Shown one piece after another: positions 1 to 64,000 of a stretch of DNA of 64,000 nucleotides. Within the stretch, counting starts at the first letter, position 1. Every line of letters starts with the position of its first letter. The stretch is from an uncultured virus (IMG/VR IMGVR_UViG_3300020048_000028) (lineage: Duplodnaviria > Heunggongvirae > Uroviricota > Caudoviricetes): the IMG/VR virus record IMGVR_UViG_3300020048_000028; one strand, given 5' to 3'. The notes under the pieces are model-generated. The model searched no databases. It saw nothing but the letters and a program-made list of their open reading frames with translations, and was not told the origin of the DNA. Position numbers and translations under genes: made by a program.

Positions 1-52
1 TACATCTCAAACTCACGCATTCAAATAATTAAAACTAAAAACCAAAGACCAA

Positions 53-580
53 ATGAAAGAAAAACAAGCAGTACAAAACAGCGAAAATGCTCAAATGTTA
101 GCGTTAGATTTACAGCAAAAAGAGCAAATTGACAACAAACTTAATTTCTATAAGACTATGCTGAAAGCGTATGAGGACTTATCGGAAGTAATTAGCAAAA
201 AAGTTTTATTTATTGATAGTATTGAACTTAGTCAAAAAAGTCTTGATGATATTTATGAAAAAAACAAACTTATCTTAGAAAAATTAGAAATTGAAAATAC
301 TATTTTTAATAAAAAACAATTCTTTGAGATGTGGTTAAAGCGTTCTGCTGATTATGAGCAAAAATTTGCTATGATTACTGCCGAGTCTAATGAGAAATTT
401 GATGAGGTAGAAGCACAAGCTAAAGAAATCGCTTTGGGAAATATCAAATTAAAGAGTTATATGGATAAGTATGATAAAGAAGAAAATAAAGAACAAAGAA
501 TTAAAAACGAATACTATCTTCTTTTGAAATATGAGATTACTAAATTAACAGGTAAAGGCAAATTTGAAGTTGTAAAATAA
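53..580 (+). CDS. hypothetical coiled-coil protein
   Basis: 175 aa, helical and K/E-rich; AACCAAAGAC leader motif just upstream. Confidence 0.6.
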   Translation: MKEKQAVQNSENAQMLALDLQQKEQIDNKLNFYKTMLKAYEDLSEVISKKVLFIDSIELSQKSLDDIYEKNKLILEKLEIENTIFNKKQFFEMWLKRSADYEQKFAMITAESNEKFDEVEAQAKEIALGNIKLKSYMDKYDKEENKEQRIKNEYYLLLKYEITKLTGKGKFEVVK

Positions 581-583
581 TTC

Positions 584-693
584 GTGCCTATGGAGGTGTC
601 CTAATTATTGCCCTCACAATAATCCTGAAATAACGATTTCAGGCACTCTGACGGAGCATAACCCGTTAATACATAGGATAAACCAATAGGCAC
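584..693 (+). ncRNA. candidate structured intergenic RNA (multi-stem junction)
   Basis: Nested helices: GTGCCTAT 584-591/ATAGGCAC 686-693; TGTCCTA 597-603/TAGGATA 674-680; ATTATTG/CAATAAT 604-623; CCTGAAAT/ATTTCAGG 624-643; GACGG/CCGTT 650-667. Strand assumed from the G-U pairs. Confidence 0.5.
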
Positions 694-710
694 TTACTTT
701 TTAATTATTT

Positions 711-1334
711 ATGAACTTAAAAGAGTTTGAGCCGATATTTAAAAATGACATAGCTCCTATTTATGTTAAACACAAAAAAGAATTTGACGAGTTCGGAATA
801 CATGGCTGTTTACATATATCAAGGTCTTTAATTATAAGTAGATTGCTTTTTAAACAATTAACTAATTTAGGTTTTTTACTCGATATAGATAAAATAACTT
901 ATGCAGTTGCTTTTCACGATAGTGGTAGAAAGGCTAATGGAATTGATTATTGGGAGGCAAATAGTTTTTATATATGCTCAAACTATCTTGATAATAAAAA
1001 CATACCTGATTCAAATTATATATCTTCTTTAATTATAAAAGATAATAATAAGAATGACTACAACTACTTTTGTGTTTATGATACCGATGTTTTAGAAATA
1101 GCCCGACCATGCACAGGTGTAGGCGTTTATAATTTCAATCCTACATTCCTAAAACTAAAAGATATATTTTCAAATCATTATACTACTATTCAAAATGAGG
1201 TTTTTAGCTTTATATTAGATACTGAAAATATAAAAGATAATTTTTCAAATGAAAACTCTTTAATTAACTTAATAGAATATTTAGAAAACAAAAAAGAATT
1301 ATATCCTTTGCTATATGATGCAAGTATTTCCTAA
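711..1334 (+). CDS. HD-domain metal-dependent phosphohydrolase
   Basis: HGCLHISR...AVAFHDSGR...DTD motif pattern. Confidence 0.7.
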   Translation: MNLKEFEPIFKNDIAPIYVKHKKEFDEFGIHGCLHISRSLIISRLLFKQLTNLGFLLDIDKITYAVAFHDSGRKANGIDYWEANSFYICSNYLDNKNIPDSNYISSLIIKDNNKNDYNYFCVYDTDVLEIARPCTGVGVYNFNPTFLKLKDIFSNHYTTIQNEVFSFILDTENIKDNFSNENSLINLIEYLENKKELYPLLYDASIS

Positions 1335-1818
1335 AATAATAAATGATAATTTTTACAAATGGTTTGATAGCTCTAAGGCTATTGATGGTAATGGAAAGTA
1401 TCAAATATATTATCATAAAAGTAGGTCTAAAGAATTATTTGAAGTTTTTAAAAGTAATGAAGTAGATAAAAATGTATATAACGATTCTTGTTATGGTTTT
1501 TACTTTGTAGCTGATTATCACAAATCTCATGTCGAATATATGGGAGATGGCGTTGAATATTATGTTTTTCTGAATTATAAAAAGCCGTTCTACGTTTACG
1601 ATAATGGATTGGGCGAGATAAAAGATATGGAGGGTAATTTATATCCCTATTTGGATATAAATAAAACCTTTTGCGAAAATTTAGAGTTAAAGGGTTATGA
1701 TGCTATTATTATAGAGTGCCATAGATATTACACTCAATATGTAGTTTTTCATAGTCATCAAATTAAGAGCATAGATAACAATGGAGATTATTCCGAAAAT
1801 TTAAACATATTCAAGTAA
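1315..1818 (+). CDS. standalone ADP-ribosyltransferase-like protein (ART-PolyVal-like)
   Basis: FxxWFxxSKxxDxNG...YYH...GFYF...GYDAII...YVVFxxxQIKS-NNG pattern. Confidence 0.6.
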   Translation: MMQVFPKIINDNFYKWFDSSKAIDGNGKYQIYYHKSRSKELFEVFKSNEVDKNVYNDSCYGFYFVADYHKSHVEYMGDGVEYYVFLNYKKPFYVYDNGLGEIKDMEGNLYPYLDINKTFCENLELKGYDAIIIECHRYYTQYVVFHSHQIKSIDNNGDYSENLNIFK

Positions 1819-2372
1819 TGAAACTATCAATATTAATTTTATCCATTACGGACAGAGCAGAACAGCTTAAAAAACTTACTGATGAATTAGATATTCAAAT
1901 TGAATTGTATAATTTAAAAGATTCCGTTGAGGTATTGACTGAAATTGATAACAAAGAAAAAACAATAGGGGAAAAAAGAAATATCATTAAGGCAAAAGCT
2001 AAGGGAGAATATATCTGCTTTATTGATGATGACGATATGGTTTCAAGAGATTATTTAAAACTTATTTTTGATGAAATTGAAAAGGGTTATGATATTATAA
2101 CTTTTCATATTGATTATTTAAGAGATGGTAAAAGAGATAGTATTATTTGCCCAAGTCCTTCAATAGATGGAATTAAAATTGGAGAGGTTTTGTTTTGGAC
2201 TAATATGCTTCATTTATGTCCTCATAAAAAAAGCATATCCGATAATTTAATATTCCCTCATAAAAGTGCATGGGAGGACTTGGATTATAGTCGTGAGCTA
2301 TCTAAAATGTTATTAAAAGAACATAGAATAGATAGTGTTATTTATTTTTATTACTACAATAGCAAAAAATAA
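1818..2372 (+). CDS. glycosyltransferase family 2
   Basis: MKLSILI, IGEKRN, AKGEYICFIDDDD (DxD), ED motif. Confidence 0.85.
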   Translation: MKLSILILSITDRAEQLKKLTDELDIQIELYNLKDSVEVLTEIDNKEKTIGEKRNIIKAKAKGEYICFIDDDDMVSRDYLKLIFDEIEKGYDIITFHIDYLRDGKRDSIICPSPSIDGIKIGEVLFWTNMLHLCPHKKSISDNLIFPHKSAWEDLDYSRELSKMLLKEHRIDSVIYFYYYNSKK

Positions 2373-2389
2373 ATTAAATAAGCTAATTT

Positions 2390-2863
2390 TTAATTTGCCT
2401 CGAAAGCATTTTCATCATAAGATGATTTTAAATGTGGTGCATTGCATTCTTCAGAGTCGCATTTTTCAACTTTAGTTAGTGTGTATGTTGTTTCGTCTAA
2501 CATAGTTTCAATGGTAGCTCCGATTGATTTATCTTTAACTTTTTCTAAAGCTTCAATAATTTCTTTTTTAGATAATATATAACCAAAAGCAATAATATCA
2601 TTTGAAATCTCATTTAAAAGTTCTATAATGTGTGTTTCTGTGAATAAAGGTTTGCCTTCTTCATCTATGTTGTTTCCGATAAGATGTAACTTGTTACATT
2701 CTTTACAGATGTATATACCTGAAACCAAAGCATAATGTTCCTCTGTTCTCATTGTTACATAAATTTCATTATCTTTAAATTTTTCGTTTTTAAGAGAAAT
2801 TAGTAATTCTCCAACTGTTAATGTAGCTCCAAAAACTGCATCTTTTCTAAATACATATCCCAT
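2390..2863 (-). CDS. hypothetical protein with two Cys-x-Cys/HL repeats (possible metal binding)
   Basis: CKECNKLHL and CDSEECNAPHL in internally duplicated halves. Confidence 0.5.
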   Translation of the reverse strand: MGYVFRKDAVFGATLTVGELLISLKNEKFKDNEIYVTMRTEEHYALVSGIYICKECNKLHLIGNNIDEEGKPLFTETHIIELLNEISNDIIAFGYILSKKEIIEALEKVKDKSIGATIETMLDETTYTLTKVEKCDSEECNAPHLKSSYDENAFEAN

Positions 2864-2882
2864 TTTATTTTTTTTAATTAGT

Positions 2883-3527
2883 TTAACAATCTACTTGTGT
2901 TGGTATATGGCAAACATTGTATTCGCAGCCATTTATTTTTTTGTATTTTAAATTCGTATCAATTAGTTTATTTTTAACGAAAGTCCAATCATGTCCATAA
3001 TTATCGCATTGTAGCCAATTAATATTGGCAAATCTCCTATGTGCTATTGATGAAGTTCCAATCATTCCTTTAAACAAATCTACTTCCCTCTCTGCTTTTG
3101 ATAAAACCTCATTACTAACAGGGTTAAATCTATATATAACATAATCATTAAAATAAGCCCAAGCTAAAGAGTTATCTTCCTCAAAATTATTTGCTATATT
3201 TTGTAAATGATTTGTTCCTAAGAAATCATCAGTATCAAGATAGCATATAACATCTCCACTTGCCATAAAGCAACCTGTGTTTCTTACTACTCCTGAAAAA
3301 AGTGGTTGCTTTTCTAATTGTATAAGTTTTATTTTAGCACTTTGATATTTTAATAATTCGTTTGCTGTATGTGGACAGCCATCAGCTACAACTACTAATT
3401 CAGTATTATCGTATGATTGGCTAAAGAAAGATTGTACGGCTCTATTAAACTTTCTTATCCTATCTTCTGCCGAATCTTTATAATTATCTAAATAAGAAGC
3501 GACAACAACCGAAATTTTAATACTCAT
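2883..3527 (-). CDS. glycosyltransferase family 2
   Basis: ISVVVASY, ELVVVADG, RNTG, GDVICYLDTDD. Confidence 0.85.
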   Translation of the reverse strand: MSIKISVVVASYLDNYKDSAEDRIRKFNRAVQSFFSQSYDNTELVVVADGCPHTANELLKYQSAKIKLIQLEKQPLFSGVVRNTGCFMASGDVICYLDTDDFLGTNHLQNIANNFEEDNSLAWAYFNDYVIYRFNPVSNEVLSKAEREVDLFKGMIGTSSIAHRRFANINWLQCDNYGHDWTFVKNKLIDTNLKYKKINGCEYNVCHIPTQVDC

Positions 3528-4140
3528 GCGTTGTATATTTGAAATTTTTAAAATCTTTTTGAAATATTTTATTTACCAACTTATATGTCATTAAATTGTA
3601 GTTCTTTTCCCAATTTAAAGGACGTTTAGATTTATTAGTTAATGGTATATTTAGCGGCATTTCAAGGTCTAAATTATAAAATAAAGATAATACGTTTGAA
3701 CTGTTATTATCATTACATAAATTTTCAAATTTAAGTACGTTGTCTACGCCTAATTTATCATTAACGAATAATAAATCAGTCTGTGTTTTATAGCAGGGTT
3801 GAGATACTGTTTCCTCTCTTTTTAAGCCAACATCACTAAGCCATTCTATGAATTGATAAAATGATAAATGAATTATGTTATTATAATCAGGATGGTCAGG
3901 AAACATACAGATATAGCTATGTAAAGAAACTAACCAATCATAAGGGTTTCTAACATAAGCAAATTTTAAATAGTCCTTTATTCTCGGAAAATTAATTAAA
4001 TCATTCTTTATTGAAGAATGTAAAGGATTTGTAAATAACAAATCCTCTACTTGTTCTTTCAGCAAGATAGTTAATGTTGTTCCTCCTGTCTTTATGATAT
4101 GAGTGAAACAGAATTTGTATTTATCACTTATGATTGCCAC
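3517..4140 (-). CDS. sulfotransferase (Sulfotransfer_2-like)
   Basis: FTHIIKTGGTT (5'-PSB), VRNPYDWLVS (3'-PB), KFENL, DFxxFxY. Confidence 0.85.
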   Translation of the reverse strand: MAIISDKYKFCFTHIIKTGGTTLTILLKEQVEDLLFTNPLHSSIKNDLINFPRIKDYLKFAYVRNPYDWLVSLHSYICMFPDHPDYNNIIHLSFYQFIEWLSDVGLKREETVSQPCYKTQTDLLFVNDKLGVDNVLKFENLCNDNNSSNVLSLFYNLDLEMPLNIPLTNKSKRPLNWEKNYNLMTYKLVNKIFQKDFKNFKYTTHEY

Positions 4141-4529
4141 AAAAGTTTTTTTAATAATTCATGTCCTTTTTCATCTACAAACTCTTTCCAATCTTCTTGA
4201 CCATCTTTGATTTGATTTCTAATTGATGTAGCCGAAATATTTGCAATATTTGAAGTTACTTGAATTTCTTTTACTTCATATCCTACTCCTCTGCCATAAT
4301 TAACGCTTGCTATATCAGGAATGATAATAACTTTTACTAAATCATTTCCTTCATAAATCTTCTCCCAAATACACTTTACTTCTTCTGCTGTTAATGGGTT
4401 ATTGCCATCGGTTTCTACATCACGAATTGCAATTAGAATAGGTAAGCCTTTGTCAAGATATTCGTTGAAAATTGTTTGATGTCCTTTGTGTGGGCTTTGG
4501 TATCTTCCGATAAATAAATTATAGGTCAT
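4128..4529 (-). CDS. HxGH nucleotidyltransferase (cytidylyltransferase-like), possibly a minimal sulfate adenylyltransferase
   Basis: FIGRYQSPHKGH, NPL, ISATSIR; overlaps cysC. Confidence 0.7.
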   Translation of the reverse strand: MTYNLFIGRYQSPHKGHQTIFNEYLDKGLPILIAIRDVETDGNNPLTAEEVKCIWEKIYEGNDLVKVIIIPDIASVNYGRGVGYEVKEIQVTSNIANISATSIRNQIKDGQEDWKEFVDEKGHELLKKLLWQS

Positions 4530-4995
4530 TTGTTTTGTTTTTAGGGATTAGTATATTAGTGAATAATTTGTTTTTAAATATGTTTTCAATGTCTTTAGCT
4601 ACATCAGATTCGTTTCTTCCCGTAGTATCTATTGGTAAGAAATAACTTGTCGGAGCTTCATAGTCTTTAGCAAAAAAGTGTTCTCTGCCACGAATTTCAC
4701 TTGTGAAAATATAACATTCAAATACTTCTGTTTCTTGCTTTAATTCCTCTCTCAAATCTTTAAATGGAGATATTAAACTAATGATAGGAGTAAAACCTTT
4801 CTTCTCTAAAAATAATGCTATGTTATAAGCATTTTTTATGTTATTACGCCTTCCTGTTTCGGAATAGTCTTTATTCTTTAAAATATCTCTTAGCTCATCG
4901 CCATCAACATTTATTGAGTTTGGAATTAGCTCCAACAATTCTTTTGAAATCGTTGTCTTTCCTGCACCTGCTTGTCCTGTTAAATTAATAATCAT
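4519..4995 (-). CDS. cysC: adenylyl-sulfate kinase
   Basis: LTGQAGAGKTT P-loop, VDGDELR, DYSxxGRxxN, ISLISPF, YEAP. Confidence 0.85.
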   Translation of the reverse strand: MIINLTGQAGAGKTTISKELLELIPNSINVDGDELRDILKNKDYSETGRRNNIKNAYNIALFLEKKGFTPIISLISPFKDLREELKQETEVFECYIFTSEIRGREHFFAKDYEAPTSYFLPIDTTGRNESDVAKDIENIFKNKLFTNILIPKNKTNDL

Positions 4996-4998
4996 AGT

Positions 4999-5322
4999 TT
5001 ATTTTTGTTTTATTTGTTTTATGTTTCTATTTACTATCTCTATTATGCAATTTTCAATAGTCATTTTCTCAAACGAATTGTATCGCCAAAATTCAATAGC
5101 AAAATCTTGTTCTAAAGATTTTCCTATTATATTAGTAATATCTTCATAAGTTTGATGATAGTTAGTTTTAAAATCTACTATTTTAATTCCTTCGTGATTT
5201 ACTACTTTAAATCTATATTCAATAGCTTTAATTAAATTTTTGCAATAACTTAATTCTAAATTAGAAACGTAATCATCCAACTCTTTGGTTAAATTTTTTA
5301 CTTGTTGATGTTTATCCGCCAT
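4999..5322 (-). CDS. hypothetical protein
   Basis: 107 aa ORF packed in the operon. Confidence 0.5.
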   Translation of the reverse strand: MADKHQQVKNLTKELDDYVSNLELSYCKNLIKAIEYRFKVVNHEGIKIVDFKTNYHQTYEDITNIIGKSLEQDFAIEFWRYNSFEKMTIENCIIEIVNRNIKQIKQK

Positions 5323-5542
5323 TTTCTTTCCGTTTGCTTAATTTAGTTTTATTCCAAATATATTCATAAAAATAATAAGTGAATATTTTAATTGTAAAGT
5401 CCGAAAAGCCTATAAACAAACCTATTGAAGCTTCTCCTGTTATTAAATATGAAATAGCGAAAGTTATAATAGATGAATAAACTCTATATATTAAAGATTT
5501 AATGAAGTATATTATTTTATTATCCAACTTGTATTTTCTCAT
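5312..5542 (-). CDS. DUF2061-like small membrane protein
   Basis: KSLIYRVYSSIIT...YLITG...K-FTYYFYEYIW pattern, 2 TM. Confidence 0.65.
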   Translation of the reverse strand: MRKYKLDNKIIYFIKSLIYRVYSSIITFAISYLITGEASIGLFIGFSDFTIKIFTYYFYEYIWNKTKLSKRKENGG

Positions 5543-5564
5543 TGTATAAATTTTATATTATTAA

Positions 5565-5810
5565 TTACAAATCATCTTCGTTAATAACTACTTCAAAAGA
5601 TTTAAAAACTGTATTATCAACTATTATACAATTATTATTTGATTTAATTTCAATTAGTAAATTTAATATAGATGGACTTACTTTTTCCAAAGCAAGAATT
5701 TCTACAATTCTCCTATTATTTTCTCTCAAAGTTTTATCAATAATACTTAAATGATTATTAGTATTATCAGTAACTATCTTTAAAATTTTAGCAGTAGTGT
5801 TATCTTTCAT
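5565..5810 (-). CDS. hypothetical protein
   Basis: Start at ATG 5810 avoids overlap with the upstream gene. Confidence 0.45.
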   Translation of the reverse strand: MKDNTTAKILKIVTDNTNNHLSIIDKTLRENNRRIVEILALEKVSPSILNLLIEIKSNNNCIIVDNTVFKSFEVVINEDDL

Positions 5811-5820
5811 AGCTATATAA

Positions 5821-6525
5821 TTAAGCGTAAATCCATTCAGAGTTATTATGCTCACATAGTATATCAGTATCAATAAATTTTGGTATGCCTAAAGCATCTG
5901 TATCCATACTGAATAAAGAATCAGGATGTAACCCTAATCCTTTTTCATGTCTGAATTGGAATTTATCTAAAATGTTTTTATGAATAAGTACGCAGCCTAA
6001 TCCATGTGAGAAAACCTTTTTTAAATTACCATCTACTAACATTAAATCAGAGCCTTCTTTATAATTTATTGTTTCACGAATATCTCCGAAATCCTCTATT
6101 TCCTGAGCCATTAAATGACTTCGAGTTCCGAAATCAATCATGTACATAGCTGAAACAATAGGTAAATTGTGAATCATTAATCTCTCAATTACATCGCATG
6201 GAGGAATAACATCACTTTCAAGATGTAAGAGATAATCGTAATTATTTCTTATTGCAAATTTTCTTATTTCCTCATGGCTTTCAGCTAAAATCTTTTGAAT
6301 ATTATGGCTTTTAGGCTTTACATGAATTGCATTAAATCCTTCTTTCAAGAATCTTTTATAATTCTTTCTGCTTTCGCTATTATCAACGATTAATACATCA
6401 TAATTATAATACGTTAATGTTTTTACTCTTTCAATGTAATCCTCTATACAATAATTCTTTTTATCGCTATGAGGTGTGCCGATAAGAACTCTGTGGTTCT
6501 TAGTAATGTTAGATGGTGTTATCAT
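5821..6525 (-). CDS. GT-A fold glycosyltransferase (GT2/Anp1-like)
   Basis: VLIGTP, VDNS, YDYLLHLESDV, GLGCVLI, D-x-F, CEH. Confidence 0.75.
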   Translation of the reverse strand: MITPSNITKNHRVLIGTPHSDKKNYCIEDYIERVKTLTYYNYDVLIVDNSESRKNYKRFLKEGFNAIHVKPKSHNIQKILAESHEEIRKFAIRNNYDYLLHLESDVIPPCDVIERLMIHNLPIVSAMYMIDFGTRSHLMAQEIEDFGDIRETINYKEGSDLMLVDGNLKKVFSHGLGCVLIHKNILDKFQFRHEKGLGLHPDSLFSMDTDALGIPKFIDTDILCEHNNSEWIYA

Positions 6526-6540
6526 TTTATCTTTGGTTTT

Positions 6541-6750
6541 TTATTTTTTTTTAGGCACATCAATCAAGGTTATTACAAGCTGCATCTTTGTTAATAATGC
6601 TATTCTTTCAAGCAAATCAATAGTTACATTTCTTCTTTTATTTTCAATAGAGCAGTAATGCACCGTTGATATTCCTAATTGCTTTGCAAATTTCTTTTGT
6701 GATGTGTTATTGCTTTTGCGTACTCTCTTTATTAATTCGGATAAATCCAT
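6541..6750 (-). CDS. XRE-family helix-turn-helix regulator
   Basis: IKRVRK...SQKKFAKQLGIS...IEN.RR.VTIDLLERIA. Confidence 0.85.
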   Translation of the reverse strand: MDLSELIKRVRKSNNTSQKKFAKQLGISTVHYCSIENKRRNVTIDLLERIALLTKMQLVITLIDVPKKK

Positions 6751-6772
6751 TCATTTTGTATTACTTATAAGG

Positions 6773-6780
6773 CAAATATA
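6773..6780 (-). promoter_or_regulatory. Bacteroidota sigma70 -7 element for the leftward operon
   Basis: Reverse complement TATATTTG (TAnnTTTG), 22 nt upstream of the HTH start. Confidence 0.55.
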
Positions 6781-6842
6781 AATCAAAATAAAATACTTTG
6801 ATACAAAAGATATTACACATTTTCAACAATTTCATCTTGTGG

Positions 6843-6918
6843 AAATGTTATCACAAATGTTATCATTCACGATTATAAAAACAAAAAAATACACATAAAA
6901 TACACATAAAATATACAT
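6843..6918. repeat. short direct repeats in the divergent intergenic region
   Basis: AAATGTTATCA x2 (6843, 6855); AAAATA(C/T)ACAT x3 (6886-6918). Confidence 0.7.
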
Positions 6919-6979
6919 AAAAAGACTTAATAATAAAGGGTTAAAAATTTTAATCGTTACATGGAGATACCATAAAACA

Positions 6980-7054
6980 TTGGTAAACTTTACAAAAACG
7001 ATACGTTTGTAAAGGTTAATTTTTTGTTATTGAAATACACTTGTTATAAATTTG
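6980..7054 (+). promoter_or_regulatory. two tandem Bacteroidota-type promoters for the structural operon
   Basis: TTG(6980)-19nt-TACGTTTG(7002-7009); TTTG(7023)-20nt-TAAATTTG(7047-7054). Confidence 0.65.
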
Positions 7055-7093
7055 AACTCAATTAATTATTATTAAATTCTAAAATTAGAAAAA

Positions 7094-7189
7094 ATGACAA
7101 AAGAAGTAGTTATCACGGCTTTATTAGCATCAGTATTAACAGTTGTTATGCTTGTTGCAAAAGAAAAATTTATTGACAAAACAGCTTAA
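7094..7189 (+). CDS. 31-aa single-TM protein (not in ORF track)
   Basis: MTKEVVITALLASVLTVVMLVAKEKFIDKTA; A-rich leader; first ORF after the promoters. Confidence 0.65.
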   Translation: MTKEVVITALLASVLTVVMLVAKEKFIDKTA

Positions 7190-7324
7190 TAGCTTATTCA
7201 ATAAAAAAAAAGACATGAGCAAGTCTTAAAAATGTTTACTTATTGATAACGATTACGTCCTATGCGTTATTAATATTTTATGAAATTATAGTGGCAAAAA
7301 AAACAAACTTAAAAATTAAGTAAA

Positions 7325-8134
7325 ATGCAAAACGCAATGAACATTGACCGTTACATTAATATGGCGGAAGAAAATTTTTCAGGTATGGATGGATATTCTC
7401 CATTTCCTGAAGGCACTTTAGACCTTTCTATGGAAGGCGAATATGGTGCAGATGGTGATTATTACTATGCTGATGGTAATAACGAAATGGGAACGAGTTA
7501 TTCTTATGCAAACGCTGCACCTATGGCTGCTCCTCGTCCTGTACCTGCAAAACAACCAACTCCGTACCAAGTAAACGTAACTAACACAACTCCAAATCCT
7601 TTGACAGTTGTATTATTTGGTTTAAACACTTATTTATTAACTCCTAACTTCGGAACTTCTGTTGGTGTTATCGTAACTCCTGCTCAAGTAAACGTAAGTT
7701 ATTTAGAGTTATTAAATCAATCTGCAAGTCAACCGTTTGAAACTTCGTTAATTCGTATTCAAACTTCAAGCCCTTCTCAGTTGACTCAAATCTTAACTGT
7801 TACAAGTAAAGATGCAAACGGGCAATTATGTCAAATTCCAATCATCACACAATCGTATTTTTCTGCAAATCAGTTTCAGTCTACGATTTTAGATGTTCCG
7901 TATCCTGTTAAAATTGATGGAAACACTTATGTGTCTTTCTCAATCTTAGGAAACACGACTGCGACATATACATTCTTCCCATCTGAGAAAATCAATCAAT
8001 CTCGTATCTTGGGTAATGGTAGTTCTTTACAACAATACTCTGCTCCTGCTGTACCTGTGGCTGTGCCAATGTTCTCAGCTCGTCCAATCGGTATCCGTAG
8101 ATTGCCTACTATGATTAATCCTGCAAGACGATAA
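7325..8134 (+). CDS. putative major capsid protein (beta-rich, jelly-roll-like; inferred)
   Basis: Near the start of the operon and followed by a strong terminator; alternating hydrophobic beta pattern; KDANG/NQFQS core shared with 3 paralogues; acidic N-arm with xADG repeats. Confidence 0.55.
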   Translation: MQNAMNIDRYINMAEENFSGMDGYSPFPEGTLDLSMEGEYGADGDYYYADGNNEMGTSYSYANAAPMAAPRPVPAKQPTPYQVNVTNTTPNPLTVVLFGLNTYLLTPNFGTSVGVIVTPAQVNVSYLELLNQSASQPFETSLIRIQTSSPSQLTQILTVTSKDANGQLCQIPIITQSYFSANQFQSTILDVPYPVKIDGNTYVSFSILGNTTATYTFFPSEKINQSRILGNGSSLQQYSAPAVPVAVPMFSARPIGIRRLPTMINPARR

Positions 8135-8152
8135 TTTGTCTTTCAATTAGCT

Positions 8153-8190
8153 AAAATGGGCAGGTAATATTTTGCCTGCCCATTTTTTTT
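8153..8190 (+). terminator. intrinsic terminator
   Basis: AAAATGGGCAGGTAA-loop-TTGCCTGCCCATTTT followed by a T run. Confidence 0.85.
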
Positions 8191-8250
8191 AATTAAAAAA
8201 TAATTATTGAACTTGAATAGTCAAACGAAATTGAAATTAATATAAATAAG

Positions 8251-8850
8251 ATGGAAATTAACACTATAAGATATGTATTTGAAAGCAATAAACCCGATTT
8301 AAGAAGGTTAGTTGTAAAATACGGATTACCTCCTGCAAAAAATGAACAGGATTTGTGGAAGAAAACAAATTACCTTGTTGCAAAGTTTAAGAAAGAAATG
8401 CTTAAAGATATTGCCTATATCCATCCCGATAGAGAGCTTATTCTTTGGTCTACTTCTGACAATAATCAAAGCAACGATACTAAAGAAAAAGAAACTAAAG
8501 TTGTTGGTAAAAATTCAAGAGCAGATGGCGAAAGTGAAGAACAGTCTAACTGTAACGGAAACCCTAATTGTAATTGTGGCTCAGTAGTTAAAGAAACAAA
8601 GTCTAACTGTAACGGAAACCCTAACTGTAATTGCGGTTCAGGAGAAGTGAAGTCAAATGTTGTTTCAGCACAACCAACTCAACCACAACAACCACAACCT
8701 CAACAAGCACCTCAAGCACAACCTGCTCAGGAAAAAGTTGCAGACGGAAGTTTTCAAGAAACTTTAAAAAATAATATGCCATTAGTAATTGTTGGTTCTC
8801 TACTTTTAGTAGGTGGATTAATATTCTTTGGAAACCGTAGAATGTCTTAA
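8251..8850 (+). CDS. C-terminally anchored membrane protein with SNCNGNPNCNCGS x2
   Basis: C-terminal TM plus basic tail; Cys repeat; Q/P linker. Confidence 0.7.
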   Translation: MEINTIRYVFESNKPDLRRLVVKYGLPPAKNEQDLWKKTNYLVAKFKKEMLKDIAYIHPDRELILWSTSDNNQSNDTKEKETKVVGKNSRADGESEEQSNCNGNPNCNCGSVVKETKSNCNGNPNCNCGSGEVKSNVVSAQPTQPQQPQPQQAPQAQPAQEKVADGSFQETLKNNMPLVIVGSLLLVGGLIFFGNRRMS

Positions 8851-8853
8851 CAG

Positions 8854-9678
8854 ATGATTTGGGTTCAGCACGATTTATATAAAAATTTTACGCAAAGCGT
8901 AAAATCAGGTGATATGTACATATCCCTTGATATTTTTCGTAGTGAACTTAGTGATTTGCTTACATATAATTCAAAATCTCTTTTTAGTCTTTTTGAAAAA
9001 TTAAATATTAAATATAAAAAAAAAGCATCATATTCTGAACTTTTAGATGTTATATTAAAAGAAATTAAATCAAATGATAAATTCATAAAAGGAATTTCTT
9101 TTTTAATGGTAGAAGGTTCTGATGCAGTTAAAAAAAATAAAAAAGTTCCTTTTATTAAAATACTAAATAGTGTAACTAAAGGTATTAAATTAATAGCTCA
9201 ATATTTTAAAGACTATCCTGCAAAGGAAAGTTTATTTAAAAGGAAAACTCTTGAAATGCTTGGATTGAAATCATCAATTACAGGCAATGATAGTAGGGAA
9301 TTAAAAAAGAAAGACAACACAGTTCTTTGGATTTTAGGAATAGCAGCCGTTGGTGTAGCAGGATATTTTATTTATAAATATTTTGATAAACAAAAAGAGG
9401 CAAGATTAAAAGCTGAAAGTTTAAATAGAATGAATATGATGGCTAACGGTGGAGCAATAACTCCTGAAGTTTTGCCGATTGAAAATTTAAACATACCTCC
9501 TTTAGCTCCTATCCCACCTGCTCCAATAGACCCTGCATATATAGTTCCAACAGATGTACTCTTACCTGAAATAGCTCCGCCAATAGCTCCTCCAATAGCA
9601 ACAGCTAATCCTGTTCCTAATGGAATGTCGAGTGTTCAGATTAATGTTCAACCTGTAAATCAGCCCAATCAAATTTAA
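8854..9678 (+). CDS. single-TM protein with Pro-rich tail
   Basis: TM VLWILGIAAVGVAGYFIYKY; MANGG motif; start codon uncertain by a few nt. Confidence 0.65.
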   Translation: MIWVQHDLYKNFTQSVKSGDMYISLDIFRSELSDLLTYNSKSLFSLFEKLNIKYKKKASYSELLDVILKEIKSNDKFIKGISFLMVEGSDAVKKNKKVPFIKILNSVTKGIKLIAQYFKDYPAKESLFKRKTLEMLGLKSSITGNDSRELKKKDNTVLWILGIAAVGVAGYFIYKYFDKQKEARLKAESLNRMNMMANGGAITPEVLPIENLNIPPLAPIPPAPIDPAYIVPTDVLLPEIAPPIAPPIATANPVPNGMSSVQINVQPVNQPNQI

Positions 9679-9740
9679 AAATAAATAGTTAAAAAAAATA
9701 AATAGTTAAAAAATTAAATAACAATTAAAAAAAACAAAAA

Positions 9741-9956
9741 ATGAATAAGAAAACAATTTTAATCGGTTTAGGAGTTTTAGCCGTTGCAGGTATAGGATAC
9801 TATATGTGGAAGAAAAAACATGAAACTACTTCAAGTGCTGAAGGAGAAGAATACTCATGTGCCGTTAGATGTGGTAATGGTTGTTGGTATGCAAGTAGTT
9901 GTGGACTTGGTCATGGAAAAAGTCTTGGATGTGGTAAAACCAACCCCTCAGCATAA
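9741..9956 (+). CDS. small N-terminal TM, Cys-rich protein
   Basis: MNKKTILIGLGVLAVAGIGYYMWKKK, SSAEG, 5 Cys. Confidence 0.65.
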   Translation: MNKKTILIGLGVLAVAGIGYYMWKKKHETTSSAEGEEYSCAVRCGNGCWYASSCGLGHGKSLGCGKTNPSA

Positions 9957-9979
9957 AATTATAATTTAAAATTAAAAAA

Positions 9980-10675
9980 ATGAATAAGAAAACAATTTTA
10001 ATCGGTTTAGGAGTTTTAGCCGTTGCAGGTATAGGATACTATATGTGGAAGAAAAAANNNNNNNNNNATGAAACTACTTCAGGTGCTTGCGGATGTTCTG
10101 CTGCTGATGGAGAAGATGAAGAAGAATCTTCAAATGCTACGTCATATACTCAATCAGAATTGAATTGTATGACTAAGAAAATGGACGCAGGTTCTACTAT
10201 GGATGAAGCAAAAACAGCTTGTGTAGCAGTAAGAAAAGTAAAGAGAGATTCGGAACAATCTTCAAATTATTCGGGAAAAAAAAATAACTCAATAAACAGT
10301 AGTAATAATAATAACTTAAGTAGTAATCAGGTTAATATTATAACGCAAATTTTATCAAGTGTTAAACAAATAAAACCTTCAGTATCTAATCTGTCAGATA
10401 AGGCGATTAATTTAAAAAATCTTGACGGAATATTATATAATGCCCAAAATGTAACCAATGAAGTTGCTGCTAAATCAATAATTTCATTTGTATCGAAATT
10501 TAATATGCTTAATGGAAATGGTGCTGATATTTTAGTTTCAAGGCTTAAATTAATAGATGATATATCTATAATTTTGTTAAATTATTTGAAAATGTTAAAT
10601 AAAAATTCTGTTAGTTCTGCTAATGAAGAAAATGATATGGAACAATCTTCAAATTATTGGGGAGATGACGTATAG
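9980..10675 (+). CDS. N-terminal TM protein, paralogue of 9741 (spans an N gap)
   Basis: Identical first 26 aa; N run at 10058-10067 leaves the frame unverified. Confidence 0.55.
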   Translation: MNKKTILIGLGVLAVAGIGYYMWKKKXXXXETTSGACGCSAADGEDEEESSNATSYTQSELNCMTKKMDAGSTMDEAKTACVAVRKVKRDSEQSSNYSGKKNNSINSSNNNNLSSNQVNIITQILSSVKQIKPSVSNLSDKAINLKNLDGILYNAQNVTNEVAAKSIISFVSKFNMLNGNGADILVSRLKLIDDISIILLNYLKMLNKNSVSSANEENDMEQSSNYWGDDV

Positions 10676-10726
10676 CGAGCTAAAGCGAGAAATAAAATTA
10701 GAAGTTGGATTTATTAAAAACCAAAT

Positions 10727-10768
10727 AAACTTAAAGGAGGATTTTAAAGTTTTCCTTTAGGTTTTTTT
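10727..10768 (+). terminator. probable intrinsic terminator
   Basis: AAACTTAAAGGA...TCCTTTAGGTTT followed by a T run. Confidence 0.55.
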
Positions 10769-10795
10769 AAGAATAACAATTATAAAATTAAAAAA

Positions 10796-10852
10796 ATGAA
10801 TAAGAAAACAATTTTAATCGGTTTAGGAGTTTTAGCCGTACAATGTAAGTAA
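10796..10852 (+). pseudogene. truncated third copy of the MNKKTILIGLGVLAV gene
   Basis: Identical 5' DNA for 44 nt, then reads VQCK-stop. Confidence 0.65.
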
Positions 10853-10893
10853 AATTTAAGAGTAATTAACAATGAATGTGTTAGTATTTATAT

Positions 10894-11118
10894 ATGGCAA
10901 GACGTAAAAGAAAAGAAAAAAAATCCAATTTTGTAGAAGATACGAGTAGTGAATTTGCTATTTACAAGAGAGGAGCTTTTATCGGAGCTGTGTGTGGAGG
11001 AATAGCAGGTTTTTTACTCGGTAGAAAAATTGTTTTAGGTATAACGTTAGGCGGATTAATAGGTGGATATATCAGTTATGAAGTTAATAAAGATAATAAA
11101 GAATTAAAAACAAATTAA
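10894..11118 (+). CDS. small Gly-zipper 2-TM protein
   Basis: GAFIGAVCGGIAG...LGGLIGG. Confidence 0.65.
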   Translation: MARRKRKEKKSNFVEDTSSEFAIYKRGAFIGAVCGGIAGFLLGRKIVLGITLGGLIGGYISYEVNKDNKELKTN

Positions 11119-11128
11119 ATAAGAAATT

Positions 11129-12433
11129 ATGTCATCAACAACAACAACAACTAAAAGTAAAGCTGAATTAGATTTAGAAAAAAAGAAATCAGATGAGGCT
11201 TATTACGGAGGAACTCTTGGTGGTTCTAAAGGCGATTATGCTAAGGACAATCTTTGGATGTTAAAAGACGATTTGTTTACATTGACTCCAAAAGGTACTA
11301 AGCCTTCAAGGACAATGGAAAAAGTTGATGGCGATAAGCTTTTGTCAGAAGGTGATAAAATTGAAGGGGTAATAGTATATTTTTTGCCAAAAGATAAAAG
11401 CGGAAAATTGGTTGGAACTCCTAAAAGATATTTACATATTTGGAAAGGCGGAAGAACTAATAAGTTTATTGATGCTGAAAAGGTAGTGCCTTATTATCAA
11501 GATATTTTAAATAATAAATCTAAATGGATTTCATCAGGAGGTTCTGATTTAGTTGAGAAAGCTCAACAAAAATTAGGTGTTACTTCATCAGAATCTATTG
11601 CTTCTAATTTTACAGCACTTGATGATATTAATTCTCAAATGAATAATTATGGATTTAATTCTGATATAGATTTATCTAACATGAATGGACTTGATGATAG
11701 TATTTTAAATTCTATTGGTAAGTCTGAGCCTACATCTAATTATGTAGGTAATAGAGGTTATGTAGGTAATAAAAATGCTCCATTTGTAGGTAATAGAAAC
11801 GCTCCGTATAATGGAGGCAGAACGTCTAACATGATAAATGAAAATTTATTAGATGGACTAACTGAAAACACAAGACTTTTAAGTGCTGATGGAGAAGATG
11901 AAGATGAAGAATCTAACATGATAAATGAAAGTTTATTAGATGGACTAACTGAAAACACAACCCTTTTAAGTGCTGATGGAGAAGATGAAGATGAAGAAGT
12001 ATCTAATGCTTTTGGAGATTGGTTTAAAGGCTTAATTGATAAAAATAAGGAAAAACGAGATAAGCGTGCTTTAGCGAAACTATCAGACCCTAACGTTGAT
12101 ATTGTTGAGGCTGCTGATATGAGTAAAGCTTATAAAGAGAGTGGTTCTAAAAAACCTCTTAGAGATTGGATTAATTCTGATAGCGGTAAAAGTATAATAA
12201 GTACTGCTGCTCAATTAGCAAGTCTTTTTCTAAAAGGTCAAGCACAAGCTTCTGCTCCTACAACAAATAATCAAGATAATAAAGATAACCAAGATAATCA
12301 AGATAATAATAATAATAATACGCCATCAGAAACAACTATATTAGGCATGAGTCCTGTAACATTTGGTATAGTCGCTTTTGGGTTAGTTATTGTTAGCTCT
12401 ATTGTAGCTGTTAAACTTTTTAAATCTAAATAA
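11129..12433 (+). CDS. tail-anchored virion-type membrane protein (ILGM family)
   Basis: Internal DLSNMNGLDDS; 29-aa tandem repeat; C-terminal TILGMSP plus TM. Confidence 0.7.
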   Translation: MSSTTTTTKSKAELDLEKKKSDEAYYGGTLGGSKGDYAKDNLWMLKDDLFTLTPKGTKPSRTMEKVDGDKLLSEGDKIEGVIVYFLPKDKSGKLVGTPKRYLHIWKGGRTNKFIDAEKVVPYYQDILNNKSKWISSGGSDLVEKAQQKLGVTSSESIASNFTALDDINSQMNNYGFNSDIDLSNMNGLDDSILNSIGKSEPTSNYVGNRGYVGNKNAPFVGNRNAPYNGGRTSNMINENLLDGLTENTRLLSADGEDEDEESNMINESLLDGLTENTTLLSADGEDEDEEVSNAFGDWFKGLIDKNKEKRDKRALAKLSDPNVDIVEAADMSKAYKESGSKKPLRDWINSDSGKSIISTAAQLASLFLKGQAQASAPTTNNQDNKDNQDNQDNNNNNTPSETTILGMSPVTFGIVAFGLVIVSSIVAVKLFKSK

Positions 12434-13465
12434 ATGAAATTAGACTTGACAAATGCAAATAATTTAGATGTATCTCCATTCGTGGATAGGTATTCTAATA
12501 TTATAAGACTTACTGAAGCGGTTGCTCCTCCTCCGAGAGTAATCACTCAATTAGCTCCAAAAACAACATTATTGGCATCTGAAACTATTGTTCCAAAACC
12601 AAGAGTCGCACCTGCACCTGTAATACCAAGAGTTTCACCTGCACCTGCACCTGCACCTGTACCTACTACTTCTGCTGTTCCACCAAGAGGTACGACACTT
12701 CCAATGGAAACTATTGTGCCTATTACGCCACCGAGAAGTGTTAGTACAATAAATACATTTGCACCAACGGAAACTATTGTTCCTATTACACCAAGAAATG
12801 TTGTTCCGACAGGAACACTTTCGTCAGTTCCTCCAAGAACTATTGTGTTTGCTACTGCTCCTACATTAGAAAATATACCTACTTTTTTCACACCTATTAT
12901 AGTGCCTTCTACTGTGCCTACAACTTCAATTACTTCTCCAATTCCCGTTAATGCTCCTGCTAATGCTCCTATGGGTGGTGGCGGTGGTGGTGATATGGGT
13001 GGCGGAGGAGGTGGCGGTGGTGCTATGGGTGGTGGCGGAGGTGGCGGTGGTGCTGAAGAAGGTGCTGAACAAGGTGCTGAACAAGGTGCTGAACAAGGTG
13101 CTGCCGAACAAGGTGCTGCTGCTGAACAGGGTGCTGCTCAAGGTCAATTACAGCGAGTGGTGGTAATTAAGAAAAAATCATATATTGGTATTTTAGGTTT
13201 ATTACTTGGCGGAGCAGGTGGATATTTTTATGCTAAAAATAATAATAAAAATTTAATTGCATTTTCTTTAATAGGTTCTGCTATTGGTATAGCTGTGGCA
13301 TTGTTAATTGAAAATATGAAAGATAAACAAGTACCTCAAGTAGTACCTCAACCTCAACAAATACCACAAGCTAAACAAGTTCAACAAATACCACAAGCTC
13401 AACAAGTACAAGCTCAACAAGGTCAGGAAGAAGAAATTCAACTTGAGGAAGCTGCTCAACAATAA
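12434..13465 (+). CDS. Pro/Thr-rich mucin-like, Gly-rich, 2-TM protein
   Basis: P/T repeats, poly-G, GAEQ repeats, hairpin TM, Q-rich tail. Confidence 0.7.
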   Translation: MKLDLTNANNLDVSPFVDRYSNIIRLTEAVAPPPRVITQLAPKTTLLASETIVPKPRVAPAPVIPRVSPAPAPAPVPTTSAVPPRGTTLPMETIVPITPPRSVSTINTFAPTETIVPITPRNVVPTGTLSSVPPRTIVFATAPTLENIPTFFTPIIVPSTVPTTSITSPIPVNAPANAPMGGGGGGDMGGGGGGGGAMGGGGGGGGAEEGAEQGAEQGAEQGAAEQGAAAEQGAAQGQLQRVVVIKKKSYIGILGLLLGGAGGYFYAKNNNKNLIAFSLIGSAIGIAVALLIENMKDKQVPQVVPQPQQIPQAKQVQQIPQAQQVQAQQGQEEEIQLEEAAQQ

Positions 13466-13504
13466 ACTAAATAATAAGATATAATAAATTAAATAAATAA
13501 AATT

Positions 13505-14572
13505 ATGAAAACAGAATTAGACGTATCAAACATGGATGGCTTAGATGAAAGCTTATTAGATAATTATTCAAATGCGACTGCCCCAAATCCAACCATAGAT
13601 TTAGGTGATGGGTTTAGTCTTGTAGAATTGGGAGATGAGTTTATAACTAAATACAAAGACGCAGGAATAAAACGTGATTATCATAAAGATAGAGCTGACT
13701 CAATGAATCAGGTTTTAAATGATGACCGCCAAAAATGGGGTACTACGATATTAACATGGAGAGGAGAAACTATGACGAGGTCAAGATTGGCAGATTATTA
13801 TAATGCTGAGAATAGTGCTTACAAGCAATGGGCGAATGACTACTTAGTTTTAAAACAAGAAGCAGATAAAAAAGGTTTATATAAAAAATATATTGATGGC
13901 ACATATCAAAAAGGTTTTTTAATTGATGGTTCGGGTAATGTATCTTCAGGAAGGGAAAACCAATCAATCCCTTATCCAAGAGATAAAGGATTTGTAAAGG
14001 CTGATGGTAAAGGTAATTATTATTATTTTGAAGAATTATCTGAATTTATTAAAGGAGAAATAGCAAGACTTACTAAATTAAAGAATGATGCCGAAAAAGC
14101 TGCTGCTGATTTATTATCTGCTCAAAATAAATCTAATGCTGAAAAAGAACAAGCAAAAATAGCTGCCGAAGAAGCAAATAAAAAGTTTCAAAGAGAAAAA
14201 GCTGACGCTGAGGAAAAAGCAAGACAAGCAGAAAATAAAAGATTAGCAGAAGAAAAAGAAAAAGATAGAAAGTTTCAATTACAAAAGTCTGAAACTGAAT
14301 CAAAGGCAAAACAAGCAGAGCTTAAAATTGCTGAACAAAAAAGAAAGCAAGGTGAAACAGAATCTAAAGCTAAATTAAAAGTAGCAGAAAGAGAAGCTGA
14401 AACAAAAATAAGGTTAGCAGAAGATGAATCTAAAACTAAATTAAGAGTAGCAGAAACAGAAGCAAAATCTAAAGAAGTAGAAGCGAAAGCTAAAACAAAA
14501 AAAGCTATGATTATAGGTGGTTCTGTTTTAGCATTAGTTGCAGGATTTCTTATTTGGAAAAAATTTAGTTAA
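13505..14572 (+). CDS. coiled-coil tail-anchored protein
   Basis: N-terminal LDVSNMDGLDES; long E/K/A helix; C-terminal TM. Confidence 0.7.
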   Translation: MKTELDVSNMDGLDESLLDNYSNATAPNPTIDLGDGFSLVELGDEFITKYKDAGIKRDYHKDRADSMNQVLNDDRQKWGTTILTWRGETMTRSRLADYYNAENSAYKQWANDYLVLKQEADKKGLYKKYIDGTYQKGFLIDGSGNVSSGRENQSIPYPRDKGFVKADGKGNYYYFEELSEFIKGEIARLTKLKNDAEKAAADLLSAQNKSNAEKEQAKIAAEEANKKFQREKADAEEKARQAENKRLAEEKEKDRKFQLQKSETESKAKQAELKIAEQKRKQGETESKAKLKVAEREAETKIRLAEDESKTKLRVAETEAKSKEVEAKAKTKKAMIIGGSVLALVAGFLIWKKFS

Positions 14573-14583
14573 TAAATTAAAAT

Positions 14584-15252
14584 ATGAAAAAACAATTTTA
14601 TAATTATAATTCTTATTGGTATGCTTTAGCAGGCTTAGGTTTAGCTTATGTTTACCTAAAAACTTTAGGCAAGGATAAGAATTTATCTCTTGGCAAATCA
14701 CTTTTAATAGGTGGTGTAGTAGGTGGAGGTATTGGATTAGGTATTGACTTAATGAAAAACAAAAAGGAAGTTGTTGTAGTTAAGAAAAATACAGAACAAA
14801 GTTTAACGCAGTTAGCTAAGTCTATTAGCTCTGATGCGGAGGCTGAATTATCTAATTATTTATTTCTTTTAAATAAAGCAAATCTATCTGATGCCGAAAA
14901 GGAAAAAGGATATAATGTTTTAAACGGATTCTTATTAGCTAAAAAAGATAATAAGTGGGATTCTAAAGCAGATGTTCAAGGAATGAAAAAAATATTATTA
15001 TCTTATGGTGTAACCGAAGATGACTTTAAAGTATTTCAAACAATTTTAGTGAGTAGTCTTGCAACTGCAATTACAAATATATTTTCGAGAAAAGGAAATA
15101 CGGCAGATTTAAAACGAACACAAAATAATACAGCAGATTCAACACAAAATAATACAGCAGATTCAACACAAGATAATACGGTAGATTCAACACAAGGTAA
15201 TGCAGACTATTTAGATGATAATAGTGTAAATGTTATCCACTACAATAGATAG
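14584..15252 (+). CDS. 2-TM membrane protein
   Basis: N-terminal TM hairpin; C-terminal TQxNTADS repeats. Confidence 0.65.
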   Translation: MKKQFYNYNSYWYALAGLGLAYVYLKTLGKDKNLSLGKSLLIGGVVGGGIGLGIDLMKNKKEVVVVKKNTEQSLTQLAKSISSDAEAELSNYLFLLNKANLSDAEKEKGYNVLNGFLLAKKDNKWDSKADVQGMKKILLSYGVTEDDFKVFQTILVSSLATAITNIFSRKGNTADLKRTQNNTADSTQNNTADSTQDNTVDSTQGNADYLDDNSVNVIHYNR

Positions 15253-15326
15253 TAAAAAGACAACAACAAAAAATAAGACAACAAATAAAAATAAATAATA
15301 AACCAACCAACCAAAAAAGACAAATT

Positions 15327-15875
15327 ATGACACAATTAGCAAATGCAAACTTACTTGACGAAAGCGTAGCAAACAGTAGTTCTTTGAAAACAAAAAGATT
15401 AAATAGAACAGCACAAACTGCTATTAATCCAAATCAAAATCCGATTGCGAATAATCCTATGCCTCAAAATAATCAAAATCAAAATGTAATGCCTAAAGCT
15501 TCAGTCTTAAAAAAGGTAGAAGATTTAGAAGAAGAAGATGATAATGATTACAATGATGATGATTATGAAACGGATAATGAAAGACAAGATAATTATCAAA
15601 GATTTCAAAATGAATTTGTTCCAAATAAAACTGAAAACAAAGAAATTTCTAACGATAAGAAAATATTAGGAATGAAACCTGTTTTATTTTGGGCATTATT
15701 AGGGGTTGGTGCTGCCGTAGGTGCTTATTTTGGATATAAATATATTAAAAAAAGAAAATTAGGAAGTTTAGGAAGTAGTTTATCTTCTAATACAGTACCT
15801 AACAATACAGTTGCCGCAGGGGTAACAGGTGGTGCAGTTGCATCAGTACCTACTACTCCTGAAATAAAAATATAA
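15327..15875 (+). CDS. KILGM-family single-TM protein
   Basis: KKILGMKP followed by TM. Confidence 0.65.
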   Translation: MTQLANANLLDESVANSSSLKTKRLNRTAQTAINPNQNPIANNPMPQNNQNQNVMPKASVLKKVEDLEEEDDNDYNDDDYETDNERQDNYQRFQNEFVPNKTENKEISNDKKILGMKPVLFWALLGVGAAVGAYFGYKYIKKRKLGSLGSSLSSNTVPNNTVAAGVTGGAVASVPTTPEIKI

Positions 15876-15887
15876 AAACACAATACA

Positions 15888-16454
15888 ATGAATCAAAACT
15901 TTGAATTATCAAACGTAAATGGATTAGATGATAGCATCTGTAACGCAATAGGTATGGATAATAATCAGTATTCTAATATGATAAATGAAAATTTATTAGA
16001 TGGACTAACTGAAAATACAAGCCTTTTAGGTGCTGATGGTGTGGAAGATAGATACTCTAATTATACTCTAACTTCTGCTGATGTTCAAGCAGGAGCAGCT
16101 TTAGTAGGGACTATTGCTCAAGCTGCTGCGTCAAAGCCCGATGCAAGTGGTTGCAAAAAACCATCTATGCAAGAATCTTTTCTTAATAGAGGCAAGTGGT
16201 CAAAATATAAAGATTGTGTTAAGAATGCTAATGATTTAGCAGAGAAAGCTAATGCGGCAGAAAGAGAAAGAACGGAACAGCAAAGATTAAAGGTTGAACA
16301 AGCTAAATTAGCTTTACAACAATTAAATACAAGTAGAGTCAATAGAGAAGCTGACGGTAAAATTTTAGGTATGCCTAAAGGTTTAGCTATTGGTTTAGGT
16401 GTCGCTATTCTTGGAGCTGCTGTTTTTGTAACGTATAAAATAATTAAAAGATAA
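15888..16454 (+). CDS. KILGMPK tail-anchored protein
   Basis: FELSNVNGLDDS; CKKP...Y..C; KILGMPKGLAIGLG. Confidence 0.7.
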   Translation: MNQNFELSNVNGLDDSICNAIGMDNNQYSNMINENLLDGLTENTSLLGADGVEDRYSNYTLTSADVQAGAALVGTIAQAAASKPDASGCKKPSMQESFLNRGKWSKYKDCVKNANDLAEKANAAERERTEQQRLKVEQAKLALQQLNTSRVNREADGKILGMPKGLAIGLGVAILGAAVFVTYKIIKR

Positions 16455-16459
16455 AAAAT

Positions 16460-16780
16460 ATGAAAATGATGATGGAACAAGAAGAAGGTGCTGCCGTTAG
16501 AAGGGGAGCTTTAGCTGTTAAGCCCGTAACAAAATTAATGGTATTGCCTGATTCTTTAAAAGAGCAAGCAAAAAAATTAGTAGATACAACAAAGGCTAAG
16601 GAAGATACTGATAAAAACGCTAAAGAATTAGCTGATAAAAACGCTAAAGAATTAGCTGATAAATCGGCTGCTTCATCTGATAAAATTTTAGGTATGCCTA
16701 AAATGGTTGCTATTGGATTAGGTGTTGTTTTACTTGCAATAGGTGGCTTTTTTGCATATAAAAAATTTAAAAAAAAATAA
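16460..16780 (+). CDS. KILGMPK tail-anchored protein
   Basis: DKNAKELA repeats; KILGMPKMVAIGLG. Confidence 0.65.
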   Translation: MKMMMEQEEGAAVRRGALAVKPVTKLMVLPDSLKEQAKKLVDTTKAKEDTDKNAKELADKNAKELADKSAASSDKILGMPKMVAIGLGVVLLAIGGFFAYKKFKKK

Positions 16781-16806
16781 TTAAATAATAAATAANNNNN
16801 NNNNNA

Positions 16807-16837
<31 letters not shown>

Positions 16838-16848
16838 AAAATAATAAT

Positions 16849-17313
16849 ATGCAAAATTTCGATTTATCAAATCAAGAAAACTTAGACGATAACTTTTTAG
16901 GTGCAACTTTAAAAGCAAGAAAAGAAATGAAAGGCTTAACAGGCTGTAAAAAACCTATATTTATGATAGGTAAGAAAAAAAAAGCATACAATGAATGTAT
17001 CGCTAATTATAAAACTGAGGTTATAAAAAGAGCAAAAGAAGCAAAACAATTAAATGAACAATTAGCCGCTTCTTCATCAGCAGCAGCAGCAGCAGCAGAA
17101 AAAGCTAAAAAAGAATTAGAGGAAACTAAGGCAGAATTGGCGGCTTCTAAGGGTGGTTCAGGTTCTTCAAAAAAAGGTTCAGCATCATCTGAAACTGAAG
17201 AAGATGGTAAAATTTTAGGTATGTCTAAAGGTTTAGCTATTGGATTGGGAATTGGAGTTGTCGTACTTGCAGTAGGTGGCTTTGTTGTGTATAAGAAATT
17301 TATCAAAAAATAA
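16849..17313 (+). CDS. KILGM tail-anchored protein
   Basis: FDLSNQENLDD; GCKKP...YNEC shared with 15888; KILGMSKG plus TM. Confidence 0.7.
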   Translation: MQNFDLSNQENLDDNFLGATLKARKEMKGLTGCKKPIFMIGKKKKAYNECIANYKTEVIKRAKEAKQLNEQLAASSSAAAAAAEKAKKELEETKAELAASKGGSGSSKKGSASSETEEDGKILGMSKGLAIGLGIGVVVLAVGGFVVYKKFIKK

Positions 17314-17345
17314 TAAATAAAAAATAATAAATAAAAAATAAAATT

Positions 17346-18662
17346 ATGAAAAAAGAATTTGACGTATCAAACGCAGAAGGATTAGACGAAAGTATAACCG
17401 AAGATTATAGTAATTTTAATATTAAAGACCCATTAAAAGGAGCAAGAGATGCTGCTAAAAGAATAAGAGATGAAGCTAAACGAGTTCGTGATAGATTAAA
17501 AGAAGCTGCTAAAAAAGTAAAAGAAGAAGCTGAAAGAGTTGCTAAACAGGCACGAGATGCTGCTAAAAAAGCAGGAGATAAAGCTAAAGAAGTTGGCGGA
17601 AAAATTAAAAGCAAAGCTAAAGAAATTGGCGAAAAAGCCAAAGAAAGAGCTAAGAAAATTGCTACTAAAGCAAGAGATGAAGCTAAACGAGTTCGTAATA
17701 GTATAAAAGAAGTTGAAAAGAAAATAGGTAAAGAATTAAAAAGAGTTGCTACTAAGATAAAAGAGGTTGCCAAAAAAATTGGAGATAAGTTTAGAAACGC
17801 ATTTCGTAAAGTAATTCGAGGTTTGATTTTAAAATCTATTAAAGGAAATGTTCATGGTATGGCTGCAAGAATGTATGCAGCTATTGCAACTGAAGATGAA
17901 CTTAAAGCGAGAAAGTTTAAGCCGAAGTTTGCAGGAAATGCTAAAAAAGCTTATTCAACTATTCTATCGGAATGGAAAAAATTAGGTGGTTCTGAAAGTG
18001 AGCTTAACGATGCGATTGTATCAGGACACTCTAAACGAATGTTGAAAAATCCATTTAATAGAGCAGATGGAAATAATCACGATGAGTTTTATAGCTATAT
18101 TGCTTCTGAAGATTATTATCATGGAGCTGATGGCGATGCTACCGATGAAGAAAAGGAAATTGCAATCGCTGATGCTGAAAAAATGAAAGCTGATGAAGAA
18201 GCTGCTGTTGTTATAAATGAAGATGCAGCTACGGTAGAAGCTCCTGAAGCAGAAGAAAAACAGTCGGGCTTTAAAGCTTTTATTGCTAAAATCCTTTCTT
18301 TATTCAAAAAGCATAAAGCAGATGAAGCTCCTTATGAGGAAGGTACTCCCGAAGCTACTGATTTAGCAACTGATGAAAAGGCAGATGCAGGAAATAGACC
18401 TCCTGAAGGTGGAGATAGTTCAGTTCTTGATGAGTTAGATAAACACGCTGAGTCAGATGCTAATTCTGCTCCTAAGAATGAAGATGATGAAGATGATGAT
18501 GATGACGAGCCTGTAAGCAAAGACGGTAGTGGTAAAAAAACAACTGAAGATGGCGATGGTAAAATTTTAGGTATGCCTAAAGGAGTAGCTATTGGATTAG
18601 GTGTCGCTTTAGTTGCAGTAGTCGGTATAGTAGCTTTTAAATACTTTAAAGGAAAAAAATAA
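17346..18662 (+). CDS. KILGMPK tail-anchored protein with K/A-rich amphipathic repeats
   Basis: FDVSNAEGLDES; basic repeat region; WxKLGG domain shared with 24214; acidic linker; TM. Confidence 0.7.
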   Translation: MKKEFDVSNAEGLDESITEDYSNFNIKDPLKGARDAAKRIRDEAKRVRDRLKEAAKKVKEEAERVAKQARDAAKKAGDKAKEVGGKIKSKAKEIGEKAKERAKKIATKARDEAKRVRNSIKEVEKKIGKELKRVATKIKEVAKKIGDKFRNAFRKVIRGLILKSIKGNVHGMAARMYAAIATEDELKARKFKPKFAGNAKKAYSTILSEWKKLGGSESELNDAIVSGHSKRMLKNPFNRADGNNHDEFYSYIASEDYYHGADGDATDEEKEIAIADAEKMKADEEAAVVINEDAATVEAPEAEEKQSGFKAFIAKILSLFKKHKADEAPYEEGTPEATDLATDEKADAGNRPPEGGDSSVLDELDKHAESDANSAPKNEDDEDDDDDEPVSKDGSGKKTTEDGDGKILGMPKGVAIGLGVALVAVVGIVAFKYFKGKK

Positions 18663-18763
18663 TTAATCAAATTAACAATAATAAGTTAATATATTAATGA
18701 AAATACATGGATTCAGTTCATGTATTTTCCTATTTAAAAACTAAATTTAAAAAAAATAAAAAC

Positions 18764-21700
18764 ATGGGATTATTTGATAATAAAGAGAACTACAACACAG
18801 GTCGCTCTTGGCATTTAGACAGACAAAAACATAATAAATCTGAAGATTGGGAAAAACCAATGGATGAGCGTAAGCAGGATTATGCTGATGGTGGTGGGGT
18901 TTTTCCAAAATTATCATCTGATAAAATTAAATTCTATAAACTTGCTGATATTTCAGATTTAGATTTAGAATATGATGGCGATGAAACAGATTTAAGGCTT
19001 CATGGAAGTGAGATGTTAAATTGGGGAGCTGAAACTGAAGCTGAATATAAAGAAGCTACTGATGCTATTGATGCTATAAGCTTCAAAGGTAATGGTTGGG
19101 AAGTTTATGCTTGGTATGATGTAAGTGGCTTTAATTATTGGATGGTTCAACAAGAAGAACAAAATTATATCAACGTAACTATTATGTTTGCTGTTGATTC
19201 TATTGATGCAAGTGAGATTCCTGCAATTAAAAATGCAATGGAATCAGCTTATAGCGAAGCATATTCGATTTCGGAAAAATATGACTATGTTCCAAATTCT
19301 GAATACAAACGAGGTGGTAAAGTAGATGGTCGTAGCACTCGTGCTAAAAATACTTGGAATAGTGGTGCTTCTTGGACAAGAGATAGAAATGCTCATAACA
19401 AATCTGAAGATTGGGAAAAGCCAATGAATAAACGCAAATACGATGAGGGTGGTGGAGTTGACACATATTATAGAGTATTTGATAATCAAAGAGGTATTTA
19501 TTTTGCAACGGGATACAATGCAACTTCTATGAATGAATTGATTGAAGATTTTCAGTCTTATATTTTAGGAGCAAACGAAATAGATTTTGAACATGAACAA
19601 GGAACTGCTGAATACGAACAAGAATTAAATAATTTTTTAGGAACTTGGGATTTGATTTCTGAACATTTACAAGGTGTTGAATTAGAAGAAAGTTCTACTC
19701 CTTTTGAAGATGAATATGAATTTAAAGGAGGTGGACGAATTAAATCTGCTTTAATGCGTGATAGAGCTTATAAATCTAATGAGCCACATGAGCAAGCTTA
19801 CAAAAGAAAAAGTCGTCCAAAAAATCCTCGTTACGCAAAATACGCTGAAGGCGGTGGAGTTGATGAATTTTCAATAAGTAATCCAAAAGATTTAAACGAA
19901 TTTTGGTCTAATGATGAAAATGCAGATACACAAATATTTTTTGTTGAAGAAATGGATAATGAGGATGATAACGATACTTATTATGTCGTTGGTAATCAAA
20001 CAAAAAAATACTACGAAGATAATAAATATTGGGATTATGATTATAGTTTCAAAGATATTAACGATGCTATTAAACAAGCAAAAGAAGATGCTGAAAAACA
20101 TGGTGGTGTTTATGTGAATAACGTTAAACTTGAATACGCTGAAGGTGGCTCAGTAAAAAGCCGTTATAATACAGGTCGTTCTTGGCATTCTGACAGAAGG
20201 CAACATAATAAATCTGAAGATTGGGAAAAGCCTTTAAGTGAAAGAGCATCGGCTAATCGTTCAGCATCTAAAGGTTCAGCAGCTAAAAGTAAATCTCCAA
20301 AAGGTAAATCAAAAAATTATATGTATATCCCTAATTATATGATTAGAGGTGCTGAAGTTAATAATAGTGGTAAGACTACTGATATTGATGGAGGAAATAT
20401 TCTTGATGGTATATATGTTAAGAAAGGAACTAAATACGCTAAAGGTGGTGGAGTTGGAGCAAAAAAATCAAAAAAACAAAAAGCCATTGACCTATTGGTA
20501 AAAAACATAAAATATAGTTTTGTGAATACAGATATGGGTAGCGGTTGGAAATTTGTATTATACGCACCATTCAGTACAAGTGGATATGGAAAAGACGTAT
20601 TAGAAGAAATGAAGTATCTTGATATGTTTGATGCAGATGATATGGGCATAGAAGATTATGATAATTTATCAAAAAAAGATAAGGATTATTATTATAATGA
20701 TTGGAAAAATCAGTTATTTGATACTTATTTTGAAGTTTTTAAAGATAAAGTAACGCCTAAATACTTACACTTTTTTGAAGAAGAATTACAAAAAGATGAA
20801 TTTGGCAATGGAGGAAACGTAGGTCGTGATTTGCTTTTTAAATCAAAACAAAAGTGGGAACAAAATTACGATAGAAAGCGTGAATGGAAAGAATACAAAA
20901 AAGAAGGTTGGTTCGCTAATTGGTTTAAAGATGGCGGTAACGTAGGTCGTGATTTGCTTTTTAAATCAAAACAAAAATGGGAACAAGATTACGATAGAAA
21001 GCGTGAATGGAAAGAATACAAAAAAGAAGGTTGGTTAGCTAATTGGTTTAAAGATGGTGGAGAAGCTAAAGATTTTGACTTTGACGGATTTAGAAAACGA
21101 CAAGCTATCATCTCCGAAGCGGTTAAATTTGCTTTTGTAAGAGCCATAGGTTTTGATGACGCTTATAATTTACTACAAAATGAAGATTTATCTATTAGTC
21201 CTTATCGTTTAGTTGAAAGAGCTGTTAGTGGAGAGTTTATTGGAGTACATGAAATTAATAAAGATGTTATTGAAAGTGCAATAGATGAAGCAAGACGAGT
21301 AACAGGAAGATATAAAGATTCAGGACAAGGTATTGGTAGTAGTGATATGACTGCATTTTTGAAGAATTTTCTTGATAGTGCAGGTTTTAAAACAGCATTT
21401 ATTTCTTCTCGTTTAGAAAGGATAGATGAAAACGGTAACGCAATTAAAGTGAAAAGCGATTTGCCTAATACTACAATGTTTAAATATGGTGGTGGTATAA
21501 AGTCATTATTTAATAAAGCAAAAGAATTAACCAATAAGGGAGTTGATGCAACAAAAAAAGCAATACATGATAAAAAGAAAGAAATTGCTCTTAATGTACT
21601 TTATGATATGAAGGAAAACATTGCACGAGGCAAAGAAGAAATAATCGCAACTGATAGAGCATTTAGAATAGTAGACGAAAAATACGCCAAAGGAGGTAGA

Positions 21701-21976
21701 GTTAAAAACTACAAATACGTTCCTAATCACATGATTGAATCAGTTGATGTAGAGCGTAATGGTAAAACTACTGAAATTGATGGAGGAAATATTCTTGATG
21801 GTCTTTATGTTAAGAATGTTAAGTTTGAAGAAGGTGGATACATCGAAAGAATACCTACTGAAACTCTTGAAGGAATGGTTGGTAGAAAACTAAACGGATG
21901 GAATGATGATGTAGTTATTTATAATGGAGTAGCTTACAAAAAATGTTTCATGCAGCCTTATTATAAAATAGCCTAA
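18764..21976 (+). CDS. modular polyprotein-like protein with 13 [YF]xxGG linkers and KCF C-terminal domain
   Basis: Start likely ATG 18764 after an A-rich leader; repeated NKSEDWEKP and KSKQKWEQ modules. Confidence 0.7.
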   Translation: MGLFDNKENYNTGRSWHLDRQKHNKSEDWEKPMDERKQDYADGGGVFPKLSSDKIKFYKLADISDLDLEYDGDETDLRLHGSEMLNWGAETEAEYKEATDAIDAISFKGNGWEVYAWYDVSGFNYWMVQQEEQNYINVTIMFAVDSIDASEIPAIKNAMESAYSEAYSISEKYDYVPNSEYKRGGKVDGRSTRAKNTWNSGASWTRDRNAHNKSEDWEKPMNKRKYDEGGGVDTYYRVFDNQRGIYFATGYNATSMNELIEDFQSYILGANEIDFEHEQGTAEYEQELNNFLGTWDLISEHLQGVELEESSTPFEDEYEFKGGGRIKSALMRDRAYKSNEPHEQAYKRKSRPKNPRYAKYAEGGGVDEFSISNPKDLNEFWSNDENADTQIFFVEEMDNEDDNDTYYVVGNQTKKYYEDNKYWDYDYSFKDINDAIKQAKEDAEKHGGVYVNNVKLEYAEGGSVKSRYNTGRSWHSDRRQHNKSEDWEKPLSERASANRSASKGSAAKSKSPKGKSKNYMYIPNYMIRGAEVNNSGKTTDIDGGNILDGIYVKKGTKYAKGGGVGAKKSKKQKAIDLLVKNIKYSFVNTDMGSGWKFVLYAPFSTSGYGKDVLEEMKYLDMFDADDMGIEDYDNLSKKDKDYYYNDWKNQLFDTYFEVFKDKVTPKYLHFFEEELQKDEFGNGGNVGRDLLFKSKQKWEQNYDRKREWKEYKKEGWFANWFKDGGNVGRDLLFKSKQKWEQDYDRKREWKEYKKEGWLANWFKDGGEAKDFDFDGFRKRQAIISEAVKFAFVRAIGFDDAYNLLQNEDLSISPYRLVERAVSGEFIGVHEINKDVIESAIDEARRVTGRYKDSGQGIGSSDMTAFLKNFLDSAGFKTAFISSRLERIDENGNAIKVKSDLPNTTMFKYGGGIKSLFNKAKELTNKGVDATKKAIHDKKKEIALNVLYDMKENIARGKEEIIATDRAFRIVDEKYAKGGRVKNYKYVPNHMIESVDVERNGKTTEIDGGNILDGLYVKNVKFEEGGYIERIPTETLEGMVGRKLNGWNDDVVIYNGVAYKKCFMQPYYKIA

Positions 21977-22338
21977 TGAAATTTCAAGTAGTTGATATAG
22001 AAGAAAACAATTATATTGTTGTAGAATATAAGTCAGGGGTAATCCCTGACTTATGTATATCTATGAAAGTTTTATTTTCTTTTGATACTGTTGAAGTTCC
22101 TTTAGATTATGGTTATGGAGAATATGAAACTCATACATCAAAACAAATAGGTGTTTATATAGCAAATGAATTTGATTTAATATGTATTGCCGATAATGAT
22201 GATAATGAATTAGTTTTAGAAGAATCGCAAAATATTTTAGTACATCAAGAATCCGTAGAATATTTTAAAAATCACTTTGAGGGGTATAATTATAACGAAT
22301 TAAGTCGTAACATTAATCTTAACAGTAAGATTAATTAG
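21976..22338 (+). CDS. acidic hypothetical protein
   Basis: Translationally coupled (TAATG). Confidence 0.55.
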   Translation: MKFQVVDIEENNYIVVEYKSGVIPDLCISMKVLFSFDTVEVPLDYGYGEYETHTSKQIGVYIANEFDLICIADNDDNELVLEESQNILVHQESVEYFKNHFEGYNYNELSRNINLNSKIN

Positions 22339-22383
22339 TGAAATACATTAAAAAATATTATAAATAATTTAAAAAATAATAAA

Positions 22384-24171
22384 ATGAGCAACGAAACTAA
22401 TTTAGACTTTGATAATAAAATGGCATTAATTAATTGCGATAGAATATATGAATATGCTATTAAGATTGATGCTATTGTTACTGAAGATACTCAACTTGAA
22501 GATTGGATAAAAATGAAATTAACTATCGTAGAGCAAAACATTGCTGATGTTAAACATTCTCTTTCGGGTTGGGCTAAATTTGAATCAGGAGGAATTATAT
22601 TTAAAAAAGAATTATTGCATATTGCAAAATACGCTAAGGACTTAATTGAAATGATTAAAGGAGGTTCTCAACTTATGAGTTGGCAAGAAAATAAATTAGC
22701 TATTTCTGCTGAAAATATTGATAGCATTTATCATCATTTAGATTATAAAATGGGAAACAGAGCATCTGACTTAAATAAAGATGATGTTGAAGAAATAACC
22801 ATTAATAATTCTATTGAGTATAAGAAAGGTGGTGGAGTTAAAGAAAGAGTTTATCTTAAACAGCCATTATTTATTGAAAAAGATGCTGATGGTTTTTATT
22901 CATTTGATTTTGATTACGGAAGAACAACAGGTTGGGCTTTTGATACTGATGATATTGGAGTTGCTATCTGTATAATGTTAGGTAGTGAATATGCTACTAA
23001 TGAAGAAATTAGAGCTTTAGAGATTAATCCCCGTCAATTAAGAAATGCTGATAGAAAGGATATGTTGTATTGGTTAAGCGGAGGAAATAGAGCTTGGCAA
23101 TATGATTCTGAATATACTGAAAATTTTGATACTATCTATGATGCTATTTGGAAAGATGAGGCTTTAAGAATGAAAAAAGCTATTGTTGAATTTAAAACAA
23201 TAGGTGAAGTAATGGATTTTCTAAATCAAAAATATAAGGAAGATGCTTATTTTTTATACGATGCTCAAGATAAGGGTTATTACCGTAATGAGGAGCAAGA
23301 AGAAATGGATAGAGAGCAAGAAGAAATGGATAGAGCAGATGAGGAATATCGTAAAAATGATGAGTATATAGAATCTTATGCTAAAGAACATTACGTTAAT
23401 AAAGACACTTCTGAAGTAATTTCTGAATTAGTTTCTTATTTTGAAGAAAATGATATTGATTATGATTATGATAGAGTAAAACAACTTGTTTATGGTTATT
23501 ACAAAGAAATGGGTGATAAAACGCTAAATGTGTTTGGAAAAAGAAAATACGCTTTAGGCGGTATTGCTCCTAAAGTTTCAAATAGTGAAGCTCGTAGCAA
23601 GGTAGATTCAAGAACTCCATTTAGAGGAAGTAATGTGGCAGGTGGTTTTATTGGAGATGTTTATCTTGTTGAATCATACGGATATTATCCTTTATTTGTT
23701 TATAAAGATGGAGTGTGGTATGAGAATATGAATAAATTCTCTGCATCTACTGCAAAACAAATGAGTCAAGTAAGACCTAATGCTGAAACTGTATTATCTT
23801 CTTTAAATGAATTAGAGGCTATGTATTCTAAATATGGCAATGGCGGTAACGTAGGTCGTGATTTGATTTTTAAATCAAAACAAAAGTGGGAACAAAATTA
23901 CGACAGAAAGCGTGAATGGAAAGAATACAAAAAAGAAGGTTGGTTCGCTAATTGGTTTAAAGATGGTGGAGAGGCTAAAGAAAATACCTATGCCAATGGT
24001 GGTAATATAGATTCACAAGAAGAAATGCTTAAAAATAATCTTGTTGATGGAGAAATAAGTGCAGATACCTTAAAACGAATTGTAGGCTGTGAACTTTCTT
24101 ATCCTTATCAAATTGTAGGTGCTATTAAACTTCAAAAATGTTTCTTACGTCCTTATTATAAATTAGACTAA
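22384..24171 (+). CDS. modular polyprotein-like protein with 6 [YF]xxGG linkers and KCF C-terminal domain
   Basis: FESGG, YKKGG, YALGG, YGNGG, FKDGG, YANGG; ends KCFLRPYYKLD. Confidence 0.7.
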   Translation: MSNETNLDFDNKMALINCDRIYEYAIKIDAIVTEDTQLEDWIKMKLTIVEQNIADVKHSLSGWAKFESGGIIFKKELLHIAKYAKDLIEMIKGGSQLMSWQENKLAISAENIDSIYHHLDYKMGNRASDLNKDDVEEITINNSIEYKKGGGVKERVYLKQPLFIEKDADGFYSFDFDYGRTTGWAFDTDDIGVAICIMLGSEYATNEEIRALEINPRQLRNADRKDMLYWLSGGNRAWQYDSEYTENFDTIYDAIWKDEALRMKKAIVEFKTIGEVMDFLNQKYKEDAYFLYDAQDKGYYRNEEQEEMDREQEEMDRADEEYRKNDEYIESYAKEHYVNKDTSEVISELVSYFEENDIDYDYDRVKQLVYGYYKEMGDKTLNVFGKRKYALGGIAPKVSNSEARSKVDSRTPFRGSNVAGGFIGDVYLVESYGYYPLFVYKDGVWYENMNKFSASTAKQMSQVRPNAETVLSSLNELEAMYSKYGNGGNVGRDLIFKSKQKWEQNYDRKREWKEYKKEGWFANWFKDGGEAKENTYANGGNIDSQEEMLKNNLVDGEISADTLKRIVGCELSYPYQIVGAIKLQKCFLRPYYKLD

Positions 24172-24213
24172 GTTATTATTCACATAAAATAAAAAATATT
24201 AAAAATAGAAATT

Positions 24214-25455
24214 ATGCAAAAAAACTTAGATGATTTATCAAATGCTCAAGGCTTAGATGAAAGTATAACTGAAAATTATACCAATAATGTAAGAGATGAT
24301 TATTACGGTAATATTAATTGGAAAGGCGATGAGTACAGTAATATTGATTGGAAAGACCCATTTAAAGGACTTAGAAAAACTGTTAAAGCCGCAGGTAAAA
24401 GCATTAAAGATGCAGGTAGAGATGCAGGTAAAAATATTGAAAGAACAACTAAAGAGATTGGTAAGAATATTAAAACTACCACTAAAGAGATTGGTCAAAA
24501 TATAGAGAGAACGACCAAAGAAATTATTAAAAATAAAAATTTAAAAAAGGCTTTAAGTGCTGTATTTTTAAAATACAATCCTGCTGTTGCTATACCAAGA
24601 AGTTCTGCATTATTAGCTTTTAGGGTAAATTTATTTGGTATTTCATCTCGTTTATATCCTGCTTTTTTAGATGAGGAGTCTTTGAAAAAAGGAAACTTTG
24701 ATTTAGCAAATGCAGCGAAAGCAAAAGAGGCTTGGGAAGATGTTGCTAATTTTTGGGAAGATAAATTAGGTGGAGATAGAAATAAATTACGAGAGGCTAT
24801 AAGCGGTGCTTGGAATAAGCCAATTTTTAAAACTAAGAAATCTCAGGCAAGAAGAAGAAGTACAGGTTATCTTGGTTTTTATGGTACAAATGAGTATATT
24901 ACTATGGCAGAAGAAAATTTCTCAGGATGTGACGGGAGTTTTGATGGCATAGATTTAGATAGCATAAATAAAGAAACTTTATTTGGAGATGTTAGCGTTT
25001 TTTATGAAGATGAAAAATATTCTAATTTTGACCCTTGGAGTGATGTTGCTATTGGTATTTATATCAGTTTGGGTTTAAGTGTTATTGGATATATAGCAGG
25101 TGCGATAGGGAAAAAAGGAGCAAGTAAAAATCCTTATAACGATGGAAGTCCTCAAGCTCAAGGTTTTAATACTCAATTACAAGGAGCAGGTACTATACCT
25201 CCTGCTTCTGAAGCTGAATTAGATAAAATAATAGCGGCTGCTAAAGAGGATAGAGAAAAGGGATTAGGTTTAGATAGTACAGGTCTTGACTTAAGACAAT
25301 TAAATGATGATGAAGTAGTAGTTAATAAAGATGGAACTATCAGTAGAAAAAGCGGTAAGATTTTAGGCATACCTAAAACTGCTTTTTGGATTGGAGTGAG
25401 TGTATTGGGAATATTAGCAGGAATTATAATATATAAAAAGTTTATTAAAAAATAA
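24214..25455 (+). CDS. KILG tail-anchored protein, paralogue of 17346
   Basis: DLSNAQGLDES; KDPFKG; WEDKLGG; YITMAEENFSGCDG shared with the putative MCP. Confidence 0.7.
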   Translation: MQKNLDDLSNAQGLDESITENYTNNVRDDYYGNINWKGDEYSNIDWKDPFKGLRKTVKAAGKSIKDAGRDAGKNIERTTKEIGKNIKTTTKEIGQNIERTTKEIIKNKNLKKALSAVFLKYNPAVAIPRSSALLAFRVNLFGISSRLYPAFLDEESLKKGNFDLANAAKAKEAWEDVANFWEDKLGGDRNKLREAISGAWNKPIFKTKKSQARRRSTGYLGFYGTNEYITMAEENFSGCDGSFDGIDLDSINKETLFGDVSVFYEDEKYSNFDPWSDVAIGIYISLGLSVIGYIAGAIGKKGASKNPYNDGSPQAQGFNTQLQGAGTIPPASEAELDKIIAAAKEDREKGLGLDSTGLDLRQLNDDEVVVNKDGTISRKSGKILGIPKTAFWIGVSVLGILAGIIIYKKFIKK

Positions 25456-25459
25456 AAAT

Positions 25460-26143
25460 ATGCAAAATTTAGATTTATTAAACAGAGATAAAATTGAAGA
25501 AACTTTTGGTATCAATGGATATTATGGTGATGGACAAATGATGAATTGGTTTGCTCCTCCTTCTGCTATTAAAAATGTTAGAGGTGTTGATTATGAATCT
25601 ACTCCTTATGGTGTTCCTACTGATGAGTTTGAATGGGTTAAGAGAAATAGATATAACAGAGAAAGAATAGCAAATAATCTTCAAAACACTACTAATATTT
25701 ATCCTTCCGCTTTGCCAAGTGGAGATAGATTAGAAGATTATTTTAATGTTGACGCAGGTGTAGGTAGAGGAGGCGAAGCAGCGGCAGGAGGAGGCTTAGT
25801 TGTTGTTGAAAACATTATTAATAATGAATCTAAGGGTATAAGTACAGGTGGTATTTTTAACGATGTTAAAGCGGTAGCGGTTCAGTCAGCAAAGGCAGAT
25901 TCAATTAAAGTACGCACAGCAAAAGCAGCAGAAACTAAAGCAGAAGCTAAAGCAGAAAATAAATCATCAGATTCTAAAAAAACAGATTCAACTAAAAAAA
26001 CAGACTCAACTAAAAAAGATGCCGATGCCGTAGAAACATCTGATAAAATTTTAGGTATGCCTAAAATGGTTGCTATCGGTTTAGGCGTTGTTATACTTGC
26101 TATCGGTGGCTTTGTAGTTTATAAAAAATTTATTAAAAAATAA
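25460..26143 (+). CDS. KILGMPK tail-anchored protein
   Basis: C-terminal DKILGMPKMVAIGLG...KKFIKK. Confidence 0.7.
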   Translation: MQNLDLLNRDKIEETFGINGYYGDGQMMNWFAPPSAIKNVRGVDYESTPYGVPTDEFEWVKRNRYNRERIANNLQNTTNIYPSALPSGDRLEDYFNVDAGVGRGGEAAAGGGLVVVENIINNESKGISTGGIFNDVKAVAVQSAKADSIKVRTAKAAETKAEAKAENKSSDSKKTDSTKKTDSTKKDADAVETSDKILGMPKMVAIGLGVVILAIGGFVVYKKFIKK

Positions 26144-26146
26144 AAT

Positions 26147-26980
26147 ATGACATTTTCAATTCCTTCAAATGGATTACCGTTCAGCCTTATGGTTGGTATT
26201 AAAACTAATAAGCCTGAAACTATTTGCATAGAGGCTAAAGATGCCTATAAGCCTGATTCTATTTATATAGGTAGAAATGGATTGATTAAAGACGGTTATC
26301 GTGTTTTTGAGTTGAAATTTCCTCAAAGTCCTAAGCTTATGCAAATTTCAATCTTTAATAAATCTAAAGGTAATTATCCAAGTAATGAAGATAAGTCTTT
26401 TGAAATTGTAAAATTTGAACCTAATGAATTAAAAAGCTGTCCTCTTTGGGCTGATAAAGATATTCACAACTTCGTTAAATTTGCACAAGATTTTTGTGGA
26501 AATTCAAGTGTGATTTCGGCAGGAGATTACAAGCCAAGTATTTATCGTTCTGATTGTGGAAAATTCTGCATTGATTATTATAAAAAAATAAGAAATAGAA
26601 AAACAGGTCAATATGTAAGTACCCCTGCAAGAATTGGTCATAGTACAGGTATTATAGAAATATCAAAAAGTGATTTTGATAAATATACTATTCCTATGCG
26701 TATGGCTATTTTGTTGCATGAATTTTCTCATAAATACATGAACCCTAAAATTGGTAGAGAGATTTCTGACGAAGTATCCGCAGACGTTAATGCTCTGAAC
26801 ATATATTTATCTTTAGGTTATCCTCATATCGAAGCTCAATACGCTTTCTTAAAAGTATTTAAAGGTGCTAACAATGAATTTAATAAAAAAAGATATTTAA
26901 TTTTAGATGATTTTATTAAGAAATTTGTTGGAGGCGAACTTGAAAATCGTTGTTTGAATACGCAGCTTCAAAAATCTTAA
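26147..26980 (+). CDS. zincin-type metalloprotease (HExxH)
   Basis: AILLHEFSH followed by ExxAD (DEVSAD), M48/M78-like arrangement. Confidence 0.7.
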   Translation: MTFSIPSNGLPFSLMVGIKTNKPETICIEAKDAYKPDSIYIGRNGLIKDGYRVFELKFPQSPKLMQISIFNKSKGNYPSNEDKSFEIVKFEPNELKSCPLWADKDIHNFVKFAQDFCGNSSVISAGDYKPSIYRSDCGKFCIDYYKKIRNRKTGQYVSTPARIGHSTGIIEISKSDFDKYTIPMRMAILLHEFSHKYMNPKIGREISDEVSADVNALNIYLSLGYPHIEAQYAFLKVFKGANNEFNKKRYLILDDFIKKFVGGELENRCLNTQLQKS

Positions 26981-26989
26981 TTTAATTTT

Positions 26990-27682
26990 GTGAAAAAAAA
27001 AGATGTCGATAAGTTATACGGCTTAGATGGTGGTTGGGATGAGTTGTTACTCACAGCTTATAATCAAACATCTTCTGACGTTTTTTTTAATTTCTTTGAC
27101 CCTCTTATTGTTCAACAAGTGGAAGTTCCAACAACTCCATCTTCGGGTTTTTACATAAGCAGTAGCAATAGTAGTGATAATTATAATCAAGCTGTAAGGG
27201 ATTTTCTTTATAACCCATGTTGGACAAGAAGGATATATGTTTATTCAAAAACTGAACAAAACTTAAATCAAGTAATTAATCATATCTACAAAGATGCCAA
27301 TGGTATCGAATGTCAGATTCCAAGATTTCCAAGTTTATCGGTTGGTATAAATCAGTTTCAGGGTTGGATTGGTGAACTTGATTTCCCGAATAAGGAAACT
27401 GTATTTGGAATAAATCAATGGTTTAAAAATGTTTTAATAAAAGCTAATAGTGAAATAGGCTTTCTTTTGATTTACAAACAAATTGATAAAAGTAATATGT
27501 TATCGGTATCGAATAATTGTGATTATTGTCCTGCTGAATTAAGAAAATGGAATGAAGATGATTTGTTGCTTAACGATTATTCTTTAGTTTCTGAATTTAA
27601 GCAGAATATGTATGAAGGTGAAACTCAACCTGCCGTCAGACCTTTTGATTTTTCGATATTAAAAGAATGGCAAGGAAAATAG
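26990..27682 (+). CDS. paralogue of the putative capsid protein (minor capsid?)
   Basis: YNQ...NP...NQVI..YKDANG.ECQIP...NQFQ; GTG start. Confidence 0.6.
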   Translation: MKKKDVDKLYGLDGGWDELLLTAYNQTSSDVFFNFFDPLIVQQVEVPTTPSSGFYISSSNSSDNYNQAVRDFLYNPCWTRRIYVYSKTEQNLNQVINHIYKDANGIECQIPRFPSLSVGINQFQGWIGELDFPNKETVFGINQWFKNVLIKANSEIGFLLIYKQIDKSNMLSVSNNCDYCPAELRKWNEDDLLLNDYSLVSEFKQNMYEGETQPAVRPFDFSILKEWQGK

Positions 27683-27780
27683 TATTTATTAACCTAAAAT
27701 GTGTTTAAAACTATATCAGTATAATAAAATTAACATCAAGATAAATTATATATTTAAAACAAAATTTAAAACTTAAAAAC

Positions 27781-27930
27781 ATGGCAAAAACAGTTAAATC
27801 CGCAAACAAGGATAGAATGACAATGATTCAAGGCGAAGCTAAGAAAATTTGGGCAGAAGGTAAATGCAAAAAATATTCGGATGCGGTGAAACAGGCTTGT
27901 GTGTCGCTGAAGAAGCAAGGTAAGATGTAA
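27781..27930 (+). CDS. 49-aa basic helical protein (not in ORF track), possible DNA-condensing protein
   Basis: MAKTVKSANKDRMTMIQGEAKKIWAEGKCKKYSDAVKQACVSLKKQGKM; A-rich leader. Confidence 0.65.
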   Translation: MAKTVKSANKDRMTMIQGEAKKIWAEGKCKKYSDAVKQACVSLKKQGKM

Positions 27931-28114
27931 TTTTTCATAAAATAAATTGGCGATGAGTTCCATCCTTTCAGCCTTTGGATATGAAAGTTCAACTGTTAAC
28001 GCAGCTCAGTTTGTCGATGAATTAGGAATAAAACATCAAATGTTAAGGTTTGTATAAGTTTTTAAGAACGGTAAGAGTGCAAATGAAAAAAATGAAAATT
28101 AAATTATAAAACGA

Positions 28115-29671
28115 ATGGATAAACATTGGGACAACGAATATAGAGATGGTGGCTCAATTAGCAGCGACAGAACATTCACAGAATGGGATTTCAATAAGTT
28201 AATGGCTTCTGATAAATTTCGTGCTGTATGGAGTGGAAACCTTTGGGAAATAATAGAGGAAGGTAGAACAACTGTTTTAGGTAAATTCAATCCTAAAACA
28301 AAATCATTATATATTTCAGGAGATAAAAACATGGACAACTTCTTAGTTGTTTGGATGACTGAAAACGGATTCGTTAATTCTGAGGAATATGCTATTTTAG
28401 CAAATGGAGGTGGAGTTGGCAATGATTGGTTTTGGAATCATGCTTATAGACATTACATGAGAGATGCTTCTTTAGAACAAAGAAATAAAGTTAAAGAACA
28501 ATTTATCAAAGAGGGTTTAGAATTAGATGGCGAAAGTCCAAGACACGCTTATATTGTAGTAAGTATAGTAAGTCCTGAAGAATTAAAATATTTTTCTAAA
28601 GTTGGCGATAATGCTATTCGTTTTGATGACGGTGGTGGAGTTGAAAGAATTGATTTGTTTGAAGATTACGAAAACATACCTGAAAGAGTACAAGTAGTTT
28701 TAGATACATATCAAGATGCTTTTGAAAATGGAGATTATAAACAATTAGCCATAGCTAATAGAACATTAGAAAGAATAGGTTATACTTTTGATTATGGTTT
28801 AGATGGACAAGCATACGGTTTAAGACCAATAGGAGTTCCTTTAAATGAATTGAAAGGATACGAAGATATGGGAGAAAATTACGCTAATGGTGGTGGAGTT
28901 GGTTCTTATCCTTACGAGCTAACTATTTTGGTTAGCAATAAGGATTATGCGAAAATTATAATACAAAGGTATAATGGTATTATATTAGAAGAATCTTCAA
29001 AAGATAACGGATATGAATTTGCTTTAGGAAGTTATGATTGGAGAGTATTAGATAAAATAGCCGATGAATTACATGATAAAGGCTTTTTTATTTCTCAATA
29101 TGCCAATGGCGGTGCAATAAAAACTGATTTCAACGAATTAGAAAATACTGAACTTAGAAATGTATTAATTTCCTTTTGGAATGATTTTTTTAATAATCCT
29201 ATCTGTAATTATTTATCAATACAAAAAGAGAATTATATATTATCAAACATTGATAATGTATTTGTTATTGTTAGAGATGAAGATAAAGGCATTTTTAGTG
29301 ATATTGAAAAACAAAATATTGATATGTTTTTAAGTCCTTACTTTGACTCAGATAAAAAACCTTTGTTTACTGAATTTTTTAATAAATATAAAATAAAGGA
29401 TAATAAAATAATAATCTATATTAAGGAAGGAAATATGTACGCTAATGGTGGTGGAGTTGAAATAGCAGATGATTACGCTGATTTAAGATTTGCCTCTAAA
29501 CAGTTTTCTAAAACGGCAGAAATGTTAGTAAGAGAAAATTTTAATAATGGAGAAATCTGTATGTGTAAACTTACTAAGATACTTGGACATGAACCTAATT
29601 ATCCTATTCAGATTGTTGGTTCTTTAAAACTTGAAAAATGTTTTATGAAAAGATTTTACAAATTAGCATAA
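28115..29671 (+). CDS. modular polyprotein-like protein with 6 xxxGG linkers and KCF C-terminal domain
   Basis: YRDGG, LANGG, FDDGG, YANGG x3; ends KCFMKRFYKLA. Confidence 0.7.
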   Translation: MDKHWDNEYRDGGSISSDRTFTEWDFNKLMASDKFRAVWSGNLWEIIEEGRTTVLGKFNPKTKSLYISGDKNMDNFLVVWMTENGFVNSEEYAILANGGGVGNDWFWNHAYRHYMRDASLEQRNKVKEQFIKEGLELDGESPRHAYIVVSIVSPEELKYFSKVGDNAIRFDDGGGVERIDLFEDYENIPERVQVVLDTYQDAFENGDYKQLAIANRTLERIGYTFDYGLDGQAYGLRPIGVPLNELKGYEDMGENYANGGGVGSYPYELTILVSNKDYAKIIIQRYNGIILEESSKDNGYEFALGSYDWRVLDKIADELHDKGFFISQYANGGAIKTDFNELENTELRNVLISFWNDFFNNPICNYLSIQKENYILSNIDNVFVIVRDEDKGIFSDIEKQNIDMFLSPYFDSDKKPLFTEFFNKYKIKDNKIIIYIKEGNMYANGGGVEIADDYADLRFASKQFSKTAEMLVRENFNNGEICMCKLTKILGHEPNYPIQIVGSLKLEKCFMKRFYKLA

Positions 29672-29696
29672 CAAAAAAAATATAAATAAATGTATC

Positions 29697-30149
29697 ATGG
29701 CGATTAAGAAGTTAAAAAAAGCAGAAAAGCCTACTGTAAAAGATAAGGATGAAAAAGCTAAACCGACAGGTTATCGTTTTAAGACTAAGGATAATCCTAA
29801 GTTAGAAAAAAAAGACGGAACTTTGAATAAAAAAGGTAAAGAGCTTTATTATGCACGACCAACTAAAAAAGAAGTTGAGGAGTATAAAAGAAATCCTGAT
29901 GGTTCTTATGACGATGATGTAAAACAAATATATCACGAAACAAGAGCTGACCGTAAACACTCTGACGATAACTTGAAAAAGAAGTTTGAAGAAGGTGGAG
30001 ATACTGTTTTACCTTTTATAGTAGAAAAGAGTATGGAAGATATGAGAGTAGCATTAGGTCGTGAGCCAAATTATCCTTACGATTTTATTAATGGCGAAAA
30101 GTATGTAAAATGTTTTTTACGTCCTTATTACGCTTTAAAAGATAAATAA
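29697..30149 (+). CDS. basic protein with FEEGG linker and KCF C-terminal domain
   Basis: Ends LGREPNYPY...KCFLRPYYALK. Confidence 0.7.
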   Translation: MAIKKLKKAEKPTVKDKDEKAKPTGYRFKTKDNPKLEKKDGTLNKKGKELYYARPTKKEVEEYKRNPDGSYDDDVKQIYHETRADRKHSDDNLKKKFEEGGDTVLPFIVEKSMEDMRVALGREPNYPYDFINGEKYVKCFLRPYYALKDK

Positions 30150-30174
30150 AAATAATACATAATAAATAAATAAA

Positions 30175-30537
30175 ATGGATAGTAATACAAAAGGTATAAT
30201 AACAGTAGGAGTTGCTTTAGGAGTAGTAGGCTTGGCTTATTACTTTTTAGTGCATAATAGAACTCAGGAATCAGGTTCAGATAGCATTAATTTTAATTCT
30301 CTTTTAAGTAATACGGGATTAAAGCCTAATCAGAGTGGTATATTAATAATTCCGTTTAATGATTCTAAAAACTCTGCTCAGTTTTATAATAATAATCGTA
30401 TTTTCATTTTTGATGCTGATAAAAATGTTGTAGCAAAAGGAACATATTCAGATGGTGGTAAATCTATAAAATTAGATTCAGGTAGCGAGATAGCAAGTGG
30501 AAGTGTATTTAGTAACTTATTACAAATAGTAAAATAA
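30175..30537 (+). CDS. N-terminal TM protein with small beta domain
   Basis: TM at aa 7-26. Confidence 0.65.
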   Translation: MDSNTKGIITVGVALGVVGLAYYFLVHNRTQESGSDSINFNSLLSNTGLKPNQSGILIIPFNDSKNSAQFYNNNRIFIFDADKNVVAKGTYSDGGKSIKLDSGSEIASGSVFSNLLQIVK

Positions 30538-30538
30538 T

Positions 30539-31066
30539 ATGGAAGCAAAAGTCAATCAATATTACGAATCGCTTCCCTCGTGGGCAAAAGGCACACTTGC
30601 AGTTGCAGTTATTGCAGGTGTTGGAATACTTGGGTTCGTTATTTACAGAAAAATAAAATTAATTCAAGAAAAAGCAGTAAGTAATGAAACAGCTAATTCG
30701 GCAGAAGATGAATATTTAAAATTAAAGAAAAAGGGGCAAACATTATCGTTCCCTCAAACTAATTATTTTTCTGCTGCATCTGCAATTCAAAATGCTTTAA
30801 ATGGTTGCGACACTTATGTAGGAGAAGAAGATGCGGTTTATACTGTTTTAAATATTGTAAAAAAACCTATTGATTGGTATTACTTGGTTAATATATTTGG
30901 TTCAAGAAAAATTGATGATTGTGTATATGGCAGCACAATGTATGCTTTGCCTGAATTATTGATGCAGCAACTTGGAAGTGTGAATACGTCTACCTCAATA
31001 TATACAAAATCTAATATAACAGTTTTAAGAGCAGGATTGAAGAAAATAGGAGTAGAACTTGGTTAA
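30539..31066 (+). CDS. N-terminal TM protein with annexin-repeat-like segment
   Basis: AxxIxNALNGxxT...EDAVxxVL resembles the annexin AxxLxxAMxGxGTDExxI motif. Confidence 0.45.
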   Translation: MEAKVNQYYESLPSWAKGTLAVAVIAGVGILGFVIYRKIKLIQEKAVSNETANSAEDEYLKLKKKGQTLSFPQTNYFSAASAIQNALNGCDTYVGEEDAVYTVLNIVKKPIDWYYLVNIFGSRKIDDCVYGSTMYALPELLMQQLGSVNTSTSIYTKSNITVLRAGLKKIGVELG

Positions 31067-31104
31067 TATAATTTTAAAATAAATAAAAAAACAAATAAAT
31101 AATA

Positions 31105-31293
31105 ATGAAAACATTAGGAAAGGTTACAGATGCAACGGTTATTGTTGGTAGTTTAATTGTAGGTTATGGTGCATTTAATGCTTTATTTGAAGGTATTAAA
31201 ACTAAAAATTCAGCAATCATAACTATTAGTGGCTTAACTGCTTTAATAACAATTTATGCTTTTAAAGAAGCTATGCGAAACATAAAAGAGTAA
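31105..31293 (+). CDS. small 2-TM protein
   Basis: Two hydrophobic helices. Confidence 0.6.
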   Translation: MKTLGKVTDATVIVGSLIVGYGAFNALFEGIKTKNSAIITISGLTALITIYAFKEAMRNIKE

Positions 31294-31313
31294 TTAATTT
31301 AAAAAATAATAAA

Positions 31314-31556
31314 ATGAGTAATTTATCAGATAGTAAAAAAGAGCGTTTGTCAAATATAGTTTCGGCACAACAGGCAATAGGTTTGTTGGGAAATGTTGGT
31401 GGAATCATTTATGCTAATAAAACAGGTGGAGGTTTTTGGAGATATGTTGGTTATGCTTTATTAGGTGGGCTGATTGTTGGAATACCAACAATGTTAGTTG
31501 CCAATAATTTTAAAAATAAAATTTTAGCAGAAGTAGATGAACCTGTAAAAAAATAA
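31314..31556 (+). CDS. small 2-TM protein
   Basis: Gly-rich hydrophobic hairpin. Confidence 0.6.
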   Translation: MSNLSDSKKERLSNIVSAQQAIGLLGNVGGIIYANKTGGGFWRYVGYALLGGLIVGIPTMLVANNFKNKILAEVDEPVKK

Positions 31557-31585
31557 TAATAAAATAAATAATAATAACAAATAAA

Positions 31586-32269
31586 ATGAAAACAAATAAA
31601 ACATTACTTTGGGTAGGAATAGGTTCGGCATTATTAATTGGTGGCGGTTTATTTTGGTGGTTTAAAAATAAATCAAAAACAGATGAAACTAATGATACTG
31701 TAAAAGAGCCTGTAAAAGAAGAAGAAAAATCTAAAAAAGAAGAAGATGTTATTAAAACAGAAACTTCTTCAACTGCTCCAAGTTTACCATCAACTCCTTT
31801 TAATAATAAAGCTGAGGGAGATGCGTTCAGAGCTTGGATGTCTGTAAATCATTCTGACTTTAGGTATAAAGGAGATGTTCTTGATAAATCGGGAGATTAC
31901 AATAATTCATTTATGAAAGTAGCTTATGATAAATACGGAAAAGAATATGCTTCTAAAAATGTAAAAAAAGATACTACAAATAGTGTAGCAGTTAATAGCC
32001 TAATGTTTTTAAAAGGTGTTGATAATACTACTATTTATAGCTATCCTGAATTTAAAGGTGAGTATTTATTAGGCAGTATTGCTAAATCTTGGTTATTAGA
32101 TAGAGCTTTTGGTAAGTTTATTTCAGATACGGGAACAGGTTGGATTAAGTTTGAAACAATAGCTTTTGTTCCTAAATGTCCTGCTAATGCAAGATGTACA
32201 GGTCAAGCTCAACCTAAAACGGTAACGGCATATATTAAAAAAGAATTTGTTTCTAATAAACCATACTAA
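31586..32269 (+). CDS. N-terminal TM protein (possible cell-wall-binding/SH3-like domains)
   Basis: TM, charged linker, helical domain, C-terminal GWIK...AYIKKEFV. Confidence 0.55.
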   Translation: MKTNKTLLWVGIGSALLIGGGLFWWFKNKSKTDETNDTVKEPVKEEEKSKKEEDVIKTETSSTAPSLPSTPFNNKAEGDAFRAWMSVNHSDFRYKGDVLDKSGDYNNSFMKVAYDKYGKEYASKNVKKDTTNSVAVNSLMFLKGVDNTTIYSYPEFKGEYLLGSIAKSWLLDRAFGKFISDTGTGWIKFETIAFVPKCPANARCTGQAQPKTVTAYIKKEFVSNKPY

Positions 32270-32270
32270 G

Positions 32271-32756
32271 ATGTCAGGTAGCATAAATAACGATAGGATT
32301 GCGAATGGAAGAAAGAAAGTTTTTCTTGCCACTCAAAAACTTGAATTACTTTTACCAAACGGTAAGAGTGATGGATTTCTTGAAAAAGATGATGCTGTTT
32401 ATGTAGTTAAAAGAGTAAAAATAAAAGGTGTAAGTTATTTGAAATTTAGAGTCATAAAATTCGCTAATTCAAAAAAAGAGCCTCAAGTTTATACTGCTGA
32501 AAGAAAGTATTTTAAGCGTTATGTAGAAACAAAATCTAACATAGATGGAGATTCTGCTGCTGATACTAATTCTAACTCAGCTATTGCACCAAGTAAAGTA
32601 AATTATAAAGTGCCTACAATAACGGCTTTAAGTGGTGGTGTTTTAGGTTATTTATTAGCTAAAAAATACGATAAAAATCTTTTAGTATTTGGTTTTGGTG
32701 GTGTAGTTATTGGTGCTTTAGTAGGTGTTTTCATAACCAAATATAAAACAAAATAA
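32271..32756 (+). CDS. C-terminal 2-TM protein
   Basis: ATG at 32271; SNIDG motif; TM hairpin. Confidence 0.6.
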   Translation: MSGSINNDRIANGRKKVFLATQKLELLLPNGKSDGFLEKDDAVYVVKRVKIKGVSYLKFRVIKFANSKKEPQVYTAERKYFKRYVETKSNIDGDSAADTNSNSAIAPSKVNYKVPTITALSGGVLGYLLAKKYDKNLLVFGFGGVVIGALVGVFITKYKTK

Positions 32757-32757
32757 G

Positions 32758-33309
32758 ATGAAAAAATATTCTTTCAATAAAGATGCTGAATTAATTCCAT
32801 TATCACCAATAGGTTTTAATTTTTGTTATAGTCCTGTTAATTTCGCTAAAGGCGATGTTATAAATGGAACTAAAAGAGGAACGGTTGTTTTCTTTTCTAA
32901 GAATAATAAAAGTTTTGCTATTGATGATAGTTTGGGAATATTATTTAATATGCAGCAAGAGATTAAATCTAACGCTATTGGTCGTGGCGGTATTGCTATG
33001 GGTGGCGGTATGCGTGGTGGTGCTATAATGCGTGGCGGTGGTTTTCCTATGGGTGGTGGTGCTATAATTCGTGGTGGAGGTGCAGGCTTTCCTGTTCGTG
33101 GAGGAGGTTTCCCTTTGGGTTTAGCTCGTAGAGGATTTCCATCTCATAGACGAGGGTATTACAGAAATGGTAGGTTCTATGTTCCTCAAGGATTCTCTGT
33201 TTATAATGCTTTAAATGGTATGTGTTATTACCTTGACGAAAATGGATTCCCTGTGTATTTTCCATGTAATAATTGGATTTACGATTTAGATGTTGCTAAT
33301 TTACCTTAA
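32758..33309 (+). CDS. RGG/Gly-rich protein
   Basis: SNAIG followed by MRGG/RGGG repeats and an aromatic/Cys C-terminus. Confidence 0.6.
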   Translation: MKKYSFNKDAELIPLSPIGFNFCYSPVNFAKGDVINGTKRGTVVFFSKNNKSFAIDDSLGILFNMQQEIKSNAIGRGGIAMGGGMRGGAIMRGGGFPMGGGAIIRGGGAGFPVRGGGFPLGLARRGFPSHRRGYYRNGRFYVPQGFSVYNALNGMCYYLDENGFPVYFPCNNWIYDLDVANLP

Positions 33310-33319
33310 AAAAATAAAA

Positions 33320-33484
33320 ATGAATAAGACTGTAAAAATATTGTTAATGGTAGGCGGAATAGCCTTATTAGGAATTGGAGGATTTATGCTATATAAAAAA
33401 TATGGCAAAGATGATGATGTTAAAGGAGAGGGAGAAGTAACGCCTGAATCTAAAAAATCAAATAAAATTTCATTTACAAGATAA
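33320..33484 (+). CDS. small N-terminal TM protein
   Basis: MNKTVKILLMVGGIALLGIGGFMLYKK; ATG at 33320. Confidence 0.6.
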   Translation: MNKTVKILLMVGGIALLGIGGFMLYKKYGKDDDVKGEGEVTPESKKSNKISFTR

Positions 33485-33488
33485 TATC

Positions 33489-34151
33489 ATGGCTGAATTT
33501 AATATAAAAGTACCTCAAATAAAAAGTTCGTTTTACGATAATGTATCTGCAAAAGCGAATAAAGATAAGATTGAAAATCTTATTAGACCTAAGTATGGCG
33601 ACATGATTGATAGGATTGCCGATTTAGTTGGATTGCCATCTGTTTTAATTGAAAGTTTTATTTTCATTGAATCGGGTGGAAAAGAAAATGCTCAATCTCC
33701 TTATGCAACAGGTCTTATGCAATTAAACGGAGCTACTGCATCTGATACCTTAGTTTTTGAAAAAGGAGCAGGTAGATTAGATAAAGGCGAAATACAAATA
33801 CTAAAAAAATACTTAGGAAGTAGATATTCACTTTTAGAAAAAGTTAAACCTAAGCAAAGGTCAATAGGTAAAACTTTTGTAACAAAGACTGATTTATTAA
33901 ATCCTGAATTTAATGTTCTTGTGGGAAGTATTTTGTTAAAACAATTAGTTGACGAATTTTCAGAGAATGGTAAAATTAGATTTGATAAAGTAATTACCGT
34001 TTATAACGGTGGTAGATATGGTAAAGCAGCTAAAAAAGTAATTGCATTTAAAGGTAGCATAGATGAGATGTTAAGTTTTGTTCCTAAAGAAACTTCAAAC
34101 TATATTAGAAAATTAGTTGGAACTAATGGCATATTGGACGTTTTAGTTTAA
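33489..34151 (+). CDS. lytic transglycosylase (SLT domain)
   Basis: IESGG...ATGLMQL...LLNPEFN...YNGG motifs I-III. Confidence 0.85.
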   Translation: MAEFNIKVPQIKSSFYDNVSAKANKDKIENLIRPKYGDMIDRIADLVGLPSVLIESFIFIESGGKENAQSPYATGLMQLNGATASDTLVFEKGAGRLDKGEIQILKKYLGSRYSLLEKVKPKQRSIGKTFVTKTDLLNPEFNVLVGSILLKQLVDEFSENGKIRFDKVITVYNGGRYGKAAKKVIAFKGSIDEMLSFVPKETSNYIRKLVGTNGILDVLV

Positions 34152-34182
34152 AAATAAAAAGTAGAAAAAATAAATAAAAAAA

Positions 34183-34617
34183 ATGGACTTATCAAAAATA
34201 ACAAGTAGTAAAACTTTTAAAGTAGCCGCATGGATAGCGTTGCCTACACTTTTAGTAGCAGGTTTTTATGGCTATAAATTAATCAAGAAAAAGATTGATG
34301 AAAAGAAAGCTGAAAAAGAAAGAACGCTTGCTGATTTGAAGAAAACAGAAATGCAAGAAAAGTATAAAGAAATTAAATCAGTAGATGATTTTTTAGAAGC
34401 GGTAAAGTATTTAGATGAAACAAATCAATACGGTTACGACTTTACTCAATTCGATAAAAAGAAACTTGAAATAGAAAAAATCCCTTTTGATAAATTAAAA
34501 AGGTTATATGAGTTAGCTAAAAAAGGACAAGTTGCAGTTGCCTCAAGTAATGATACAGGAAGAACTAATAAGGAAGATGAAGAATTTTTAGACTTAATTC
34601 ATTTAATTTTTCCTTAA
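34183..34617 (+). CDS. N-terminal TM helical protein
   Basis: TM followed by charged helices. Confidence 0.6.
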   Translation: MDLSKITSSKTFKVAAWIALPTLLVAGFYGYKLIKKKIDEKKAEKERTLADLKKTEMQEKYKEIKSVDDFLEAVKYLDETNQYGYDFTQFDKKKLEIEKIPFDKLKRLYELAKKGQVAVASSNDTGRTNKEDEEFLDLIHLIFP

Positions 34618-34656
34618 TCATTATCCTAATCATAAAACAAATTAAAAATAAATAAA

Positions 34657-35118
34657 ATGCCATATTCAATTAGAGGAAAAGTAATAGATAGTGATAAGAA
34701 AATAAACCCAATCGCATTTGCGTTGGTTTACACTTCTGATTCAAAAGGAAAGCCTGTTACTCCATCAAAAAATACTGAAACAGATGATAAAGGTTTTTGG
34801 AAACTTGACGGTATAAACGATACTGATTTGATTACAGTTAGAAATCTTGGTTACAAAATGAAAACATTTGCCGCTAAAGATGTTCCTAATGTTTCTTTAA
34901 ATGAATTTATGCCTGCACAAAGAAGTGTTGTAACTGCATTGAATCCTGACGATACTCTTAATTTAGATGAGGTTAAGATTGAAGCGGATAGAGTTTTTCC
35001 TAAAATAGAAATTCCCGAAATTAAATTTCCTAAAAAAATAAACTATGGAGTTTATATATTTTTTGGAGGATTATTACTAATAGCAACAAGCTTAATATTA
35101 AATAGAAAAACACAATGA
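34657..35118 (+). CDS. carboxypeptidase-regulatory-like (SusC N-terminal extension) domain with C-terminal TM
   Basis: IRGKVID...PIxFAxV...TETDDKGFWKL...LGY...LDEVKI. Confidence 0.7.
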   Translation: MPYSIRGKVIDSDKKINPIAFALVYTSDSKGKPVTPSKNTETDDKGFWKLDGINDTDLITVRNLGYKMKTFAAKDVPNVSLNEFMPAQRSVVTALNPDDTLNLDEVKIEADRVFPKIEIPEIKFPKKINYGVYIFFGGLLLIATSLILNRKTQ

Positions 35119-35645
35119 TGAACATTTCACCAAAATTAAGAAACGGATTAATTATAGGCGGTCTTGTAGTTGCGGCTACAACATTAGCCCTTTATATGAA
35201 AAGTCAATTTAATCTTATTAAAGATTCTTGCTCCACTATTAGTGGAGGAATTATTCACAGCTTGGGATTAGATAGCGTTAAGATGACGTTGTTTTTTAAA
35301 ATCGTTAATGATAGTGATTTAACGATTCGTATCTCTGATATGAAATTTAATATCTATGTTAATAAAATGTTTGTAACTAAGATTTTAAGAAGTCAGCAGC
35401 AGGTTATTCATGGAAAGGCGGATACAATTATAAGACTTGATTTTGAATTTAATCCTAAAGACTTGTTGAGAGCAGGAATAGCAAACATAGAACCAATCAT
35501 TTATGATAAGGAAAAATTGGTAATTGGCATTAAAGGTACTTTCTCTGCTCAAACAGGAATTATAAAGTTAAAGAATTTTGATTTTGATGAAGAAATTACT
35601 TTAAAAGAGCTTTTGACTCCTTCAACAAAGCCAAAAAAATGCTAA
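35115..35645 (+). CDS. LEA_2/WHy-like domain membrane protein
   Basis: N-terminal TM; KIVNDSDLTIRI...FNIYVN beta pattern. Confidence 0.55.
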   Translation: MMNISPKLRNGLIIGGLVVAATTLALYMKSQFNLIKDSCSTISGGIIHSLGLDSVKMTLFFKIVNDSDLTIRISDMKFNIYVNKMFVTKILRSQQQVIHGKADTIIRLDFEFNPKDLLRAGIANIEPIIYDKEKLVIGIKGTFSAQTGIIKLKNFDFDEEITLKELLTPSTKPKKC

Positions 35646-35650
35646 ATTTG
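35643..35650 (+). promoter_or_regulatory. possible -7 promoter element
   Basis: TAAATTTG, 25 nt before ATG 35676. Confidence 0.35.
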
Positions 35651-35675
35651 TAGCATAACCAAAAAACCAAAGACA

Positions 35676-36038
35676 ATGATTAAAGACACATTAAAGAATG
35701 CAATTAGTTTATTAAGTAAAAAACACAATGTTAATGTTGTAGAGTTAAGAATAAAAATATCAAAACCCGAAAATTCACTCGTATATGATATTATGAAAAA
35801 TAAAGAAGTTTTAGAGCAAACAAATATTGCAACTGCTTTAAACCTAAACTCGATAGTAGCATTTATGGTAGCTAATAGATTAAGTTCAATTATAGACGGA
35901 TTAATAGATGAGCATGGAATTGAAGAACATAAAATTAACGTTAGGATTTATACCAAAACAGAAGATTGTGAACCTTTAATTTATTTGTTTGATGGTAAAG
36001 AACCTAAATGTCAGTTGGATATTGAAAAGTTCATTTGA
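35676..36038 (+). CDS. hypothetical protein
   Basis: 120 aa; AACCAAAGAC leader. Confidence 0.6.
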   Translation: MIKDTLKNAISLLSKKHNVNVVELRIKISKPENSLVYDIMKNKEVLEQTNIATALNLNSIVAFMVANRLSSIIDGLIDEHGIEEHKINVRIYTKTEDCEPLIYLFDGKEPKCQLDIEKFI

Positions 36039-36070
36039 TAAATTAGTAATAAAAATTAAAAATTAATAAA

Positions 36071-36340
36071 ATGTTTGATAAAAAGCAAAAATTATTCACT
36101 TATGTCTTAACGGCAAATACTTTAAGCATAATAGAAAGTTATGGTTTAACTGCTATTGCTTTAAAATTAACGGCAGGTGCAGGCTCGTATTTAGGAACAA
36201 AAAGTATTGGTGCTATAAATAGCTCTGCAATACCTCTTGTTGTTAATGAACCTGTTACTTTAAGTTCAGAACAGTCTAAATATATAGATGAGTTGTTAAT
36301 TGATGCAAGTGCAGGTGTCATAGAAATTATTGCACGATAA
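36071..36340 (+). CDS. small beta-rich structural protein
   Basis: 89 aa, beta pattern, precedes the spike genes. Confidence 0.55.
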   Translation: MFDKKQKLFTYVLTANTLSIIESYGLTAIALKLTAGAGSYLGTKSIGAINSSAIPLVVNEPVTLSSEQSKYIDELLIDASAGVIEIIAR

Positions 36341-36361
36341 TTTTATTTTTAATCAAACATT

Positions 36362-38881
36362 ATGTCAGAATTAAATAGTTTCGGTTGGACAAGTAGTGGC
36401 TCAGGTGGAGGTGGCGGTGGAAACGCTGTTATTTTACTTGGAGCAGGAACAGGCAGTTCTTATCGTTGTGGGAATGGTAATAGTTCTTCGGGGGATTATT
36501 CTACTGTAAGTGGGGGTAGTGGTAATACTGCATCTCTAAACTACTCAACAGTTAGTGGTGGTCGTGGCAATACAGCATCAAGTTGTGATTCAACTGTAAG
36601 TGGAGGTTATTCTAATACAGCATCAGGTTATCGCTCAACAATAGGTGGGGGTAGTGGTAATGTCGCTTCATGCAGAAATTCAACAATAAGTGGTGGTTAT
36701 GGAAATACTTCTTCAGGTTACTATTCAGCGATAGGTGGAGGTTCAAGCAATACAGCATCATCATATAGTGCAACAGTAGGTGGTGGTCGTGGCAATACAG
36801 CATCAAGTTGTGATTCAACTACAAGTGGGGGTAGTCGAAATACGTCATCAGGATATGCTGCAACAATAAGTGGTGGTTCGTCTAATACCGCATCGGGATA
36901 TAATTCAACGGTAGGTGGCGGTTTTAATAATTTAGCATCAGGTTCTTATTCAACTGTAAGTGGAGGGTGTCAAAATCAATCATCAAGTCAATATTCGGCA
37001 ATTAGTGGAGGAAATAGTAACACTATAAATCCATTCGCTACTTGTTCAGGTTTTTATGTTTGTGGAAACGTAATCGGTGGTGGTTCTAATAATATTATAA
37101 ACTCAAATACCGCTACTACGCAAAATTCAGGTGGTGTTACAATAAGCGGTGGAGCTAATAATATTACCAATTCAGGTTATTTTGGATTTAATACAATCTC
37201 AGGTGGCTGTGGAAATGTAGTATTAAATAATTATTCAACCATAAGTGGTGGCATTAATAATACTGCATCAGGATTTTCTTCGTTAGTTAGTGGTGGTTAT
37301 CAGAATGCCTCATTAGGTTCTAATTCAACGGTTGGTGGTGGTTGCAAAAATACATCATCGGCTTATAGTTCAACTGTAAGTGGAGGTTATCTTAATACGG
37401 CATCAGGATATTATTCAATAGTAGGTGGAGGTTCAAGCAATACAGCATCATCATATAGTGCAACAGTAGGTGGTGGTTATAACAATACAGCATCAAATCG
37501 TTATGCAACAGTTAGTGGTGGTTATAAAAATACATCATCAAATCGTTATGCAACAATTAGTGGAGGTTATCAAAATTTAGCTTCTTCTATTAATTCAACA
37601 GTAGGAGGAGGTATTGGTAATACCTCGTCAGGTGGAAGTTCAGTTATAAGTGGAGGTACATATAATGTTTCTTCTAATTGTGGCTCTGTAATAGTTGCAG
37701 GTGATTGTAATATTTCATCAGGACAGTATTCTTTCTTAGGTGGAGGTAATTTTAATTGTGCAACAGGAAATCAATCAGCATTAGTTGGAGGTAGTTCCAA
37801 TATCGCATCAGGTGTAACTTCAGCAATAGGAGGAGGTCTTTTAAATACCGCATCGGGCATAATTTCAACTATTGGTGGTGGTAGAAGTAATACAGCATCA
37901 GCTTCTTATTCATCAGTAGGTGGAGGATTTTTAAATAAAATTAATCCATTTGCTACTTGTTCGGGTTATTTTGTTTGTGGAAACGTAATCGGTGGTGGTT
38001 CTAATAACATTATAAATTCAAATAGTGGTTATTACGGAAATGCAGGTGGAGTTACGATAGCAGGTGGAGCTAATAATACGACAAATTCAGTTTACGGATA
38101 TAATACAATCGGTGGTGGTTTTGGGAATATAGCTTCTTTTAATTATTCAACAATAAGTGGGGGATATGTAAATATAGCTTCATCTTATGCTTCAACAATA
38201 GGTGGAGGTCAATCTAATACAGCTTCAAATTATAATTCAACAATAAGTGGAGGTGTTTTAAATACAGCATCAGGATTTAATTCAACTATAAGTGGTGGTC
38301 GTAACAATACTGCATCAGGATATTATTCTACAATAGGTGGAGGTTGTGAAAATATAGCATCAGCTCTTGGCTCATTTGTTAGTGGTGGTGGTTTTGCAGA
38401 AGCTTATTTAACAGGTCAGTCATCACACGCTTCGGGATGTTTTACGAGTGGATTTGTTAGCGATGCACAAACTTCTAAATTAATAGCTCGTAAAGAAGCA
38501 ACTTTAAATTCAGCAGGTACATCTATCTTGTATCTTGACGGAACTTCAGCTATTATTTTGCCAAAAGGAAATAATAGAACTTGGAACGTAATGGTTAAGT
38601 GGTTAATTACTACAACCGTTGTTGGAACAGGAACTATGGCTGTTGGTGCAACTAAATATGCAATAGATTCTTTCTTTTTCAAAGAATTAGCAGGAGTAGG
38701 AAGTATAAGCACACAAACAAGAATAGTAAATCAAGCTGATGCTAATATGGCTGATTCTGATATTACATATTCAGTTGGTGGTTCAAACGACTTAGTATTA
38801 ACTATGACTGCTCCTACAAGTGCAAACGGCTCTACTTTAAGAAGTGTCGCTTCATTGTATATAGAGGAATTAGCTTGGTAA
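36362..38881 (+). CDS. Gly-rich beta-solenoid spike/fibre protein
   Basis: Many ~14-aa STVSGGxxNTAS repeats (adhesin-head-like); C-terminal beta domain. Confidence 0.75.
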   Translation: MSELNSFGWTSSGSGGGGGGNAVILLGAGTGSSYRCGNGNSSSGDYSTVSGGSGNTASLNYSTVSGGRGNTASSCDSTVSGGYSNTASGYRSTIGGGSGNVASCRNSTISGGYGNTSSGYYSAIGGGSSNTASSYSATVGGGRGNTASSCDSTTSGGSRNTSSGYAATISGGSSNTASGYNSTVGGGFNNLASGSYSTVSGGCQNQSSSQYSAISGGNSNTINPFATCSGFYVCGNVIGGGSNNIINSNTATTQNSGGVTISGGANNITNSGYFGFNTISGGCGNVVLNNYSTISGGINNTASGFSSLVSGGYQNASLGSNSTVGGGCKNTSSAYSSTVSGGYLNTASGYYSIVGGGSSNTASSYSATVGGGYNNTASNRYATVSGGYKNTSSNRYATISGGYQNLASSINSTVGGGIGNTSSGGSSVISGGTYNVSSNCGSVIVAGDCNISSGQYSFLGGGNFNCATGNQSALVGGSSNIASGVTSAIGGGLLNTASGIISTIGGGRSNTASASYSSVGGGFLNKINPFATCSGYFVCGNVIGGGSNNIINSNSGYYGNAGGVTIAGGANNTTNSVYGYNTIGGGFGNIASFNYSTISGGYVNIASSYASTIGGGQSNTASNYNSTISGGVLNTASGFNSTISGGRNNTASGYYSTIGGGCENIASALGSFVSGGGFAEAYLTGQSSHASGCFTSGFVSDAQTSKLIARKEATLNSAGTSILYLDGTSAIILPKGNNRTWNVMVKWLITTTVVGTGTMAVGATKYAIDSFFFKELAGVGSISTQTRIVNQADANMADSDITYSVGGSNDLVLTMTAPTSANGSTLRSVASLYIEELAW

Positions 38882-38913
38882 TTATATTAAAAATAATTTA
38901 ATTTAAAATTAAA

Positions 38914-39243
38914 ATGGATTTTTTACAGAAAACAACTTTAGAAGTAAATACACAAATTGCAAGTTATCCTTTAGTATTAGCTGATGCAGGTAAAATTGTT
39001 TTAATGAATGTAGCAGGAGCTAATAATTTAACTGTTCCTTTGGAATCTTCTGTAAATTTCGCATTAGGAACTCAAATATTAGTTGCTCAATATGGAGCAG
39101 GTCAAACTACAATAGTAGCTACTCTTGGCGTAACTATTAGAAGTTCGGGAGGTAAATTAAAATTAAACACTCAATATAGTGTGGCATCTTTAATTAAGAT
39201 TGCAACTAATGAGTGGATTTTAGCAGGAGATATAATTGCTTAA
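38914..39243 (+). CDS. small fibre-associated beta protein
   Basis: YxLVLADAGK...TVP...FxxGTQI...GAGQTTI...WxLxGD, typical of phage fibre modules. Confidence 0.65.
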   Translation: MDFLQKTTLEVNTQIASYPLVLADAGKIVLMNVAGANNLTVPLESSVNFALGTQILVAQYGAGQTTIVATLGVTIRSSGGKLKLNTQYSVASLIKIATNEWILAGDIIA

Positions 39244-39257
39244 AAATATAAAAAATA

Positions 39258-41912
39258 ATGATAACAGCATTAAATGGTATAATAGCAAGTAGTATAGCAT
39301 CTATACCTATACCTCCCTCTAATACAGTAGCACCTGTTATTAGTGGCACTAATGTCGTTGGAAATACTCTCACTACAACAAATGGAACTTGGACGGGAAC
39401 AACTCCTATAACTTATACTTATCAATGGAAACGTAATGGTTCTAATATAGTTGGTGCAACTGCATCTACTTACTTATTGGTTCAAGCAGACTCTACTTTT
39501 GATATAACTTGTACTATTACAGGAACAAATGCAATAGGAAATTCAAGTGCGACTTCAAATGCCTTGACAATATTTGATGCTAACGCTCAATTATTTATTA
39601 GTGCAGAAACAACAGCAGGAGTAACCTTATCTACTACTGAAAAAAATGCTGTTAATCAATTAGTTTCAGATTGTAAATCAGCTAATATTTGGACAAAGTT
39701 TAAAGCTATGCACCCAATTATAGGGGGAACTGCAACAGCTCATAAATTTAATTTAGTTAATCCTGATGATACAAATGCAGCATATAGATTAAGTTTTGTA
39801 GGTGGTTGGACTCATAGTTCTAATGGTGCTTTACCTAATGGAACTAATGCCTACGCTAATACTTTTTTTACGCCATCGACTAATTCAAGTGGTATAAATA
39901 ATTTTCACAATTCATACTACTCAAGAACTGATGTGAATTTAACGCAGGTAGAAATGGGTTGTGGCTCAAGCGACCCACAAGGAACTTTATTAGAAATTAG
40001 AACATCTAATTTAACTTATCACAGAATTAATGCAGCAGCAACAGGCAGTTATGCTGATGCAAATTCATTAGGTCTATATGTATCTTCAAGAATTTCAAGT
40101 ACGGAGCAAAAAGGTTTTAAAAATGGTACTTTAAAAATAGCCTCAGCAGTTTCTTCTAATGCTATGCCAACTCAACAAATGGTTATAGCTGCTTATAATA
40201 ATAGCGGTACTATGTTTTATTATAGCTCTAAACAATGTGCCTTTTCGAGTATAGGAGATGGCTTAACTGATTTAGAATCACAATTATTTTATCAAATAGT
40301 AGAAAAATATCAAGTCGCTTTAGGTAGAAATATAAATGCAACTCAATCATTCTACTATAATACCGCATATAATAATGAAACAAACGCTTTCTTATTTAGT
40401 ACACAAATAACAGACGCTACAATTCAAACTGCTACTAATACTTTAGTAACTGATTTAAAGACTGCTAATATCTTTACTAAAATGAGAGCATTATATCCAA
40501 TGGTGGGTGGAACTGCAACTACTAATAAGTTTAACCTTGCTAATTCAATGGATATAGATAGTGCTTTTAGATTGACATTTGCAGGTGGTTGGACACACTC
40601 ATCAAATGGTGCTTTGCCAAATGGCACAAATGCCTATGCTAATACTTTTTTAAGTTCGGCTCTATTTACAGGTTTGCCTTTGGGTAATAATGCTCATTTA
40701 AGTTTTTATTCAAGAACTAATAGTGTTTCGGCTGCTATAAGACTTGATATAGGAAGTTTAAGACCTTCTCCTGATAGTTATTCTGATTTAGCTTTATGTA
40801 GCCAAAATACAACTTATTTTAGATTTAATAACGGAGGTGCTTATAATAGCGTTGCTACAACTAATACTTCAGGTTTTTACACGGGTTCAAGAACGGCAAC
40901 TAACATTATAAAAACTTTTAAAAATGGTTCAATTATAATAAATGGTACGGCAGTTTCAAGTTCATCATCGCCAATTCCTTTCTTTATAGGTGCATCAAAC
41001 AATAATGGTACTGCTCAATATTTTTCAGATAAACAATGTGCTTTTGCAAGTTTAGGAGATGGACTTACTGATTTAGAATCACAAGTATTTTATCAAATAG
41101 TAGAAAAATTCCAAGTTGCTTTAGGTAGAAATATTAATCCTACTCAATCATTTTACTATAATACCGCATATAATAATGAAACAAACGCTTTCTTATTCTC
41201 AACTCAAATAACTGATACAACTACACAATTAGCAACAAACACTTTAGTAACTGATTTAAAAACAGCAGGGCTATTTACTAAGATGAAAACATTTTATCCA
41301 ATGGTAGGTGGTACTGCTACTACTCATAAGTTTAATTTAATTAACTCACAAGATAGTGATTCTGCATATAGATTAGCTTTTGTAGGTGGTTGGACACATT
41401 CAGCTAATGGTGCTTTACCTAATGGAGTTAATGCTTATGCAAGTACATTTTTAATTCCTAATACAGTTTTTGGAGCAGGTTATGCAGCTATTGGCGTTTA
41501 TGTTAATCAAGCATTAACAGTTGGAGCAAGACCTATGGGTTCAACAAATATGGATATTTTAATAAATACTACTTTTGTAAGAGGTGCTAATAAAAATTCC
41601 ACAAACATCACAAATAGTGCTACTTTGCCTATGGATGGTTTTATTGTTAATTCAAGAACAACTTCTACAAATGCCTTTATAATGAATAGAAGCGGTGCTT
41701 TTGCAACGAATGCTACGGCAGCAGTAGCAACTTATGCTACTGCATCAGATATTGTTTTAGGTGCAATTAATATTAACGGTACAATCACAACTTATTCAAA
41801 TGGTCAAATTGCATCCGCATTTTGTAGTGATTTTTTAACACAAGCTGAATCTACTACATTAAAATCAATAATTCAAACATTTCAAATAACTTTAGGCAGA
41901 CAAGTAATATAA
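39258..41912 (+). CDS. receptor-binding-like protein: Ig-like domain plus 3 lectin-like repeats
   Basis: PxNTVAPVISG...TYQWKR (Ig-like); GGTAxxHKFNL...GGWTHSxNGALPNG x3. Confidence 0.7.
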   Translation: MITALNGIIASSIASIPIPPSNTVAPVISGTNVVGNTLTTTNGTWTGTTPITYTYQWKRNGSNIVGATASTYLLVQADSTFDITCTITGTNAIGNSSATSNALTIFDANAQLFISAETTAGVTLSTTEKNAVNQLVSDCKSANIWTKFKAMHPIIGGTATAHKFNLVNPDDTNAAYRLSFVGGWTHSSNGALPNGTNAYANTFFTPSTNSSGINNFHNSYYSRTDVNLTQVEMGCGSSDPQGTLLEIRTSNLTYHRINAAATGSYADANSLGLYVSSRISSTEQKGFKNGTLKIASAVSSNAMPTQQMVIAAYNNSGTMFYYSSKQCAFSSIGDGLTDLESQLFYQIVEKYQVALGRNINATQSFYYNTAYNNETNAFLFSTQITDATIQTATNTLVTDLKTANIFTKMRALYPMVGGTATTNKFNLANSMDIDSAFRLTFAGGWTHSSNGALPNGTNAYANTFLSSALFTGLPLGNNAHLSFYSRTNSVSAAIRLDIGSLRPSPDSYSDLALCSQNTTYFRFNNGGAYNSVATTNTSGFYTGSRTATNIIKTFKNGSIIINGTAVSSSSSPIPFFIGASNNNGTAQYFSDKQCAFASLGDGLTDLESQVFYQIVEKFQVALGRNINPTQSFYYNTAYNNETNAFLFSTQITDTTTQLATNTLVTDLKTAGLFTKMKTFYPMVGGTATTHKFNLINSQDSDSAYRLAFVGGWTHSANGALPNGVNAYASTFLIPNTVFGAGYAAIGVYVNQALTVGARPMGSTNMDILINTTFVRGANKNSTNITNSATLPMDGFIVNSRTTSTNAFIMNRSGAFATNATAAVATYATASDIVLGAININGTITTYSNGQIASAFCSDFLTQAESTTLKSIIQTFQITLGRQVI

Positions 41913-41917
41913 GCAAT

Positions 41918-42166
41918 ATGAATTTAACAGACATAACAAGAGCAGAATGGGCAACCTATGTAGGTTTATTAACCATAGAACAAAAAGATGAATTAGTAGG
42001 GCAAGAATATGCACCCGATTCATTTTTCAATCCAATTCAGGATGATACAGACCAATGGGTAATATCTATTGAAGAAATGGAGTATTGTACTAACGAATTA
42101 TTTTTATGGGTAAAAGATTTACCTTTAATAGAGTATGTGCCAAAGCCATCGCCTCCTTTTGAATAA
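41918..42166 (+). CDS. small acidic protein, possible fibre chaperone
   Basis: Lies between fibre genes; FNPIQD...W.IS.EE. Confidence 0.55.
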   Translation: MNLTDITRAEWATYVGLLTIEQKDELVGQEYAPDSFFNPIQDDTDQWVISIEEMEYCTNELFLWVKDLPLIEYVPKPSPPFE

Positions 42167-42188
42167 AATTTTAATTTAAGTAATAGTA

Positions 42189-42992
42189 ATGATAACAGCA
42201 TTAAATGGCGTAATAGCAAGTAGTATAGTATCTTTTTCTTATGATGCTGATGCTCAACTATTCTTTAATGCTGAATCAGCAGCAGGAGTAACTTTATCTA
42301 CTACTGAAAAAAACGCTGTTAATCAATCCGTATTAGATTTAAAAGCTAATAGTCTTTGGACTAAAATGAAGTTTTGGTATCCAATTGTAGGAAATACAGC
42401 AACAGCTCAAAAGTTCAACTTAAAAAATCCTGCTGATACTAATGCAGCATATAGATTAGTATTTAATGGTGGGTGGACACATAGTTCTAATGGTGCTTTG
42501 CCTAACGGAGTTAATGCTTATGCGAGTACCTTTTTAATTCCTAATACTGTTTTTGGTAGTGGTTTTGCGTCTATTGGCGTTTATGTAAATCAAGCATTAA
42601 CTATTGCATCAAGAGCTATGGGTTCAACTAATATGGATATTTTGATAGGTAGTGGTTTTGTTAGAGGTGGTAATAAAGCATCTACAAGCTCCACCGCTTT
42701 AGCTCAATCGCCTAATGATGGATTTATTGTAAATTCAAGGATAAATTCTAATACTTTTTATTTTATGAATAGAAATGGTGCATTTCAAATAGCTAATGCA
42801 ATAGCTGTATCAAGTTATGCAAGTACAGAGATTGTTTTAGGTGCAACTAATAGTAATGGAACGGTTACAGGTTATTCAAATGGTAGAATAGCATTAGCTT
42901 ATTGTAGTGATTTTTTAACTCAAGCAGAAGCTACTATATTAAAATCAATAGTACAAACTTATCAAATAACTTTAGGCAGACAAGTAGTATAA
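42189..42992 (+). CDS. single-repeat paralogue of 39258
   Basis: Same MITALNGxIASSI start and TLGRQV end. Confidence 0.7.
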   Translation: MITALNGVIASSIVSFSYDADAQLFFNAESAAGVTLSTTEKNAVNQSVLDLKANSLWTKMKFWYPIVGNTATAQKFNLKNPADTNAAYRLVFNGGWTHSSNGALPNGVNAYASTFLIPNTVFGSGFASIGVYVNQALTIASRAMGSTNMDILIGSGFVRGGNKASTSSTALAQSPNDGFIVNSRINSNTFYFMNRNGAFQIANAIAVSSYASTEIVLGATNSNGTVTGYSNGRIALAYCSDFLTQAEATILKSIVQTYQITLGRQVV

Positions 42993-43010
42993 ACAATAAT
43001 TAAATAAAAA

Positions 43011-46000
43011 ATGTCAGAATTAAATAGCTTTGGATGGACAAGTAGTGGTTCAGGTGGAGGTGGCGGTGCAAATGCCGTTATATTATTAGGTGGTGGAACA
43101 GGTAGTTCTTATCGTTGTGGGAATGGTAATATCGCATTTGGCGATTATTCAACTATTAGTGGTGGTTATGGAAATACATCATCGGGATATAATTCAACAA
43201 TAAGTGGTGGGTACAATAATACTGCATCTCAATATGGCTCAACAATAGGAGGTGGTCGTCAAAATACTGCCTCAGCATATTATTCAAAAATAGGAGGTGG
43301 TCGTCAAAATACAGCATTAGGTTGTTTTTCAGCGATAGGAGGTGGTTTTCAGAATACTTCAACAGGTATTTATTCAACAATAAGCGGAGGTTATAATAAT
43401 ATATCATTAGGATTTTCATCATCAATAAGCGGAGGTTATAATAATTTAGCATCGGGCTGCGAATCTACAATAGCAGGTGGTCGTCAAAATACAGCATCAT
43501 CATATAGTGCAACAGTAGGTGGAGGTAGAGGAAATACGGCTTCAGGTCAATATTCAACAGTTGGTGGAGGTTGTTTAAATACAGCATCAAGTGTATATTC
43601 GGCAATTAGTGGAGGAAATAATAATACAATTAATCCATTCGCTACTTGTTCACGCAACATTTATGGAAATGTAATTGGAGGAGGTACTCATAACATTATA
43701 AACTCAAATAGTGCTTATTACGGAGATGCAGGTGGAGTTACAATAAGTGGAGGAGCTAATAATACTACTAATTCAGATTATTATGGTTTTAATACTATTG
43801 GTGGTGGTCTTGGAAATATTGCTTCTTGTGATTATTCAACAATAGGTGGTGGTTATACTAATACAGCATCAAATTGCATTTCAACAGTAAGTGGAGGTTA
43901 TCGTAATACAGCATCGGGTGGTTATTCGGTAGTTGGTGGTGGTCGTTTTAATACGGCATCATTTTATTCTTCAACAGTAGGGGGTGGTTATGGTAATACC
44001 TCATCAAATCGTTATTCAACAATTAGTGGAGGTTATTGTAATACAGCATCAGGTGGTTATTCGGTAGTTGGTGGTGGTCGGTTAAATTCAGCTTCATGTA
44101 ATTATTCAACAGTTGGTGGAGGTCATCAAAATTCAGCGTCACAAAATAATTCAACAGTAAGCGGTGGTTATTGTAATACCGCTTCAAGTTGTTCTTCAAC
44201 AATAAGTGGTGGTTATAATAATTTAGCACAAGGTTTTTATTCTTCTATCGGAGGTGGTCAATGTAATAACGCTTGTAATTCATTAAGTGGTTGTTATTCA
44301 GTAGGTTCAACAATTTCAGGTGGTATTGGAAATAATACAGCAGGTGGAACTTGGGATTCTGTAAATAATTGTTTTTCAGTAGCACCAACAATTTGCAACG
44401 CAGGTATATTTTCAAGTATTGGTGGTGGTTTTCAAAATGTAGCATCAGGTTGTTATTCAACCGTTGGTGGTGGTATTTGTAATACTGCATTAGGTTGTTT
44501 TTCATCAGTAGGCGGAGGTTTAGGAAATACAGCATCATGTTGTTTTTCAACAGTAGGTAGTGGTTGGTGCAATACAGCTTCATGTTATGGTTCAACAGTA
44601 GGTGGTGGTAGTTTTAACACAGCATCAAATTATTATTCAGTTGTAGGTGGAGGCACTTTAAATATAGCATCAGAATATGCTGCAACCATAAGTGGTGGTC
44701 GTTTCAATACAGCTTCAGGTAGTCGCTCTACAATAAGTGGTGGGTATAAAAATACATCATCAGGTTATTATTCAACAGTAGGTGGTGGTCGTTGCAATAC
44801 AGCATCAAGTAACTATTCATTAATAGGTGGAGGAAATAATAATACAATTAATCCATTCGCTACTTGTGCAGGTTATTTAGTTTGTGGAAATTCAATCGGT
44901 GGTGGTTCTAATAACATTATAAATTCAAATAGTGCAGATTATGCAAACGCAGGTGGCGTTACCATAGGTGGTGGAGCTAATAATACTACTAACTCGAATT
45001 ATTTCGGATTTAATACAATTTCAGGAGGTATTGGAAATATTGCTTCTTCTGATTATTCAACAATAGGTGGAGGAACGTCTAATACGGCATCGGGTTATCT
45101 TTCAACAATAGGTGGTGGTATTTCAAATACAGCAGGATGTTATTCAACAGTAAGTGGTGGTAATAATAATACGGCATCATCTGATTATTCAACAATAGGT
45201 GGTGGTAATAATAATATAGCTTCAGGTCTAAGTTCACCCACAGTAGGTGGAGGTTTTTGTAATATTGCATCGGGCATTCGTTCAACGGTTAGTGGAGGTA
45301 CTTTAAATACAGCATCATGTTATACTTCAACTGTAAGCGGTGGTTACAAAAATATAGCTTCGGGATATGGCTCTGCCGTTCTTGGAGGATTCAATAACAT
45401 TGCATCGGGTTGTTATTCGGGTGCTTTTGGTTGTAATTTAACAGCAAGTTGTAATTATACTTTTTACACAAATAATCATTGTGCTTGTGGTAGTTTATAT
45501 ACTTCAACAATAGCTTCGGGTTGTGGAGTTTGTGCGACTACGGGAGGTCAGCTCGTTGGATATAGTATTATTCCTACTACAAGTTTTGGGTTATATGCTC
45601 AAACAGCTTTAGGTACAGCTATAACAAATACAATAGTTCAAACTTCTTTAATTGGAACAGGTGTTGGAACTTTAACTGTTCCTGCAAATGGTTTTCAAGT
45701 AGGAGATAGTTTTACTGTAAAAATGTGTGGACTTTTAAATTGTGCAAATAATGAAGGAATACGAATTAGAGTACTATCTAATGGAATCGTAATAGCTGAC
45801 GCAGGTGTTTTTTTGATGAAATTAGCTACAAATAAATATTTTGAATTAATATTAGATTTTACTGTAACTAAGTTAGGTGGAGCAGGGGTTGCTGAATTAT
45901 TTGTAAATGGACAGTATAGTTACAATCAAAATGCAAATACGAATTTAGATGGAGTCAATTTTGCATTAATAAGTAATACAACTTTTACTACATTAGTTTC

Positions 46001-46091
46001 TAATACTTTAACAATTACTGCTCAATGGTCTAATGCCCTTGCGGCTAATTTAATACAATCACAAAACTTTATTTTACAAAAAGTTTATTAA
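43011..46091 (+). CDS. Gly/Cys-rich beta-solenoid spike/fibre protein, paralogue of 36362
   Basis: Same MSELNSFGWTSSGSGGGG start; 14-aa repeats; different C-terminal domain. Confidence 0.75.
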   Translation: MSELNSFGWTSSGSGGGGGANAVILLGGGTGSSYRCGNGNIAFGDYSTISGGYGNTSSGYNSTISGGYNNTASQYGSTIGGGRQNTASAYYSKIGGGRQNTALGCFSAIGGGFQNTSTGIYSTISGGYNNISLGFSSSISGGYNNLASGCESTIAGGRQNTASSYSATVGGGRGNTASGQYSTVGGGCLNTASSVYSAISGGNNNTINPFATCSRNIYGNVIGGGTHNIINSNSAYYGDAGGVTISGGANNTTNSDYYGFNTIGGGLGNIASCDYSTIGGGYTNTASNCISTVSGGYRNTASGGYSVVGGGRFNTASFYSSTVGGGYGNTSSNRYSTISGGYCNTASGGYSVVGGGRLNSASCNYSTVGGGHQNSASQNNSTVSGGYCNTASSCSSTISGGYNNLAQGFYSSIGGGQCNNACNSLSGCYSVGSTISGGIGNNTAGGTWDSVNNCFSVAPTICNAGIFSSIGGGFQNVASGCYSTVGGGICNTALGCFSSVGGGLGNTASCCFSTVGSGWCNTASCYGSTVGGGSFNTASNYYSVVGGGTLNIASEYAATISGGRFNTASGSRSTISGGYKNTSSGYYSTVGGGRCNTASSNYSLIGGGNNNTINPFATCAGYLVCGNSIGGGSNNIINSNSADYANAGGVTIGGGANNTTNSNYFGFNTISGGIGNIASSDYSTIGGGTSNTASGYLSTIGGGISNTAGCYSTVSGGNNNTASSDYSTIGGGNNNIASGLSSPTVGGGFCNIASGIRSTVSGGTLNTASCYTSTVSGGYKNIASGYGSAVLGGFNNIASGCYSGAFGCNLTASCNYTFYTNNHCACGSLYTSTIASGCGVCATTGGQLVGYSIIPTTSFGLYAQTALGTAITNTIVQTSLIGTGVGTLTVPANGFQVGDSFTVKMCGLLNCANNEGIRIRVLSNGIVIADAGVFLMKLATNKYFELILDFTVTKLGGAGVAELFVNGQYSYNQNANTNLDGVNFALISNTTFTTLVSNTLTITAQWSNALAANLIQSQNFILQKVY

Positions 46092-46231
46092 TTAATCTTT
46101 ACAAATTATATGTATATAATATAAATTTAAAATAAACATAAAAATTAATTATTTTTGAAGCGTAAAGCTTGGTATGTTTAATCAAGTTTAAACATTAAAT
46201 TTTTTTATAAATTAATTAAGTACGGTACAGT

Positions 46232-46618
46232 ATGGATTTGTCAGCTAATCAAGAAACTCTAACAATTAAAAAGTTAGAAAGTCATTTAATAAAAACAATT
46301 ATAGGAGCTTTGGCAGTAGGTATAGTTGGAGCTTTTTTTACATCATTTGCGTTTTATTATAATAGCGGCAATAGGTTTAAGAACCTTGAGCAGAGTAAGA
46401 TTGAAACTAAAATTGAAATGAAAGAGTTAAAAGACAATGTAGAGGGCATTAAATATGATGTTGGGGAGATAAAGACCTCTCTTTCAAATACAGGTATTTA
46501 TACTACCGATAATAAAGAAAGAATTAGTACCTTAGAGCAGGATGTTAAAGAGATAAAAGAATCCCAAGTAGAGATGATTAAAATTCTTTACGAACTCAAG
46601 GCAAGAAGAACTAAATAA
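46232..46618 (+). CDS. TM plus coiled-coil protein (holin/antiholin-like)
   Basis: One TM then heptads; TATTTTTG element at 46150-46157. Confidence 0.55.
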   Translation: MDLSANQETLTIKKLESHLIKTIIGALAVGIVGAFFTSFAFYYNSGNRFKNLEQSKIETKIEMKELKDNVEGIKYDVGEIKTSLSNTGIYTTDNKERISTLEQDVKEIKESQVEMIKILYELKARRTK

Positions 46619-46635
46619 TTTAAAGACATAATGAT

Positions 46636-46836
46636 ATGATGAATTTTAAAAGCGGAGCTGAATTAGTGAACGCTGCAAAGGAAATAAACGGAGAAATGAA
46701 AGCAGGTAAAATATTTGAAGTAGTTGTTGGAGCTGCATTGCTTGGATTAAGTATATATGCTTTTGCTTTGTCTATTAAAGCTAATAAAATGGCTATAAAG
46801 AAAATGGAGCAAGAAGCCAAAGATGGATTAAAATAA
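46636..46836 (+). CDS. small single-TM protein
   Basis: VVVGAALLGLSIYAFALSI. Confidence 0.6.
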   Translation: MMNFKSGAELVNAAKEINGEMKAGKIFEVVVGAALLGLSIYAFALSIKANKMAIKKMEQEAKDGLK

Positions 46837-46839
46837 AAA

Positions 46840-47469
46840 ATGAAGCCTCAAGTTAAAAATCTATTATTGGGATTAGCCATTGGCTTTTCTTTATTTGGGG
46901 TAGGTTTATTTATTTTAAACAGAAAAAAATCAACAAAAAAAATAAATTCAATTCTTTTTATAGGCGATAGTAATACGTTTGCTAATTTTAGTTATGCAGA
47001 CCAATTAAAAAAAATATTTCCTAACCTATTAATTAAAAAAATAGCTAAGAACGGTGCTAATACTCAATGGATGAGTGAGCAGTTAAGAGATGAGTTGAAA
47101 AAATATAAGCATGATGTCGTTGCTATTCTTGGAGGAAGTAATGATATATATGGCTCAGGTAAAATAGATGGAGCTAAAAAGAATTTAGATGAGATGTATA
47201 GCTTTGCACATACAGTTGGCTCTAAAGTTATTGCTATAACTCCTCCTAATAAAGATTTTTACGAAAATAAAACTGATGCTAAACAAAATCTTTTATCTGA
47301 ATTAGTAGATTGGATTATGTCAAATAAAAAAGCAGATTATAAAATTGATTTTCACAAAATTACAAATGATAAATCTTTTTTTAGTAAAGCAGATGGATAT
47401 TTACATCCACAATCTAATGCTCATAAGTTATTAGCAGATGAAACAAAAGAACAACTAAATTTAGCATAA
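46840..47469 (+). CDS. membrane-anchored SGNH/GDSL hydrolase
   Basis: FIGDS, G, GGSND, DGYLHP blocks; N-terminal TM. Confidence 0.85.
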   Translation: MKPQVKNLLLGLAIGFSLFGVGLFILNRKKSTKKINSILFIGDSNTFANFSYADQLKKIFPNLLIKKIAKNGANTQWMSEQLRDELKKYKHDVVAILGGSNDIYGSGKIDGAKKNLDEMYSFAHTVGSKVIAITPPNKDFYENKTDAKQNLLSELVDWIMSNKKADYKIDFHKITNDKSFFSKADGYLHPQSNAHKLLADETKEQLNLA

Positions 47470-48215
47470 TGTATAATATTAAAGATTCAATAGATAAGGC
47501 ATATAATTTTATTCAAGGTTTAAGAGCTAAGGGTTATAAGTATTTAGGAACTCCTGTGTATAACGTTACTAAAGCTGATTTATCAAAATTAGCTAATGTT
47601 GCTGCTAAATATGATATTCCTGTCGAATGGCTTTTCAACCTGATAAAACATGAGTCGGCTAACACATTTTCGCCTGCAATTACAAATAGTATTGGAGCAA
47701 CAGGTATTATTCAATTTATGACAAAAATTGGAGGAAAAACTATGACTTATGCTAAGGCTGATGGTAGTGATGCTGTTACAACAAGTGAATTAAGGAAAAT
47801 GTCTTTCTCTGAACAGTTAGATTATTTAGACGGTTACTTAAAAAGAAATCTTAAAAAGCATTTAACTCCTGAAGGAAAAATACCTGAAACCTTTACGCAA
47901 GGTGATATTTTTATGACTATTTTTTATCCTGTTTCAGTAGGTAAGCCTGATTATCAATTTCCCGATTCTGTTAGTAGGGCAAATGCAGGAATTAGAAAGC
48001 CTTTAGATTATGTCGAAAAGGCTTTAAAAAATTCAGTTTTTCCTTTAAGTGTCGTGCCTTACTCTTTGGCAGATGTAAAAAAAAAATTCGGACAGGCTTA
48101 TGAATACGGAGAAGTTGTAGTTAAAAGAAATTGGATTCCGATTGTTATAATTGGTTTAGGTTTAGCAGGATTAACTTATTATGGAATTAAAACGGGAAAA
48201 TTTAAGTTTAAGTAA
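47469..48215 (+). CDS. lysozyme-like transglycosylase with C-terminal TM
   Basis: HESA.TFSP...GATGIIQF...EQLDY. Confidence 0.75.
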   Translation: MYNIKDSIDKAYNFIQGLRAKGYKYLGTPVYNVTKADLSKLANVAAKYDIPVEWLFNLIKHESANTFSPAITNSIGATGIIQFMTKIGGKTMTYAKADGSDAVTTSELRKMSFSEQLDYLDGYLKRNLKKHLTPEGKIPETFTQGDIFMTIFYPVSVGKPDYQFPDSVSRANAGIRKPLDYVEKALKNSVFPLSVVPYSLADVKKKFGQAYEYGEVVVKRNWIPIVIIGLGLAGLTYYGIKTGKFKFK

Positions 48216-48218
48216 TTA

Positions 48219-48905
48219 ATGAAAAATAGAGATAAATGGATTATTGCAGGAATGATAGGTGCTACACTTATCACTTTGTCATGGATATACCGTTCAACTA
48301 TTAAGAAAGGGATAAAGAAAGGAATAACATCTGTAACGGATTTTGTTGACTCTTTACGAAATACTGCATTAAGTGAATATGATTTTTGGAAAAGTGGTTC
48401 TATTAAAGAGGGGAATCCTGCTACTATGGAGCGACTTCGTAAATATTGGAAAGAAGGTGCAGGAGTTACTAATTGGAGCGATGATAGAATGACTGATGAA
48501 GCTTGGTCAGCAGCTTTTATTTCATACATAATGAAAAAATCAGGTGCAGGTAGTGATTGGAAGTATTCGCCCTCTCACTCAACCTATATTGTAGATTCAA
48601 TTAAAAATAGAAAAGAAAATAATAGCAATCCATTTAAAGGTTATAAACCCGAAGAAGTTAAACTTGAGGTAGGTGATTTAGTTGGTAAGGCAAGACAAAG
48701 TGGCGTTGATTATGATACTAAAGGTAATTATAAATCTCATACAGACGTTGTAGTTAATATAAAAGATGGTATAGCTGATACGATTGGAGGAAATGTTTCT
48801 AATTCTGTATATTTAACTAAAGTTCCTCTTAATGCAAGTGGTAAAATAGATAATTCAAAAGTAAGTGGAGATAAATATTTTGTTGTAATTAAAAATAAGA
48901 AATAA
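48219..48905 (+). CDS. DUF2272/CHAP-like peptidoglycan hydrolase with N-terminal TM
   Basis: AWSAAFISY, HSTYI, GDLV, SHTDVV, IGGNVSNSV. Confidence 0.75.
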   Translation: MKNRDKWIIAGMIGATLITLSWIYRSTIKKGIKKGITSVTDFVDSLRNTALSEYDFWKSGSIKEGNPATMERLRKYWKEGAGVTNWSDDRMTDEAWSAAFISYIMKKSGAGSDWKYSPSHSTYIVDSIKNRKENNSNPFKGYKPEEVKLEVGDLVGKARQSGVDYDTKGNYKSHTDVVVNIKDGIADTIGGNVSNSVYLTKVPLNASGKIDNSKVSGDKYFVVIKNKK

Positions 48906-49408
48906 TGGAAGATAAAATAACATTAGAAAGAATTAAAACACTTCACCCTAAATTGCGTGATGAAGCTGCTGAAATTTATAAAGAAATACAAGAAGCTTTA
49001 AAAGGTAGAGCTATTTGTAGGTTTTCTCATACATTAAGAACTTTTGAAGAACAAAATGCTTTGTATGCTCAAGGAAGAACTACTAAAGGTGCTATTGTTA
49101 CAAATGCAAAAGGAGGTCAGTCTATGCACAACTATGGTATGGCGATTGACATTGTTTTATTAGTAGATAAAGATAAAAACGGAACTTTTGAATCAGCAAG
49201 TTGGGAAACTAATGTGGATTTTGATGGTGATGGCGTACATGATTGGATTGAGATTGTAAAGATATTCAAAACTTATGGTTGGGAATGGGGAGGAGATTGG
49301 CGTTTTGTTGATAAACCTCATTTTCAAAAAACATTTGGTAAGTCTGTGAAAGATTTACAGGCACTATGCAATAATAAAAAAGTTGTAAACGGATATGTGG
49401 TTATTTAA
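48905..49408 (+). CDS. endolysin, M15 L-Ala-D-Glu peptidase
   Basis: RTxxEQxxLYAQGRT, SxHNYGxAxD, WGGDW, DxPH. Confidence 0.9.
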   Translation: MEDKITLERIKTLHPKLRDEAAEIYKEIQEALKGRAICRFSHTLRTFEEQNALYAQGRTTKGAIVTNAKGGQSMHNYGMAIDIVLLVDKDKNGTFESASWETNVDFDGDGVHDWIEIVKIFKTYGWEWGGDWRFVDKPHFQKTFGKSVKDLQALCNNKKVVNGYVVI

Positions 49409-49419
49409 AAACTAAACAA

Positions 49420-49566
49420 ATGAACGATAGCGAAAGATTCGACAAAATAGAAAAACAATTAAAAAGTTTAGAAACGGATTCTAAAATACATTTAGCTATT
49501 GTTATATTTAGCTTTATTGGAGTTTTATCACTTCGTTCTTTAATTAAAGATTTAAAAAATATATAA
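49420..49566 (+). CDS. 48-aa single-TM protein (not in ORF track)
   Basis: MNDSERFDKIEKQLKSLETDSKIHLAIVIFSFIGVLSLRSLIKDLKNI. Confidence 0.55.
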   Translation: MNDSERFDKIEKQLKSLETDSKIHLAIVIFSFIGVLSLRSLIKDLKNI

Positions 49567-49576
49567 AAAAATAGAT

Positions 49577-49903
49577 ATGATAGAGTTATTATTTTCGGGC
49601 ATAGAGCCAATTCACTTCGTACTTGCTTATGCAGGTATGTTATTACACATATTGTTAAAAGTAGCTGACTTAAATCAGAATCCTGATTTTAAAATAAAAA
49701 GCTATATTAAGAAAAATATATACACAATAGTTGCTACATTCATTATGATACCAATTATGCTTATTGTTTTAACGGATACGAGTTTGGGTGAGATATTGCC
49801 AATTAATAAAGTAACGGCAGTACTTTCAGGTTATCAAACGCAATCTGTATTTAAAACAATAATGAATATGTTTAGTAGTAGAGTTAAAACAACTGAAAGT
49901 TAA
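49577..49903 (+). CDS. putative holin
   Basis: 108 aa, 2-3 TM, next to the endolysin. Confidence 0.55.
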   Translation: MIELLFSGIEPIHFVLAYAGMLLHILLKVADLNQNPDFKIKSYIKKNIYTIVATFIMIPIMLIVLTDTSLGEILPINKVTAVLSGYQTQSVFKTIMNMFSSRVKTTES

Positions 49904-49949
49904 AATAATTTAAAAAAATAATTTAAAAAAATAATTTAAAAAAATAAAC

Positions 49950-50069
49950 ATGAGAAATTCAAATATTAATTTTTTAGAAACAGTAGCAATAAAAGCATCA
50001 GTAGCATTTGGTTTATCTGTTATTTATATTTCAAATAAATTAAACTTAAAATACTTTGTTAAAAAATAG
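49950..50069 (+). CDS. 39-aa hydrophobic protein (not in ORF track)
   Basis: MRNSNINFLETVAIKASVAFGLSVIYISNKLNLKYFVKK; abuts the next ATG. Confidence 0.4.
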   Translation: MRNSNINFLETVAIKASVAFGLSVIYISNKLNLKYFVKK

Positions 50070-50303
50070 ATGAAAATAAATAATCAATTATTAAAAGGAT
50101 TGGCAATAGGTTTAGGCATAGTTGGAATGTTTGTACTCGCTTCATTTTTATATAAAAAGAAAAATGTAAAAAGTAGTGGAGGTAATTCAAATAATTCAAA
50201 TGAATCTGAGGGCAAGAGTATAATTATAGGCTCTGTAAAAGACCCTCACTCAAACTTACCAATATATAAAGAAATTGGAAAAGAGATTGATGAAAAGTTA
50301 TGA
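50070..50303 (+). CDS. small N-terminal TM protein
   Basis: GLAIGLGIVGMFVLASFLYKKK. Confidence 0.6.
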   Translation: MKINNQLLKGLAIGLGIVGMFVLASFLYKKKNVKSSGGNSNNSNESEGKSIIIGSVKDPHSNLPIYKEIGKEIDEKL

Positions 50304-50962
50304 TAAAAAAATACAAATATTATATAGGTGGATTTATTGCATTAGCGGCAGTAGTAGGACTTGTTGTGTATAAAAGAAAAAAAACGGATGTTATTAAAGA
50401 TGATTTTAAATTGGGTAATACTATTACAAAATTAGGAGATTTGATATTTTCAGTACCATTAAATAAATTTGATGAGTACCCTGTGGTTATTGTATTTGGA
50501 GGAATATCATACGCTAATCCTGCTTGGATAATGAAAGAGGTAGAAAAAGAATTGCTTTCAAAAGCGATATTTGTTTTTGCTCCTTACACTATGAGTTACG
50601 ATTCATTAACTCCAAAGTTAAATGATTTTATTGCTAAAAATAAATTGCTTGTAAAAAACATATCGGTAATAGGTTTTTCAGCAGGAGGACTTAATGTTCA
50701 AAAAGCTTATAATAAAAACTTTAAATTCATAGGACTTATAGACCCTTCTACTCGTTCAGAAAATGTAAAAAAAGACTATGGCGATAATGTGAAGATGGTT
50801 TATAATGATGCAAATTGGGGAGGTTATCCTCAAATAAAATCAGTTTTACCTAATTTAGCAAATGCGATAAATAAATTAGGTGGTGATGCAGAAAAAGTTA
50901 ATTTACAACATTCTAAAATTCCAAGTTATTTTTTTAACAAATACAAAAACGATATAGCATAA
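50300..50962 (+). CDS. membrane-anchored alpha/beta hydrolase
   Basis: YPVVIVFGG, GFSAGG nucleophile elbow, C-terminal His; N-terminal TM. Confidence 0.7.
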   Translation: MIKKYKYYIGGFIALAAVVGLVVYKRKKTDVIKDDFKLGNTITKLGDLIFSVPLNKFDEYPVVIVFGGISYANPAWIMKEVEKELLSKAIFVFAPYTMSYDSLTPKLNDFIAKNKLLVKNISVIGFSAGGLNVQKAYNKNFKFIGLIDPSTRSENVKKDYGDNVKMVYNDANWGGYPQIKSVLPNLANAINKLGGDAEKVNLQHSKIPSYFFNKYKNDIA

Positions 50963-51618
50963 TGAAAAATAAAGATAAAATATACATATCGGCAATTATA
51001 ATAATAATTGCTGTTTTCTTTTTAAGAGAGGGCTGTAATAGAATGGATACTAACAAGCTTGTTTCTGATATTACAAGTTATAAAACCGAATCTGAAACTT
51101 ATAAAACAAAACTTGGATTGGAAATAAATACCAATAAAGCTTTGGCATTACAAACTCAAGACCAAATGAAATCGTTATTGGCAAGTAATGATACTATGCG
51201 AGAATGGATGAAAGAGTTTAAGAAAATAAAAGCAGGAGTTATTATAAAAGAAACTACTATAATAAAAGAGGTTGCTGTCCCATTCGATAGAAATATTCCT
51301 TGTGATTTTAAACCGTTTCCTGCTAAAAAAGAAACTAAAGACTTTCAGTTTTATGCTACCGTAGCAAATACGGGATTAACATTAGATAGTTTGAAAGTTC
51401 CTAATGAATCTAAGATAGTGATAGGAGATAAGCGTAAAGGTTTCTTAAATTTGAAAAGTGAATTAACTGTTGATGTAAACAATTCTAATCCGTATATAAA
51501 AACTTCAAACATAAGCGGTTTTGTATATGAGCCTAAAAAGAAATGGTATGAGAAAATGTGGGTAAATTTTGTCTTTGGATTAGGCGTAGGATATGTAGGC
51601 GGTACGTTGACAAAATAA
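50962..51618 (+). CDS. spanin-like protein (hydrophobic segments at both ends)
   Basis: N-terminal signal ending in GC, coiled coil plus beta region, C-terminal KKWYEK+TM. Confidence 0.45.
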   Translation: MKNKDKIYISAIIIIIAVFFLREGCNRMDTNKLVSDITSYKTESETYKTKLGLEINTNKALALQTQDQMKSLLASNDTMREWMKEFKKIKAGVIIKETTIIKEVAVPFDRNIPCDFKPFPAKKETKDFQFYATVANTGLTLDSLKVPNESKIVIGDKRKGFLNLKSELTVDVNNSNPYIKTSNISGFVYEPKKKWYEKMWVNFVFGLGVGYVGGTLTK

Positions 51619-51634
51619 TAAATAAATAAATAAA

Positions 51635-52600
51635 ATGATAACAACAATAGGAACGTATTTTGTTTCGCCAAGCGAAACTTTTTTAGACATTAATTCAGCA
51701 GATGGTATTGTAAATATCGTATTGCCAACATCGGAAGCAATTTCATCTTATATAAGTGGAACAGGTGGTTTACTATCTGAACAAATATCTTATAGTATAT
51801 CGGGTACATCTTCTTTTCCTGTAAGATTTTACAGAGGCGGTGATAAGTTTTGGAATAATGGATTGCAATTTATTGAAATTACTCAAGACGGAGAAGGTAA
51901 TATTTCTACTCAGGGAGGTATTCAGGCTATTGCAGAATCAGGAACGCCTAATGGTGGAAGTATTCAATTAATCGGAAAGAAAATTGGGTTAAGTTTAAAT
52001 CCTAATTCTTCTTCAAGCGTTATGATAATTCAAAATCGTTGTAAGGGAGATGTTAAGATTGGTCAAACTGTTACTGATGCAAAAAATGGAACTACTGCTG
52101 ATATTATAGGAGTTGTTTATTCTGAAAAACAAATTTTACTTACTTTAAACAATATAAATATAGTAAAAGAAGGTTTTATAATAGGTAATGTAATTGATAT
52201 TAAAGAAATTCCTTGTTCGAGTACGGTACTTGATTATAAAGAAGGAATACAAGAATCTCAATTAGTATCTTTAGTTGGTGGAAATAATTTTGTAGTATAT
52301 TCTGTATTATTAACTAATCCATCTACTACTATTGATTCAGCAAATGGAGGTTTATTGTATTCGGGTGAAAATAAGTCAGGAGTTCATGTTGCTGATGTAG
52401 TTTTTAATGCAGATAATGGAGGAGGGTTTTTAAAACAATCAAATTCTTTTATAAATGATTTTACTCAAAATGTAGCTTTATATCCAACTCCAAAAGGAGG
52501 TGCTTCTAATTTTTTAATTGGAAACGAATTATATTTTAACATAGATACTGTTCAAGATGCAACTTGTGATATGTATGTTTATGGAATTGTGATAAGTTAA
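51635..52600 (+). CDS. beta-rich structural protein
   Basis: N-terminal GTxFxSP...IVLP shared with 52633. Confidence 0.6.
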   Translation: MITTIGTYFVSPSETFLDINSADGIVNIVLPTSEAISSYISGTGGLLSEQISYSISGTSSFPVRFYRGGDKFWNNGLQFIEITQDGEGNISTQGGIQAIAESGTPNGGSIQLIGKKIGLSLNPNSSSSVMIIQNRCKGDVKIGQTVTDAKNGTTADIIGVVYSEKQILLTLNNINIVKEGFIIGNVIDIKEIPCSSTVLDYKEGIQESQLVSLVGGNNFVVYSVLLTNPSTTIDSANGGLLYSGENKSGVHVADVVFNADNGGGFLKQSNSFINDFTQNVALYPTPKGGASNFLIGNELYFNIDTVQDATCDMYVYGIVIS

Positions 52601-52632
52601 AATTAGTTCAAAAATATATTAAAATAATTAAC

Positions 52633-54045
52633 ATGAGCAGCAACCCATATTCAAGACAAGTATCAGCAGGAACGACATTTTTGTCACCTACTGATTTTTA
52701 CGTTGAAGCAGACACTTCTTTAGGAGAAGTTACAATCGTGCTTCCAAATATAACAACTATCATGGACACTTTAAGTAAGATAGGCGTATCTTATTCGGGG
52801 GTTCGTTTTGTAGATATTTCAAACAATGCTTCTGTAAATAATATCATTATTAAATCTTCGGATGGGAATAGTGTGAATGATGTAACATCAATTACTCTAA
52901 ACACAAATGGCATTGGAGGTTTAGTTACAACTTTAAGTGGCAGTCAATGGGCATATACTCAAAATAGTGTAGGTTCAGGTGGTGGCGGAAACGCTGTTAT
53001 TTTAGTTGGTGGTGGAACAGGTAGTTCTTATCGTTGTGGGAATAGTAATACAGCATCGTCTGTTTATTCAACGGTAAGTGGAGGAAATGGTAATACTATT
53101 AATCCATTCTCTACTTGTTCGGGTTATTACGTTTGTGGAAACGTAATCGGTGGTGGTTCTAATAATATTATAAATTCAAATAGTGCTTATTATAATAATT
53201 CAGGTGGCGTTACAATAAGTGGAGGAGCTAATAATACTACTAATTCGGGTCATTATGGCTTTAATACAATCGGAGGTGGTTGTGGAAATGTTGCTTCTTG
53301 TGATTATTCAACAATAGCAGGTGGACAAAACAATACAGCATCAGGTTATTATTCAAATGTTGGTGGAGGTAGAGCTAATGTAGCATCGAGTTTTTTTTCA
53401 ACAATAGGTGGTGGTAGTAATAATACAGCATCAAATAGATACTCAACATTAAGTGGTGGTTATGGTAGTACCTCATCAGGTAGATATTCAACAGTTAGCG
53501 GTGGTCTTGCCAATACAGCTTCGGGTTATTATTCAACAATTGGTGGTGGTCGTGACAATACAGCATCAGGTGACGTTTCAACAATAGGTGGAGGTTCAGA
53601 CAATACGGCATCAAGTGGTAGTTCAACCGTAAGTGGGGGTTATAAGAATCAAAGTTCGGGAAAACATTCAACAATAAGTGGAGGTTTAAATAATACATCA
53701 TCAGGTGACGTTTCAACAGTAGGTGGAGGTCGTTCTAATTTGGCATCAGGTGGCAATTCAAACGTAAGTGGAGGTTTTTCAAATACAGCATCAGGTACTT
53801 ATTCAGTAGTAAGTGGTGGTTATAAAAATGCTGCTTCAGGTATTGCTTCTGCAATTTTAGGAGGGAGAGATAATAGTACAAATAATTTCGATTGTGCTAT
53901 GATTATTGGAAGTAATATTGTTGCTAATAGAGCTTGTACTACTTTTGTTAATAATTTGACAATTAGAGATATTCCAACTGCAAGTGCAGGTTTGCCAACG
54001 GGTTCAGTTTGGAGAAATGGAACTGTTTTAGAAATTGTACCTTAG
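52633..54045 (+). CDS. third Gly-rich beta-solenoid spike protein
   Basis: GGGGNAVILxGxGTGSSYRCGN followed by 14-aa repeats; C-terminal IPTASAGLPTGSVW. Confidence 0.75.
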   Translation: MSSNPYSRQVSAGTTFLSPTDFYVEADTSLGEVTIVLPNITTIMDTLSKIGVSYSGVRFVDISNNASVNNIIIKSSDGNSVNDVTSITLNTNGIGGLVTTLSGSQWAYTQNSVGSGGGGNAVILVGGGTGSSYRCGNSNTASSVYSTVSGGNGNTINPFSTCSGYYVCGNVIGGGSNNIINSNSAYYNNSGGVTISGGANNTTNSGHYGFNTIGGGCGNVASCDYSTIAGGQNNTASGYYSNVGGGRANVASSFFSTIGGGSNNTASNRYSTLSGGYGSTSSGRYSTVSGGLANTASGYYSTIGGGRDNTASGDVSTIGGGSDNTASSGSSTVSGGYKNQSSGKHSTISGGLNNTSSGDVSTVGGGRSNLASGGNSNVSGGFSNTASGTYSVVSGGYKNAASGIASAILGGRDNSTNNFDCAMIIGSNIVANRACTTFVNNLTIRDIPTASAGLPTGSVWRNGTVLEIVP

Positions 54046-54077
54046 TAAGTATTAACTAAATTTAATTTAAAATTTAA

Positions 54078-54085
54078 TATATTTG
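54078..54085 (+). promoter_or_regulatory. probable -7 promoter element
   Basis: TATATTTG in the intergenic region before 54127. Confidence 0.45.
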
Positions 54086-54126
54086 CTTATTATTAAAAAA
54101 CCAACCAAAAGACAAATAAAACGATT

Positions 54127-55089
54127 ATGACAAAAGACAACTACTTAATTTTTACCGTAAATGGAGGAGCAGGTAAAAATGTTTTAGCAACTGCGGTTGT
54201 TAAGGCTATTAAAAACGCAAACCCCGAATCTAAAATCATTGTAATTACAGCTTACAAAGAAGTGTGGATGTATAACCCAAACGTATATAGAACATATACT
54301 TTCGGAAACACTCCTAATTTTTACAAAGATTATATTCAAGACAAGGATAATGTTGAGATACTTAATTTAGAGCCTTATTCTACTAATGATTATATTTTAA
54401 AGAAAAAAAATCTTATTGAAATTTGGTGCGATTTAGTTAATGTACCTTACAATAACGAAAAACCTGAATTATTCTTTAATCAAAGAGAAATTGAGTTTGC
54501 AGAAAATCAACGTAATTTAAGAGATAATCCAATTATGTTAATTCAAACAAATGGTGGAAGTCCACAAGAAATGAAAGTTTCTTGGATGAGAGATATGCCT
54601 TTATCAAATGCTCAAGAGTTAGTTCAACACTTTAGTAACAATATGAAAGTTGTTGAAAAGTACGGACAAAACTTTAGAATTATTCAAATTAGACGAGATG
54701 ACCAACCTGCTTTGCAAGGAGTTGAACAGTTTAAAGGTAATTTAAGAGAATTGATGATTTTAATTAAGTATTCTGAAAGTAGAGTGTTTATTGATTCTGT
54801 TTGTCAGCATATTGCGGCAGCTTTAGATAAACCATCTACTGTTGTATGGGTAAGAAACAATCCAGCGGTTCTTGGTTACAAAATACATGATAACATTGTT
54901 ACTAATGTAGAAGATGAAATTGATGTATTATTTGATAGCTTTTTAGAGCCTTATGATATTCAAGGTAATGTTTATCAATGTCCTTTTAAAGAGGGAACTG
55001 TTATTTTTGATACTCAAGACTTAATTGAATCTATCGTAAATCAAAATGCAGTATTTGAAGAACTTGTAGAGGTTAAAGCAGGAATTTAA
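54127..55089 (+). CDS. GT-B glycosyltransferase (GT9/heptosyltransferase-like)
   Basis: GGAGKNVLATAV, NPNV, IDSVCQHIAAALDKPSTVVW. Confidence 0.75.
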   Translation: MTKDNYLIFTVNGGAGKNVLATAVVKAIKNANPESKIIVITAYKEVWMYNPNVYRTYTFGNTPNFYKDYIQDKDNVEILNLEPYSTNDYILKKKNLIEIWCDLVNVPYNNEKPELFFNQREIEFAENQRNLRDNPIMLIQTNGGSPQEMKVSWMRDMPLSNAQELVQHFSNNMKVVEKYGQNFRIIQIRRDDQPALQGVEQFKGNLRELMILIKYSESRVFIDSVCQHIAAALDKPSTVVWVRNNPAVLGYKIHDNIVTNVEDEIDVLFDSFLEPYDIQGNVYQCPFKEGTVIFDTQDLIESIVNQNAVFEELVEVKAGI

Positions 55090-55130
55090 TAAATAATAAA
55101 AATAAATAATAACAATTAAAAACAAAATAA

Positions 55131-55511
55131 ATGAAGTTAAATGTAATTCACTTTTTTTCCTACGGGGAAAACCAAATTATTTCAGATACTTTAAATTTTA
55201 AAGCAAATGTATCTCAGTTTAAAAAAGCACAAGCTGTAATTGATGATGTTAAATCATTAAAACCTGCTGATGTAGTAGCAAGTGATTTCCATGCTATTAA
55301 TGTTTTCGGAGATTCAAGAGTTTCTTACTTATCAAAAGATACAGAAGGCTTTGGTAAAGACAAAGTTAAAAAATCTTATGATGTTAAGTTTACTGACTTA
55401 AATCAAACAAAATTAAATGCTCTTATTGCTGAATTTGAAACTTTAAAAGCTGCTGCTGATAAAGCTGCTGCTGACGCTGCGGCTGCTGATGCTGCTAAAA
55501 CTTCAGCTTAG
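55131..55511 (+). CDS. hypothetical protein with Ala-rich tail
   Basis: 126 aa; followed by a hairpin. Confidence 0.6.
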   Translation: MKLNVIHFFSYGENQIISDTLNFKANVSQFKKAQAVIDDVKSLKPADVVASDFHAINVFGDSRVSYLSKDTEGFGKDKVKKSYDVKFTDLNQTKLNALIAEFETLKAAADKAAADAAAADAAKTSA

Positions 55512-55531
55512 TTAATAAGAAATTGAAAATT

Positions 55532-55569
55532 AATTGCCTCAAGATAAAAATCTTGGGGTAATTTTGTTT
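55532..55569 (+). terminator. probable intrinsic terminator
   Basis: AATTGCCTCAAGAT-AAAA-ATCTTGGGGTAATT followed by TTGTTT. Confidence 0.6.
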
Positions 55570-55597
55570 AAATTAACCAAACTAAAGACAGACAACA

Positions 55598-56368
55598 ATG
55601 GCATACGTTTATAGACATATAAGATTAGATACTAACCAACCTTTTTATATAGGAATTGGTTCTGATGATAAATACAATAGGGCTTATCAGAAAAGAAGCA
55701 GAAATCAATATTGGAAAAGTATTGTTTCAAATACAAATTATAAAGTTGAAATAATTTTTGAAAATTTGAATTGGGAAGATGCTTGTAAAAAAGAAATTGA
55801 ATTTATTTCTCTGTATGGAAGAAAAGACCTTCATAAAGGCATTCTCTGTAATCAAACAAATGGTGGAGATGGCGTTGTAGGTCATTCTAAAGAAGTATTA
55901 AAAAAAATATCTGAAGCCAATAAGGGAAGAATTTCTTGGAATAAGGGAAAATCTAATATTTATTCAGAAGAAAAATTAAAGCATTTATCTGAAGTGCATA
56001 AAAATATATCTGAAGAAACAAGAAATAAAATGAGAATAGCAAACAGTATTATTTCAGATGAAAAAAGAAAAAAAATGTCAGACGCTCAAAAAGGAAATAG
56101 AAATGCAAGTAAGCCTCGTTCAATGGAAGTTAGAATTAGACAATCTCAAAGGATGAAAGGAAAAAAAAGAATCATATCTTTTGAAAAATTAAAAGAACTT
56201 TCAGAAAGGATGAAAGGTAATAAATATAGAGTTGGATTAAAATTGTCTGAAGAACAAAAATTAAAAATATCAAAAGCTAATAAGGGAAAAATATTCACTC
56301 AAGAACATAGGTATAAATTGTCAATATCAAAAATCAAAAATAAACCAAACAAACCAAAGACATTATGA
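55598..56368 (+). CDS. free-standing GIY-YIG homing endonuclease with NUMOD3-like repeats
   Basis: YVY...FYIGIG...R, E, N-T-GGDG; repeated SEExRxKMS/KISxANKG. Confidence 0.85.
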   Translation: MAYVYRHIRLDTNQPFYIGIGSDDKYNRAYQKRSRNQYWKSIVSNTNYKVEIIFENLNWEDACKKEIEFISLYGRKDLHKGILCNQTNGGDGVVGHSKEVLKKISEANKGRISWNKGKSNIYSEEKLKHLSEVHKNISEETRNKMRIANSIISDEKRKKMSDAQKGNRNASKPRSMEVRIRQSQRMKGKKRIISFEKLKELSERMKGNKYRVGLKLSEEQKLKISKANKGKIFTQEHRYKLSISKIKNKPNKPKTL

Positions 56369-57198
56369 AAAAAATAATACACATTAGTGGATGCCCAAGA
56401 AGTCTTACGACTCTTATTGCAAACACATTAGCAAATAACCCAAGAATAGAAGGAGGAGAAACAAGTGGGCTTTTAGAACTTTTGTACGGAAGTCGTGCAA
56501 ACTACTCTCAGTCGCCTGAATTTAAAGCAGCTTTAACCGAAGATATTATGCACAAAAGCTTTTTAAACTTTTGTAGATTAGGTATGCAGGGGTATGCAGA
56601 CGCAATTTGCGAAGAAAATTCTGCCGATATTTATTTAGATAAAAGTAGAGGATGGTTACATTATGCTCCTTTTTTATGGGAGATAAATCCTGATGCTAAG
56701 ATTATTGTAATGGTAAGAGATATTAGAGCTATATTGTCATCTCTTGAAAAAAAATGGAGAGAAAATCCATCAATTTTAGATAGTAGAGATAATCCTGCAC
56801 AACAAGAATTTATTACAGTAGACCAAAGAGTTAATCAATGGTTAAACCAACCTCCATTAGGAATTGCATTAAAAAGATTATTTAATGCAATCCAAACAGG
56901 AACTATAAAAAATATGCTTGTAGTAAGAGCAGAAGATTTTGCTAAAAAACCAAAAGATGTTATGCAAAAGGTTTATAGATTTATTGACGAGCCTTATTGT
57001 GATTTAGATTATACTAATATTCGTCAAGTTACATCGGAAAATGACAGAATTTCCGATTTTGGAATATATGGCGACCACTCGATTAAAGGAAATATACAAC
57101 CTTTAAAGAGTGATTACAAAGAAATTTTAGGAAACGACATTTGTAATAATGTAAAAGCAAATTTCAAATGGTTTTACGATGCTTTCGATTATTTTTAA
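56365..57198 (+). CDS. sulfotransferase (Sulfotransfer_3-like)
   Basis: ISGCPRSLTT, DKSRGW, KIIVMVRDIRAILSS, RAEDF..P. Confidence 0.8.
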   Translation: MKKIIHISGCPRSLTTLIANTLANNPRIEGGETSGLLELLYGSRANYSQSPEFKAALTEDIMHKSFLNFCRLGMQGYADAICEENSADIYLDKSRGWLHYAPFLWEINPDAKIIVMVRDIRAILSSLEKKWRENPSILDSRDNPAQQEFITVDQRVNQWLNQPPLGIALKRLFNAIQTGTIKNMLVVRAEDFAKKPKDVMQKVYRFIDEPYCDLDYTNIRQVTSENDRISDFGIYGDHSIKGNIQPLKSDYKEILGNDICNNVKANFKWFYDAFDYF

Positions 57199-57246
57199 TA
57201 TCTTTATAAATTAAAAAAGCTACTTACTTAGGAGCTGATAATAACT

Positions 57247-58956
57247 ATGGTTAATATAAGTAAAAAAAATAAAGAGCTTTACAATTTAGGTAAAGGAGAT
57301 AATTTAATACAGTTTGATTTATCAAACCCTACAACTTCGGATGTTACTTATGATTTATTTAATACAACTACGTTGAGTCTTGTGCCAACGGTGGCTAATC
57401 CTGTTGTTGCTCCGAGTGTTGTTAGTGCTAATGTTCCTGTTGGAACAGCTCCCGAAGGAATTGCTTTTAATCCTATTAGTAATACTATGTATGTTTGTAA
57501 TAATGCTACAAATGATATATCTGTTATAGATTGTAATACGAATAGCGTTATTTTTACTATACTAATAGCTTCAGCTCCTCAAGCTATATCTTATTGTTCT
57601 GCAAATAATACAATGTATATTGGTACTAATATTGGTTCAGTTATTGTGATAGATTGTGATGCCAATACTGTTATAGCTACTATATTGAATGGTGGAGTAG
57701 GATTAGCTTATAATCCGATTAATAATAGTATGTACGGTTGTAGTAGTATATTTGGATACATTTCTGTTATTAATTGTAATACAAACACATTTACTACTAT
57801 TGCAGTAGTTTTAAACCCAATTAATATATCTTATAATTCTTTGAGTAATACAATGTATTATACATCAACATTAGCTGTTGTAATTATAGATTGTAATACA
57901 AATACTATTATAGGCTCTCCTATAATAATAGGTTCTTATTTTATAACATATAATTCATTAAACAATTCTATGTATATTAGTAATACTCCATTATTAAGTA
58001 TATCTGTTATAGATTGTAATACTAATACTGTAATATTAACAATACCAACTACGGGTGCTATTGTCGCATTAACTTATCTTCCATTAACAAATAATATATA
58101 TTTCTGTAACTTTACAGTTAATTCAATAGATGTTATAGATTGTAATACTAATACTGTAATTAATACAATACCTATTGGTGGTTTTCCTTTTGATATAGCT
58201 TACAATTTTCTAAGTAATACTGTTTATAATACTAATGTAGGTGGAAGTACAGTTTCCGTAATCTCTCCATTAATTCCTCAAGTATCATATATCGGAGGTT
58301 CATTTGATTATAACGCATTTATTCAAGATGTTATAAACAATCCTGTTGGAGTAGATAGAATGGTTATTGTATCTCAAAACAACGGAAACTTTAATCAGGT
58401 TCTTAATGTGGTTTACAAAGATGCTAATGGTATTGAAACACAAAATCCATTCATACCAAGTTTATCAGTAGGAACAAGTCAGTTTCAAAGTGGTATCGGT
58501 AAAGTTGATTTTCCTAATTCAGAATTAGTATTAGGAGTTAATCAGTATTTGTCAAACTTTTTAGTTAAAGCTAATAGCGAAGTAAAAGTTCTTTTAATAT
58601 ATAAACAATTAGAGAAGTCTAAATTGCTATCTGACAAAAAAGGTATGTTCGGAAGATTAGAGATTAAGTGTAATCCTATTCAAACATTGAAGCCTAATAG
58701 TGATGCTCCATTTGATTATTTTCCTATTATACCTATAATACCTACTAAGCCTTCTATAAGACCTTTTAGTATTAGAGATATAGTTCCCGATGTGAAAATT
58801 AACGTTAATCCCGATATTAGAACTAATGTTAAGCCCGATGTGAAAATTAACGTTAAGCCTGATATTAGAACTGACGTTAAGCCCGATGTGAAAACTAATG
58901 TTAGGACTGACGTTAAGCCCGATGTAAAAGTGGAAATTAAACCTTTTAGAAATTAA
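57247..58956 (+). CDS. capsid-paralogue domain split by a YVTN-like beta-propeller
   Basis: ~42-aa YNxxxNTMY...VIDCNTNTV repeats between the N-terminal strands and the KDANG/QFQS core; KPDVK tail repeats. Confidence 0.7.
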   Translation: MVNISKKNKELYNLGKGDNLIQFDLSNPTTSDVTYDLFNTTTLSLVPTVANPVVAPSVVSANVPVGTAPEGIAFNPISNTMYVCNNATNDISVIDCNTNSVIFTILIASAPQAISYCSANNTMYIGTNIGSVIVIDCDANTVIATILNGGVGLAYNPINNSMYGCSSIFGYISVINCNTNTFTTIAVVLNPINISYNSLSNTMYYTSTLAVVIIDCNTNTIIGSPIIIGSYFITYNSLNNSMYISNTPLLSISVIDCNTNTVILTIPTTGAIVALTYLPLTNNIYFCNFTVNSIDVIDCNTNTVINTIPIGGFPFDIAYNFLSNTVYNTNVGGSTVSVISPLIPQVSYIGGSFDYNAFIQDVINNPVGVDRMVIVSQNNGNFNQVLNVVYKDANGIETQNPFIPSLSVGTSQFQSGIGKVDFPNSELVLGVNQYLSNFLVKANSEVKVLLIYKQLEKSKLLSDKKGMFGRLEIKCNPIQTLKPNSDAPFDYFPIIPIIPTKPSIRPFSIRDIVPDVKINVNPDIRTNVKPDVKINVKPDIRTDVKPDVKTNVRTDVKPDVKVEIKPFRN

Positions 58957-58963
58957 ATAAGTA

Positions 58964-60853
58964 ATGATAAGCAAAAAAAATAAAGAGCTTTACGATTTAG
59001 GTAAAGGAGATAATTTAATACAATTTGATTTATCAAACCCTACGACTTCGGATGTTACTTATGATTTATTTAATACAACTACGTTAAGTATTGTGCCAAC
59101 GGTGGCTAATCCTGTTGTTGCTCCTACTGTGGTTAGTGCTACTATTACTGTTCCTGCTCAACCTTTTAAGTCAGTATTTAATTCTATAAATAATACAATT
59201 TATGTTTTAAATGTTCCTTTAAATAATGTAAATGTTATAGATTGTGTTTCAAATTTAGTAATAGGTTCAGCTATACCTGTTGGTACAAATCCTCAAGATG
59301 GAGCTTTTTGTTCTGCAAATAATACAGTATATATAGCAAACATTAACTCATCAGATATTTCTGTAATAAATTGTTTAACTAATACAGTAATTGCAACTAT
59401 ACCACTTCCTGTTTTTCCTAATGGAATAGCATATAATTCTTTAAACAATAGTATGTATATTACTAATCAATTTACTAATAATATTTATGTAATAGATTGT
59501 AATACTAATGCTATATCAGTAGTCATTCCAATTCCAACAGGTTCTAATAATATAGAATATAATACATTAAATAACTCAATGTATGTTATTGGGCAACCAA
59601 ATAGTTCATTACAAGTTATAGACTGTAATACAAATACTTTTACCACATCAATATTATTAGGTTCTTCGGGAAATAATTTAGCGTATAATTCTTTAAGTAA
59701 TACAATGTATGTTCCGAGATTACCTGCTAATGTGGTTGTAATAGTTGATTGTAATACTAATTCTGTTGTTGGTAATATATCAATTAATTCTCCTTTTGCA
59801 ATAGCTTATGATTCACTTACTAATACAATGTATGTTACGAGGTTAGTTGCAGGTACGGTTCGTTTAATAGATTGCAATATTAATGCAATTATAGCAGTAA
59901 TATCTACGGGTGCATTTCCTACCGATGTAATTTTTAATTATTTGAATAACAGTATTTATGTTACTGATAGTGCTACAAATAATATTTCCGTAATATCTCC
60001 ATTAATCCCTCAAGTATCATATATAGGAGGTTCATTTGATTATAACGCATTTATTCAAGATGTTATAAACAATCCTGTTGGAGTAGATAGAATGGTTATT
60101 GTATCTCAAAACAACGGAAACTTTAATCAGGTTCTTAATGTGGTTTACAAAGATGCTAATGGTATTGAAACACAAAATCCATTCATACCAAGTTTATCAG
60201 TAGGAACAAGTCAGTTTCAAAGTGGTATCGGTAAAGTTGATTTTCCTAATTCAGAATTAGTATTAGGAGTTAATCAGTATTTGTCAAACTTTTTAGTTAA
60301 AGCTAATAGCGAAGTAAAAGTTCTTTTAATTTATAAACAATTAGAGAAGTCTAAATTGCTATCTGATAAAAAAGCAATGTGTGGAAGATTAGAAATTAAG
60401 GGCAATCCACTACAAACATTTAATCCAACAAATCACGATGCTCCATTTGATTATTTTCCTATAATACCTATAAAACCTACTAAGCCTTCTATAAGACCTT
60501 TTAGTATTAGAGATATAGTTCCTACTAAGCCTATTAAAGATTTACCTATTAGACCAACTAATGTTAAACCCGATGTTAAAGTAGATGTTAAGCCTGATAT
60601 TAGAACTAATGTTAAACCCGATGTTAAAGTAGATATAAAGCCTGATGTGAAAACAGATACAACGCCTTCAATAAAGCCACTTACAGTAAGTTATTTTAGT
60701 ATCTATGGTGGTGGAGGTAAAAGAGATATTACTTGCGGTGCTTGTGAATGGTCATGGAATAGAAATGAAAGTGATGCAGATGATGTTTACGTCTGTCATA
60801 AATGTGGATACGATAATCAAAAAATATATGAAAATGAAAAATTCAGAGTATAG
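58964..60853 (+). CDS. second capsid-paralogue/beta-propeller protein with C-terminal Zn ribbon
   Basis: Near-identical flanks to 57247, divergent propeller; CGAC...CHKC. Confidence 0.7.
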   Translation: MISKKNKELYDLGKGDNLIQFDLSNPTTSDVTYDLFNTTTLSIVPTVANPVVAPTVVSATITVPAQPFKSVFNSINNTIYVLNVPLNNVNVIDCVSNLVIGSAIPVGTNPQDGAFCSANNTVYIANINSSDISVINCLTNTVIATIPLPVFPNGIAYNSLNNSMYITNQFTNNIYVIDCNTNAISVVIPIPTGSNNIEYNTLNNSMYVIGQPNSSLQVIDCNTNTFTTSILLGSSGNNLAYNSLSNTMYVPRLPANVVVIVDCNTNSVVGNISINSPFAIAYDSLTNTMYVTRLVAGTVRLIDCNINAIIAVISTGAFPTDVIFNYLNNSIYVTDSATNNISVISPLIPQVSYIGGSFDYNAFIQDVINNPVGVDRMVIVSQNNGNFNQVLNVVYKDANGIETQNPFIPSLSVGTSQFQSGIGKVDFPNSELVLGVNQYLSNFLVKANSEVKVLLIYKQLEKSKLLSDKKAMCGRLEIKGNPLQTFNPTNHDAPFDYFPIIPIKPTKPSIRPFSIRDIVPTKPIKDLPIRPTNVKPDVKVDVKPDIRTNVKPDVKVDIKPDVKTDTTPSIKPLTVSYFSIYGGGGKRDITCGACEWSWNRNESDADDVYVCHKCGYDNQKIYENEKFRV

Positions 60854-61160
60854 TGAAGCATTGGTAAATGCTCCTGAGTGGATTAAATTAGCTTGGGTTG
60901 AATACAACAAAATGGGAGAAGAATATATGAATAAGAATCCGTTCTTATGGTTTGTATTAGGAGATGGAAAAGGAACTCCTCCATATAAAGCTTCTAAGAA
61001 ATCTTCAAAGTATGTCGACCCTACCCCTTATCCTAATTTGTATTGTGCGAATTGTAAATTCTATTATGTTCAGCCTTTAAGGAAAGTTGGATTGTGTTCA
61101 TGGATTAGAGGTCAAGTTGATGCAGACGCTTTTTGTAAATTTTGGAAAGGTCTTAAATAA
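60828..61160 (+). CDS. HiPIP-like 4-Cys protein
   Basis: Y...CANCKFY...C..I.G.V....FCKFW; start ATG 60828 or 60834. Confidence 0.55.
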   Translation: MKMKNSEYSEALVNAPEWIKLAWVEYNKMGEEYMNKNPFLWFVLGDGKGTPPYKASKKSSKYVDPTPYPNLYCANCKFYYVQPLRKVGLCSWIRGQVDADAFCKFWKGLK

Positions 61161-61170
61161 TAATAATAAT

Positions 61171-61761
61171 ATGAAATTAGTAAAAAGGGTTTTTTATTTT
61201 ATTGTATTTATTTTAATAACGGGTTCTTCGATAATCCCTATTTTAATTTTTTTTAGCTCTTTTAAATTAAATGATGATTTAAAAGATAGAACTCCTGTTA
61301 GGTTATTAAAAGATGCTGAATCGAAAAAAATATATTGGACTCCTAAGACAGTTAGTATTTCTTATTTAAGTGCCTTTGTTCAAAATTATCCAAAAGAAAA
61401 ATCTTTTAATAAAAATATTAGATTCGGATATGAGTTTAATTGCTATGAATTAACTTGCTTAGTTAAGAGTTATAGTATAGATGCCGATGGAGATTATAAT
61501 TTAGTATTAATGGATATAAGAGATACTTCAAAAACTATTAACGCTGAATTAGTAAATCCTGAAAGTAATAGCCAAGCTAAAAAAAGTAATTTTGTAAATT
61601 CTTTTTCTCAAACTATGATTGAGTTTAATAAATACTTAAAAAAAGATAGCACTCTTTCATACGCATCTTTTAATGTAATCGGAGTTGCTTTTTTTAATTC
61701 TGATAATAAAATTGAATTAAGTCCTTTAATGGATTTTCAGATTAAAGAAAAATTAAGATAA
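61171..61761 (+). CDS. N-terminal TM protein with possible OB-fold
   Basis: ATG 61171; TM; DADGDYNLVL...INAEL...IELSP. Confidence 0.5.
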   Translation: MKLVKRVFYFIVFILITGSSIIPILIFFSSFKLNDDLKDRTPVRLLKDAESKKIYWTPKTVSISYLSAFVQNYPKEKSFNKNIRFGYEFNCYELTCLVKSYSIDADGDYNLVLMDIRDTSKTINAELVNPESNSQAKKSNFVNSFSQTMIEFNKYLKKDSTLSYASFNVIGVAFFNSDNKIELSPLMDFQIKEKLR

Positions 61762-62480
61762 TGACACTACAAGAGCAAATAAAGAATAAAATAGCAAATG
61801 AAATAGAAGATTTTAAAAAGACTTTAAAGCCTGATGAGATAGCTACGTCTGTTGCTGACTTCAATCCTAAAAAGACTAAGTTGATTGATTTTAATATTGA
61901 TTTTGAATTTGCTGAAATAATAGATTTAGGTACGATTGAGGCTATTAATGGAAATGCTGATTTTGGTGGTAGTAAAGTTGAAAATTTAGGCAATCTGACA
62001 AGTATTGGAGGATTTGCTAATTTTGAAAATAGTCAAGTAAAAGATTTAGGTAATCTAACAACTATTGGTAGTATTGGAGGATTTGCTAATTTTGAAAATA
62101 GCCAAGTTGAAAATTTAGGCAATCTAACAACTATTAGAGGAGATGCTTATTTTGGTAATAGTCAAATTAAAAATTTAGGTAATCTAACAAGTATTGGCGG
62201 AGCTGCTTATTTTGAAGATAGTAAAGTTGAAAATTTAGGCAATCTATCTTATATTGGGGGGAATATATATGCAAAGGGAAACAAATTAACCAAAGAGCAA
62301 GTTGAGCAGCATATAAAAAATATAAATGCAATTAATCTTATTAGAAAAGGATTGTACTATATTTCAAACGGAGAGGTTTTTATTAAACGAAATGATGTTG
62401 AAGTAAAAAAAGTAGATTATAAACATTTTTTCATCAGAGATTTGAAATTCAATGATAACGGAACAATAGCATTAAGATAA
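61761..62480 (+). CDS. LRR-like solenoid protein, array copy 1
   Basis: 22-aa LGNLTxIGGxAxFxxSxV repeats. Confidence 0.8.
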   Translation: MTLQEQIKNKIANEIEDFKKTLKPDEIATSVADFNPKKTKLIDFNIDFEFAEIIDLGTIEAINGNADFGGSKVENLGNLTSIGGFANFENSQVKDLGNLTTIGSIGGFANFENSQVENLGNLTTIRGDAYFGNSQIKNLGNLTSIGGAAYFEDSKVENLGNLSYIGGNIYAKGNKLTKEQVEQHIKNINAINLIRKGLYYISNGEVFIKRNDVEVKKVDYKHFFIRDLKFNDNGTIALR

Positions 62481-63397
62481 TGACACAGGAAGAAATAAAA
62501 ATAAATATAGAAAATCAAATAGAGGATTTTAGGAAAACCTTAAAACCTGATGAGATAGCTGAGTCTGAACAAGACTTCAATCCAAAAAAAACTAAATTGA
62601 TTTATTTTAATGTTAATTTTGAATTTACTAAAATAACAGATTTAGGTACGCTTGAAGTGATTGATGGATACGCTGATTTTAAAAACAGTAAAATAAAAAA
62701 TTTAGGCAATCTAAAAATTATTGGTGGATATGTTAGTTTTAGCAATAGTGAAATATTTGATTTGGGTAAATTAAAAAGTGTTCAATCTGATGTTTATTTA
62801 ACAGATAGTAAAGTAACTAATTTAGGTAATCTGACAACTATTGGGGGTGATATTAGTTTTAGATATATAACTAATTTAGGTAATCTAACGACTATTGGTA
62901 GTTATGCTTCTTTTCATGGAAGTAAAGTAACTGATTTAGGTAATATAAGAATTATTGGCGGAGGTTGTCGCTTTCAGGATAGTGAAGTAATAAGTTTAGC
63001 TAATCTAAAATTTATTGGTAAAAATGCTGATTTTACAGATAGTAAAATAAAAAATCTTGGTAATTTAACGACTATTGTTGGAGAAGCTGCTTTTGAAAAT
63101 AGCCAAGTTGAAAATTTAGGCAATCTATCTTACATCGGAGGAAATATAAGTGCAAACGGAAATAAATTAACCAAAGAACAAGTTGAGCTGCATATAAAAA
63201 AGATGAATGCAATTAATATCATCAAAAAAGGGTTATATTATATTTCAAAAGGAAAAATTTTTATGCAGCCAAGAGAAGGAGAATGGGGATTTACGCTTGG
63301 TAAATCCATAAATCGTTTTTCCCTTTCGAGTAAGGGTAGGGATTTTTTAATTAGGGATTTGAAATTCAATGATAACGGAACAATAGCATTAAGATAA
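62480..63397 (+). CDS. LRR-like solenoid protein, array copy 2
   Basis: Same repeats; conserved termini. Confidence 0.8.
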   Translation: MTQEEIKINIENQIEDFRKTLKPDEIAESEQDFNPKKTKLIYFNVNFEFTKITDLGTLEVIDGYADFKNSKIKNLGNLKIIGGYVSFSNSEIFDLGKLKSVQSDVYLTDSKVTNLGNLTTIGGDISFRYITNLGNLTTIGSYASFHGSKVTDLGNIRIIGGGCRFQDSEVISLANLKFIGKNADFTDSKIKNLGNLTTIVGEAAFENSQVENLGNLSYIGGNISANGNKLTKEQVELHIKKMNAINIIKKGLYYISKGKIFMQPREGEWGFTLGKSINRFSLSSKGRDFLIRDLKFNDNGTIALR

Positions 63398-64000
63398 TGA
63401 CACAGGAAGAAATAAAAATAAATATAGAAAATGAAATAGAAGCTTTTAAAAAGACTTTAAAGCCTGATGAGATAGCTGAGTCTGTTGATGACTTCAATCC
63501 TAAAAAGACTAAGTTGATTGATGGATACGCCAATTTTGAAAATAGTAAAATAGAAGATTTAGGCACACTTGAGGCTATTGGAGGATTTGCTAATTTTGAA
63601 GATAGCCAAGTTAAAAATTTAGGCAATCTAACAACTATTGGAGGAGATGCTTATTTTCAAAATAGTCGTATTAAAAATTTAGGTAATCTAACAACTATTG
63701 GAGGATATGCTGATTTTGGAAACAGTAAAGTAGAAAATTTAGGCAATCTAACAATTATTGGTGGAACTGCTATTTTTTATCATAATACTAAAATAAAGGA
63801 TTTAGGGAATCTAAAAAGTATTGGCGAAAGTGCTAATTTTGTAGGTACTGAAGTAACAGATTTAGGCAATCTAACAAGTATTGGTAAAAATGCTAATTTT
63901 AATTATAGTCAAGTAACAGATTTGCGTAATCTATCTTATATCGGAGGAGATATATTAGCAAACGGAAATAAATTAACCAAAGAGCAAATCGAGCTTCATT
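63397..64000 (+). CDS. LRR-like solenoid protein, array copy 3 (runs off the window)
   Basis: MTQEEIKINIENEIEAFKKTLKPDEIAES..., open to the end of the window. Confidence 0.8.
   Translation, partial: MTQEEIKINIENEIEAFKKTLKPDEIAESVDDFNPKKTKLIDGYANFENSKIEDLGTLEAIGGFANFEDSQVKNLGNLTTIGGDAYFQNSRIKNLGNLTTIGGYADFGNSKVENLGNLTIIGGTAIFYHNTKIKDLGNLKSIGESANFVGTEVTDLGNLTSIGKNANFNYSQVTDLRNLSYIGGDILANGNKLTKEQIELH

Follow-up and report, generated by a model that had tools for sequence, protein, structure and literature searches.

Genes of a putative undescribed family of very large, tailless and lipid-lined viruses of Bacteroidota

We analysed a stretch of viral DNA of 64,000 nucleotides (the window; genes are named below by their first coordinate). 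The window most likely represents the late module, encoding virion and lysis functions, of a large dsDNA virus with a Bacteroidota-type host. Its gene content and that of its relatives suggest that the virus is probably tailless and contains an internal membrane, with jelly-roll capsid proteins and an FtsK/HerA-type packaging ATPase. Our literature search found this lineage described nowhere.

Results

The features of the window are listed in Table 1. The sequence-only reading had proposed a co-oriented morphogenesis block in a genome larger than 64 kb, and both points held; each of its suggested checks that was run gave a favourable outcome. Nearly all long ORFs are on the plus strand from 7325 to the window end; the block therefore passes 51618 and reaches at least 64000. 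A protein identical to 7325 is recorded on a 153,097-bp contig, the one to which the window belongs, and the genomes of the lineage range from about 109 kb to at least 375 kb. The syntenic relative G005:C48 is a closed circular genome of 109 kb (127-bp end overlap) and carries a plasmid-type Rep_3 initiator, ParB and a tyrosine integrase. A second relative is a 375-kb contig with 33 tRNAs, and the relatives G001 and G002 are fragmentary. Two relatives are found in a viral-contig collection. Viral traits of the lineage include tRNAs (33 and 11), homing endonucleases, polyvalent-protein domains, RNA-repair enzymes, endolysins and fibre modules. Of the four metagenome-assembled genomes (MAGs) in which relatives occur, three have Bacteroidota, Bacteroidia or Bacteroidales in their titles, and a Shine-Dalgarno-like core occurs in only 2 of 82 leaders (12% background), the leaders being 57% A. 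The MAG titles, the missing Shine-Dalgarno motifs and the A-rich leaders all support a Bacteroidota host.

Table 1. Features of the window, with strand and type of evidence.
Feature	Coordinates	Strand	Evidence
ADP-ribosyltransferase, 'polyvalent protein' type	1315..1818	+	Pfam ART-PolyVal E 3.7e-12
Glycan and sulfation gene set	1818..6525	.	Pfam and PHROG matches
HTH_3 regulator	6541-6750	-	Pfam HTH_3 E 1.2e-9
Divergent intergenic region, 575 bp, before late block	within 6541..7324	.	Motif scan
Conserved single jelly-roll protein, first late-block gene	7325-8134	+	AF2, Foldseek, VIA, profile
Two core single-pass membrane proteins	8251-8850, 8854-9678	+	TM segments; in all 5 genomes
Nine mostly tail-anchored proteins in a run	11129..18662	+	Translations, TM scan, motif scan
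Soluble 'cargo-like' proteins	18707-21976 (1089 aa), 22384-24171 (595 aa)	+	Motif counts, C-terminal HMM
Small ORF among cargo-like genes	21976-22338	+	
Two more tail-anchored membrane proteins, 17346 family	24214..26143	+	
Core 277-aa protein, conserved HE[FY]SH motif	26147-26980	+	In all 5 genomes
Second jelly-roll paralogue	26990-27682	+	7325-family profile E 4e-7
Two further proteins with the common C-terminal domain	28115-29671, 29697-30149	+	C-terminal domain HMM
Small membrane protein cluster	30175..36340	+	TM scan; includes SLT 33489-34151, LEA_2-like 35115-35645
Variable spike and fibre cluster	36362..46091	+	PHROG matches, tblastn
Envelope-attack and lysis cluster	46232..51618	+	Pfam, PHROG, TM scan; small TM proteins included
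Block continuation past 51618	51635..64000	+	Pfam, PHROG, 7325-family profile
Two beta-propeller and jelly-roll proteins	57247-58956, 58964-60853	+	7325-family profile

Upstream of the block, the ADP-ribosyltransferase has homologues in the relatives G001 and C16 and is likely an injected or anti-defence effector. The glycan and sulfation set comprises GT2 glycosyltransferases, a sulfotransferase, a cytidylyltransferase-like protein, an APS kinase, a DUF2061 protein and an Anp1-like glycosyltransferase (5821-6525). The latter gene is divergent from 7325, and its family is present in all five genomes, each time no more than about 2.5 kb from the 7325 orthologue. The intergenic region ahead of 7325 contains two TAnnTTTG motifs, at 7002 and 7047, and may serve as a promoter.

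The beta-rich gene singled out earlier as a capsid candidate with paralogues indeed has a jelly-roll fold. In the AF2 model of 7325, a disordered N-terminal arm is followed by an eight-stranded jelly roll (residues ~75-240). The structural matches are weak, and the best ones are mostly viral capsid and penton proteins: in Foldseek the top rows are capsid proteins of picornavirus, STMV and CPMV (E ~1e-3), and VIA placed the PR772 penton P31 at the top (Z 6.1 and rmsd 3.2 over 98 aligned residues), in a tie with CBMs, lectins, nucleoplasmin-type and other jelly rolls. None of the 351 homologues of 7325 has a name, and the family profile matches 977 cluster representatives at 50% identity. The orthologues in G001 and C16 are 59-66% identical, and the gene always comes first in the block. 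For the paralogue 26990, which is also related by sequence, the orthologous position in G001 and C16 follows the homologue of 26147; in relatives, this type of protein is fused behind a beta-propeller. The profile further matches the C-terminal parts of 57247 and 58964 (E ~1e-7), which are candidates for vertex spikes. A 699-aa protein contains 3-4 tandem copies of the jelly-roll domain, which also turns up in many other settings; such a distribution would suit an adhesin or lectin module no less than a capsid protein. We identified no capsid protein of the double jelly-roll type. The best candidate for a major capsid or vertex protein is 7325.

Membrane proteins are abundant in the block. In a Kyte-Doolittle scan (19-residue window, mean at least 1.6), 34 of the 53 plus-strand ORFs of at least 50 residues in 7094-51700 had at least one transmembrane (TM) segment, compared with 1 of 14 upstream (window positions 1-7094). 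Two of the 34 calls are probably false (33489 and 43011), and the count leaves out three ORFs that are borderline or were outside the scan (16460, 34183 and 48219). The anchors are N-terminal in 18 proteins, C-terminal in 11 and internal in 5, and most are flanked by Lys/Arg runs, in keeping with the more than 30 ORFs with TM helices near Lys runs reported from the sequence. The syntenic block is likewise enriched in all four relatives (block versus rest: 35/65 versus 13/72, 26/47 versus 9-12%, 27/45 versus 17/139 and 36/54 versus 25/200), so the enrichment is not due to chance. The core proteins 8251 and 8854 come after the jelly-roll gene in every relative. Proteins in the 11129..18662 run have charged or amphipathic helical ectodomains, followed by an 'ILGMPK'-like motif and a C-terminal TM segment; 17346 has weak Pfam matches to apolipophorin and perilipin, indicative of amphipathic helices. 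An acidic 'LD.SN..GLDES'-type motif is common to six proteins in the window and is N-terminal in five of them. Two other core membrane proteins are the LEA_2-like 35115 (Pfam LEA_2 E 3.3e-6), whose family is present in all five genomes, and 50962 in the lysis cluster.

The soluble proteins in 18707..24171 contain recurring aromatic-x-x-G-G-x-V/I motifs and share a ~50-aa domain at the extreme C-terminus, detected by an HMM. The motif occurs 13 times in 18707 and 6 times in 22384, about 10-12 per 1000 residues versus 1.4 per 1000 in the whole window, and five times in 28115. The 26147 family shows 50-71% identity and keeps the HE[FY]SH motif in four of the five aligned sequences. No match to PDB sequences was found for 26147, and the Atlas offered no more than a lead, to DUF4344 metallopeptidase, though with a high score. 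It is possible that 26147 is a zinc metallopeptidase and a candidate maturation protease.

The spike-like proteins noted earlier, 36362, 39258, 42189, 43011 and 52633, turned out to be repeat or fibre proteins. The 36362..46091 cluster contains Gly-rich repeat proteins (36362 and 43011), a small adaptor-like protein (38914), and a triple-repeat protein (39258) with a short paralogue (42189). PHROG matches of 38914, 39258 and 42189 are at the domain level, to C-terminal modules of virion and tail-fibre proteins, and tblastn of 39258 found Flavobacterium phage FL-1 and rhizobial phages (28-45% identity). The cluster has no homologues in G001 or C16, as expected of host-range genes. Membrane anchoring of the wall hydrolases was seen for the GDSL esterase 46840 (N-terminal TM) and the SLT-like 47469 (C-terminal TM); the DUF2272 protein 48219 has a weak hydrophobic stretch at its N-terminus, and no convincing anchor was found in the SLT lytic transglycosylase 33489 (Pfam SLT E 9.5e-9) or the M15 peptidase 48905. 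Beyond 51618, the block holds the fibre proteins 51635 and 52633 and leucine-rich-repeat-like paralogues (61761-64000), interspersed with a GT9-like gene, a homing endonuclease and a sulfotransferase.

Pfam and PHROGs confirmed that recognisable tailed-phage genes are lacking: none of the 81 ORFs in the window matched a terminase, portal, HK97 capsid, tube, sheath or baseplate, and tape-measure matches were limited to weak coiled-coil ones on 17346. The proposed search for terminase, portal and HK97 genes versus an FtsK-HerA ATPase was run on syntenic relatives, where the hallmarks are absent and the ATPase is present. HMM searches may overlook very divergent terminase, portal or HK97 genes; within that limit, no hallmark was found in the closed G005:C48 (PHROGs, 144 of 148 ORFs of at least 75 aa; Pfam, 126 ORFs, including four spanning locus borders) or the 375-kb contig (Pfam, 221 of 224 ORFs of at least 170 aa; PHROGs, 147 of those). 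Six-frame searches of the lineage contigs with PF03237 and PF03354 gave no terminase signal.

The ATPase is a conserved 278-aa protein in three of five relatives (39-43% identity); none was found in the fragmentary G001 and G002. Among its 214 homologues, the HerA central domain (PF01935) is present in 24 of the 120 listed. Its confident AF2 model (pLDDT 90.7) is closest to B204, the NTPase that packages the genome of STIV, a tailless, membrane-containing archaeal virus. Foldseek PDB ranks 1-14 are all STIV or STIV2 B204 except rank 6 (Zot), with E down to 2e-7, and VIA aligned 186 of the 204 B204 residues (Z 18.2, rmsd 2.4), ahead of DndH-C (17.1) and HerA (16.7). BFVD matches include A32-type ATPases of medusavirus, mimivirus and poxvirus, as well as Sputnik V3, mavirus, adintovirus, a corticovirus NTPase and the ATPase of the sphaerolipovirus Haloarcula virus PH1; row 31 is Bacillus phage G gp155. 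Terminases are absent among the top 50 of both the Foldseek PDB and BFVD lists. The sole 'terminase' match, phrog_2666 (E ~3e-5), falls on this ATPase and was rejected on its B204-like, not terminase-like, structure. The ATPase and its neighbours were seen in relatives only, 16-43 kb upstream of the 7325 orthologue, and would thus lie outside the window. A jelly-roll paralogue directly adjoins it in the order X - jelly roll - ATPase (C16 and two metagenome loci).

Discussion

These data suggest a model for assembly. Dozens of single-pass viral membrane proteins, many tail-anchored and with the common acidic N-terminal motif, would enter the host cytoplasmic membrane. Jelly-roll proteins may then build a shell around the protein-loaded lipid patch, the candidates being the 7325 family, the second paralogue beside the ATPase in relatives and the 26990 type, while beta-propeller and jelly-roll fusions and repeat fibres would form the vertex spikes. 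The small FtsK/HerA-type ATPase, whose gene in relatives lies upstream of the window's counterpart together with a conserved partner gene, could pump the genome into a preformed membrane-lined procapsid, as PRD1 P9, STIV B204 and NCLDV A32 do. Soluble proteins with the common C-terminal domain, a putative cargo tag, may be co-packaged; in relatives they would include a topoisomerase IB. Membrane-anchored transglycosylases, esterases and peptidases would open the cell wall when the virus enters and leaves.

In size, and in having tRNA arrays, polyvalent proteins and numerous homing endonucleases, the genomes are like those of tailed jumbo phages (Caudoviricetes); several of the fibre proteins have matches among tail-fibre PHROGs, and some tailed phages own HerA-like ATPases, such as gp155 of the jumbo phage G. 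The virus could be such a phage, with hallmark genes that have diverged too far, or are too interrupted by introns and homing endonucleases, to be recognised, and with a membrane-protein block that serves lysis, superinfection exclusion or host-membrane remodelling. Pfam often misses jumbo-phage capsid and portal genes. However, TerL is normally detected more readily than any other tailed-phage gene, and two HMM libraries and six-frame searches gave no terminase signal in the closed 109-kb genome or the 375-kb relative, the only 'terminase' PHROG match being the B204-like ATPase. Sheath, tube, baseplate and portal matches are zero, and no stop-codon recoding hides long ORFs. We consider a tailed phage unlikely.

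It is similarly improbable that a tailless jelly-roll virus with FtsK/HerA packaging uses its TM proteins outside an internal virion membrane, as assembly-site scaffolds, holin-like lysis or entry-exclusion proteins, or that the particle has an envelope or is pleomorphic instead of being an icosahedron with a membrane inside. The virion location is deduced from gene position, individual TM proteins are not tied to the particle, and 46232-51618 resembles a lysis cassette. Nevertheless, TM-rich genes are interleaved with jelly-roll, spike and cargo-like genes in one co-oriented block in all five genomes, and to our knowledge an internal membrane is a feature of the characterised viruses whose packaging relies on a B204/P9/A32-type ATPase. 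We regard as very unlikely a megaplasmid or integrative element in which small membrane proteins, lytic transglycosylases, adhesin-like fibres and a HerA/VirB4-like ATPase form a novel envelope-spanning secretion or transfer apparatus. Rep_3, ParB and the integrase in the closed relative would suit such an element, as would VirB4 and HerA among the structural neighbours of the ATPase (Z 14-17), and conjugative elements also carry polyvalent proteins. On the other hand, no VirB4-, VirD4- or relaxase-type family appeared in any Pfam scan, and B204 ranks above VirB4 and aligns over nearly its full length. Traits typical of viruses are the tRNA arrays, the dozens of homing endonucleases, the endolysins and the phage fibre modules, and two relatives are in the viral-contig collection.

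The preferred reading, for which the relatives supply the strongest evidence, is a tailless virus with an internal membrane, whose particles seem to be lipid-lined like those of PRD1 and PM2. Those are tiny phages, however, and the genomes of the present lineage are at least ten times as large. The lineage is most likely an undescribed family of very large bacterial viruses that is environmentally widespread and distinct from tailed phages.

Late block and its membrane proteins

From the 7325 gene to the window end, the genes form a single co-oriented block on the + strand, in sequence of 27-37% GC. Pfam and PHROGs gave few matches across the 81 window ORFs, and none to a terminase, portal, HK97 capsid, tube, sheath or baseplate; tape-measure matches were limited to weak coiled-coil ones on ORF 17346. 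At the DNA level, the window had no match to GenBank phages (megablast, 20 kb). ORFs 7325, 26147 and 18707 had no tblastn match in 50,697 GenBank phage records, and matches to known GenBank phages were limited to fibre and accessory genes. Two stretches of the window had no exact copy in the viral and metagenome collections scanned.

A hydropathy scan found a transmembrane (TM) segment in 34 of the 53 + strand ORFs of at least 50 aa at 7094-51700, compared with 1 of 14 upstream; the count probably includes two false positives and lacks three ORFs that were borderline or not scanned. The anchors are N-terminal (18), C-terminal (11) or internal (5), usually with Lys/Arg at their borders. The sequence-only reading had described the block as rich in membrane proteins, and these counts bear it out. 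The enrichment extends to the syntenic blocks of the relatives (35/65, 26/47, 27/45 and 36/54, versus 9-18% elsewhere). In terms of coding potential, TM proteins make up 54-67% of the block genes in all five genomes.

Paralogous families among the window translations include tail-anchored proteins, soluble proteins, Gly-rich repeat fibres and the jelly-roll family. The tail-anchored proteins end in an 'ILGMPK'-like motif followed by the TM segment. An acidic 'LD.SN..GLDES'-type motif occurs in six window proteins and is N-terminal in five. Four soluble proteins have a ~50-aa domain in common at the extreme C-terminus, and three of them carry 13, 6 and 5 copies of an aromatic-x-x-G-G-x-V/I motif.

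The ~50-aa domain ('..YP.Q.VG..KL.KCF.RPYYK..') is always found at the extreme C-terminus of otherwise unrelated proteins, four each in the window, the related contig G001 and the 375-kb relative C16, one of the C16 proteins being a topoisomerase IB. We speculate that it is a virion-addressing tag. The Gly-Gly motif is present in 5-13 copies per protein, at 6-12 per 1000 aa versus 0.2-1.4 in whole proteomes. Its carriers are cargo-like and polyvalent proteins, including the giant ones of the relatives, where it often lies at apparent domain borders. Adenovirus and ASFV polyprotein proteases cut at Gly-Gly-X sites, which the window motif recalls, and a role as a processing site is our speculation. 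No Ulp1/adenain-like protease was detected.

Several other features of the window were noted. Reading TGA or TAG as sense gave no gain in frames of at least 300 aa, and stop-codon recoding was rejected as the cause of the short ORFs. The sequence TAnnTTTG was tried as a promoter motif and has 8 of its 49 + strand copies in the 5% of sequence that is intergenic, too weak to use. Two runs of exactly 10 N are present. The 78 bases ahead of the first run exactly repeat an upstream stretch, so that two ORFs have their first 26 residues in common; rather than a true duplication, this is probably a scaffold join or an artefact of assembly at a repeat. At the window end, three tandem paralogues with an identical N-terminal region contain leucine-rich-repeat-like units, 'GNLT.IGG.A.F..S.V..L'.

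Coordinates, locations and sizes of features in the window and its relatives
Sequence	Feature	Coordinates, location or size	Remarks
Window	First late-block gene	7325-8134	
Window	Anp1-like glycosyltransferase gene	5821-6525	minus strand; divergent from 7325-8134
Window	Glycosyltransferases, sulfotransferases, APS kinase, ART-PolyVal domain	upstream of block	Pfam/PHROGs
Window	Two SLT domains, GDSL esterase, DUF2272, M15 peptidase, homing endonuclease	inside block	Pfam/PHROGs
Window	A few proteins with domain-level matches to fibre or virion-protein families	inside block	Pfam/PHROGs
Window	Shared C-terminal domain	21830-21976, 24025-24171, 29515-29671, 29960-30149	
Window	Gly-Gly-motif proteins	18707-21976, 22384-24171, 28115-29671	
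C16	Gly-Gly-motif proteins	85392-90332, 58384-62883	
C48	Gly-Gly-motif protein	38415-41015	
C16	Protein with the shared C-terminal domain	57442-58383	
Window	tRNA-Cys(ACA) call (ARAGORN)	19632-19712	inside ORF 18707-21976; rejected, most likely a false positive
Window	Runs of exactly 10 N	10058-10067, 16796-16805	
Window	Upstream copy of the 78-base repeat	9741-9818	
Window	ORFs with the same first 26 residues	9741-9956, 9980-10675	
Window	Three tandem paralogues	61761-64000	
G001	Related contig	97 kb	from viral collection
G002	Related contig	102 kb	partly read
G003:C16	Related contig	375,071 bp	
G004:C131	Related contig	148.5 kb	
G005:C48	Related contig	109,203 bp	exact 127-bp overlap of ends
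C16	33 clustered tRNAs, Met-/His-tRNA synthetase fragments, RNA-repair and NAD salvage genes, Macro, PARG and ART domains	247-272 kb, 260-372 kb	
C48	Examples of plasmid-type, methyltransferase and defence genes	86963-87982, 75468-76268, 20848-21612, 74471-75367	L056-L061
G004:C170	Jelly-roll protein	9101-10939	L043
C16	Homologue of the gene adjoining the C170 jelly roll	319085-320230	phrog_2087
G001	P-loop protein	71817-72491	rejected as ATPase orthologue

Relatives and host

Five related contigs were read. C16 has a uniform GC content of 31%, ~624 mostly short ORFs and 33 tRNAs, features of a virus-like genome rather than of a host chromosome. C48 is a closed circle, since its ends overlap and the late block runs across them. 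The prediction that the genome exceeds 64 kb agrees with these sizes (109,203 bp closed and 375,071 bp) and with an identical 7325 protein recorded on a contig of 153,097 bp.

The late block is syntenic in all relatives. The 7325 orthologue comes first and is followed by two membrane proteins; the block also holds a HE[FY]SH protein of the 26147 type, then a jelly-roll gene, an SLT protein and a LEA_2-like protein. ORF 26147 had no match to the PDB by sequence or profile. In the ESM Atlas it fell into its own unnamed viral clusters, with one lead, at a score of 0.88, to a metallopeptidase family.

The larger relatives carry further gene sets. Besides its clustered tRNAs, C16 encodes RNA-repair enzymes (RtcB, two RNA ligases and a CCA-adding or poly(A) polymerase-like enzyme), NAD salvage enzymes (NAPRTase and PRPP synthetase) and Macro, PARG and ART domains, which together look like a large translation-repair and anti-defence toolkit. 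C48 has a Rep_3 plasmid initiator, a tyrosine integrase, ParB and a TnpB/IS605 element, along with a CAP12/Pycsar-type TIR effector and seven or more genes for DNA methyltransferases. Such a set is suggestive of a temperate, phage-plasmid-like virus that carries defence genes of its own, and Rep_3, ParB and the integrase suggest episomal replication by host enzymes, which we propose as the reason for the missing polymerase. A contig of 41% GC from the same MAG as C131, C170, encodes a jelly-roll protein next to a homologue of a C16 gene, as well as several further lineage genes; C170 looks like another, more distantly related member of the group alongside C131.

Three of the four MAG titles that go with relatives are of Bacteroidota type. 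Shine-Dalgarno cores are present in 2 of 82 leaders, versus a 12% background, and the leaders are 57% A. Bacteroidia ribosomes are described as not using Shine-Dalgarno pairing (PMC9976891). The MAG titles, scarce Shine-Dalgarno cores and A-rich leaders fit a Bacteroidota host.

The jelly-roll family

ORF 7325 has 351 homologues, none of them named, on contigs of up to 237,926 bp. A profile of 38 family members matched 977 cluster representatives at E<=1e-3 out of 1.84 billion. The AlphaFold model (mean pLDDT 66, core ~75-92) is an eight-stranded jelly roll preceded by a disordered N-terminal arm. The best Foldseek rows were picornavirus VP3, STMV and comovirus capsid proteins, none at E<=1e-3. 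In a wide VIA search the first match was the PR772 penton P31 (Z 6.1, rmsd 3.2, 98 aligned residues); the capsid proteins of FLiP (Z 5.2), phiCjT23 (Z 5.0), PBCV-1 and faustovirus came near Z 5, tied with carbohydrate-binding modules. A second-look structure list gave similar matches, and the ESM Atlas gave scores of up to 0.84 and no named family. The sequence-only reading had taken 7325 as a beta-rich candidate capsid gene; its model is a jelly roll, with fold matches that are weak and generic. We regard the predicted jelly-roll fold as secure, and from conservation and position we infer a capsid role.

ORF 26990 is also matched by the family profile, as are the beta-propeller proteins 57247 and 58964 in their C-terminal parts. 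Every genome, the closed one included, has at least two conserved jelly-roll types, 7325-like and 26990-like; tandem copies and other settings of the domain are seen as well. In the five genomes only single jelly-roll proteins were recognised and no double jelly-roll protein. Among other family members, P0123, P0132, P0133, P0136, P0142, P0143, P0167 and others contain two or three jelly-roll stretches in 313-574 aa; tandem duplication may have given rise to double jelly-roll forms here.

In all five genomes an Anp1-like glycosyltransferase is encoded within ~2.5 kb of the 7325-type jelly-roll gene. More glycosyl- and sulfotransferases and a PAPS-synthesis kinase lie near the window copy. In chloroviruses the capsid protein is glycosylated by viral enzymes, and the arrangement here hints, by analogy, that the capsid protein may be glycosylated or sulfated by viral enzymes.

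The predicted packaging ATPase and its neighbours

A Walker A scan of C16 picked out a protein of 278 aa, with orthologues in C48 (43% identity) and C131 (39%) and none seen in the fragments G001 and G002. In the relatives the 7325 orthologue follows 16-43 kb downstream of this gene, which would place the ATPase gene outside the window. The first family hints were DUF87/HerA (E 3e-4), Zot and a terminase-labelled PHROG (E 4.5e-5), and against the PDB, sequence and profile searches gave weak HerA matches (E 0.002-0.08). The protein has 214 homologues, with PF01935 in 24 of the 120 listed. Several longest-contig sizes are equal in the 7325 and ATPase family lists (237,926, 84,245, 82,912 and 42,803 bp), which suggests that the two genes co-occur.

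In the relatives, the ATPase is a single-domain P-loop protein with Walker A and B motifs, and its 278 aa lie within the ~200-300 aa of FtsK/HerA-superfamily packaging ATPases. All 43 aligned sequences keep the GK at 18-19 in GTKGVGKT and the ED at 123-124 that comes after a hydrophobic strand. The model built from this alignment has a pLDDT of 90.7. Among its Foldseek PDB matches, the rows listed at ranks 1-14, except rank 6 (Zot), are B204, the NTPase that packages the genome of STIV and STIV2 (E down to 2e-7), followed by RecA, HerA and VirB4, with no terminase in the top 50. VIA likewise placed B204 highest (Z 18.2, rmsd 2.4, 186/204 residues), above DndH-C (17.1), HerA (16.7), VirB4 (14.9) and RecA (~13), at a sequence identity of just 13-16%. 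In BFVD the best named matches were the A32-type packaging ATPases of medusavirus, mimivirus and poxvirus, and Sputnik V3; the mavirus FtsK-HerA ATPase, a corticovirus NTPase, an adintovirus FtsK-like protein and the Haloarcula virus PH1 ATPase (TM 0.54/0.61) were also found. Among P-loop NTPases, terminases included, the predicted fold is therefore nearest to the viral packaging ATPases.

The ATPase gene is always preceded by X, which encodes a conserved, mostly disordered protein. In C16 and two metagenome loci, a jelly-roll paralogue lies between X and the ATPase. The sequence-only reading had set an FtsK-HerA/A32 ATPase against the packaging genes of tailed phages, and an ATPase of the B204/A32 type was found in the relatives, paired with a jelly-roll gene in C16 and the two metagenome loci. 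Two other candidates were rejected. The P-loop protein of G001 has only the Walker A region in common with the ATPase, and X, considered as a capsid protein, is mostly of low complexity with a helical core of ~140 aa.

Searches for tailed-phage genes

In C16, Pfam (221 of 224 ORFs of at least 170 aa) and PHROGs (the 147 ORFs without a clear Pfam name) revealed no terminase, portal, capsid, tail or DNA polymerase gene. The same held for C48, where PHROGs covered 144 of 148 ORFs of at least 75 aa and Pfam covered 126, a set that includes four border-crossing ORFs and leaves out 22 smaller ones. These C48 searches do show the Rep_3 initiator, ParB, the tyrosine integrase, many DNA methyltransferases and wall hydrolases. 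Six-frame searches with PF03237 and PF03354 found no terminase on the lineage contigs; a weak Terminase_6N match in G004 was dropped, as it lies on a contig of 48% GC without homology to the lineage. In the window, C48 and C16 there is no recognisable TerL, at the level of HMMs that a very divergent TerL could escape, and no Pfam or PHROG match to a portal, HK97-fold capsid, tail tube, sheath or baseplate.

Comparison with known viruses

The lineage resembles Sphaerolipoviridae, Simuloviridae and Matsushitaviridae in its single jelly-roll proteins, of which there are at least two paralogous types here, its small FtsK/HerA ATPase, with the PH1 ATPase among the best BFVD matches, its many membrane proteins, and the episomal or temperate lifestyle suggested by the plasmid-type genes of C48. 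Family descriptions put genomes at 16-19 kb in Simuloviridae and ~30 kbp in Sphaerolipoviridae; in both, the capsid proteins are single jelly rolls and the virion has an inner membrane. The lineage spans 109 to >375 kb, whereas the three families span ~16-31 kb, and its predicted hosts are Bacteroidota-type bacteria rather than haloarchaea and Thermus. In the VIA lists the 7325 model has no specific match to Sphaerolipoviridae-type capsid proteins, and no sequence similarity to the three families is detectable. No tRNA arrays or polyvalent proteins are known from these families.

With Tectiviridae (PRD1, PR772 and Bam35) the lineage would have in common a tailless membrane design, many small virion membrane proteins, virion-associated lytic transglycosylases and a P9-type packaging ATPase. 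In tectiviruses the P31 vertex protein and the P5 spike have a common jelly-roll module, and a similar sharing between vertex and spike is predicted here; the best VIA match of 7325 is P31. PRD1 has a linear genome of ~15 kb and a protein-primed PolB. In contrast to the linear tectiviral genomes with inverted terminal repeats and protein-primed PolB, C48 is circular with a Rep_3 initiator, and Pfam scans of the relatives, including C16 and C48, found no PolB. No protein like the double jelly-roll P3 was identified in the lineage. Turriviridae (STIV and STIV2) provide in B204 the closest solved structure to the ATPase, but have archaeal hosts, a double jelly-roll capsid protein and genomes of <20 kb.

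Corticoviridae (PM2), Autolykiviridae and Finnlakeviridae are aquatic, tailless, membrane-containing bacterial viruses, the design proposed for the lineage. FLiP and phiCjT23 of the Finnlakeviridae infect Flavobacterium, and their capsid proteins are among the jelly-roll matches of 7325; a corticovirus NTPase is among those of the ATPase. The lineage is an order of magnitude larger than PM2- and FLiP-type viruses. Surveyed prokaryotic double jelly-roll viruses are given as ~7-18 kb with FtsK-HerA ATPases, and FLiP-group genomes as ssDNA of up to ~17 kb (PMC5894146).

Nucleocytoviricota resemble the lineage in the A32-type packaging ATPase, genomes of hundreds of kb, topoisomerase IB, glycosyltransferases of their own encoded next to the capsid gene (in the lineage, the candidate one), and tRNA and aminoacyl-tRNA synthetase fragments. 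Many viral TM proteins are another common trait, together with the internal membrane proposed for the lineage. Unlike them, the lineage has a bacterial host, as indicated by peptidoglycan hydrolases, the Shine-Dalgarno and leader features and the Bacteroidota MAGs, and Pfam scans of C16 and C48 found no NCLDV-type capsid, PolB, RNA polymerase or VLTF3.

Moraphages, which are jumbo tailed phages, are described from aquatic metagenomes with a predicted Bacteroidota host, genomes of 200-307 kb and DnaJ-like genes, placed by trees of TerL, HK97-type MCP and PolB (PMC12619734). The lineage is similar in its freshwater and other aquatic metagenomes, predicted host, genome size and DnaJ-like genes. 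However, moraphages carry TerL, MCP and PolB, none of which is detectable here, and are therefore a different lineage. In the main text of the literature searched, no bacterial virus >100 kb was described as having jelly-roll capsids or FtsK/HerA packaging.

Interpretation

A tailless virus with FtsK/HerA packaging and a membrane-lined jelly-roll shell accounts for the findings most economically, the ATPase module having been seen only in the relatives. The ATPase would package DNA into a jelly-roll shell lined by a membrane full of viral proteins. Fusions of beta-propellers and jelly rolls, together with repeat fibres, would form the spikes, and wall-degrading enzymes would be anchored in the membrane. 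On this reading the lineage would have the known tailless, membrane-lined FtsK/HerA design at a genome size at least ten times larger, with an unclassified jelly-roll capsid family.

That the lineage is instead a very divergent tailed phage seems unlikely to us. HMMs can miss divergent tailed-phage genes; yet the sequence-only reading recognised no terminase, portal, HK97 or tail genes, and HMM scans likewise found none in the window or in C48 and C16, while the ATPase model of the relatives matches B204. Equally improbable, in our estimate, is a tailless virus with TM proteins that do not belong to the virion; the TM genes are interleaved with the jelly-roll genes in one co-oriented late block in all five genomes. 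A non-viral element, which the plasmid-type genes of C48 might recall, is very improbable beside the virus-like character of C16 and an ATPase model that matches B204 better than VirB4.

Going beyond the tailless, membrane-lined reading, we tentatively suggest, at somewhat less than an even chance, a new high-rank lineage of giant tailless membrane-lined bacterial viruses with a new jelly-roll capsid family, tagged cargo and plasmid-like episomes. Its gigantism would be independent of that of eukaryotic giant viruses and derive from small PRD1-/sphaerolipovirus-like ancestors. The capsid family would be a new single jelly-roll family, with tandem repeats in some relatives, and its members would still show living steps on the way from single to double jelly-roll capsids. 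Enzymes would be packaged for delivery, directed to the particle by the shared C-terminal domain, and cleavage at Gly-Gly sites might free them from polyproteins.

Large bacterial viruses have so far been treated as tailed by definition, and jumbo phages are described as tailed phages (PMC12619734). Where viruses of bacteria or archaea are known to combine an inner membrane and FtsK/HerA packaging with jelly-roll capsids, they are small, with single jelly-roll families of up to ~30 kb. A tailless lineage of 109 to >375 kb, if true, would break both assumptions. Its extent is indicated by the 977 jelly-roll cluster representatives and 214 ATPase homologues. Virus discovery based on TerL, MCP and portal markers would miss or mislabel such genomes; bacterial MAG bins hold three of the four carrier contigs, and automatic atlas labels assign relatives to the tailed-phage phylum. 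The lineage offers testable material on the scale-up of lipid-lined capsids, the evolution of single and double jelly rolls and the delivery of protein cargo. If the reading is true, genome gigantism in a tailless membrane architecture arose in bacteria as well as in eukaryotes.

Follow-up and report, generated by a model that had tools for sequence, protein, structure and literature searches.

The locus described here raises the question of why a phage should join mostly unrelated protein segments, in several genes, by one and the same short Gly-Gly motif, and whether the joined segments are later cut apart. The window, by which we mean the whole stretch of DNA that was analysed, is 64 kb long and belongs to a contig of at least 153 kb. 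Polyprotein A (18707–21976, + strand; 1,089 aa) contains 13 motifs, with the Y or F at residues 59, 200, 245, 339, 379, 477, 577, 699, 740, 781, 925, 993 and 1040, which divide it into 14 segments. Polyprotein B (22384–24171, +; 595 aa) has six, at residues 66, 146, 389, 484, 525 and 536, and polyprotein C (28115–29671, +; 518 aa) also has six, at residues 9, 95, 170, 256, 329 and 442, whereas the small protein D (29697–30149, +; 150 aa) consists of a basic N-terminal part, a single motif at residue 97 and a C-terminal domain shared with the others. A preliminary description of this DNA had listed 13, six, six and one linkers in the four proteins; the recount agrees for A, B and D, and in C it gives five strict [YF]xxGG motifs plus one LANGG (at residue 95). 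The same description began the first protein at 18764, where there is indeed an ATG, but this is an internal, alternative start, and the longest ORF begins at 18707.

Conservation of the junction motif

The 25 strict [YF]xxGG motifs of the four proteins compare with 1.62 ± 1.25 after residue shuffling (maximum 10 in 5000 shuffles), and x-[VI] comes next in 21 of them, as had been noted for most. Y, F, M or L occupies position -3 in 26 of the 32 GG runs of these proteins. The 58 other + strand ORFs of at least 100 aa in the window contain only 12 [YF]xxGG in total, none of which fits the wider consensus. Hundreds of mosaic relatives from metagenomes, located on IMG/VR viral contigs, carry the motif; 120 of them contain 656 copies in 72,127 aa, about one per 110 residues. 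In the 1,837 unique GG contexts collected from 269 relatives, 78% have Y, F, M or L at -3, the information is restricted to positions -4 to +4, and proline occurs only 0–6 times at the positions from -3 to +3, against 24 expected, and at the expected rate beyond this span. The junction is an eight-residue sequence, [KE]-[YFM]-[AK]-[KND]-G-G-x-[VI], and excludes proline.

The motif also occurs close to the ends of the chains: the leader before it is 15 aa or shorter in 32 of 226 proteins, the tail after it is 3 aa or shorter in 24 of 240, and 21 of the 269 relatives end in Y[SET]IGGL, one residue after the GG. Some relatives carry tandem copies one residue apart, for example YAKGG-Y-MSDGG-M-MADGG. 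The tandem copies and the Y[SET]IGGL ends can be explained by binding no less readily than by cleavage.

Independent modules and a shared C-terminal domain

The 14, eight and seven segments of A, B and C are mostly without mutual BLAST relation. Those between motifs are 40–243 aa long, so that the size of about 40–240 aa given earlier stands, and their description as largely unrelated holds except for three small repeated modules; a 41-aa basic repeat is common to A and B (85–86% identity). Homology begins and ends at the motif. Of the internal BLAST HSP starts and ends, 42% and 41%, respectively, fall no more than 10 residues away from a motif, compared with 19% of random positions. A HMMER search with A gave 626 matches at E ≤ 1e-3; among the 150 best, 93 starts and 104 ends of the best-matching stretch lie within 12 residues of a junction, where random positions would give 26%, and a single module is covered by 118 of these 150 stretches. 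In the AlphaFold2 (AF2) model of C, all six GG pairs are placed in coil with pLDDT below 50 between folded domains, such coil making up about 22% of the chain, and the folded domains have no fixed arrangement (pTM 0.30). The low confidence at the junctions may stem in part from the patchy alignment of mosaic sequences. Among related phages, module content and order vary, with the C-terminal domain always last, and orthologues of D come after a polyprotein in the IMG/VR loci L019–L021. The four proteins are thus strings of small modules of 40–240 aa that fold and evolve independently, and the earlier view of them as concatemers is borne out by BLAST, HMMER and AF2.

Several modules also exist as separate proteins, as the preliminary description had anticipated. 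Among the 150 best of the 626 matches to A, standalone homologues were found for M2 (17), M11 (three) and M4, M8 and M12 (one each). M2 (18896–19318, +; residues 64–204) belongs to a small, alpha/beta-looking family, and its standalone homologues of about 130 aa begin with M-x-x-IKFY, about eight residues past the GG of A. M11 (21062–21493, +; residues 786–929), present in 47–48 of the same 150 matches, is elsewhere either standalone or located at the C-terminus of large proteins; an Atlas search gave no lead to its identity. The most widely shared module is DLFEDYENIP...GYTF[DE]Y of C (28643–28885, +; residues 177–257; pLDDT 91–97 in the AF2 model), which is common to about 106 of 120 matches and flanked by motifs in nearly all of its 97 occurrences. 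It also forms a standalone protein of 73 aa (L016, 9992–10213) and the N-terminal domain of motif-free proteins of Chryseobacterium and Elizabethkingia. Polyprotein A has no match in Pfam, PHROG or NCBIfam, and in searches of Pfam, NCBIfam and other collections the modules of A–D matched neither a known family nor a domain of the polyvalent-protein network discussed below; phrog_37263 is matched within the DLFEDY module of C.

All four proteins end in a common domain of about 45 aa (...KCF[LM]xxYYK), a feature absent from the preliminary description. Six-frame translation of the window contains exactly four copies, all at the C-termini of A (21839–21973, +; residues 1045–1089), B (24004–24168, +; residues 541–595), C (29507–29668, +; residues 465–518) and D (30000–30146, +; after the motif at residue 97). 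In C it is modelled as a small helix plus beta-sheet fold (pLDDT 91–96).

Gene neighbourhood and relation to polyvalent proteins

The four proteins probably come from an uncultured phage lineage infecting Bacteroidota. No isolate relative was found by tblastn of A, C and the zincin-like ORF described below against 50,697 phage records, and such proteins are rare in bacteria, as one relative (P0037) was matched in just one of 401 Bacteroidota genomes, by its DUF2958 part only. Tail-fibre-like, SLT and endolysin genes lie downstream in the window. Upstream of A are two paralogous proteins (16849–17313 and 17346–18662, both +) with a common N-terminal motif and a C-terminal membrane anchor (...KILGMPK, a transmembrane segment and a KKFIKK tail), and two further membrane-anchored paralogues (24214–25455 and 25460–26143) follow B. 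In each of the 11 related loci, a run of genes of this kind comes before the zincin gene. Two small conserved genes also lie in the cluster: a 230-aa ORF (26990–27682, +), whose homologues lie directly 3' of the zincin gene in L019–L022, and a 49-aa ORF upstream of C (27781–27930, +), with standalone ORFs of 65–80% identity in the corresponding position of L019, L020 and L021.

Polyvalent proteins, in the accessible text of Iyer et al. 2017 (PMC5512222), carry two to fifteen disparate domains per polypeptide, are encoded by phages, plasmids or conjugative elements, often adjoining virion or late genes, and are predicted to be delivered into the host with the DNA; processing by zincin-like peptidases was proposed there as well. 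A, B and C likewise unite disparate domains in one polypeptide, and A–D are phage-encoded near virion and late genes. Relatives that share modules with them carry domains typical of polyvalent proteins, namely ArdA, RadC, GNAT, RelA_SpoT, LPD11, DUF2958 and an SNF2-type helicase, as well as Zeta toxin; among these are known domains for anti-restriction or host manipulation. The present situation differs in that the zincin is a separate gene near the polyproteins and not a domain of them (any HExxH occurs in one of 269 relatives), and in that the modules match no named domain of the network. The words "linker" and "glycine" do not occur in the accessible text of Iyer et al. 2017 (PMC5512222), and no description of the junction motif or of a common C-terminal domain was found in it. 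In short, A–D are very probably modular polyvalent proteins in the sense of these authors, and their junction motif and tail domain are apparently undescribed. The payload for host takeover or anti-defence proposed earlier agrees with the domains of the relatives, but the modules of A–D themselves match no known family; we infer from the relatives alone that these modules may have an anti-defence role.

Comparison with other cargo proteins

Judging by the genes around them and by their likeness to polyvalent proteins, A–D are likely to be delivered by the virion. The cargo proteins of crassviruses, such as gp45 and gp46 of PhiCrAss001, are large, reside in the virion and leave it together with the DNA or ahead of it, and one compact cargo domain binds the portal, according to the accessible part of the structural report (PMC10172136). 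They are, like A–D, large proteins of Bacteroidota phages, and their portal-binding domain is a precedent for an anchoring domain. As far as that part of the report goes, they are not described as shuffled modules with a repeated junction, unlike A–D, to which they have no sequence relation (no PHROG match). The internal head proteins IPI–III of T4 are anti-restriction cargo processed by the prohead protease. DarA and DdrB of phage P1 are likewise processed anti-restriction cargo packaged in the head, in the accessible text of PMC5512222. Each of these T4 and P1 proteins has a single function and one site for targeting or cleavage, whereas A–D are concatemers.

Outside the phages, the preliminary description had pointed to adenovirus adenain and ASFV pS273R, which process virion precursors at Gly-Gly in sites of the form Phi-x-G-G. 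Like the junctions of A–D, these sites have a hydrophobic residue a few positions before Gly-Gly in virus-encoded precursors; the junction is Phi-x-x-G-G, with the hydrophobic residue one position farther from GG. No C48 match was found in the window or in four related contigs. Concatenated modules freed by site-specific cleavage are also known from MARTX-type toxins and polyubiquitin, and the polyubiquitin units end in GG, the last unit carrying a one-residue cap that resembles the Y[SET]IGGL ends. There is no homology to either; the modules of A–D are mutually unrelated, are not beta-grasp repeats and include no in-built protease domain.

A zincin-like candidate protease

The only peptidase-like gene found lies inside the cluster, between the polyprotein genes, and belongs to another protease class than Ulp1 and adenain. 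It encodes a standalone protein of 277 aa (26147–26980, +), made up of an N-terminal beta-sandwich (residues 1–96) and a HExxH domain, with 831 homologues (49–100% identity). H191, E192 and H195 of the HExxH, as well as E209 and D213, are invariant in an alignment of 25 sequences. In the AF2 model (pLDDT 87.6, pTM 0.87) these residues lie in helices 182–202 and 209–222, so that HExxH is in one helix and the Glu ligand in the next. Structural alignment (VIA-align) of this domain gave Z 7.9 with E. coli BepA/YfgC (M48; rmsd 4.1, 120 aligned residues) and Z 6.6 with the zinc peptidase 3c37, values which are middling and in a range attainable by chance. In BFVD there were weak matches to "Peptidase M48" (E 4e-3 to 5e-3) and enhancin, no sequence match was found in Pfam, NCBIfam or PDB, and Foldseek against PDB matched the beta-sandwich alone.

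The zincin gene is conserved in all 11 IMG/VR loci retrieved through its family, and it lies within a polyprotein cluster here and in L019–L022. No ORF with at least three motifs was seen within 10 kb on either side of it in L024, L025 and L026, the motif-containing ORFs near it in L023 and L027 encode ambiguous proteins, rich in glycine and fibre-like, and a zincin-family ORF is found in none of six other loci with DLFEDY polyproteins (L035–L040, contig fragments). Across these loci the zincin family is not specific to the junction motif, and a link between the two is tentative.

A Ulp1/adenain-like protease, for which the preliminary description had suggested looking on the contig, did not turn up among the ORFs of the window in Pfam searches (64 kb of the contig of at least 153 kb). 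In the four related viral contigs, which are 53–84% complete, PF02902 (C48, Ulp1) had no match, its control being matched in one genome; PF00770 (C5, adenain) had none either, a result made uninformative by its equally silent control. The S77 and S78 prohead proteases were also not found in these four contigs, the S77 control being silent.

Is the junction cleaved?

The best overall explanation, to which we assign a probability of about 0.5, is that A–D are injected modular strings with a common tail signal and a junction cut by an endopeptidase. The shared C-terminal domain would be the signal that takes every string into the virion or ejection apparatus, the strings would be delivered along with the DNA, and a site-specific endopeptidase would recognise the junction and free the modules, be it in maturation or following injection. 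For cleavage itself, which is a prediction, we would give slightly less than even odds. The zincin-like ORF is the candidate enzyme, and its identity as the junction-cutting protease is doubtful; if a zincin is the cutter, the scissile bond may precede the conserved V/I (P1') and not directly follow GG. A polyprotein strategy in the full sense, in which interchangeable effectors behind a virion-targeting tail would be released by a protease at Phi-A-x-G-G-x-V, possibly by the zincin, is put forward only tentatively.

The strongest alternative, which we consider rather unlikely, is that the junction connects the modules and stays uncut, the proteins remaining intact as beads on a string and the Gly-Gly hinge aiding independent folding and threading through the tail channel. 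The AF2 model of C, with junctions in coil between compact domains in no fixed arrangement, agrees with a connector, as does the lack of a dedicated protease tightly linked to the motif. There are precedents too: crassvirus cargo is described as unfolding in part to pass the tail, and "cleav" and "proteoly" do not occur in the accessible part of that report (PMC10172136), while the accessible text of PMC5512222 states that N4 vRNAP, a polyvalent protein, is packaged without processing. A passive linker, however, should not hold an eight-residue, proline-excluding consensus across hundreds of unrelated module pairs, nor would a pure spacer be needed at the very ends of the chains, where it has nothing to join.

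A further alternative is docking, the motif being bound repeatedly, and not cut, by one partner such as a packaging adaptor, a chaperone, an ejection-channel component or a host factor. Copies in tandem suggest avidity, the retention of the motif where chains end, as in the Y[SET]IGGL caps, is compatible with docking, and sharply bounded information is usual for linear motifs. Protease sites are linear motifs too, however, and sequence data cannot separate the two readings; the strict position of the motif between modules, and not just anywhere in disordered regions, is what one would sooner expect of a polyprotein processing site, and no candidate partner was found. Docking is judged improbable. 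That the motif serves chiefly as a recombination joint at the DNA level, its peptide having no function of its own, is suggested by the clustering of homology breakpoints at it and by the shuffling of modules among relatives, but is very improbable, because synonymous codons differ inside the motif (TAT/TAC, GCT/GCC/GCA, GGT/GGA/GGC), which argues for selection on the peptide, the variable third and sixth positions interrupt nucleotide identity, and conservation is by amino-acid class (Y/F/M, V/I/T/M).

Implications for phage biology

Polyvalent proteins are regarded as a principal vehicle of early anti-defence functions in phages and conjugative elements. The junction motif provides a simple rule by which hundreds of uncharacterised metagenomic proteins can be split into candidate effectors, many of which also exist as standalone genes, and the C-terminal domain common to all four proteins might serve as a portable tag for virion loading. 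If the polyprotein reading is true, any module placed between two junctions would automatically be packaged, delivered and released. Cleavage at the junction, if it occurs, would give phages a counterpart to the way in which eukaryotic viruses process their polyproteins; without cleavage, the motif would still be an unusually conserved connector that calls for explanation.

Junction motif and terminal domain

Proteins A (18707–21976, 1089 aa), B (22384–24171, 595 aa), C (28115–29671, 518 aa) and D (29697–30149, 150 aa), whose ORFs are part of a long + strand gene block with a G+C content of about 30%, are strings of independent modules. Every module boundary in them carries a constrained junction, and their terminal domain is constant. 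The core of the junction, [YF]xxGG, occurs 13 times in A, six times in B, five times in C (where LANGG makes a sixth site) and once in D, and is followed by x-[VI] at 21 of these 25 sites. Shuffling the residues of the four proteins together gave 1.62 ± 1.25 motifs (maximum 10 in 5000 shuffles) against the 25 observed, and the 58 other + strand ORFs of at least 100 aa contain 12 scattered [YF]xxGG matches, none of which fits the wider consensus. A related domain of about 45 aa, ...EPNYPxQIVGxxKLxKCF[LM]xxYYK (with an NGWNDD variant in A), closes all four proteins, and a scan of the window in all six frames found this pattern at exactly four places. The modules joined by [YF]xxGG in the preliminary description are confirmed, and the observation is extended by this shared C-terminal domain. 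Position 18764, an internal ATG, and 18707 are both possible starts of A; a 92%-identical relative was called from the longer one. Three small basic modules are repeated within and between A and B. None of the four proteins matched Pfam or NCBIfam, and PHROGs gave no match except for one module of C.

Several other features were recognized in the window. The 120-aa ORF between A and B (21976–22338) falls below the threshold in its match to the AcrIIA4 anti-CRISPR family (E-value = 0.021; 14.8 bits, cut-off 40), and the related loci examined contain no homologue of it. A basic 49-aa ORF (27781–27930) has standalone counterparts (65–80% identity) directly ahead of the C-type polyprotein gene in the related loci L019, L020 and L021. 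A tRNA-Cys (anticodon ACA) called by ARAGORN within ORF A (19632–19712) is most likely a false positive. A cluster of glycan-modifying genes (1818–5322 and 56365–57198) comprises glycosyltransferases, a galactose-3-O-sulfotransferase-like gene, cytidylyltransferase/kinase-like genes and a second sulfotransferase, and the ORF at 55598–56368 matches a homing endonuclease family (phrog_314, E-value = 2.8e-20).

Correspondence of junctions and module boundaries

The linkers had been proposed to mark domain boundaries, and in four independent tests the junction coincides with the boundaries of the modules. First, the widespread module DLFEDYENIP...GYTF[DE]Y (residues 177–257 of C) has GG-x-[VI] before it and [YF]AxGG behind it in nearly all of its 97 occurrences; proteins in which it is N-terminal open with M-I-D-L-F-E-D-Y, and those in which it is C-terminal end shortly after it. 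Second, in an all-against-all BLAST comparison of 123 mosaic proteins, 42% of the 2,144 internal HSP starts and 41% of the 2,003 ends fell within 10 residues of a motif (19% for random positions), and these breakpoints peaked sharply at the motif Y and just past GG or GGxV. Third, a HMMER search of 1.84 billion representatives with A gave 626 matches (E-value ≤ 1e-3); 118 of the best 150 matched stretches cover a single motif-delimited module, and 93 starts and 105 ends of the 150 lie at most 12 residues from a junction (26% expected). Fourth, an AlphaFold2 model of C, built from a 37-sequence mosaic alignment (mean pLDDT 70.7, pTM 0.30), consists of compact domains with coil between them. All six GG pairs are within segments of pLDDT below 50, although such segments account for only about 22% of the chain. 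Confidence is high (pLDDT 91–97) for the DLFEDY module and for the C-terminal domain. A caveat to this test is the uneven depth of the alignment along the chain. A Foldseek search of the PDB with this model gave no match below an E-value of 0.01.

Modules as evolutionary units

Standalone homologues, which the preliminary description anticipated, were found for several modules. Among the best 150 HMMER matches to A, 17 proteins of about 130 aa correspond to module M2 alone and begin about eight residues past the GG position of A, three correspond to M11, and one each to M4, M8 and M12. The DLFEDY module makes up the whole of a 73-aa protein in a Saccharicrinis MAG (L016), and it forms the N-terminal domain of proteins of 431–756 aa, free of the motif, in 15 Chryseobacterium and Elizabethkingia loci. 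When 28 related polyproteins were split at the motif and the pieces were clustered, the relatives differed in the order and content of their modules, and the C-terminal domain was always in the last place. C and its 81%-identical relative differ by the swap of one module pair, and some C-type proteins include B-type modules. By these comparisons, the modules behave as independent evolutionary units. The Atlas gave no lead for M11.

Constraint on the junction among relatives

C had 275 matches in a word-indexed search; about 106 of the 120 listed share with C one module only (residues ~163–260 of C), and the C-terminal domain is common to C and about 22 of them. These 120 relatives contain 656 [YFW]xxGG in 72,127 aa, or about one per 110 residues. 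The searches with C and A together supplied 269 relatives. In these, Y, F, M or L occupies position -3 in 78% of 1,837 unique GG contexts, and in the 1,047 contexts with Y or F the information is limited to positions -4 to +4, with the consensus [KE]-[YF]-[A>K]-[KND]-G-G-x-[VITM]. Against 24 expected, proline was observed 0–6 times from -3 to +3; beyond that span its frequency was as expected. The motif is found near the N-terminus, behind short leaders, in 32 of 226 proteins and before short C-terminal tails in 24 of 240, and tandem motifs spaced one residue apart were seen in some relatives.

Variant termini and junctions were also noted. A second polyprotein ending, ...[FC]-x-Y-[SET]-I-G-G-[LF]-stop, resembles a junction with a single residue after GG (P0380, P0283, P0269, P0343, P0355, L028 18048–18716 and L029 8433–9305); the Y[SET]IGG[LF] form closes 21 of the 269 proteins, compared with 53 that end in the KCF..YYK domain. 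Three polyproteins (L018 2157–7007, L040 1444–3498 and L035 13247–16252) open with a conserved N-terminal segment bearing S-H-x-x-G-G-[IV], for which Pfam gave no match, and that of L018 (>1617 aa) has an alternative junction, [KFH]-A-A-D-G-x-x-[VIL], beside YANGGG.

Candidate processing peptidases

The proposal that these proteins are cargo polyproteins stands as far as independent modules at motif boundaries are concerned; the Ulp1/adenain-like protease expected on the contig was not found in the window, which covers 64 kb of a contig of at least 153 kb. No match to the C48, C5, S77 or S78 families appeared among the window's ORFs, and in four related viral contigs (53–84% complete) there was no match to Ulp1-type (C48) or S78 prohead proteases. 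Searches of these contigs for C5 and S77 were also negative but uninformative, their controls being silent. A peptidase domain built into the polyproteins was rejected, any HExxH being present in only one of the 269 relatives. Some JAB-domain peptidases cut after Gly-Gly. A RadC-like JAB module, rare among the relatives, is present in the polyproteins L019 10210–12381 (P0044-like), P0091 and P0061. Prok-JAB gave a single sub-threshold match, inside a RadC module of a polyprotein in L019, and because RadC modules are in few relatives and absent from the window they were rejected as the general junction protease.

The sole peptidase-like gene found in the window is a 277-aa ORF between B and C (26147–26980), here called the zincin ORF. 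In its family (831 members, 49–100% identity), H191-E192-x-x-H195, E209 and D213 are invariant. The predicted structure (pLDDT 87.6, pTM 0.87) has an N-terminal beta-sandwich followed by a helical domain with the motif on two consecutive helices. The structural matches of this domain are to BepA, an M48 protease (Z 7.9, rmsd 4.1 over 120 residues), and to a putative Zn peptidase (Z 6.6), both with scores in a range that may be due to chance; alignments to viral 'Peptidase M48' models were weak. The invariant residues are therefore the main basis for the fold assignment. The family profile matched no PDB sequence, and the Atlas gave a weak lead to DUF4344 (score 0.88).

The linkage of the zincin gene with the motif is mixed. 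In the four closest loci (L019–L022) the gene lies next to polyproteins that bear the junction, and a polyprotein is found 17 kb from it on the L025 contig (L034). L028 and L029 encode smaller motif-bearing proteins, L023 and L027 are ambiguous, and none was seen near the gene in L024 and L026; in six other loci with DLFEDY-module polyproteins, no zincin-family ORF was found in the stretch of DNA examined. Four paralogous proteins of the window (16849–17313, 17346–18662, 24214–25455 and 25460–26143) share an N-terminal M-x-x-x-D-L-S-N..GLDESI and a C-terminal ...KILGMPK followed by a transmembrane helix and KKFIKK, and a run of 3–10 tail-anchored proteins is found upstream of the zincin-like gene in all 11 related IMG/VR loci. 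Because the gene is always preceded by such a run, it may have other substrates; its primary substrates may be the tail-anchored paralogues, which could instead belong to an ejection channel.

Possible function of the junction

In the mechanism we propose, the terminal domain would target each module string to the virion, by analogy with the portal-binding domain of the crassvirus cargo protein C1 (described in the available part of PMC10172136), the strings would be injected, and the junction would be a protease site. The consensus, with its eight residues, exclusion of proline and sharp limits, resembles that of a substrate bound in extended form by an active-site cleft, and together with the retention of the motif at chain ends it favours cleavage. 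The tandem motifs one residue apart, the Y[SET]IGGL ends (21/269) and the failure to find a specifically linked protease are neutral or disfavour it, as are the precedents, in the available parts of both papers, of polyvalent proteins (PMC5512222) and cargo proteins (PMC10172136) packaged unprocessed. Rivals to cleavage are an uncleaved hinge for threading, a docking motif and a recombination joint at the DNA level. The last is unlikely, since synonymous codon sites vary inside the motif and the constraint therefore acts on the peptide. A more speculative idea, mimicry of ubiquitin-like proteins by freed ...GG C-termini, has only the one-residue caps after GG in its favour and a chance of a few per cent at most.

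Affiliation and host

The relatives carry LPD11, DUF2958, DUF6496, RadC, GNAT, Zeta toxin, ArdA, pseudouridine synthase, RelA_SpoT, SNF2/Sno-type helicase and PAPS reductase, the same domain repertoire as the polyvalent proteins of phages and conjugative elements (Iyer et al. 2017). According to the available part of that paper (PMC5512222), polyvalent proteins are predicted to be injected with DNA and processed by zincin-like peptidases; the words 'linker' and 'glycine' do not occur in that text. Searches of a limited literature collection for the motif strings and for polyvalent-protein, processing and linker topics yielded no such junction. A–D are therefore filed as polyvalent proteins with two features not found described in that literature, a universal junction and a shared C-terminal domain.

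Neither megablast with the A–B region nor tblastn with A, C and the zincin ORF matched the phage collection, tblastn with C matched no plasmid, the related-locus search of IMG/VR with B and C gave no relative, and a metagenome scan gave one related locus (L018). The lineage thus appears to be uncultured, as far as the phage and plasmid collections searched show. Representative Bacteroidota genomes rarely contain it, and we infer a Bacteroidota host from the distribution of the modules. In short, injected multi-domain proteins are a known concept, to which these phages add a universal junction, a shared tail domain and a plug-in architecture that are undescribed as far as our searches reach.

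Follow-up and report, generated by a model that had tools for sequence, protein, structure and literature searches.

A recurrent C-terminal module of Gly-Gly-jointed phage proteins as a putative virion-incorporation tag, and a conserved zincin encoded beside it

Described cargo-loading and polyprotein systems and how the locus compares

In ASFV (pp220/pp62 and pS273R) and in adenovirus (adenain), structural or core proteins are made as chains that carry Gly-Gly at their module borders. Encapsulin cargo-loading peptides, which are found on varied cargo, are located at the C-terminus behind a flexible Gly-containing tether; they are short linear peptides and bind a shell of the HK97 fold.

Among phages, the CTS of T4 IPIII and the signal of P1 DarB are terminal signals common to diverse cargo that direct it into the particle. 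Both are N-terminal peptides of 10–30 residues; the T4 signal is removed by the virion protease and is able to load foreign proteins, and the P1 Dar proteins show no consensus. The polyvalent proteins (Iyer et al. 2017, PMC5512222) are polypeptides, encoded by phages or conjugative elements, that each combine many unrelated small domains, from two to fifteen or more. According to the available passages of that paper, processing by a zincin has been proposed for them too, and the same passages describe no common C-terminal module. The words 'glycine' and 'linker' have 0 occurrences each in its text.

The DNA analysed here, a stretch of 64,000 nucleotides from an uncultured virus of the Caudoviricetes (IMG/VR IMGVR_UViG_3300020048_000028; hereafter the window), encodes four proteins, P0001 to P0004, in which modules are separated by a Gly-Gly joint and which end in a homologous module of about 40 residues, hereafter the tail module (Table 1). 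With its 14 modules, P0001 falls within the domain range of the polyvalent proteins, and relatives of the four carry ART-PolyVal, LPD11, RadC-JAB and GNAT domains, all of them either named after this class or present in it; signature effector and LPD domains of the class are also seen in two related loci (L001 and L003). In contrast to the polyvalent class, 107 of 117 carriers of the tail module lack any known domain, the Pfam matches of the other 10 including ART-PolyVal, RadC-JAB, LPD11, GNAT and topoisomerase IB. Moreover, whereas the zincin of polyvalent proteins is, in the available passages on them, a domain inside the polyprotein (MPTase), the zincin here is encoded by a separate gene and has no Pfam match.

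Compared to the T4 and P1 signals, the tail module is not a short N-terminal peptide but a C-terminal, folded and sequence-conserved domain of some 40 aa, detectable by profile across 292 clusters, and its function as a tag is putative. It shares with the encapsulin peptides the C-terminal place behind a flexible linker (148/150 copies are terminal and the joint has a pLDDT of about 56), but it is folded instead of being a short linear motif, and no HK97-type capsid gene was recognised in the ORFs scanned (window and the related records G002 and G003). In comparison to the Gly-Gly-X maturation of ASFV and adenovirus, the candidate enzyme is a metalloprotease and the joint has an extended consensus of its own. 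Clan CE proteases (C5, C48, C57, C63) were detected neither in 66 window ORFs at E ≤ 0.01, the genome being 153 kb long, nor among 70 scanned ORFs of G003 at E ≤ 1e-4.

The tail module and its family

A preliminary description of this DNA had reported four ORFs with homologous last modules, each following the final GG linker. All four are present on the plus strand with the C-terminal sequences quoted there, and the position 18764 given as a start is an internal Met of the ORF at 18707–21976. In an alignment of the four ends, G, K-C-F and Y are invariant, and each end lies behind the last [YF]xxGG joint of its protein. Among all six-frame ORFs of the window of at least 50 aa, 'KCF' occurs in exactly these four, 10–12 residues before the stop. 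We searched the 1023 stop-to-stop frames of the window with a profile made of 45 distinct ends from 54 metagenomic P0004 homologues, the window sequences being left out. The profile matched the four ends (E-values in Table 1) and detected no further tail module in these frames, the next match having an E-value of 0.1. The P0001 copy belongs to a subtype carrying a W-x-D-D-V insertion. Pfam revealed no recognisable effector domain in the four proteins; P0001 has neither a Pfam nor a PHROG match, residues 163–237 of P0003 match phrog_37263 (function unknown), and the cargo module of P0004 is very rich in lysine.

Table 1. Coordinates of the tail-bearing proteins and of associated genes in the window
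Feature	Position	Strand	Description
P0001	18707..21976	+	1089 aa, alternative start 18764; 14 modules, 13 [YFWLIM]xxGG joints
P0001 tail module	21839..21973	+	aa 1045-1089; profile E 1.2e-8
P0002	22384..24171	+	595 aa; chain of modules, 8 joints
P0002 last module	24004..24168	+	aa 541-595; profile-matched tail module about 24052-24165, E 1.5e-11
Zincin, stand-alone	26147..26980	+	N-terminal jelly-roll and C-terminal HExxH...E domain
P0003	28115..29671	+	518 aa; chain of modules, 6 joints
P0003 last module	29453..29668	+	aa 447-518; profile-matched tail module about 29552-29665, E 2.7e-9
P0004	29697..30149	+	150 aa; minimal architecture of one basic cargo module, one joint and the tail module
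P0004 last module	30000..30146	+	aa 102-150; AF2 fold of the tail module aa 110-147; profile E 7e-26
Two small N-terminally membrane-anchored proteins	30175..31066	+	120 and 175 aa

An exhaustive profile search for the tail module returned 292 cluster representatives, and the positional and module counts given here refer to 149 carrier proteins with 150 copies of the module. Of these copies, 148 end within 8 residues of the C-terminus, and the same terminal position is seen for 10/10 copies of the related loci L001–L003 and for 21/22 of further loci. The two exceptions, P0199 and P0177, carry a joint and more modules behind the tail module. Hence, a free C-terminus is not absolutely required. 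A GG lies upstream of the module in 141 of the 149 carriers, and the eight carriers without it are proteins of 48–190 aa. A near-strict C-terminal position and the co-occurrence with GG linkers, which had been put forward as checks, are therefore borne out in the family, and the copies are not placed at random.

The Cys of the module, previously described as invariant, is so in the four ends of the window but not in the family: 82% of the 150 copies have C at this position, 10% have V and the remainder A, Q or S, and it is replaced in 3 of the 10 copies of L001–L003. Since the Cys varies in the family, no Cys-based chemistry is needed, and an essential role of this residue in disulfide formation, lipidation or catalysis was rejected because it is replaced in 18% of the copies. 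Conservation among surface-type residues falls on basic or aromatic ones (K33 100%, Y40 99%, R/K37 88%, K/R41 89%).

AF2 predicts a strand-helix-three strands fold for the tail module with a pLDDT of 92–94, while the joint preceding it in P0004 reaches only about 56, which suggests that the latter is a flexible tether. We regard the tail module as a mini-domain that folds autonomously and represents a new family. In line with the earlier expectation, no resemblance to a known catalytic or DNA-binding family was detected: Pfam has no match, Foldseek against the PDB yields nothing at E ≤ 0.001, and the best match of a VIA-wide fold search has a Z of 2.8, with B3 domains at an insignificant Z of 2.3–2.8. 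An Atlas feature search with residues 105–150 likewise returned no usable match. Weak fold matches are to be expected because the domain is small. In a literature search, subscription journals and supplements apart, neither the tail module nor the joint was found to be described.

Joints, cargo modules and gene block

The modules of the carriers are separated by a joint of the form K-[YF]-A-x-G-G-(G)-[VI], in which an aromatic residue precedes the GG by three positions and V or I follows. The four proteins of the window contain the pattern [YFW]xxGG 26 times, or 1.11 per 100 aa, against 13 times in the other 78 ORFs (0.073 per 100 aa); 1000 shuffles of the four proteins contain it on average 1.9 times and at most 7 times. 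Within the window, the joint motif is restricted to carriers of the tail module. As the codons for Y, A and G differ from joint to joint, the joint is selected as a peptide, and its interpretation as a DNA-level recombination sequence was rejected for the same reason.

The 149 carriers were cut into 812 modules with a median length of 73 aa, which fall into 285 clusters, 193 of them singletons; a carrier contains a median of 5 and up to 21 joint-delimited modules. The tail module is universal while the cargo turns over across carriers. When the carriers of the window are compared to those of relatives, only 45–220 aa can be aligned, whereas neighbouring genes can be aligned over their full length. 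A stand-alone ART-PolyVal gene is located at 1315–1818 of the window.

The genes for the tail-bearing proteins share a co-oriented block with genes for membrane proteins, transglycosylases and fibre-like proteins, and in each related record the three to four carriers are clustered together. No gene of the block is better conserved than the tightly linked one for a zincin, which is found inside the block in 7/7 genomes with enough context. The protein is 66–75% identical to its counterparts in L001–L003, and residues H191, E192, H195, E209, D213 and E229 are invariant in 45 sequences. No Pfam family could be assigned (the best, DUF4932, matches 4 of 45 members with an E-value of 0.0099), and no PDB sequence matches at E ≤ 10. 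The AF2 model has a mean pLDDT of 89.6, and its residues 122–263 resemble the M48 protease BepA in VIA with a Z of 7.5, which is middling by VIA's own note (rmsd 4.9, 120 residues aligned); 3c37 is matched with a Z of 6.1. The HExxH motif, the downstream Glu and the zincin fold that mark M48-like gluzincins are thus all found in this protein. Its family comprises 831 clusters at E ≤ 1e-5, and it is a conserved, previously unclassified zincin. It is most plausibly the candidate enzyme for cutting the joints; we know of no Gly-Gly specificity among M48-type zincins.

Directly after the last tail-bearing gene, the two small membrane-anchored proteins are encoded in 4/4 genomes compared, and they are candidate docking partners of the tail module. 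The putative virion genes of the lineage are dominated by membrane proteins of the tail-anchored type. Terminase, portal, capsid and phage tail genes were not detected in scans of 66 ORFs of the window, 64 of G002 and two sets of 70 and 61 from G003, the records being fragmentary; Terminase_6N was not found in the fragment records G001–G003. A reading of the gene at 17346–18662 as a tape measure was rejected because its PHROG matches are weak (E 2e-7 or worse) and fall on a K/A/E-rich helix in a protein with a membrane anchor at its end.

A search of 50,697 phage records gave no match, either by megablast with positions 18000–31000 or by tblastn with P0002 and P0004, for the latter at E ≤ 1. 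When the gene at 39258–41909 and one of G003 were compared to phages by tblastn, only widely shared domains of diverse tailed phages were found, and such domains are uninformative on the particle type. A profile search of genome contigs with alignment A2 returned a single contig of 6 kb, from a Bacteroidia MAG, which gives a weak hint at the host.

Possible roles of the tail module

The ends are directly shown to be homologous and nearly always C-terminal; the joint motif, the mosaicism of the cargo, the conservation and linkage of the zincin and the predicted fold are likewise directly supported. The near-strict position, the co-occurrence with GG, the diverse cargo and the block context together give the tail module the look expected of an incorporation tag, for which the injected-protein-type cargo domains in carriers also count. 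At a probability of roughly 0.4, and on the basis of sequence, we tentatively propose that the module is a C-terminal virion-incorporation tag and that the joints are cut sites of the zincin; the packaging or sorting tag suggested in the preliminary description is thereby partly supported. The tail module would mark the carriers as mosaic phage proteins, built like beads on a string, that belong to the 'polyvalent protein' kind. Present once per polypeptide and acting in cis, the module would attach the entire chain to a site in the assembling particle that all carriers share. Cleavage of the joints would follow, for which the co-encoded HExxH zincin is the most plausible enzyme, and many small proteins would thereby be freed to be delivered with the DNA. 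Docking, the identity of the partner, cleavage of the joints and delivery to the host are what we infer here. Against a tag speaks that the known phage capsid-targeting signals are, to our knowledge, short N-terminal peptides and never C-terminal folded domains, as do the internal copies of P0199 and P0177, the lack of a recognisable effector in the window proteins and the middling Z of the zincin match. In a broader version, which we hold to be doubtful, the tail module would serve universally for docking in a natural system of cargo loading, in which any string of small effectors with this ending is loaded and then cut into beads at the joints by a dedicated zincin. The lineage would be large (~150 kb), widespread and uncultured, and its particle may be non-canonical, possibly membrane-containing, because no terminase, portal, HK97 capsid or phage tail gene was recognised.

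The tight linkage and conservation of the zincin would also suit a tail module that serves as a handle by which the zincin is recruited to cut the joints, for example via its jelly-roll, with docking to the particle mediated by something else or absent. The jelly-roll is an extra N-terminal domain of a ligand-binding kind, and one tail module per polypeptide fits one handle per substrate. An exosite handle needs no place at the extreme C-terminus, however, and we regard this role as unlikely. Less likely still is that the module acts after delivery, binding host DNA, RNA or membrane through its basic and aromatic residues, or oligomerising, and so localising an uncut chain. While the conserved residues K33, Y40, R/K37 and K/R41 and the very lysine-rich cargo of P0004 would agree with such a role, neither Pfam nor VIA provided a nucleic-acid-binding family or fold, the B3 matches being insignificant. 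Furthermore, a localisation module needs no terminal place, yet nearly all copies (148/150) are terminal, and with the joints cut only the last bead would be localised.

Comparison to the lambda tape measure gpH, whose last ~30 residues anchor in gpI, raises the further idea that the proteins are passengers of the phage tail lumen or tip, that the C-terminal module anchors them in the hub and that the joints resemble the glycine-rich cut region of gpH. This protein has the same short [FY]-A-x-G-G-x-V motif, as F-A-T-G-G and Y-A-T-G-G-Y-V around a 45-aa segment near the cut region, and a functional extreme C-terminus; in the available part of PMC12617516, its residues 818–849 bind gpI and the glycine-rich region is cleaved. 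Homology of the joints or modules to gpH (aa ~727–793) was nevertheless not found: a profile of the recurrent 47-aa module of the window has no match in gpH at E ≤ 100, and the best E-value reached by gpH in a phmmer search of the 149 carriers is 0.41. Among the ORFs scanned, none could be recognised as a gene for a tail tube, sheath, tape measure or hub, the 'tape measure' match of 17346–18662 lies on a lysine/alanine-rich helix of a membrane-anchored protein, and there would be competition among three or four different proteins for a very small number of hub sites. We therefore consider anchoring in a hub highly improbable.

Should the tail module prove to be an incorporation tag, phage-delivered proteins would for the first time have a conserved address label that can be searched for by profile. 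Hundreds of proteins that otherwise escape annotation (285 module clusters) could then be listed as a likely injected arsenal, and the catalogue of carriers would be a source for new anti-defence functions. Tag, cut site and protease suggest a simple three-part logic, for which P0004, with one bead, one joint and one tag, is the simplest test case, and the tag might be reusable for loading foreign proteins, as are the T4 and P1 signals. The module also flags a widespread phage lineage, whose zincin family alone comprises 831 clusters.

A C-terminal module shared by four window proteins and their relatives

The window is AT-rich (27–37% GC) and nearly all genes from ~7.3 kb to 63 kb lie on the + strand. 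Four of the encoded proteins, P0001–P0004, had been described as ending in a homologous module of ~40 aa, here called the end. In an alignment of these four ends a G, the K-C-F motif and a Y are invariant, and no other six-frame window ORF of at least 50 aa contains KCF, which stands 10–12 residues before the stop in all four. We built a control profile from metagenomic P0004 homologues (54 proteins, 45 distinct ends), with the window sequences left out, and searched it against 1023 stop-to-stop window frames. This profile retrieved the ends of P0001–P0004 at E-values of 7e-26 to 1.2e-8, while the next match had an E-value of 0.1. Hence, the described homology is real and the window contains exactly four copies. 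The start given for P0001, 18764, is an internal Met; the ORF begins at 18707.

Window ORFs encoding carriers of the end and tail-anchored proteins (the latter all within 11129-26143)
Feature	Coordinates	Strand	Remarks
P0001	18707-21976	+	1089 aa; carries the end
P0002	22384-24171	+	595 aa; carries the end
P0003	28115-29671	+	518 aa; carries the end
P0004	29697-30149	+	150 aa; carries the end
Tail-anchored ORF	11129-12433		
Tail-anchored ORF	13505-14572		
Tail-anchored ORF	15327-15875		
Tail-anchored ORF	15888-16454		
Tail-anchored ORF	16849-17313		
Tail-anchored ORF	17346-18662		
Tail-anchored ORF	24214-25455		
Tail-anchored ORF	25460-26143		

Of 89 candidates, 56 proteins matched P0004 at E≤1e-3. 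The end is retained in 54 of the 55 homologues of P0004; P0035 departs from the others before this point, and in the homologue P0058 the end is followed by ~20 further residues. The related IMG/VR records L001–L003 encode ten carriers, three to four per record, which are clustered and hold all copies C-terminally. A profile of 14 ends, searched against 1.84 billion representatives, yielded 292 proteins at E≤1e-3, of which 116 also passed E≤1e-10. The C-terminal position is borne out by the 145 new proteins among the matches listed and the four window proteins, in which 148 of 150 copies (149 proteins) finish within 8 residues of the C-terminus. In both exceptions a joint and more modules come after the end: P0199 continues for 89 residues, and P0177 possesses one internal and one terminal copy. 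Further metagenome loci added 22 copies, 21 of them terminal, the L004 copy having 24 residues beyond it. This 6-kb contig of a Bacteroidia MAG was the only match among species-representative genomes, a weak hint at a host from the Bacteroidia. No cultured relative of this phage was found among 50,697 phage records with window 18000-31000, P0002 and P0004 as queries.

Across the 150 copies among the matches listed, K33 and [FY]35 are present in 100%, Y40 in 99% and G16 in 98%. The Cys, called invariant in the preliminary description, occupies position 34 in 82% of these copies (V in 10%, A, Q or S in the remainder); its invariance is therefore a window-level impression, and Cys34 is probably a core position rather than a reactive residue.

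An AlphaFold2 model of P0004, built with 33 sequences, predicts the end (aa 110-147) as a strand, a helix and three strands with a pLDDT of 92–94, preceded by a joint at ~56 and a cargo module at 81–90. The pTM of 0.45 would fit two independent domains. For the end, neither Pfam nor PHROGs gave a match, Foldseek found none in the PDB at E≤0.001, and the best VIA-align Z-score among 48,161 chains was 2.8. As modelled, the end is an autonomous mini-domain without recognisable relatives, although missing matches for so small a fold are no proof of a new one.

Carriers as strings of jointed modules

Each carrier is a string of small modules with a joint at the close of each, the context of which is K-[YF]-A-x-G-G-(G)-[VI] (1278 GG positions in 68,000 residues of carriers among the matches listed). 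The pattern [YFW]xxGG occurs 26 times in P0001–P0004 versus 13 times in 78 other window ORFs, a 15-fold difference in density, and shuffled versions of P0001–P0004 contain it 1.9 times on average and at most 7 times (1000 shuffles). The Y, A and G codons vary from joint to joint, so conservation acts on the peptide and not on the DNA. The proteins of window 12434-13465 and 32758-33309 contain repeats of M-G-G-G-G or R-G-G as well as proline-rich stretches; their glycine is low-complexity and bears no relation to the joints.

Cutting the 149 carriers among the matches listed at their joints gave 812 modules with a median length of 73 aa, a carrier having a median of 5 and a maximum of 21. They form 285 clusters, including 193 singletons. 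In the P0004 family entire modules are inserted between joints, one being a copy of a basic motif present three times in P0001. Among the recurrent modules between joints are short basic, aromatic ones (P0001 aa 704-785, 30-52, 216-238 and 488-510; P0002 aa 489-529); these include a 41-aa unit, with three copies in the window and 42 in 31 carriers, and a 22-aa motif found three times in P0001. Window carriers align with those of relatives over only 45–220 aa, neighbouring genes over their full length. A Pfam match at E≤1e-4 was obtained for only 10 of 117 carriers of at least 150 aa among the matches listed: LPD11 with DUF7659, DUF7659 alone, GNAT, ART-PolyVal, RadC-JAB, topoisomerase IB, DUF6926, KOW, DUF7028 and Kyano_Gp96. 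RadC and DUF7659 are also present in L001 and L003. The window itself encodes a stand-alone ART-PolyVal ADP-ribosyltransferase (1315-1818, E 3.7e-12) adjoining a glycosyltransferase, sulfotransferase and APS-kinase cluster (1818-6525).

A candidate metallopeptidase and the gene neighbourhood

Between the carriers lies 26147-26980 (+), encoding a zincin that is the best conserved gene product of the block (66–75% identity in L001–L003) and has 831 metagenomic cluster relatives at E≤1e-5; an automatic label found on relatives reads 'Uroviricota'. All of 45 aligned sequences share H191, E192, H195, E209, D213 and E229. No Pfam family or PDB sequence match was found; in the model (mean pLDDT 89.6) a CBM-like jelly-roll at the N-terminus (Z up to 8.2) precedes a helical C-terminal domain. 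Structurally, this domain best matches BepA, a zinc protease of the M48 type (Z 7.5, rmsd 4.9, 120 aligned), followed by the putative Zn peptidase 3c37 (Z 6.1). Judged from this model, the zincin represents a new, widespread putative phage metallopeptidase family with a jelly-roll, HExxH...E and an M48-like fold. It lies within 10 kb of carriers in all seven genomes with enough context (the window, L001–L003, L014, L017 and L018; L019 is apparently identical in sequence to L018). The joints are reminiscent of Gly-Gly-X maturation as known from adenovirus and ASFV, but here a metalloprotease is the candidate enzyme; no clan CE protease was seen in 66 window ORFs (E≤0.01) or 70 ORFs of the related genome G003 (E≤1e-4).

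In all four genomes compared, the gene next after the last carrier encodes a small homologue of the 30175-30537 product, which has a membrane anchor at its N-terminus. At least eight ORFs near the carriers share a C-terminal anchor (G-K-I-L-G-M-P-K, ~20 hydrophobic residues, Y-K-K-F-I-K-K) preceded by acidic runs, and most start with D-L-S-N-x-x-G-L-D-E-S. By sequence these look like a family of membrane-protein paralogues that may belong to a virion membrane. Pfam and PHROGs revealed no terminase, portal, HK97-type capsid or tail genes, including tube and sheath, in the scanned window ORFs, G003 (97 kb) and G002 (102 kb), although lysis, fibre-like and replication genes were recognised there. 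All three are fragments of a ~150-kb lineage, so such genes may lie outside them. Two weakly paralogous beta-rich proteins (7325-8134 and 26990-27682) are candidates for a vertex, spike or capsid-anchoring domain; the latter type is fused in relatives (L003 4624-6348, L002 6119-7756) to a beta-propeller like 57247-58956 and 58964-60853. The adjacent ORFs 9741-9956 and 9980-10675 have identical, signal- or anchor-like first 26 residues, and 10-base N runs occur at 10058-10067, inside the second ORF, and 16796-16805. GIY-YIG/NUMOD3 homing endonuclease genes are numerous in the lineage (window 55598-56368, L001 6760-7725, several G002 and G003 sites).

Possible role of the end

Carriers possess one end per polypeptide, nearly always at the extreme C-terminus and kept while a freely varying cargo turns over fast; the end is tethered by the flexible joint that also parts the beads from one another, and a dedicated zincin is linked. 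The simplest account of these features is an address tag in cis, to which we assign a probability of roughly 0.4: before the chain is cut, the end would dock it at a common site on the assembling particle, and the zincin would then cleave the joints and release the beads. Docking, its partner, cleavage and delivery are what we infer from this arrangement. The linked zincin could alternatively be recruited by the end as a handle, which we regard as unlikely, and a module active in the host, by nucleic-acid or membrane binding or oligomerisation, appears somewhat less likely still. That the end anchors in a tail hub in the manner of a tape measure is improbable: lambda gpH does contain F-A-T-G-G and Y-A-T-G-G-Y-V close to the region where it is cut, and it binds gpI through its last ~30 residues (PMC12617516), but gpH gave no match, even at E≤100, to a profile made from the 47-aa module that recurs in the window, and the scanned window ORFs revealed no tail genes.

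Several Pfam domains of the relatives' carriers are signature domains of polyvalent proteins, which are thought to be packaged and injected by phages (PMC5512222); the words 'glycine' and 'linker' are both absent from the text of that source. The carriers seem to work like polyvalent proteins, but that they belong to this class is only partly shown, since some relatives have its domains and none was found in P0001–P0004. As to the address tag, the T4 capsid targeting sequence, which is removed by the prohead protease and able to load foreign proteins (PMC9026906), offers a parallel, as do the first 30 residues at the N-terminus of P1 DarB, which serve as a signal (PMC9024508). If the end does act as a tag, it would do so in the manner of a capsid targeting signal, from which it differs in being C-terminal, folded and sequence-conserved. 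In the literature searched, neither the joint nor the end was found described. What is new here is the domain family, the joint motif and the zincin family, whereas the overall logic has precedents.
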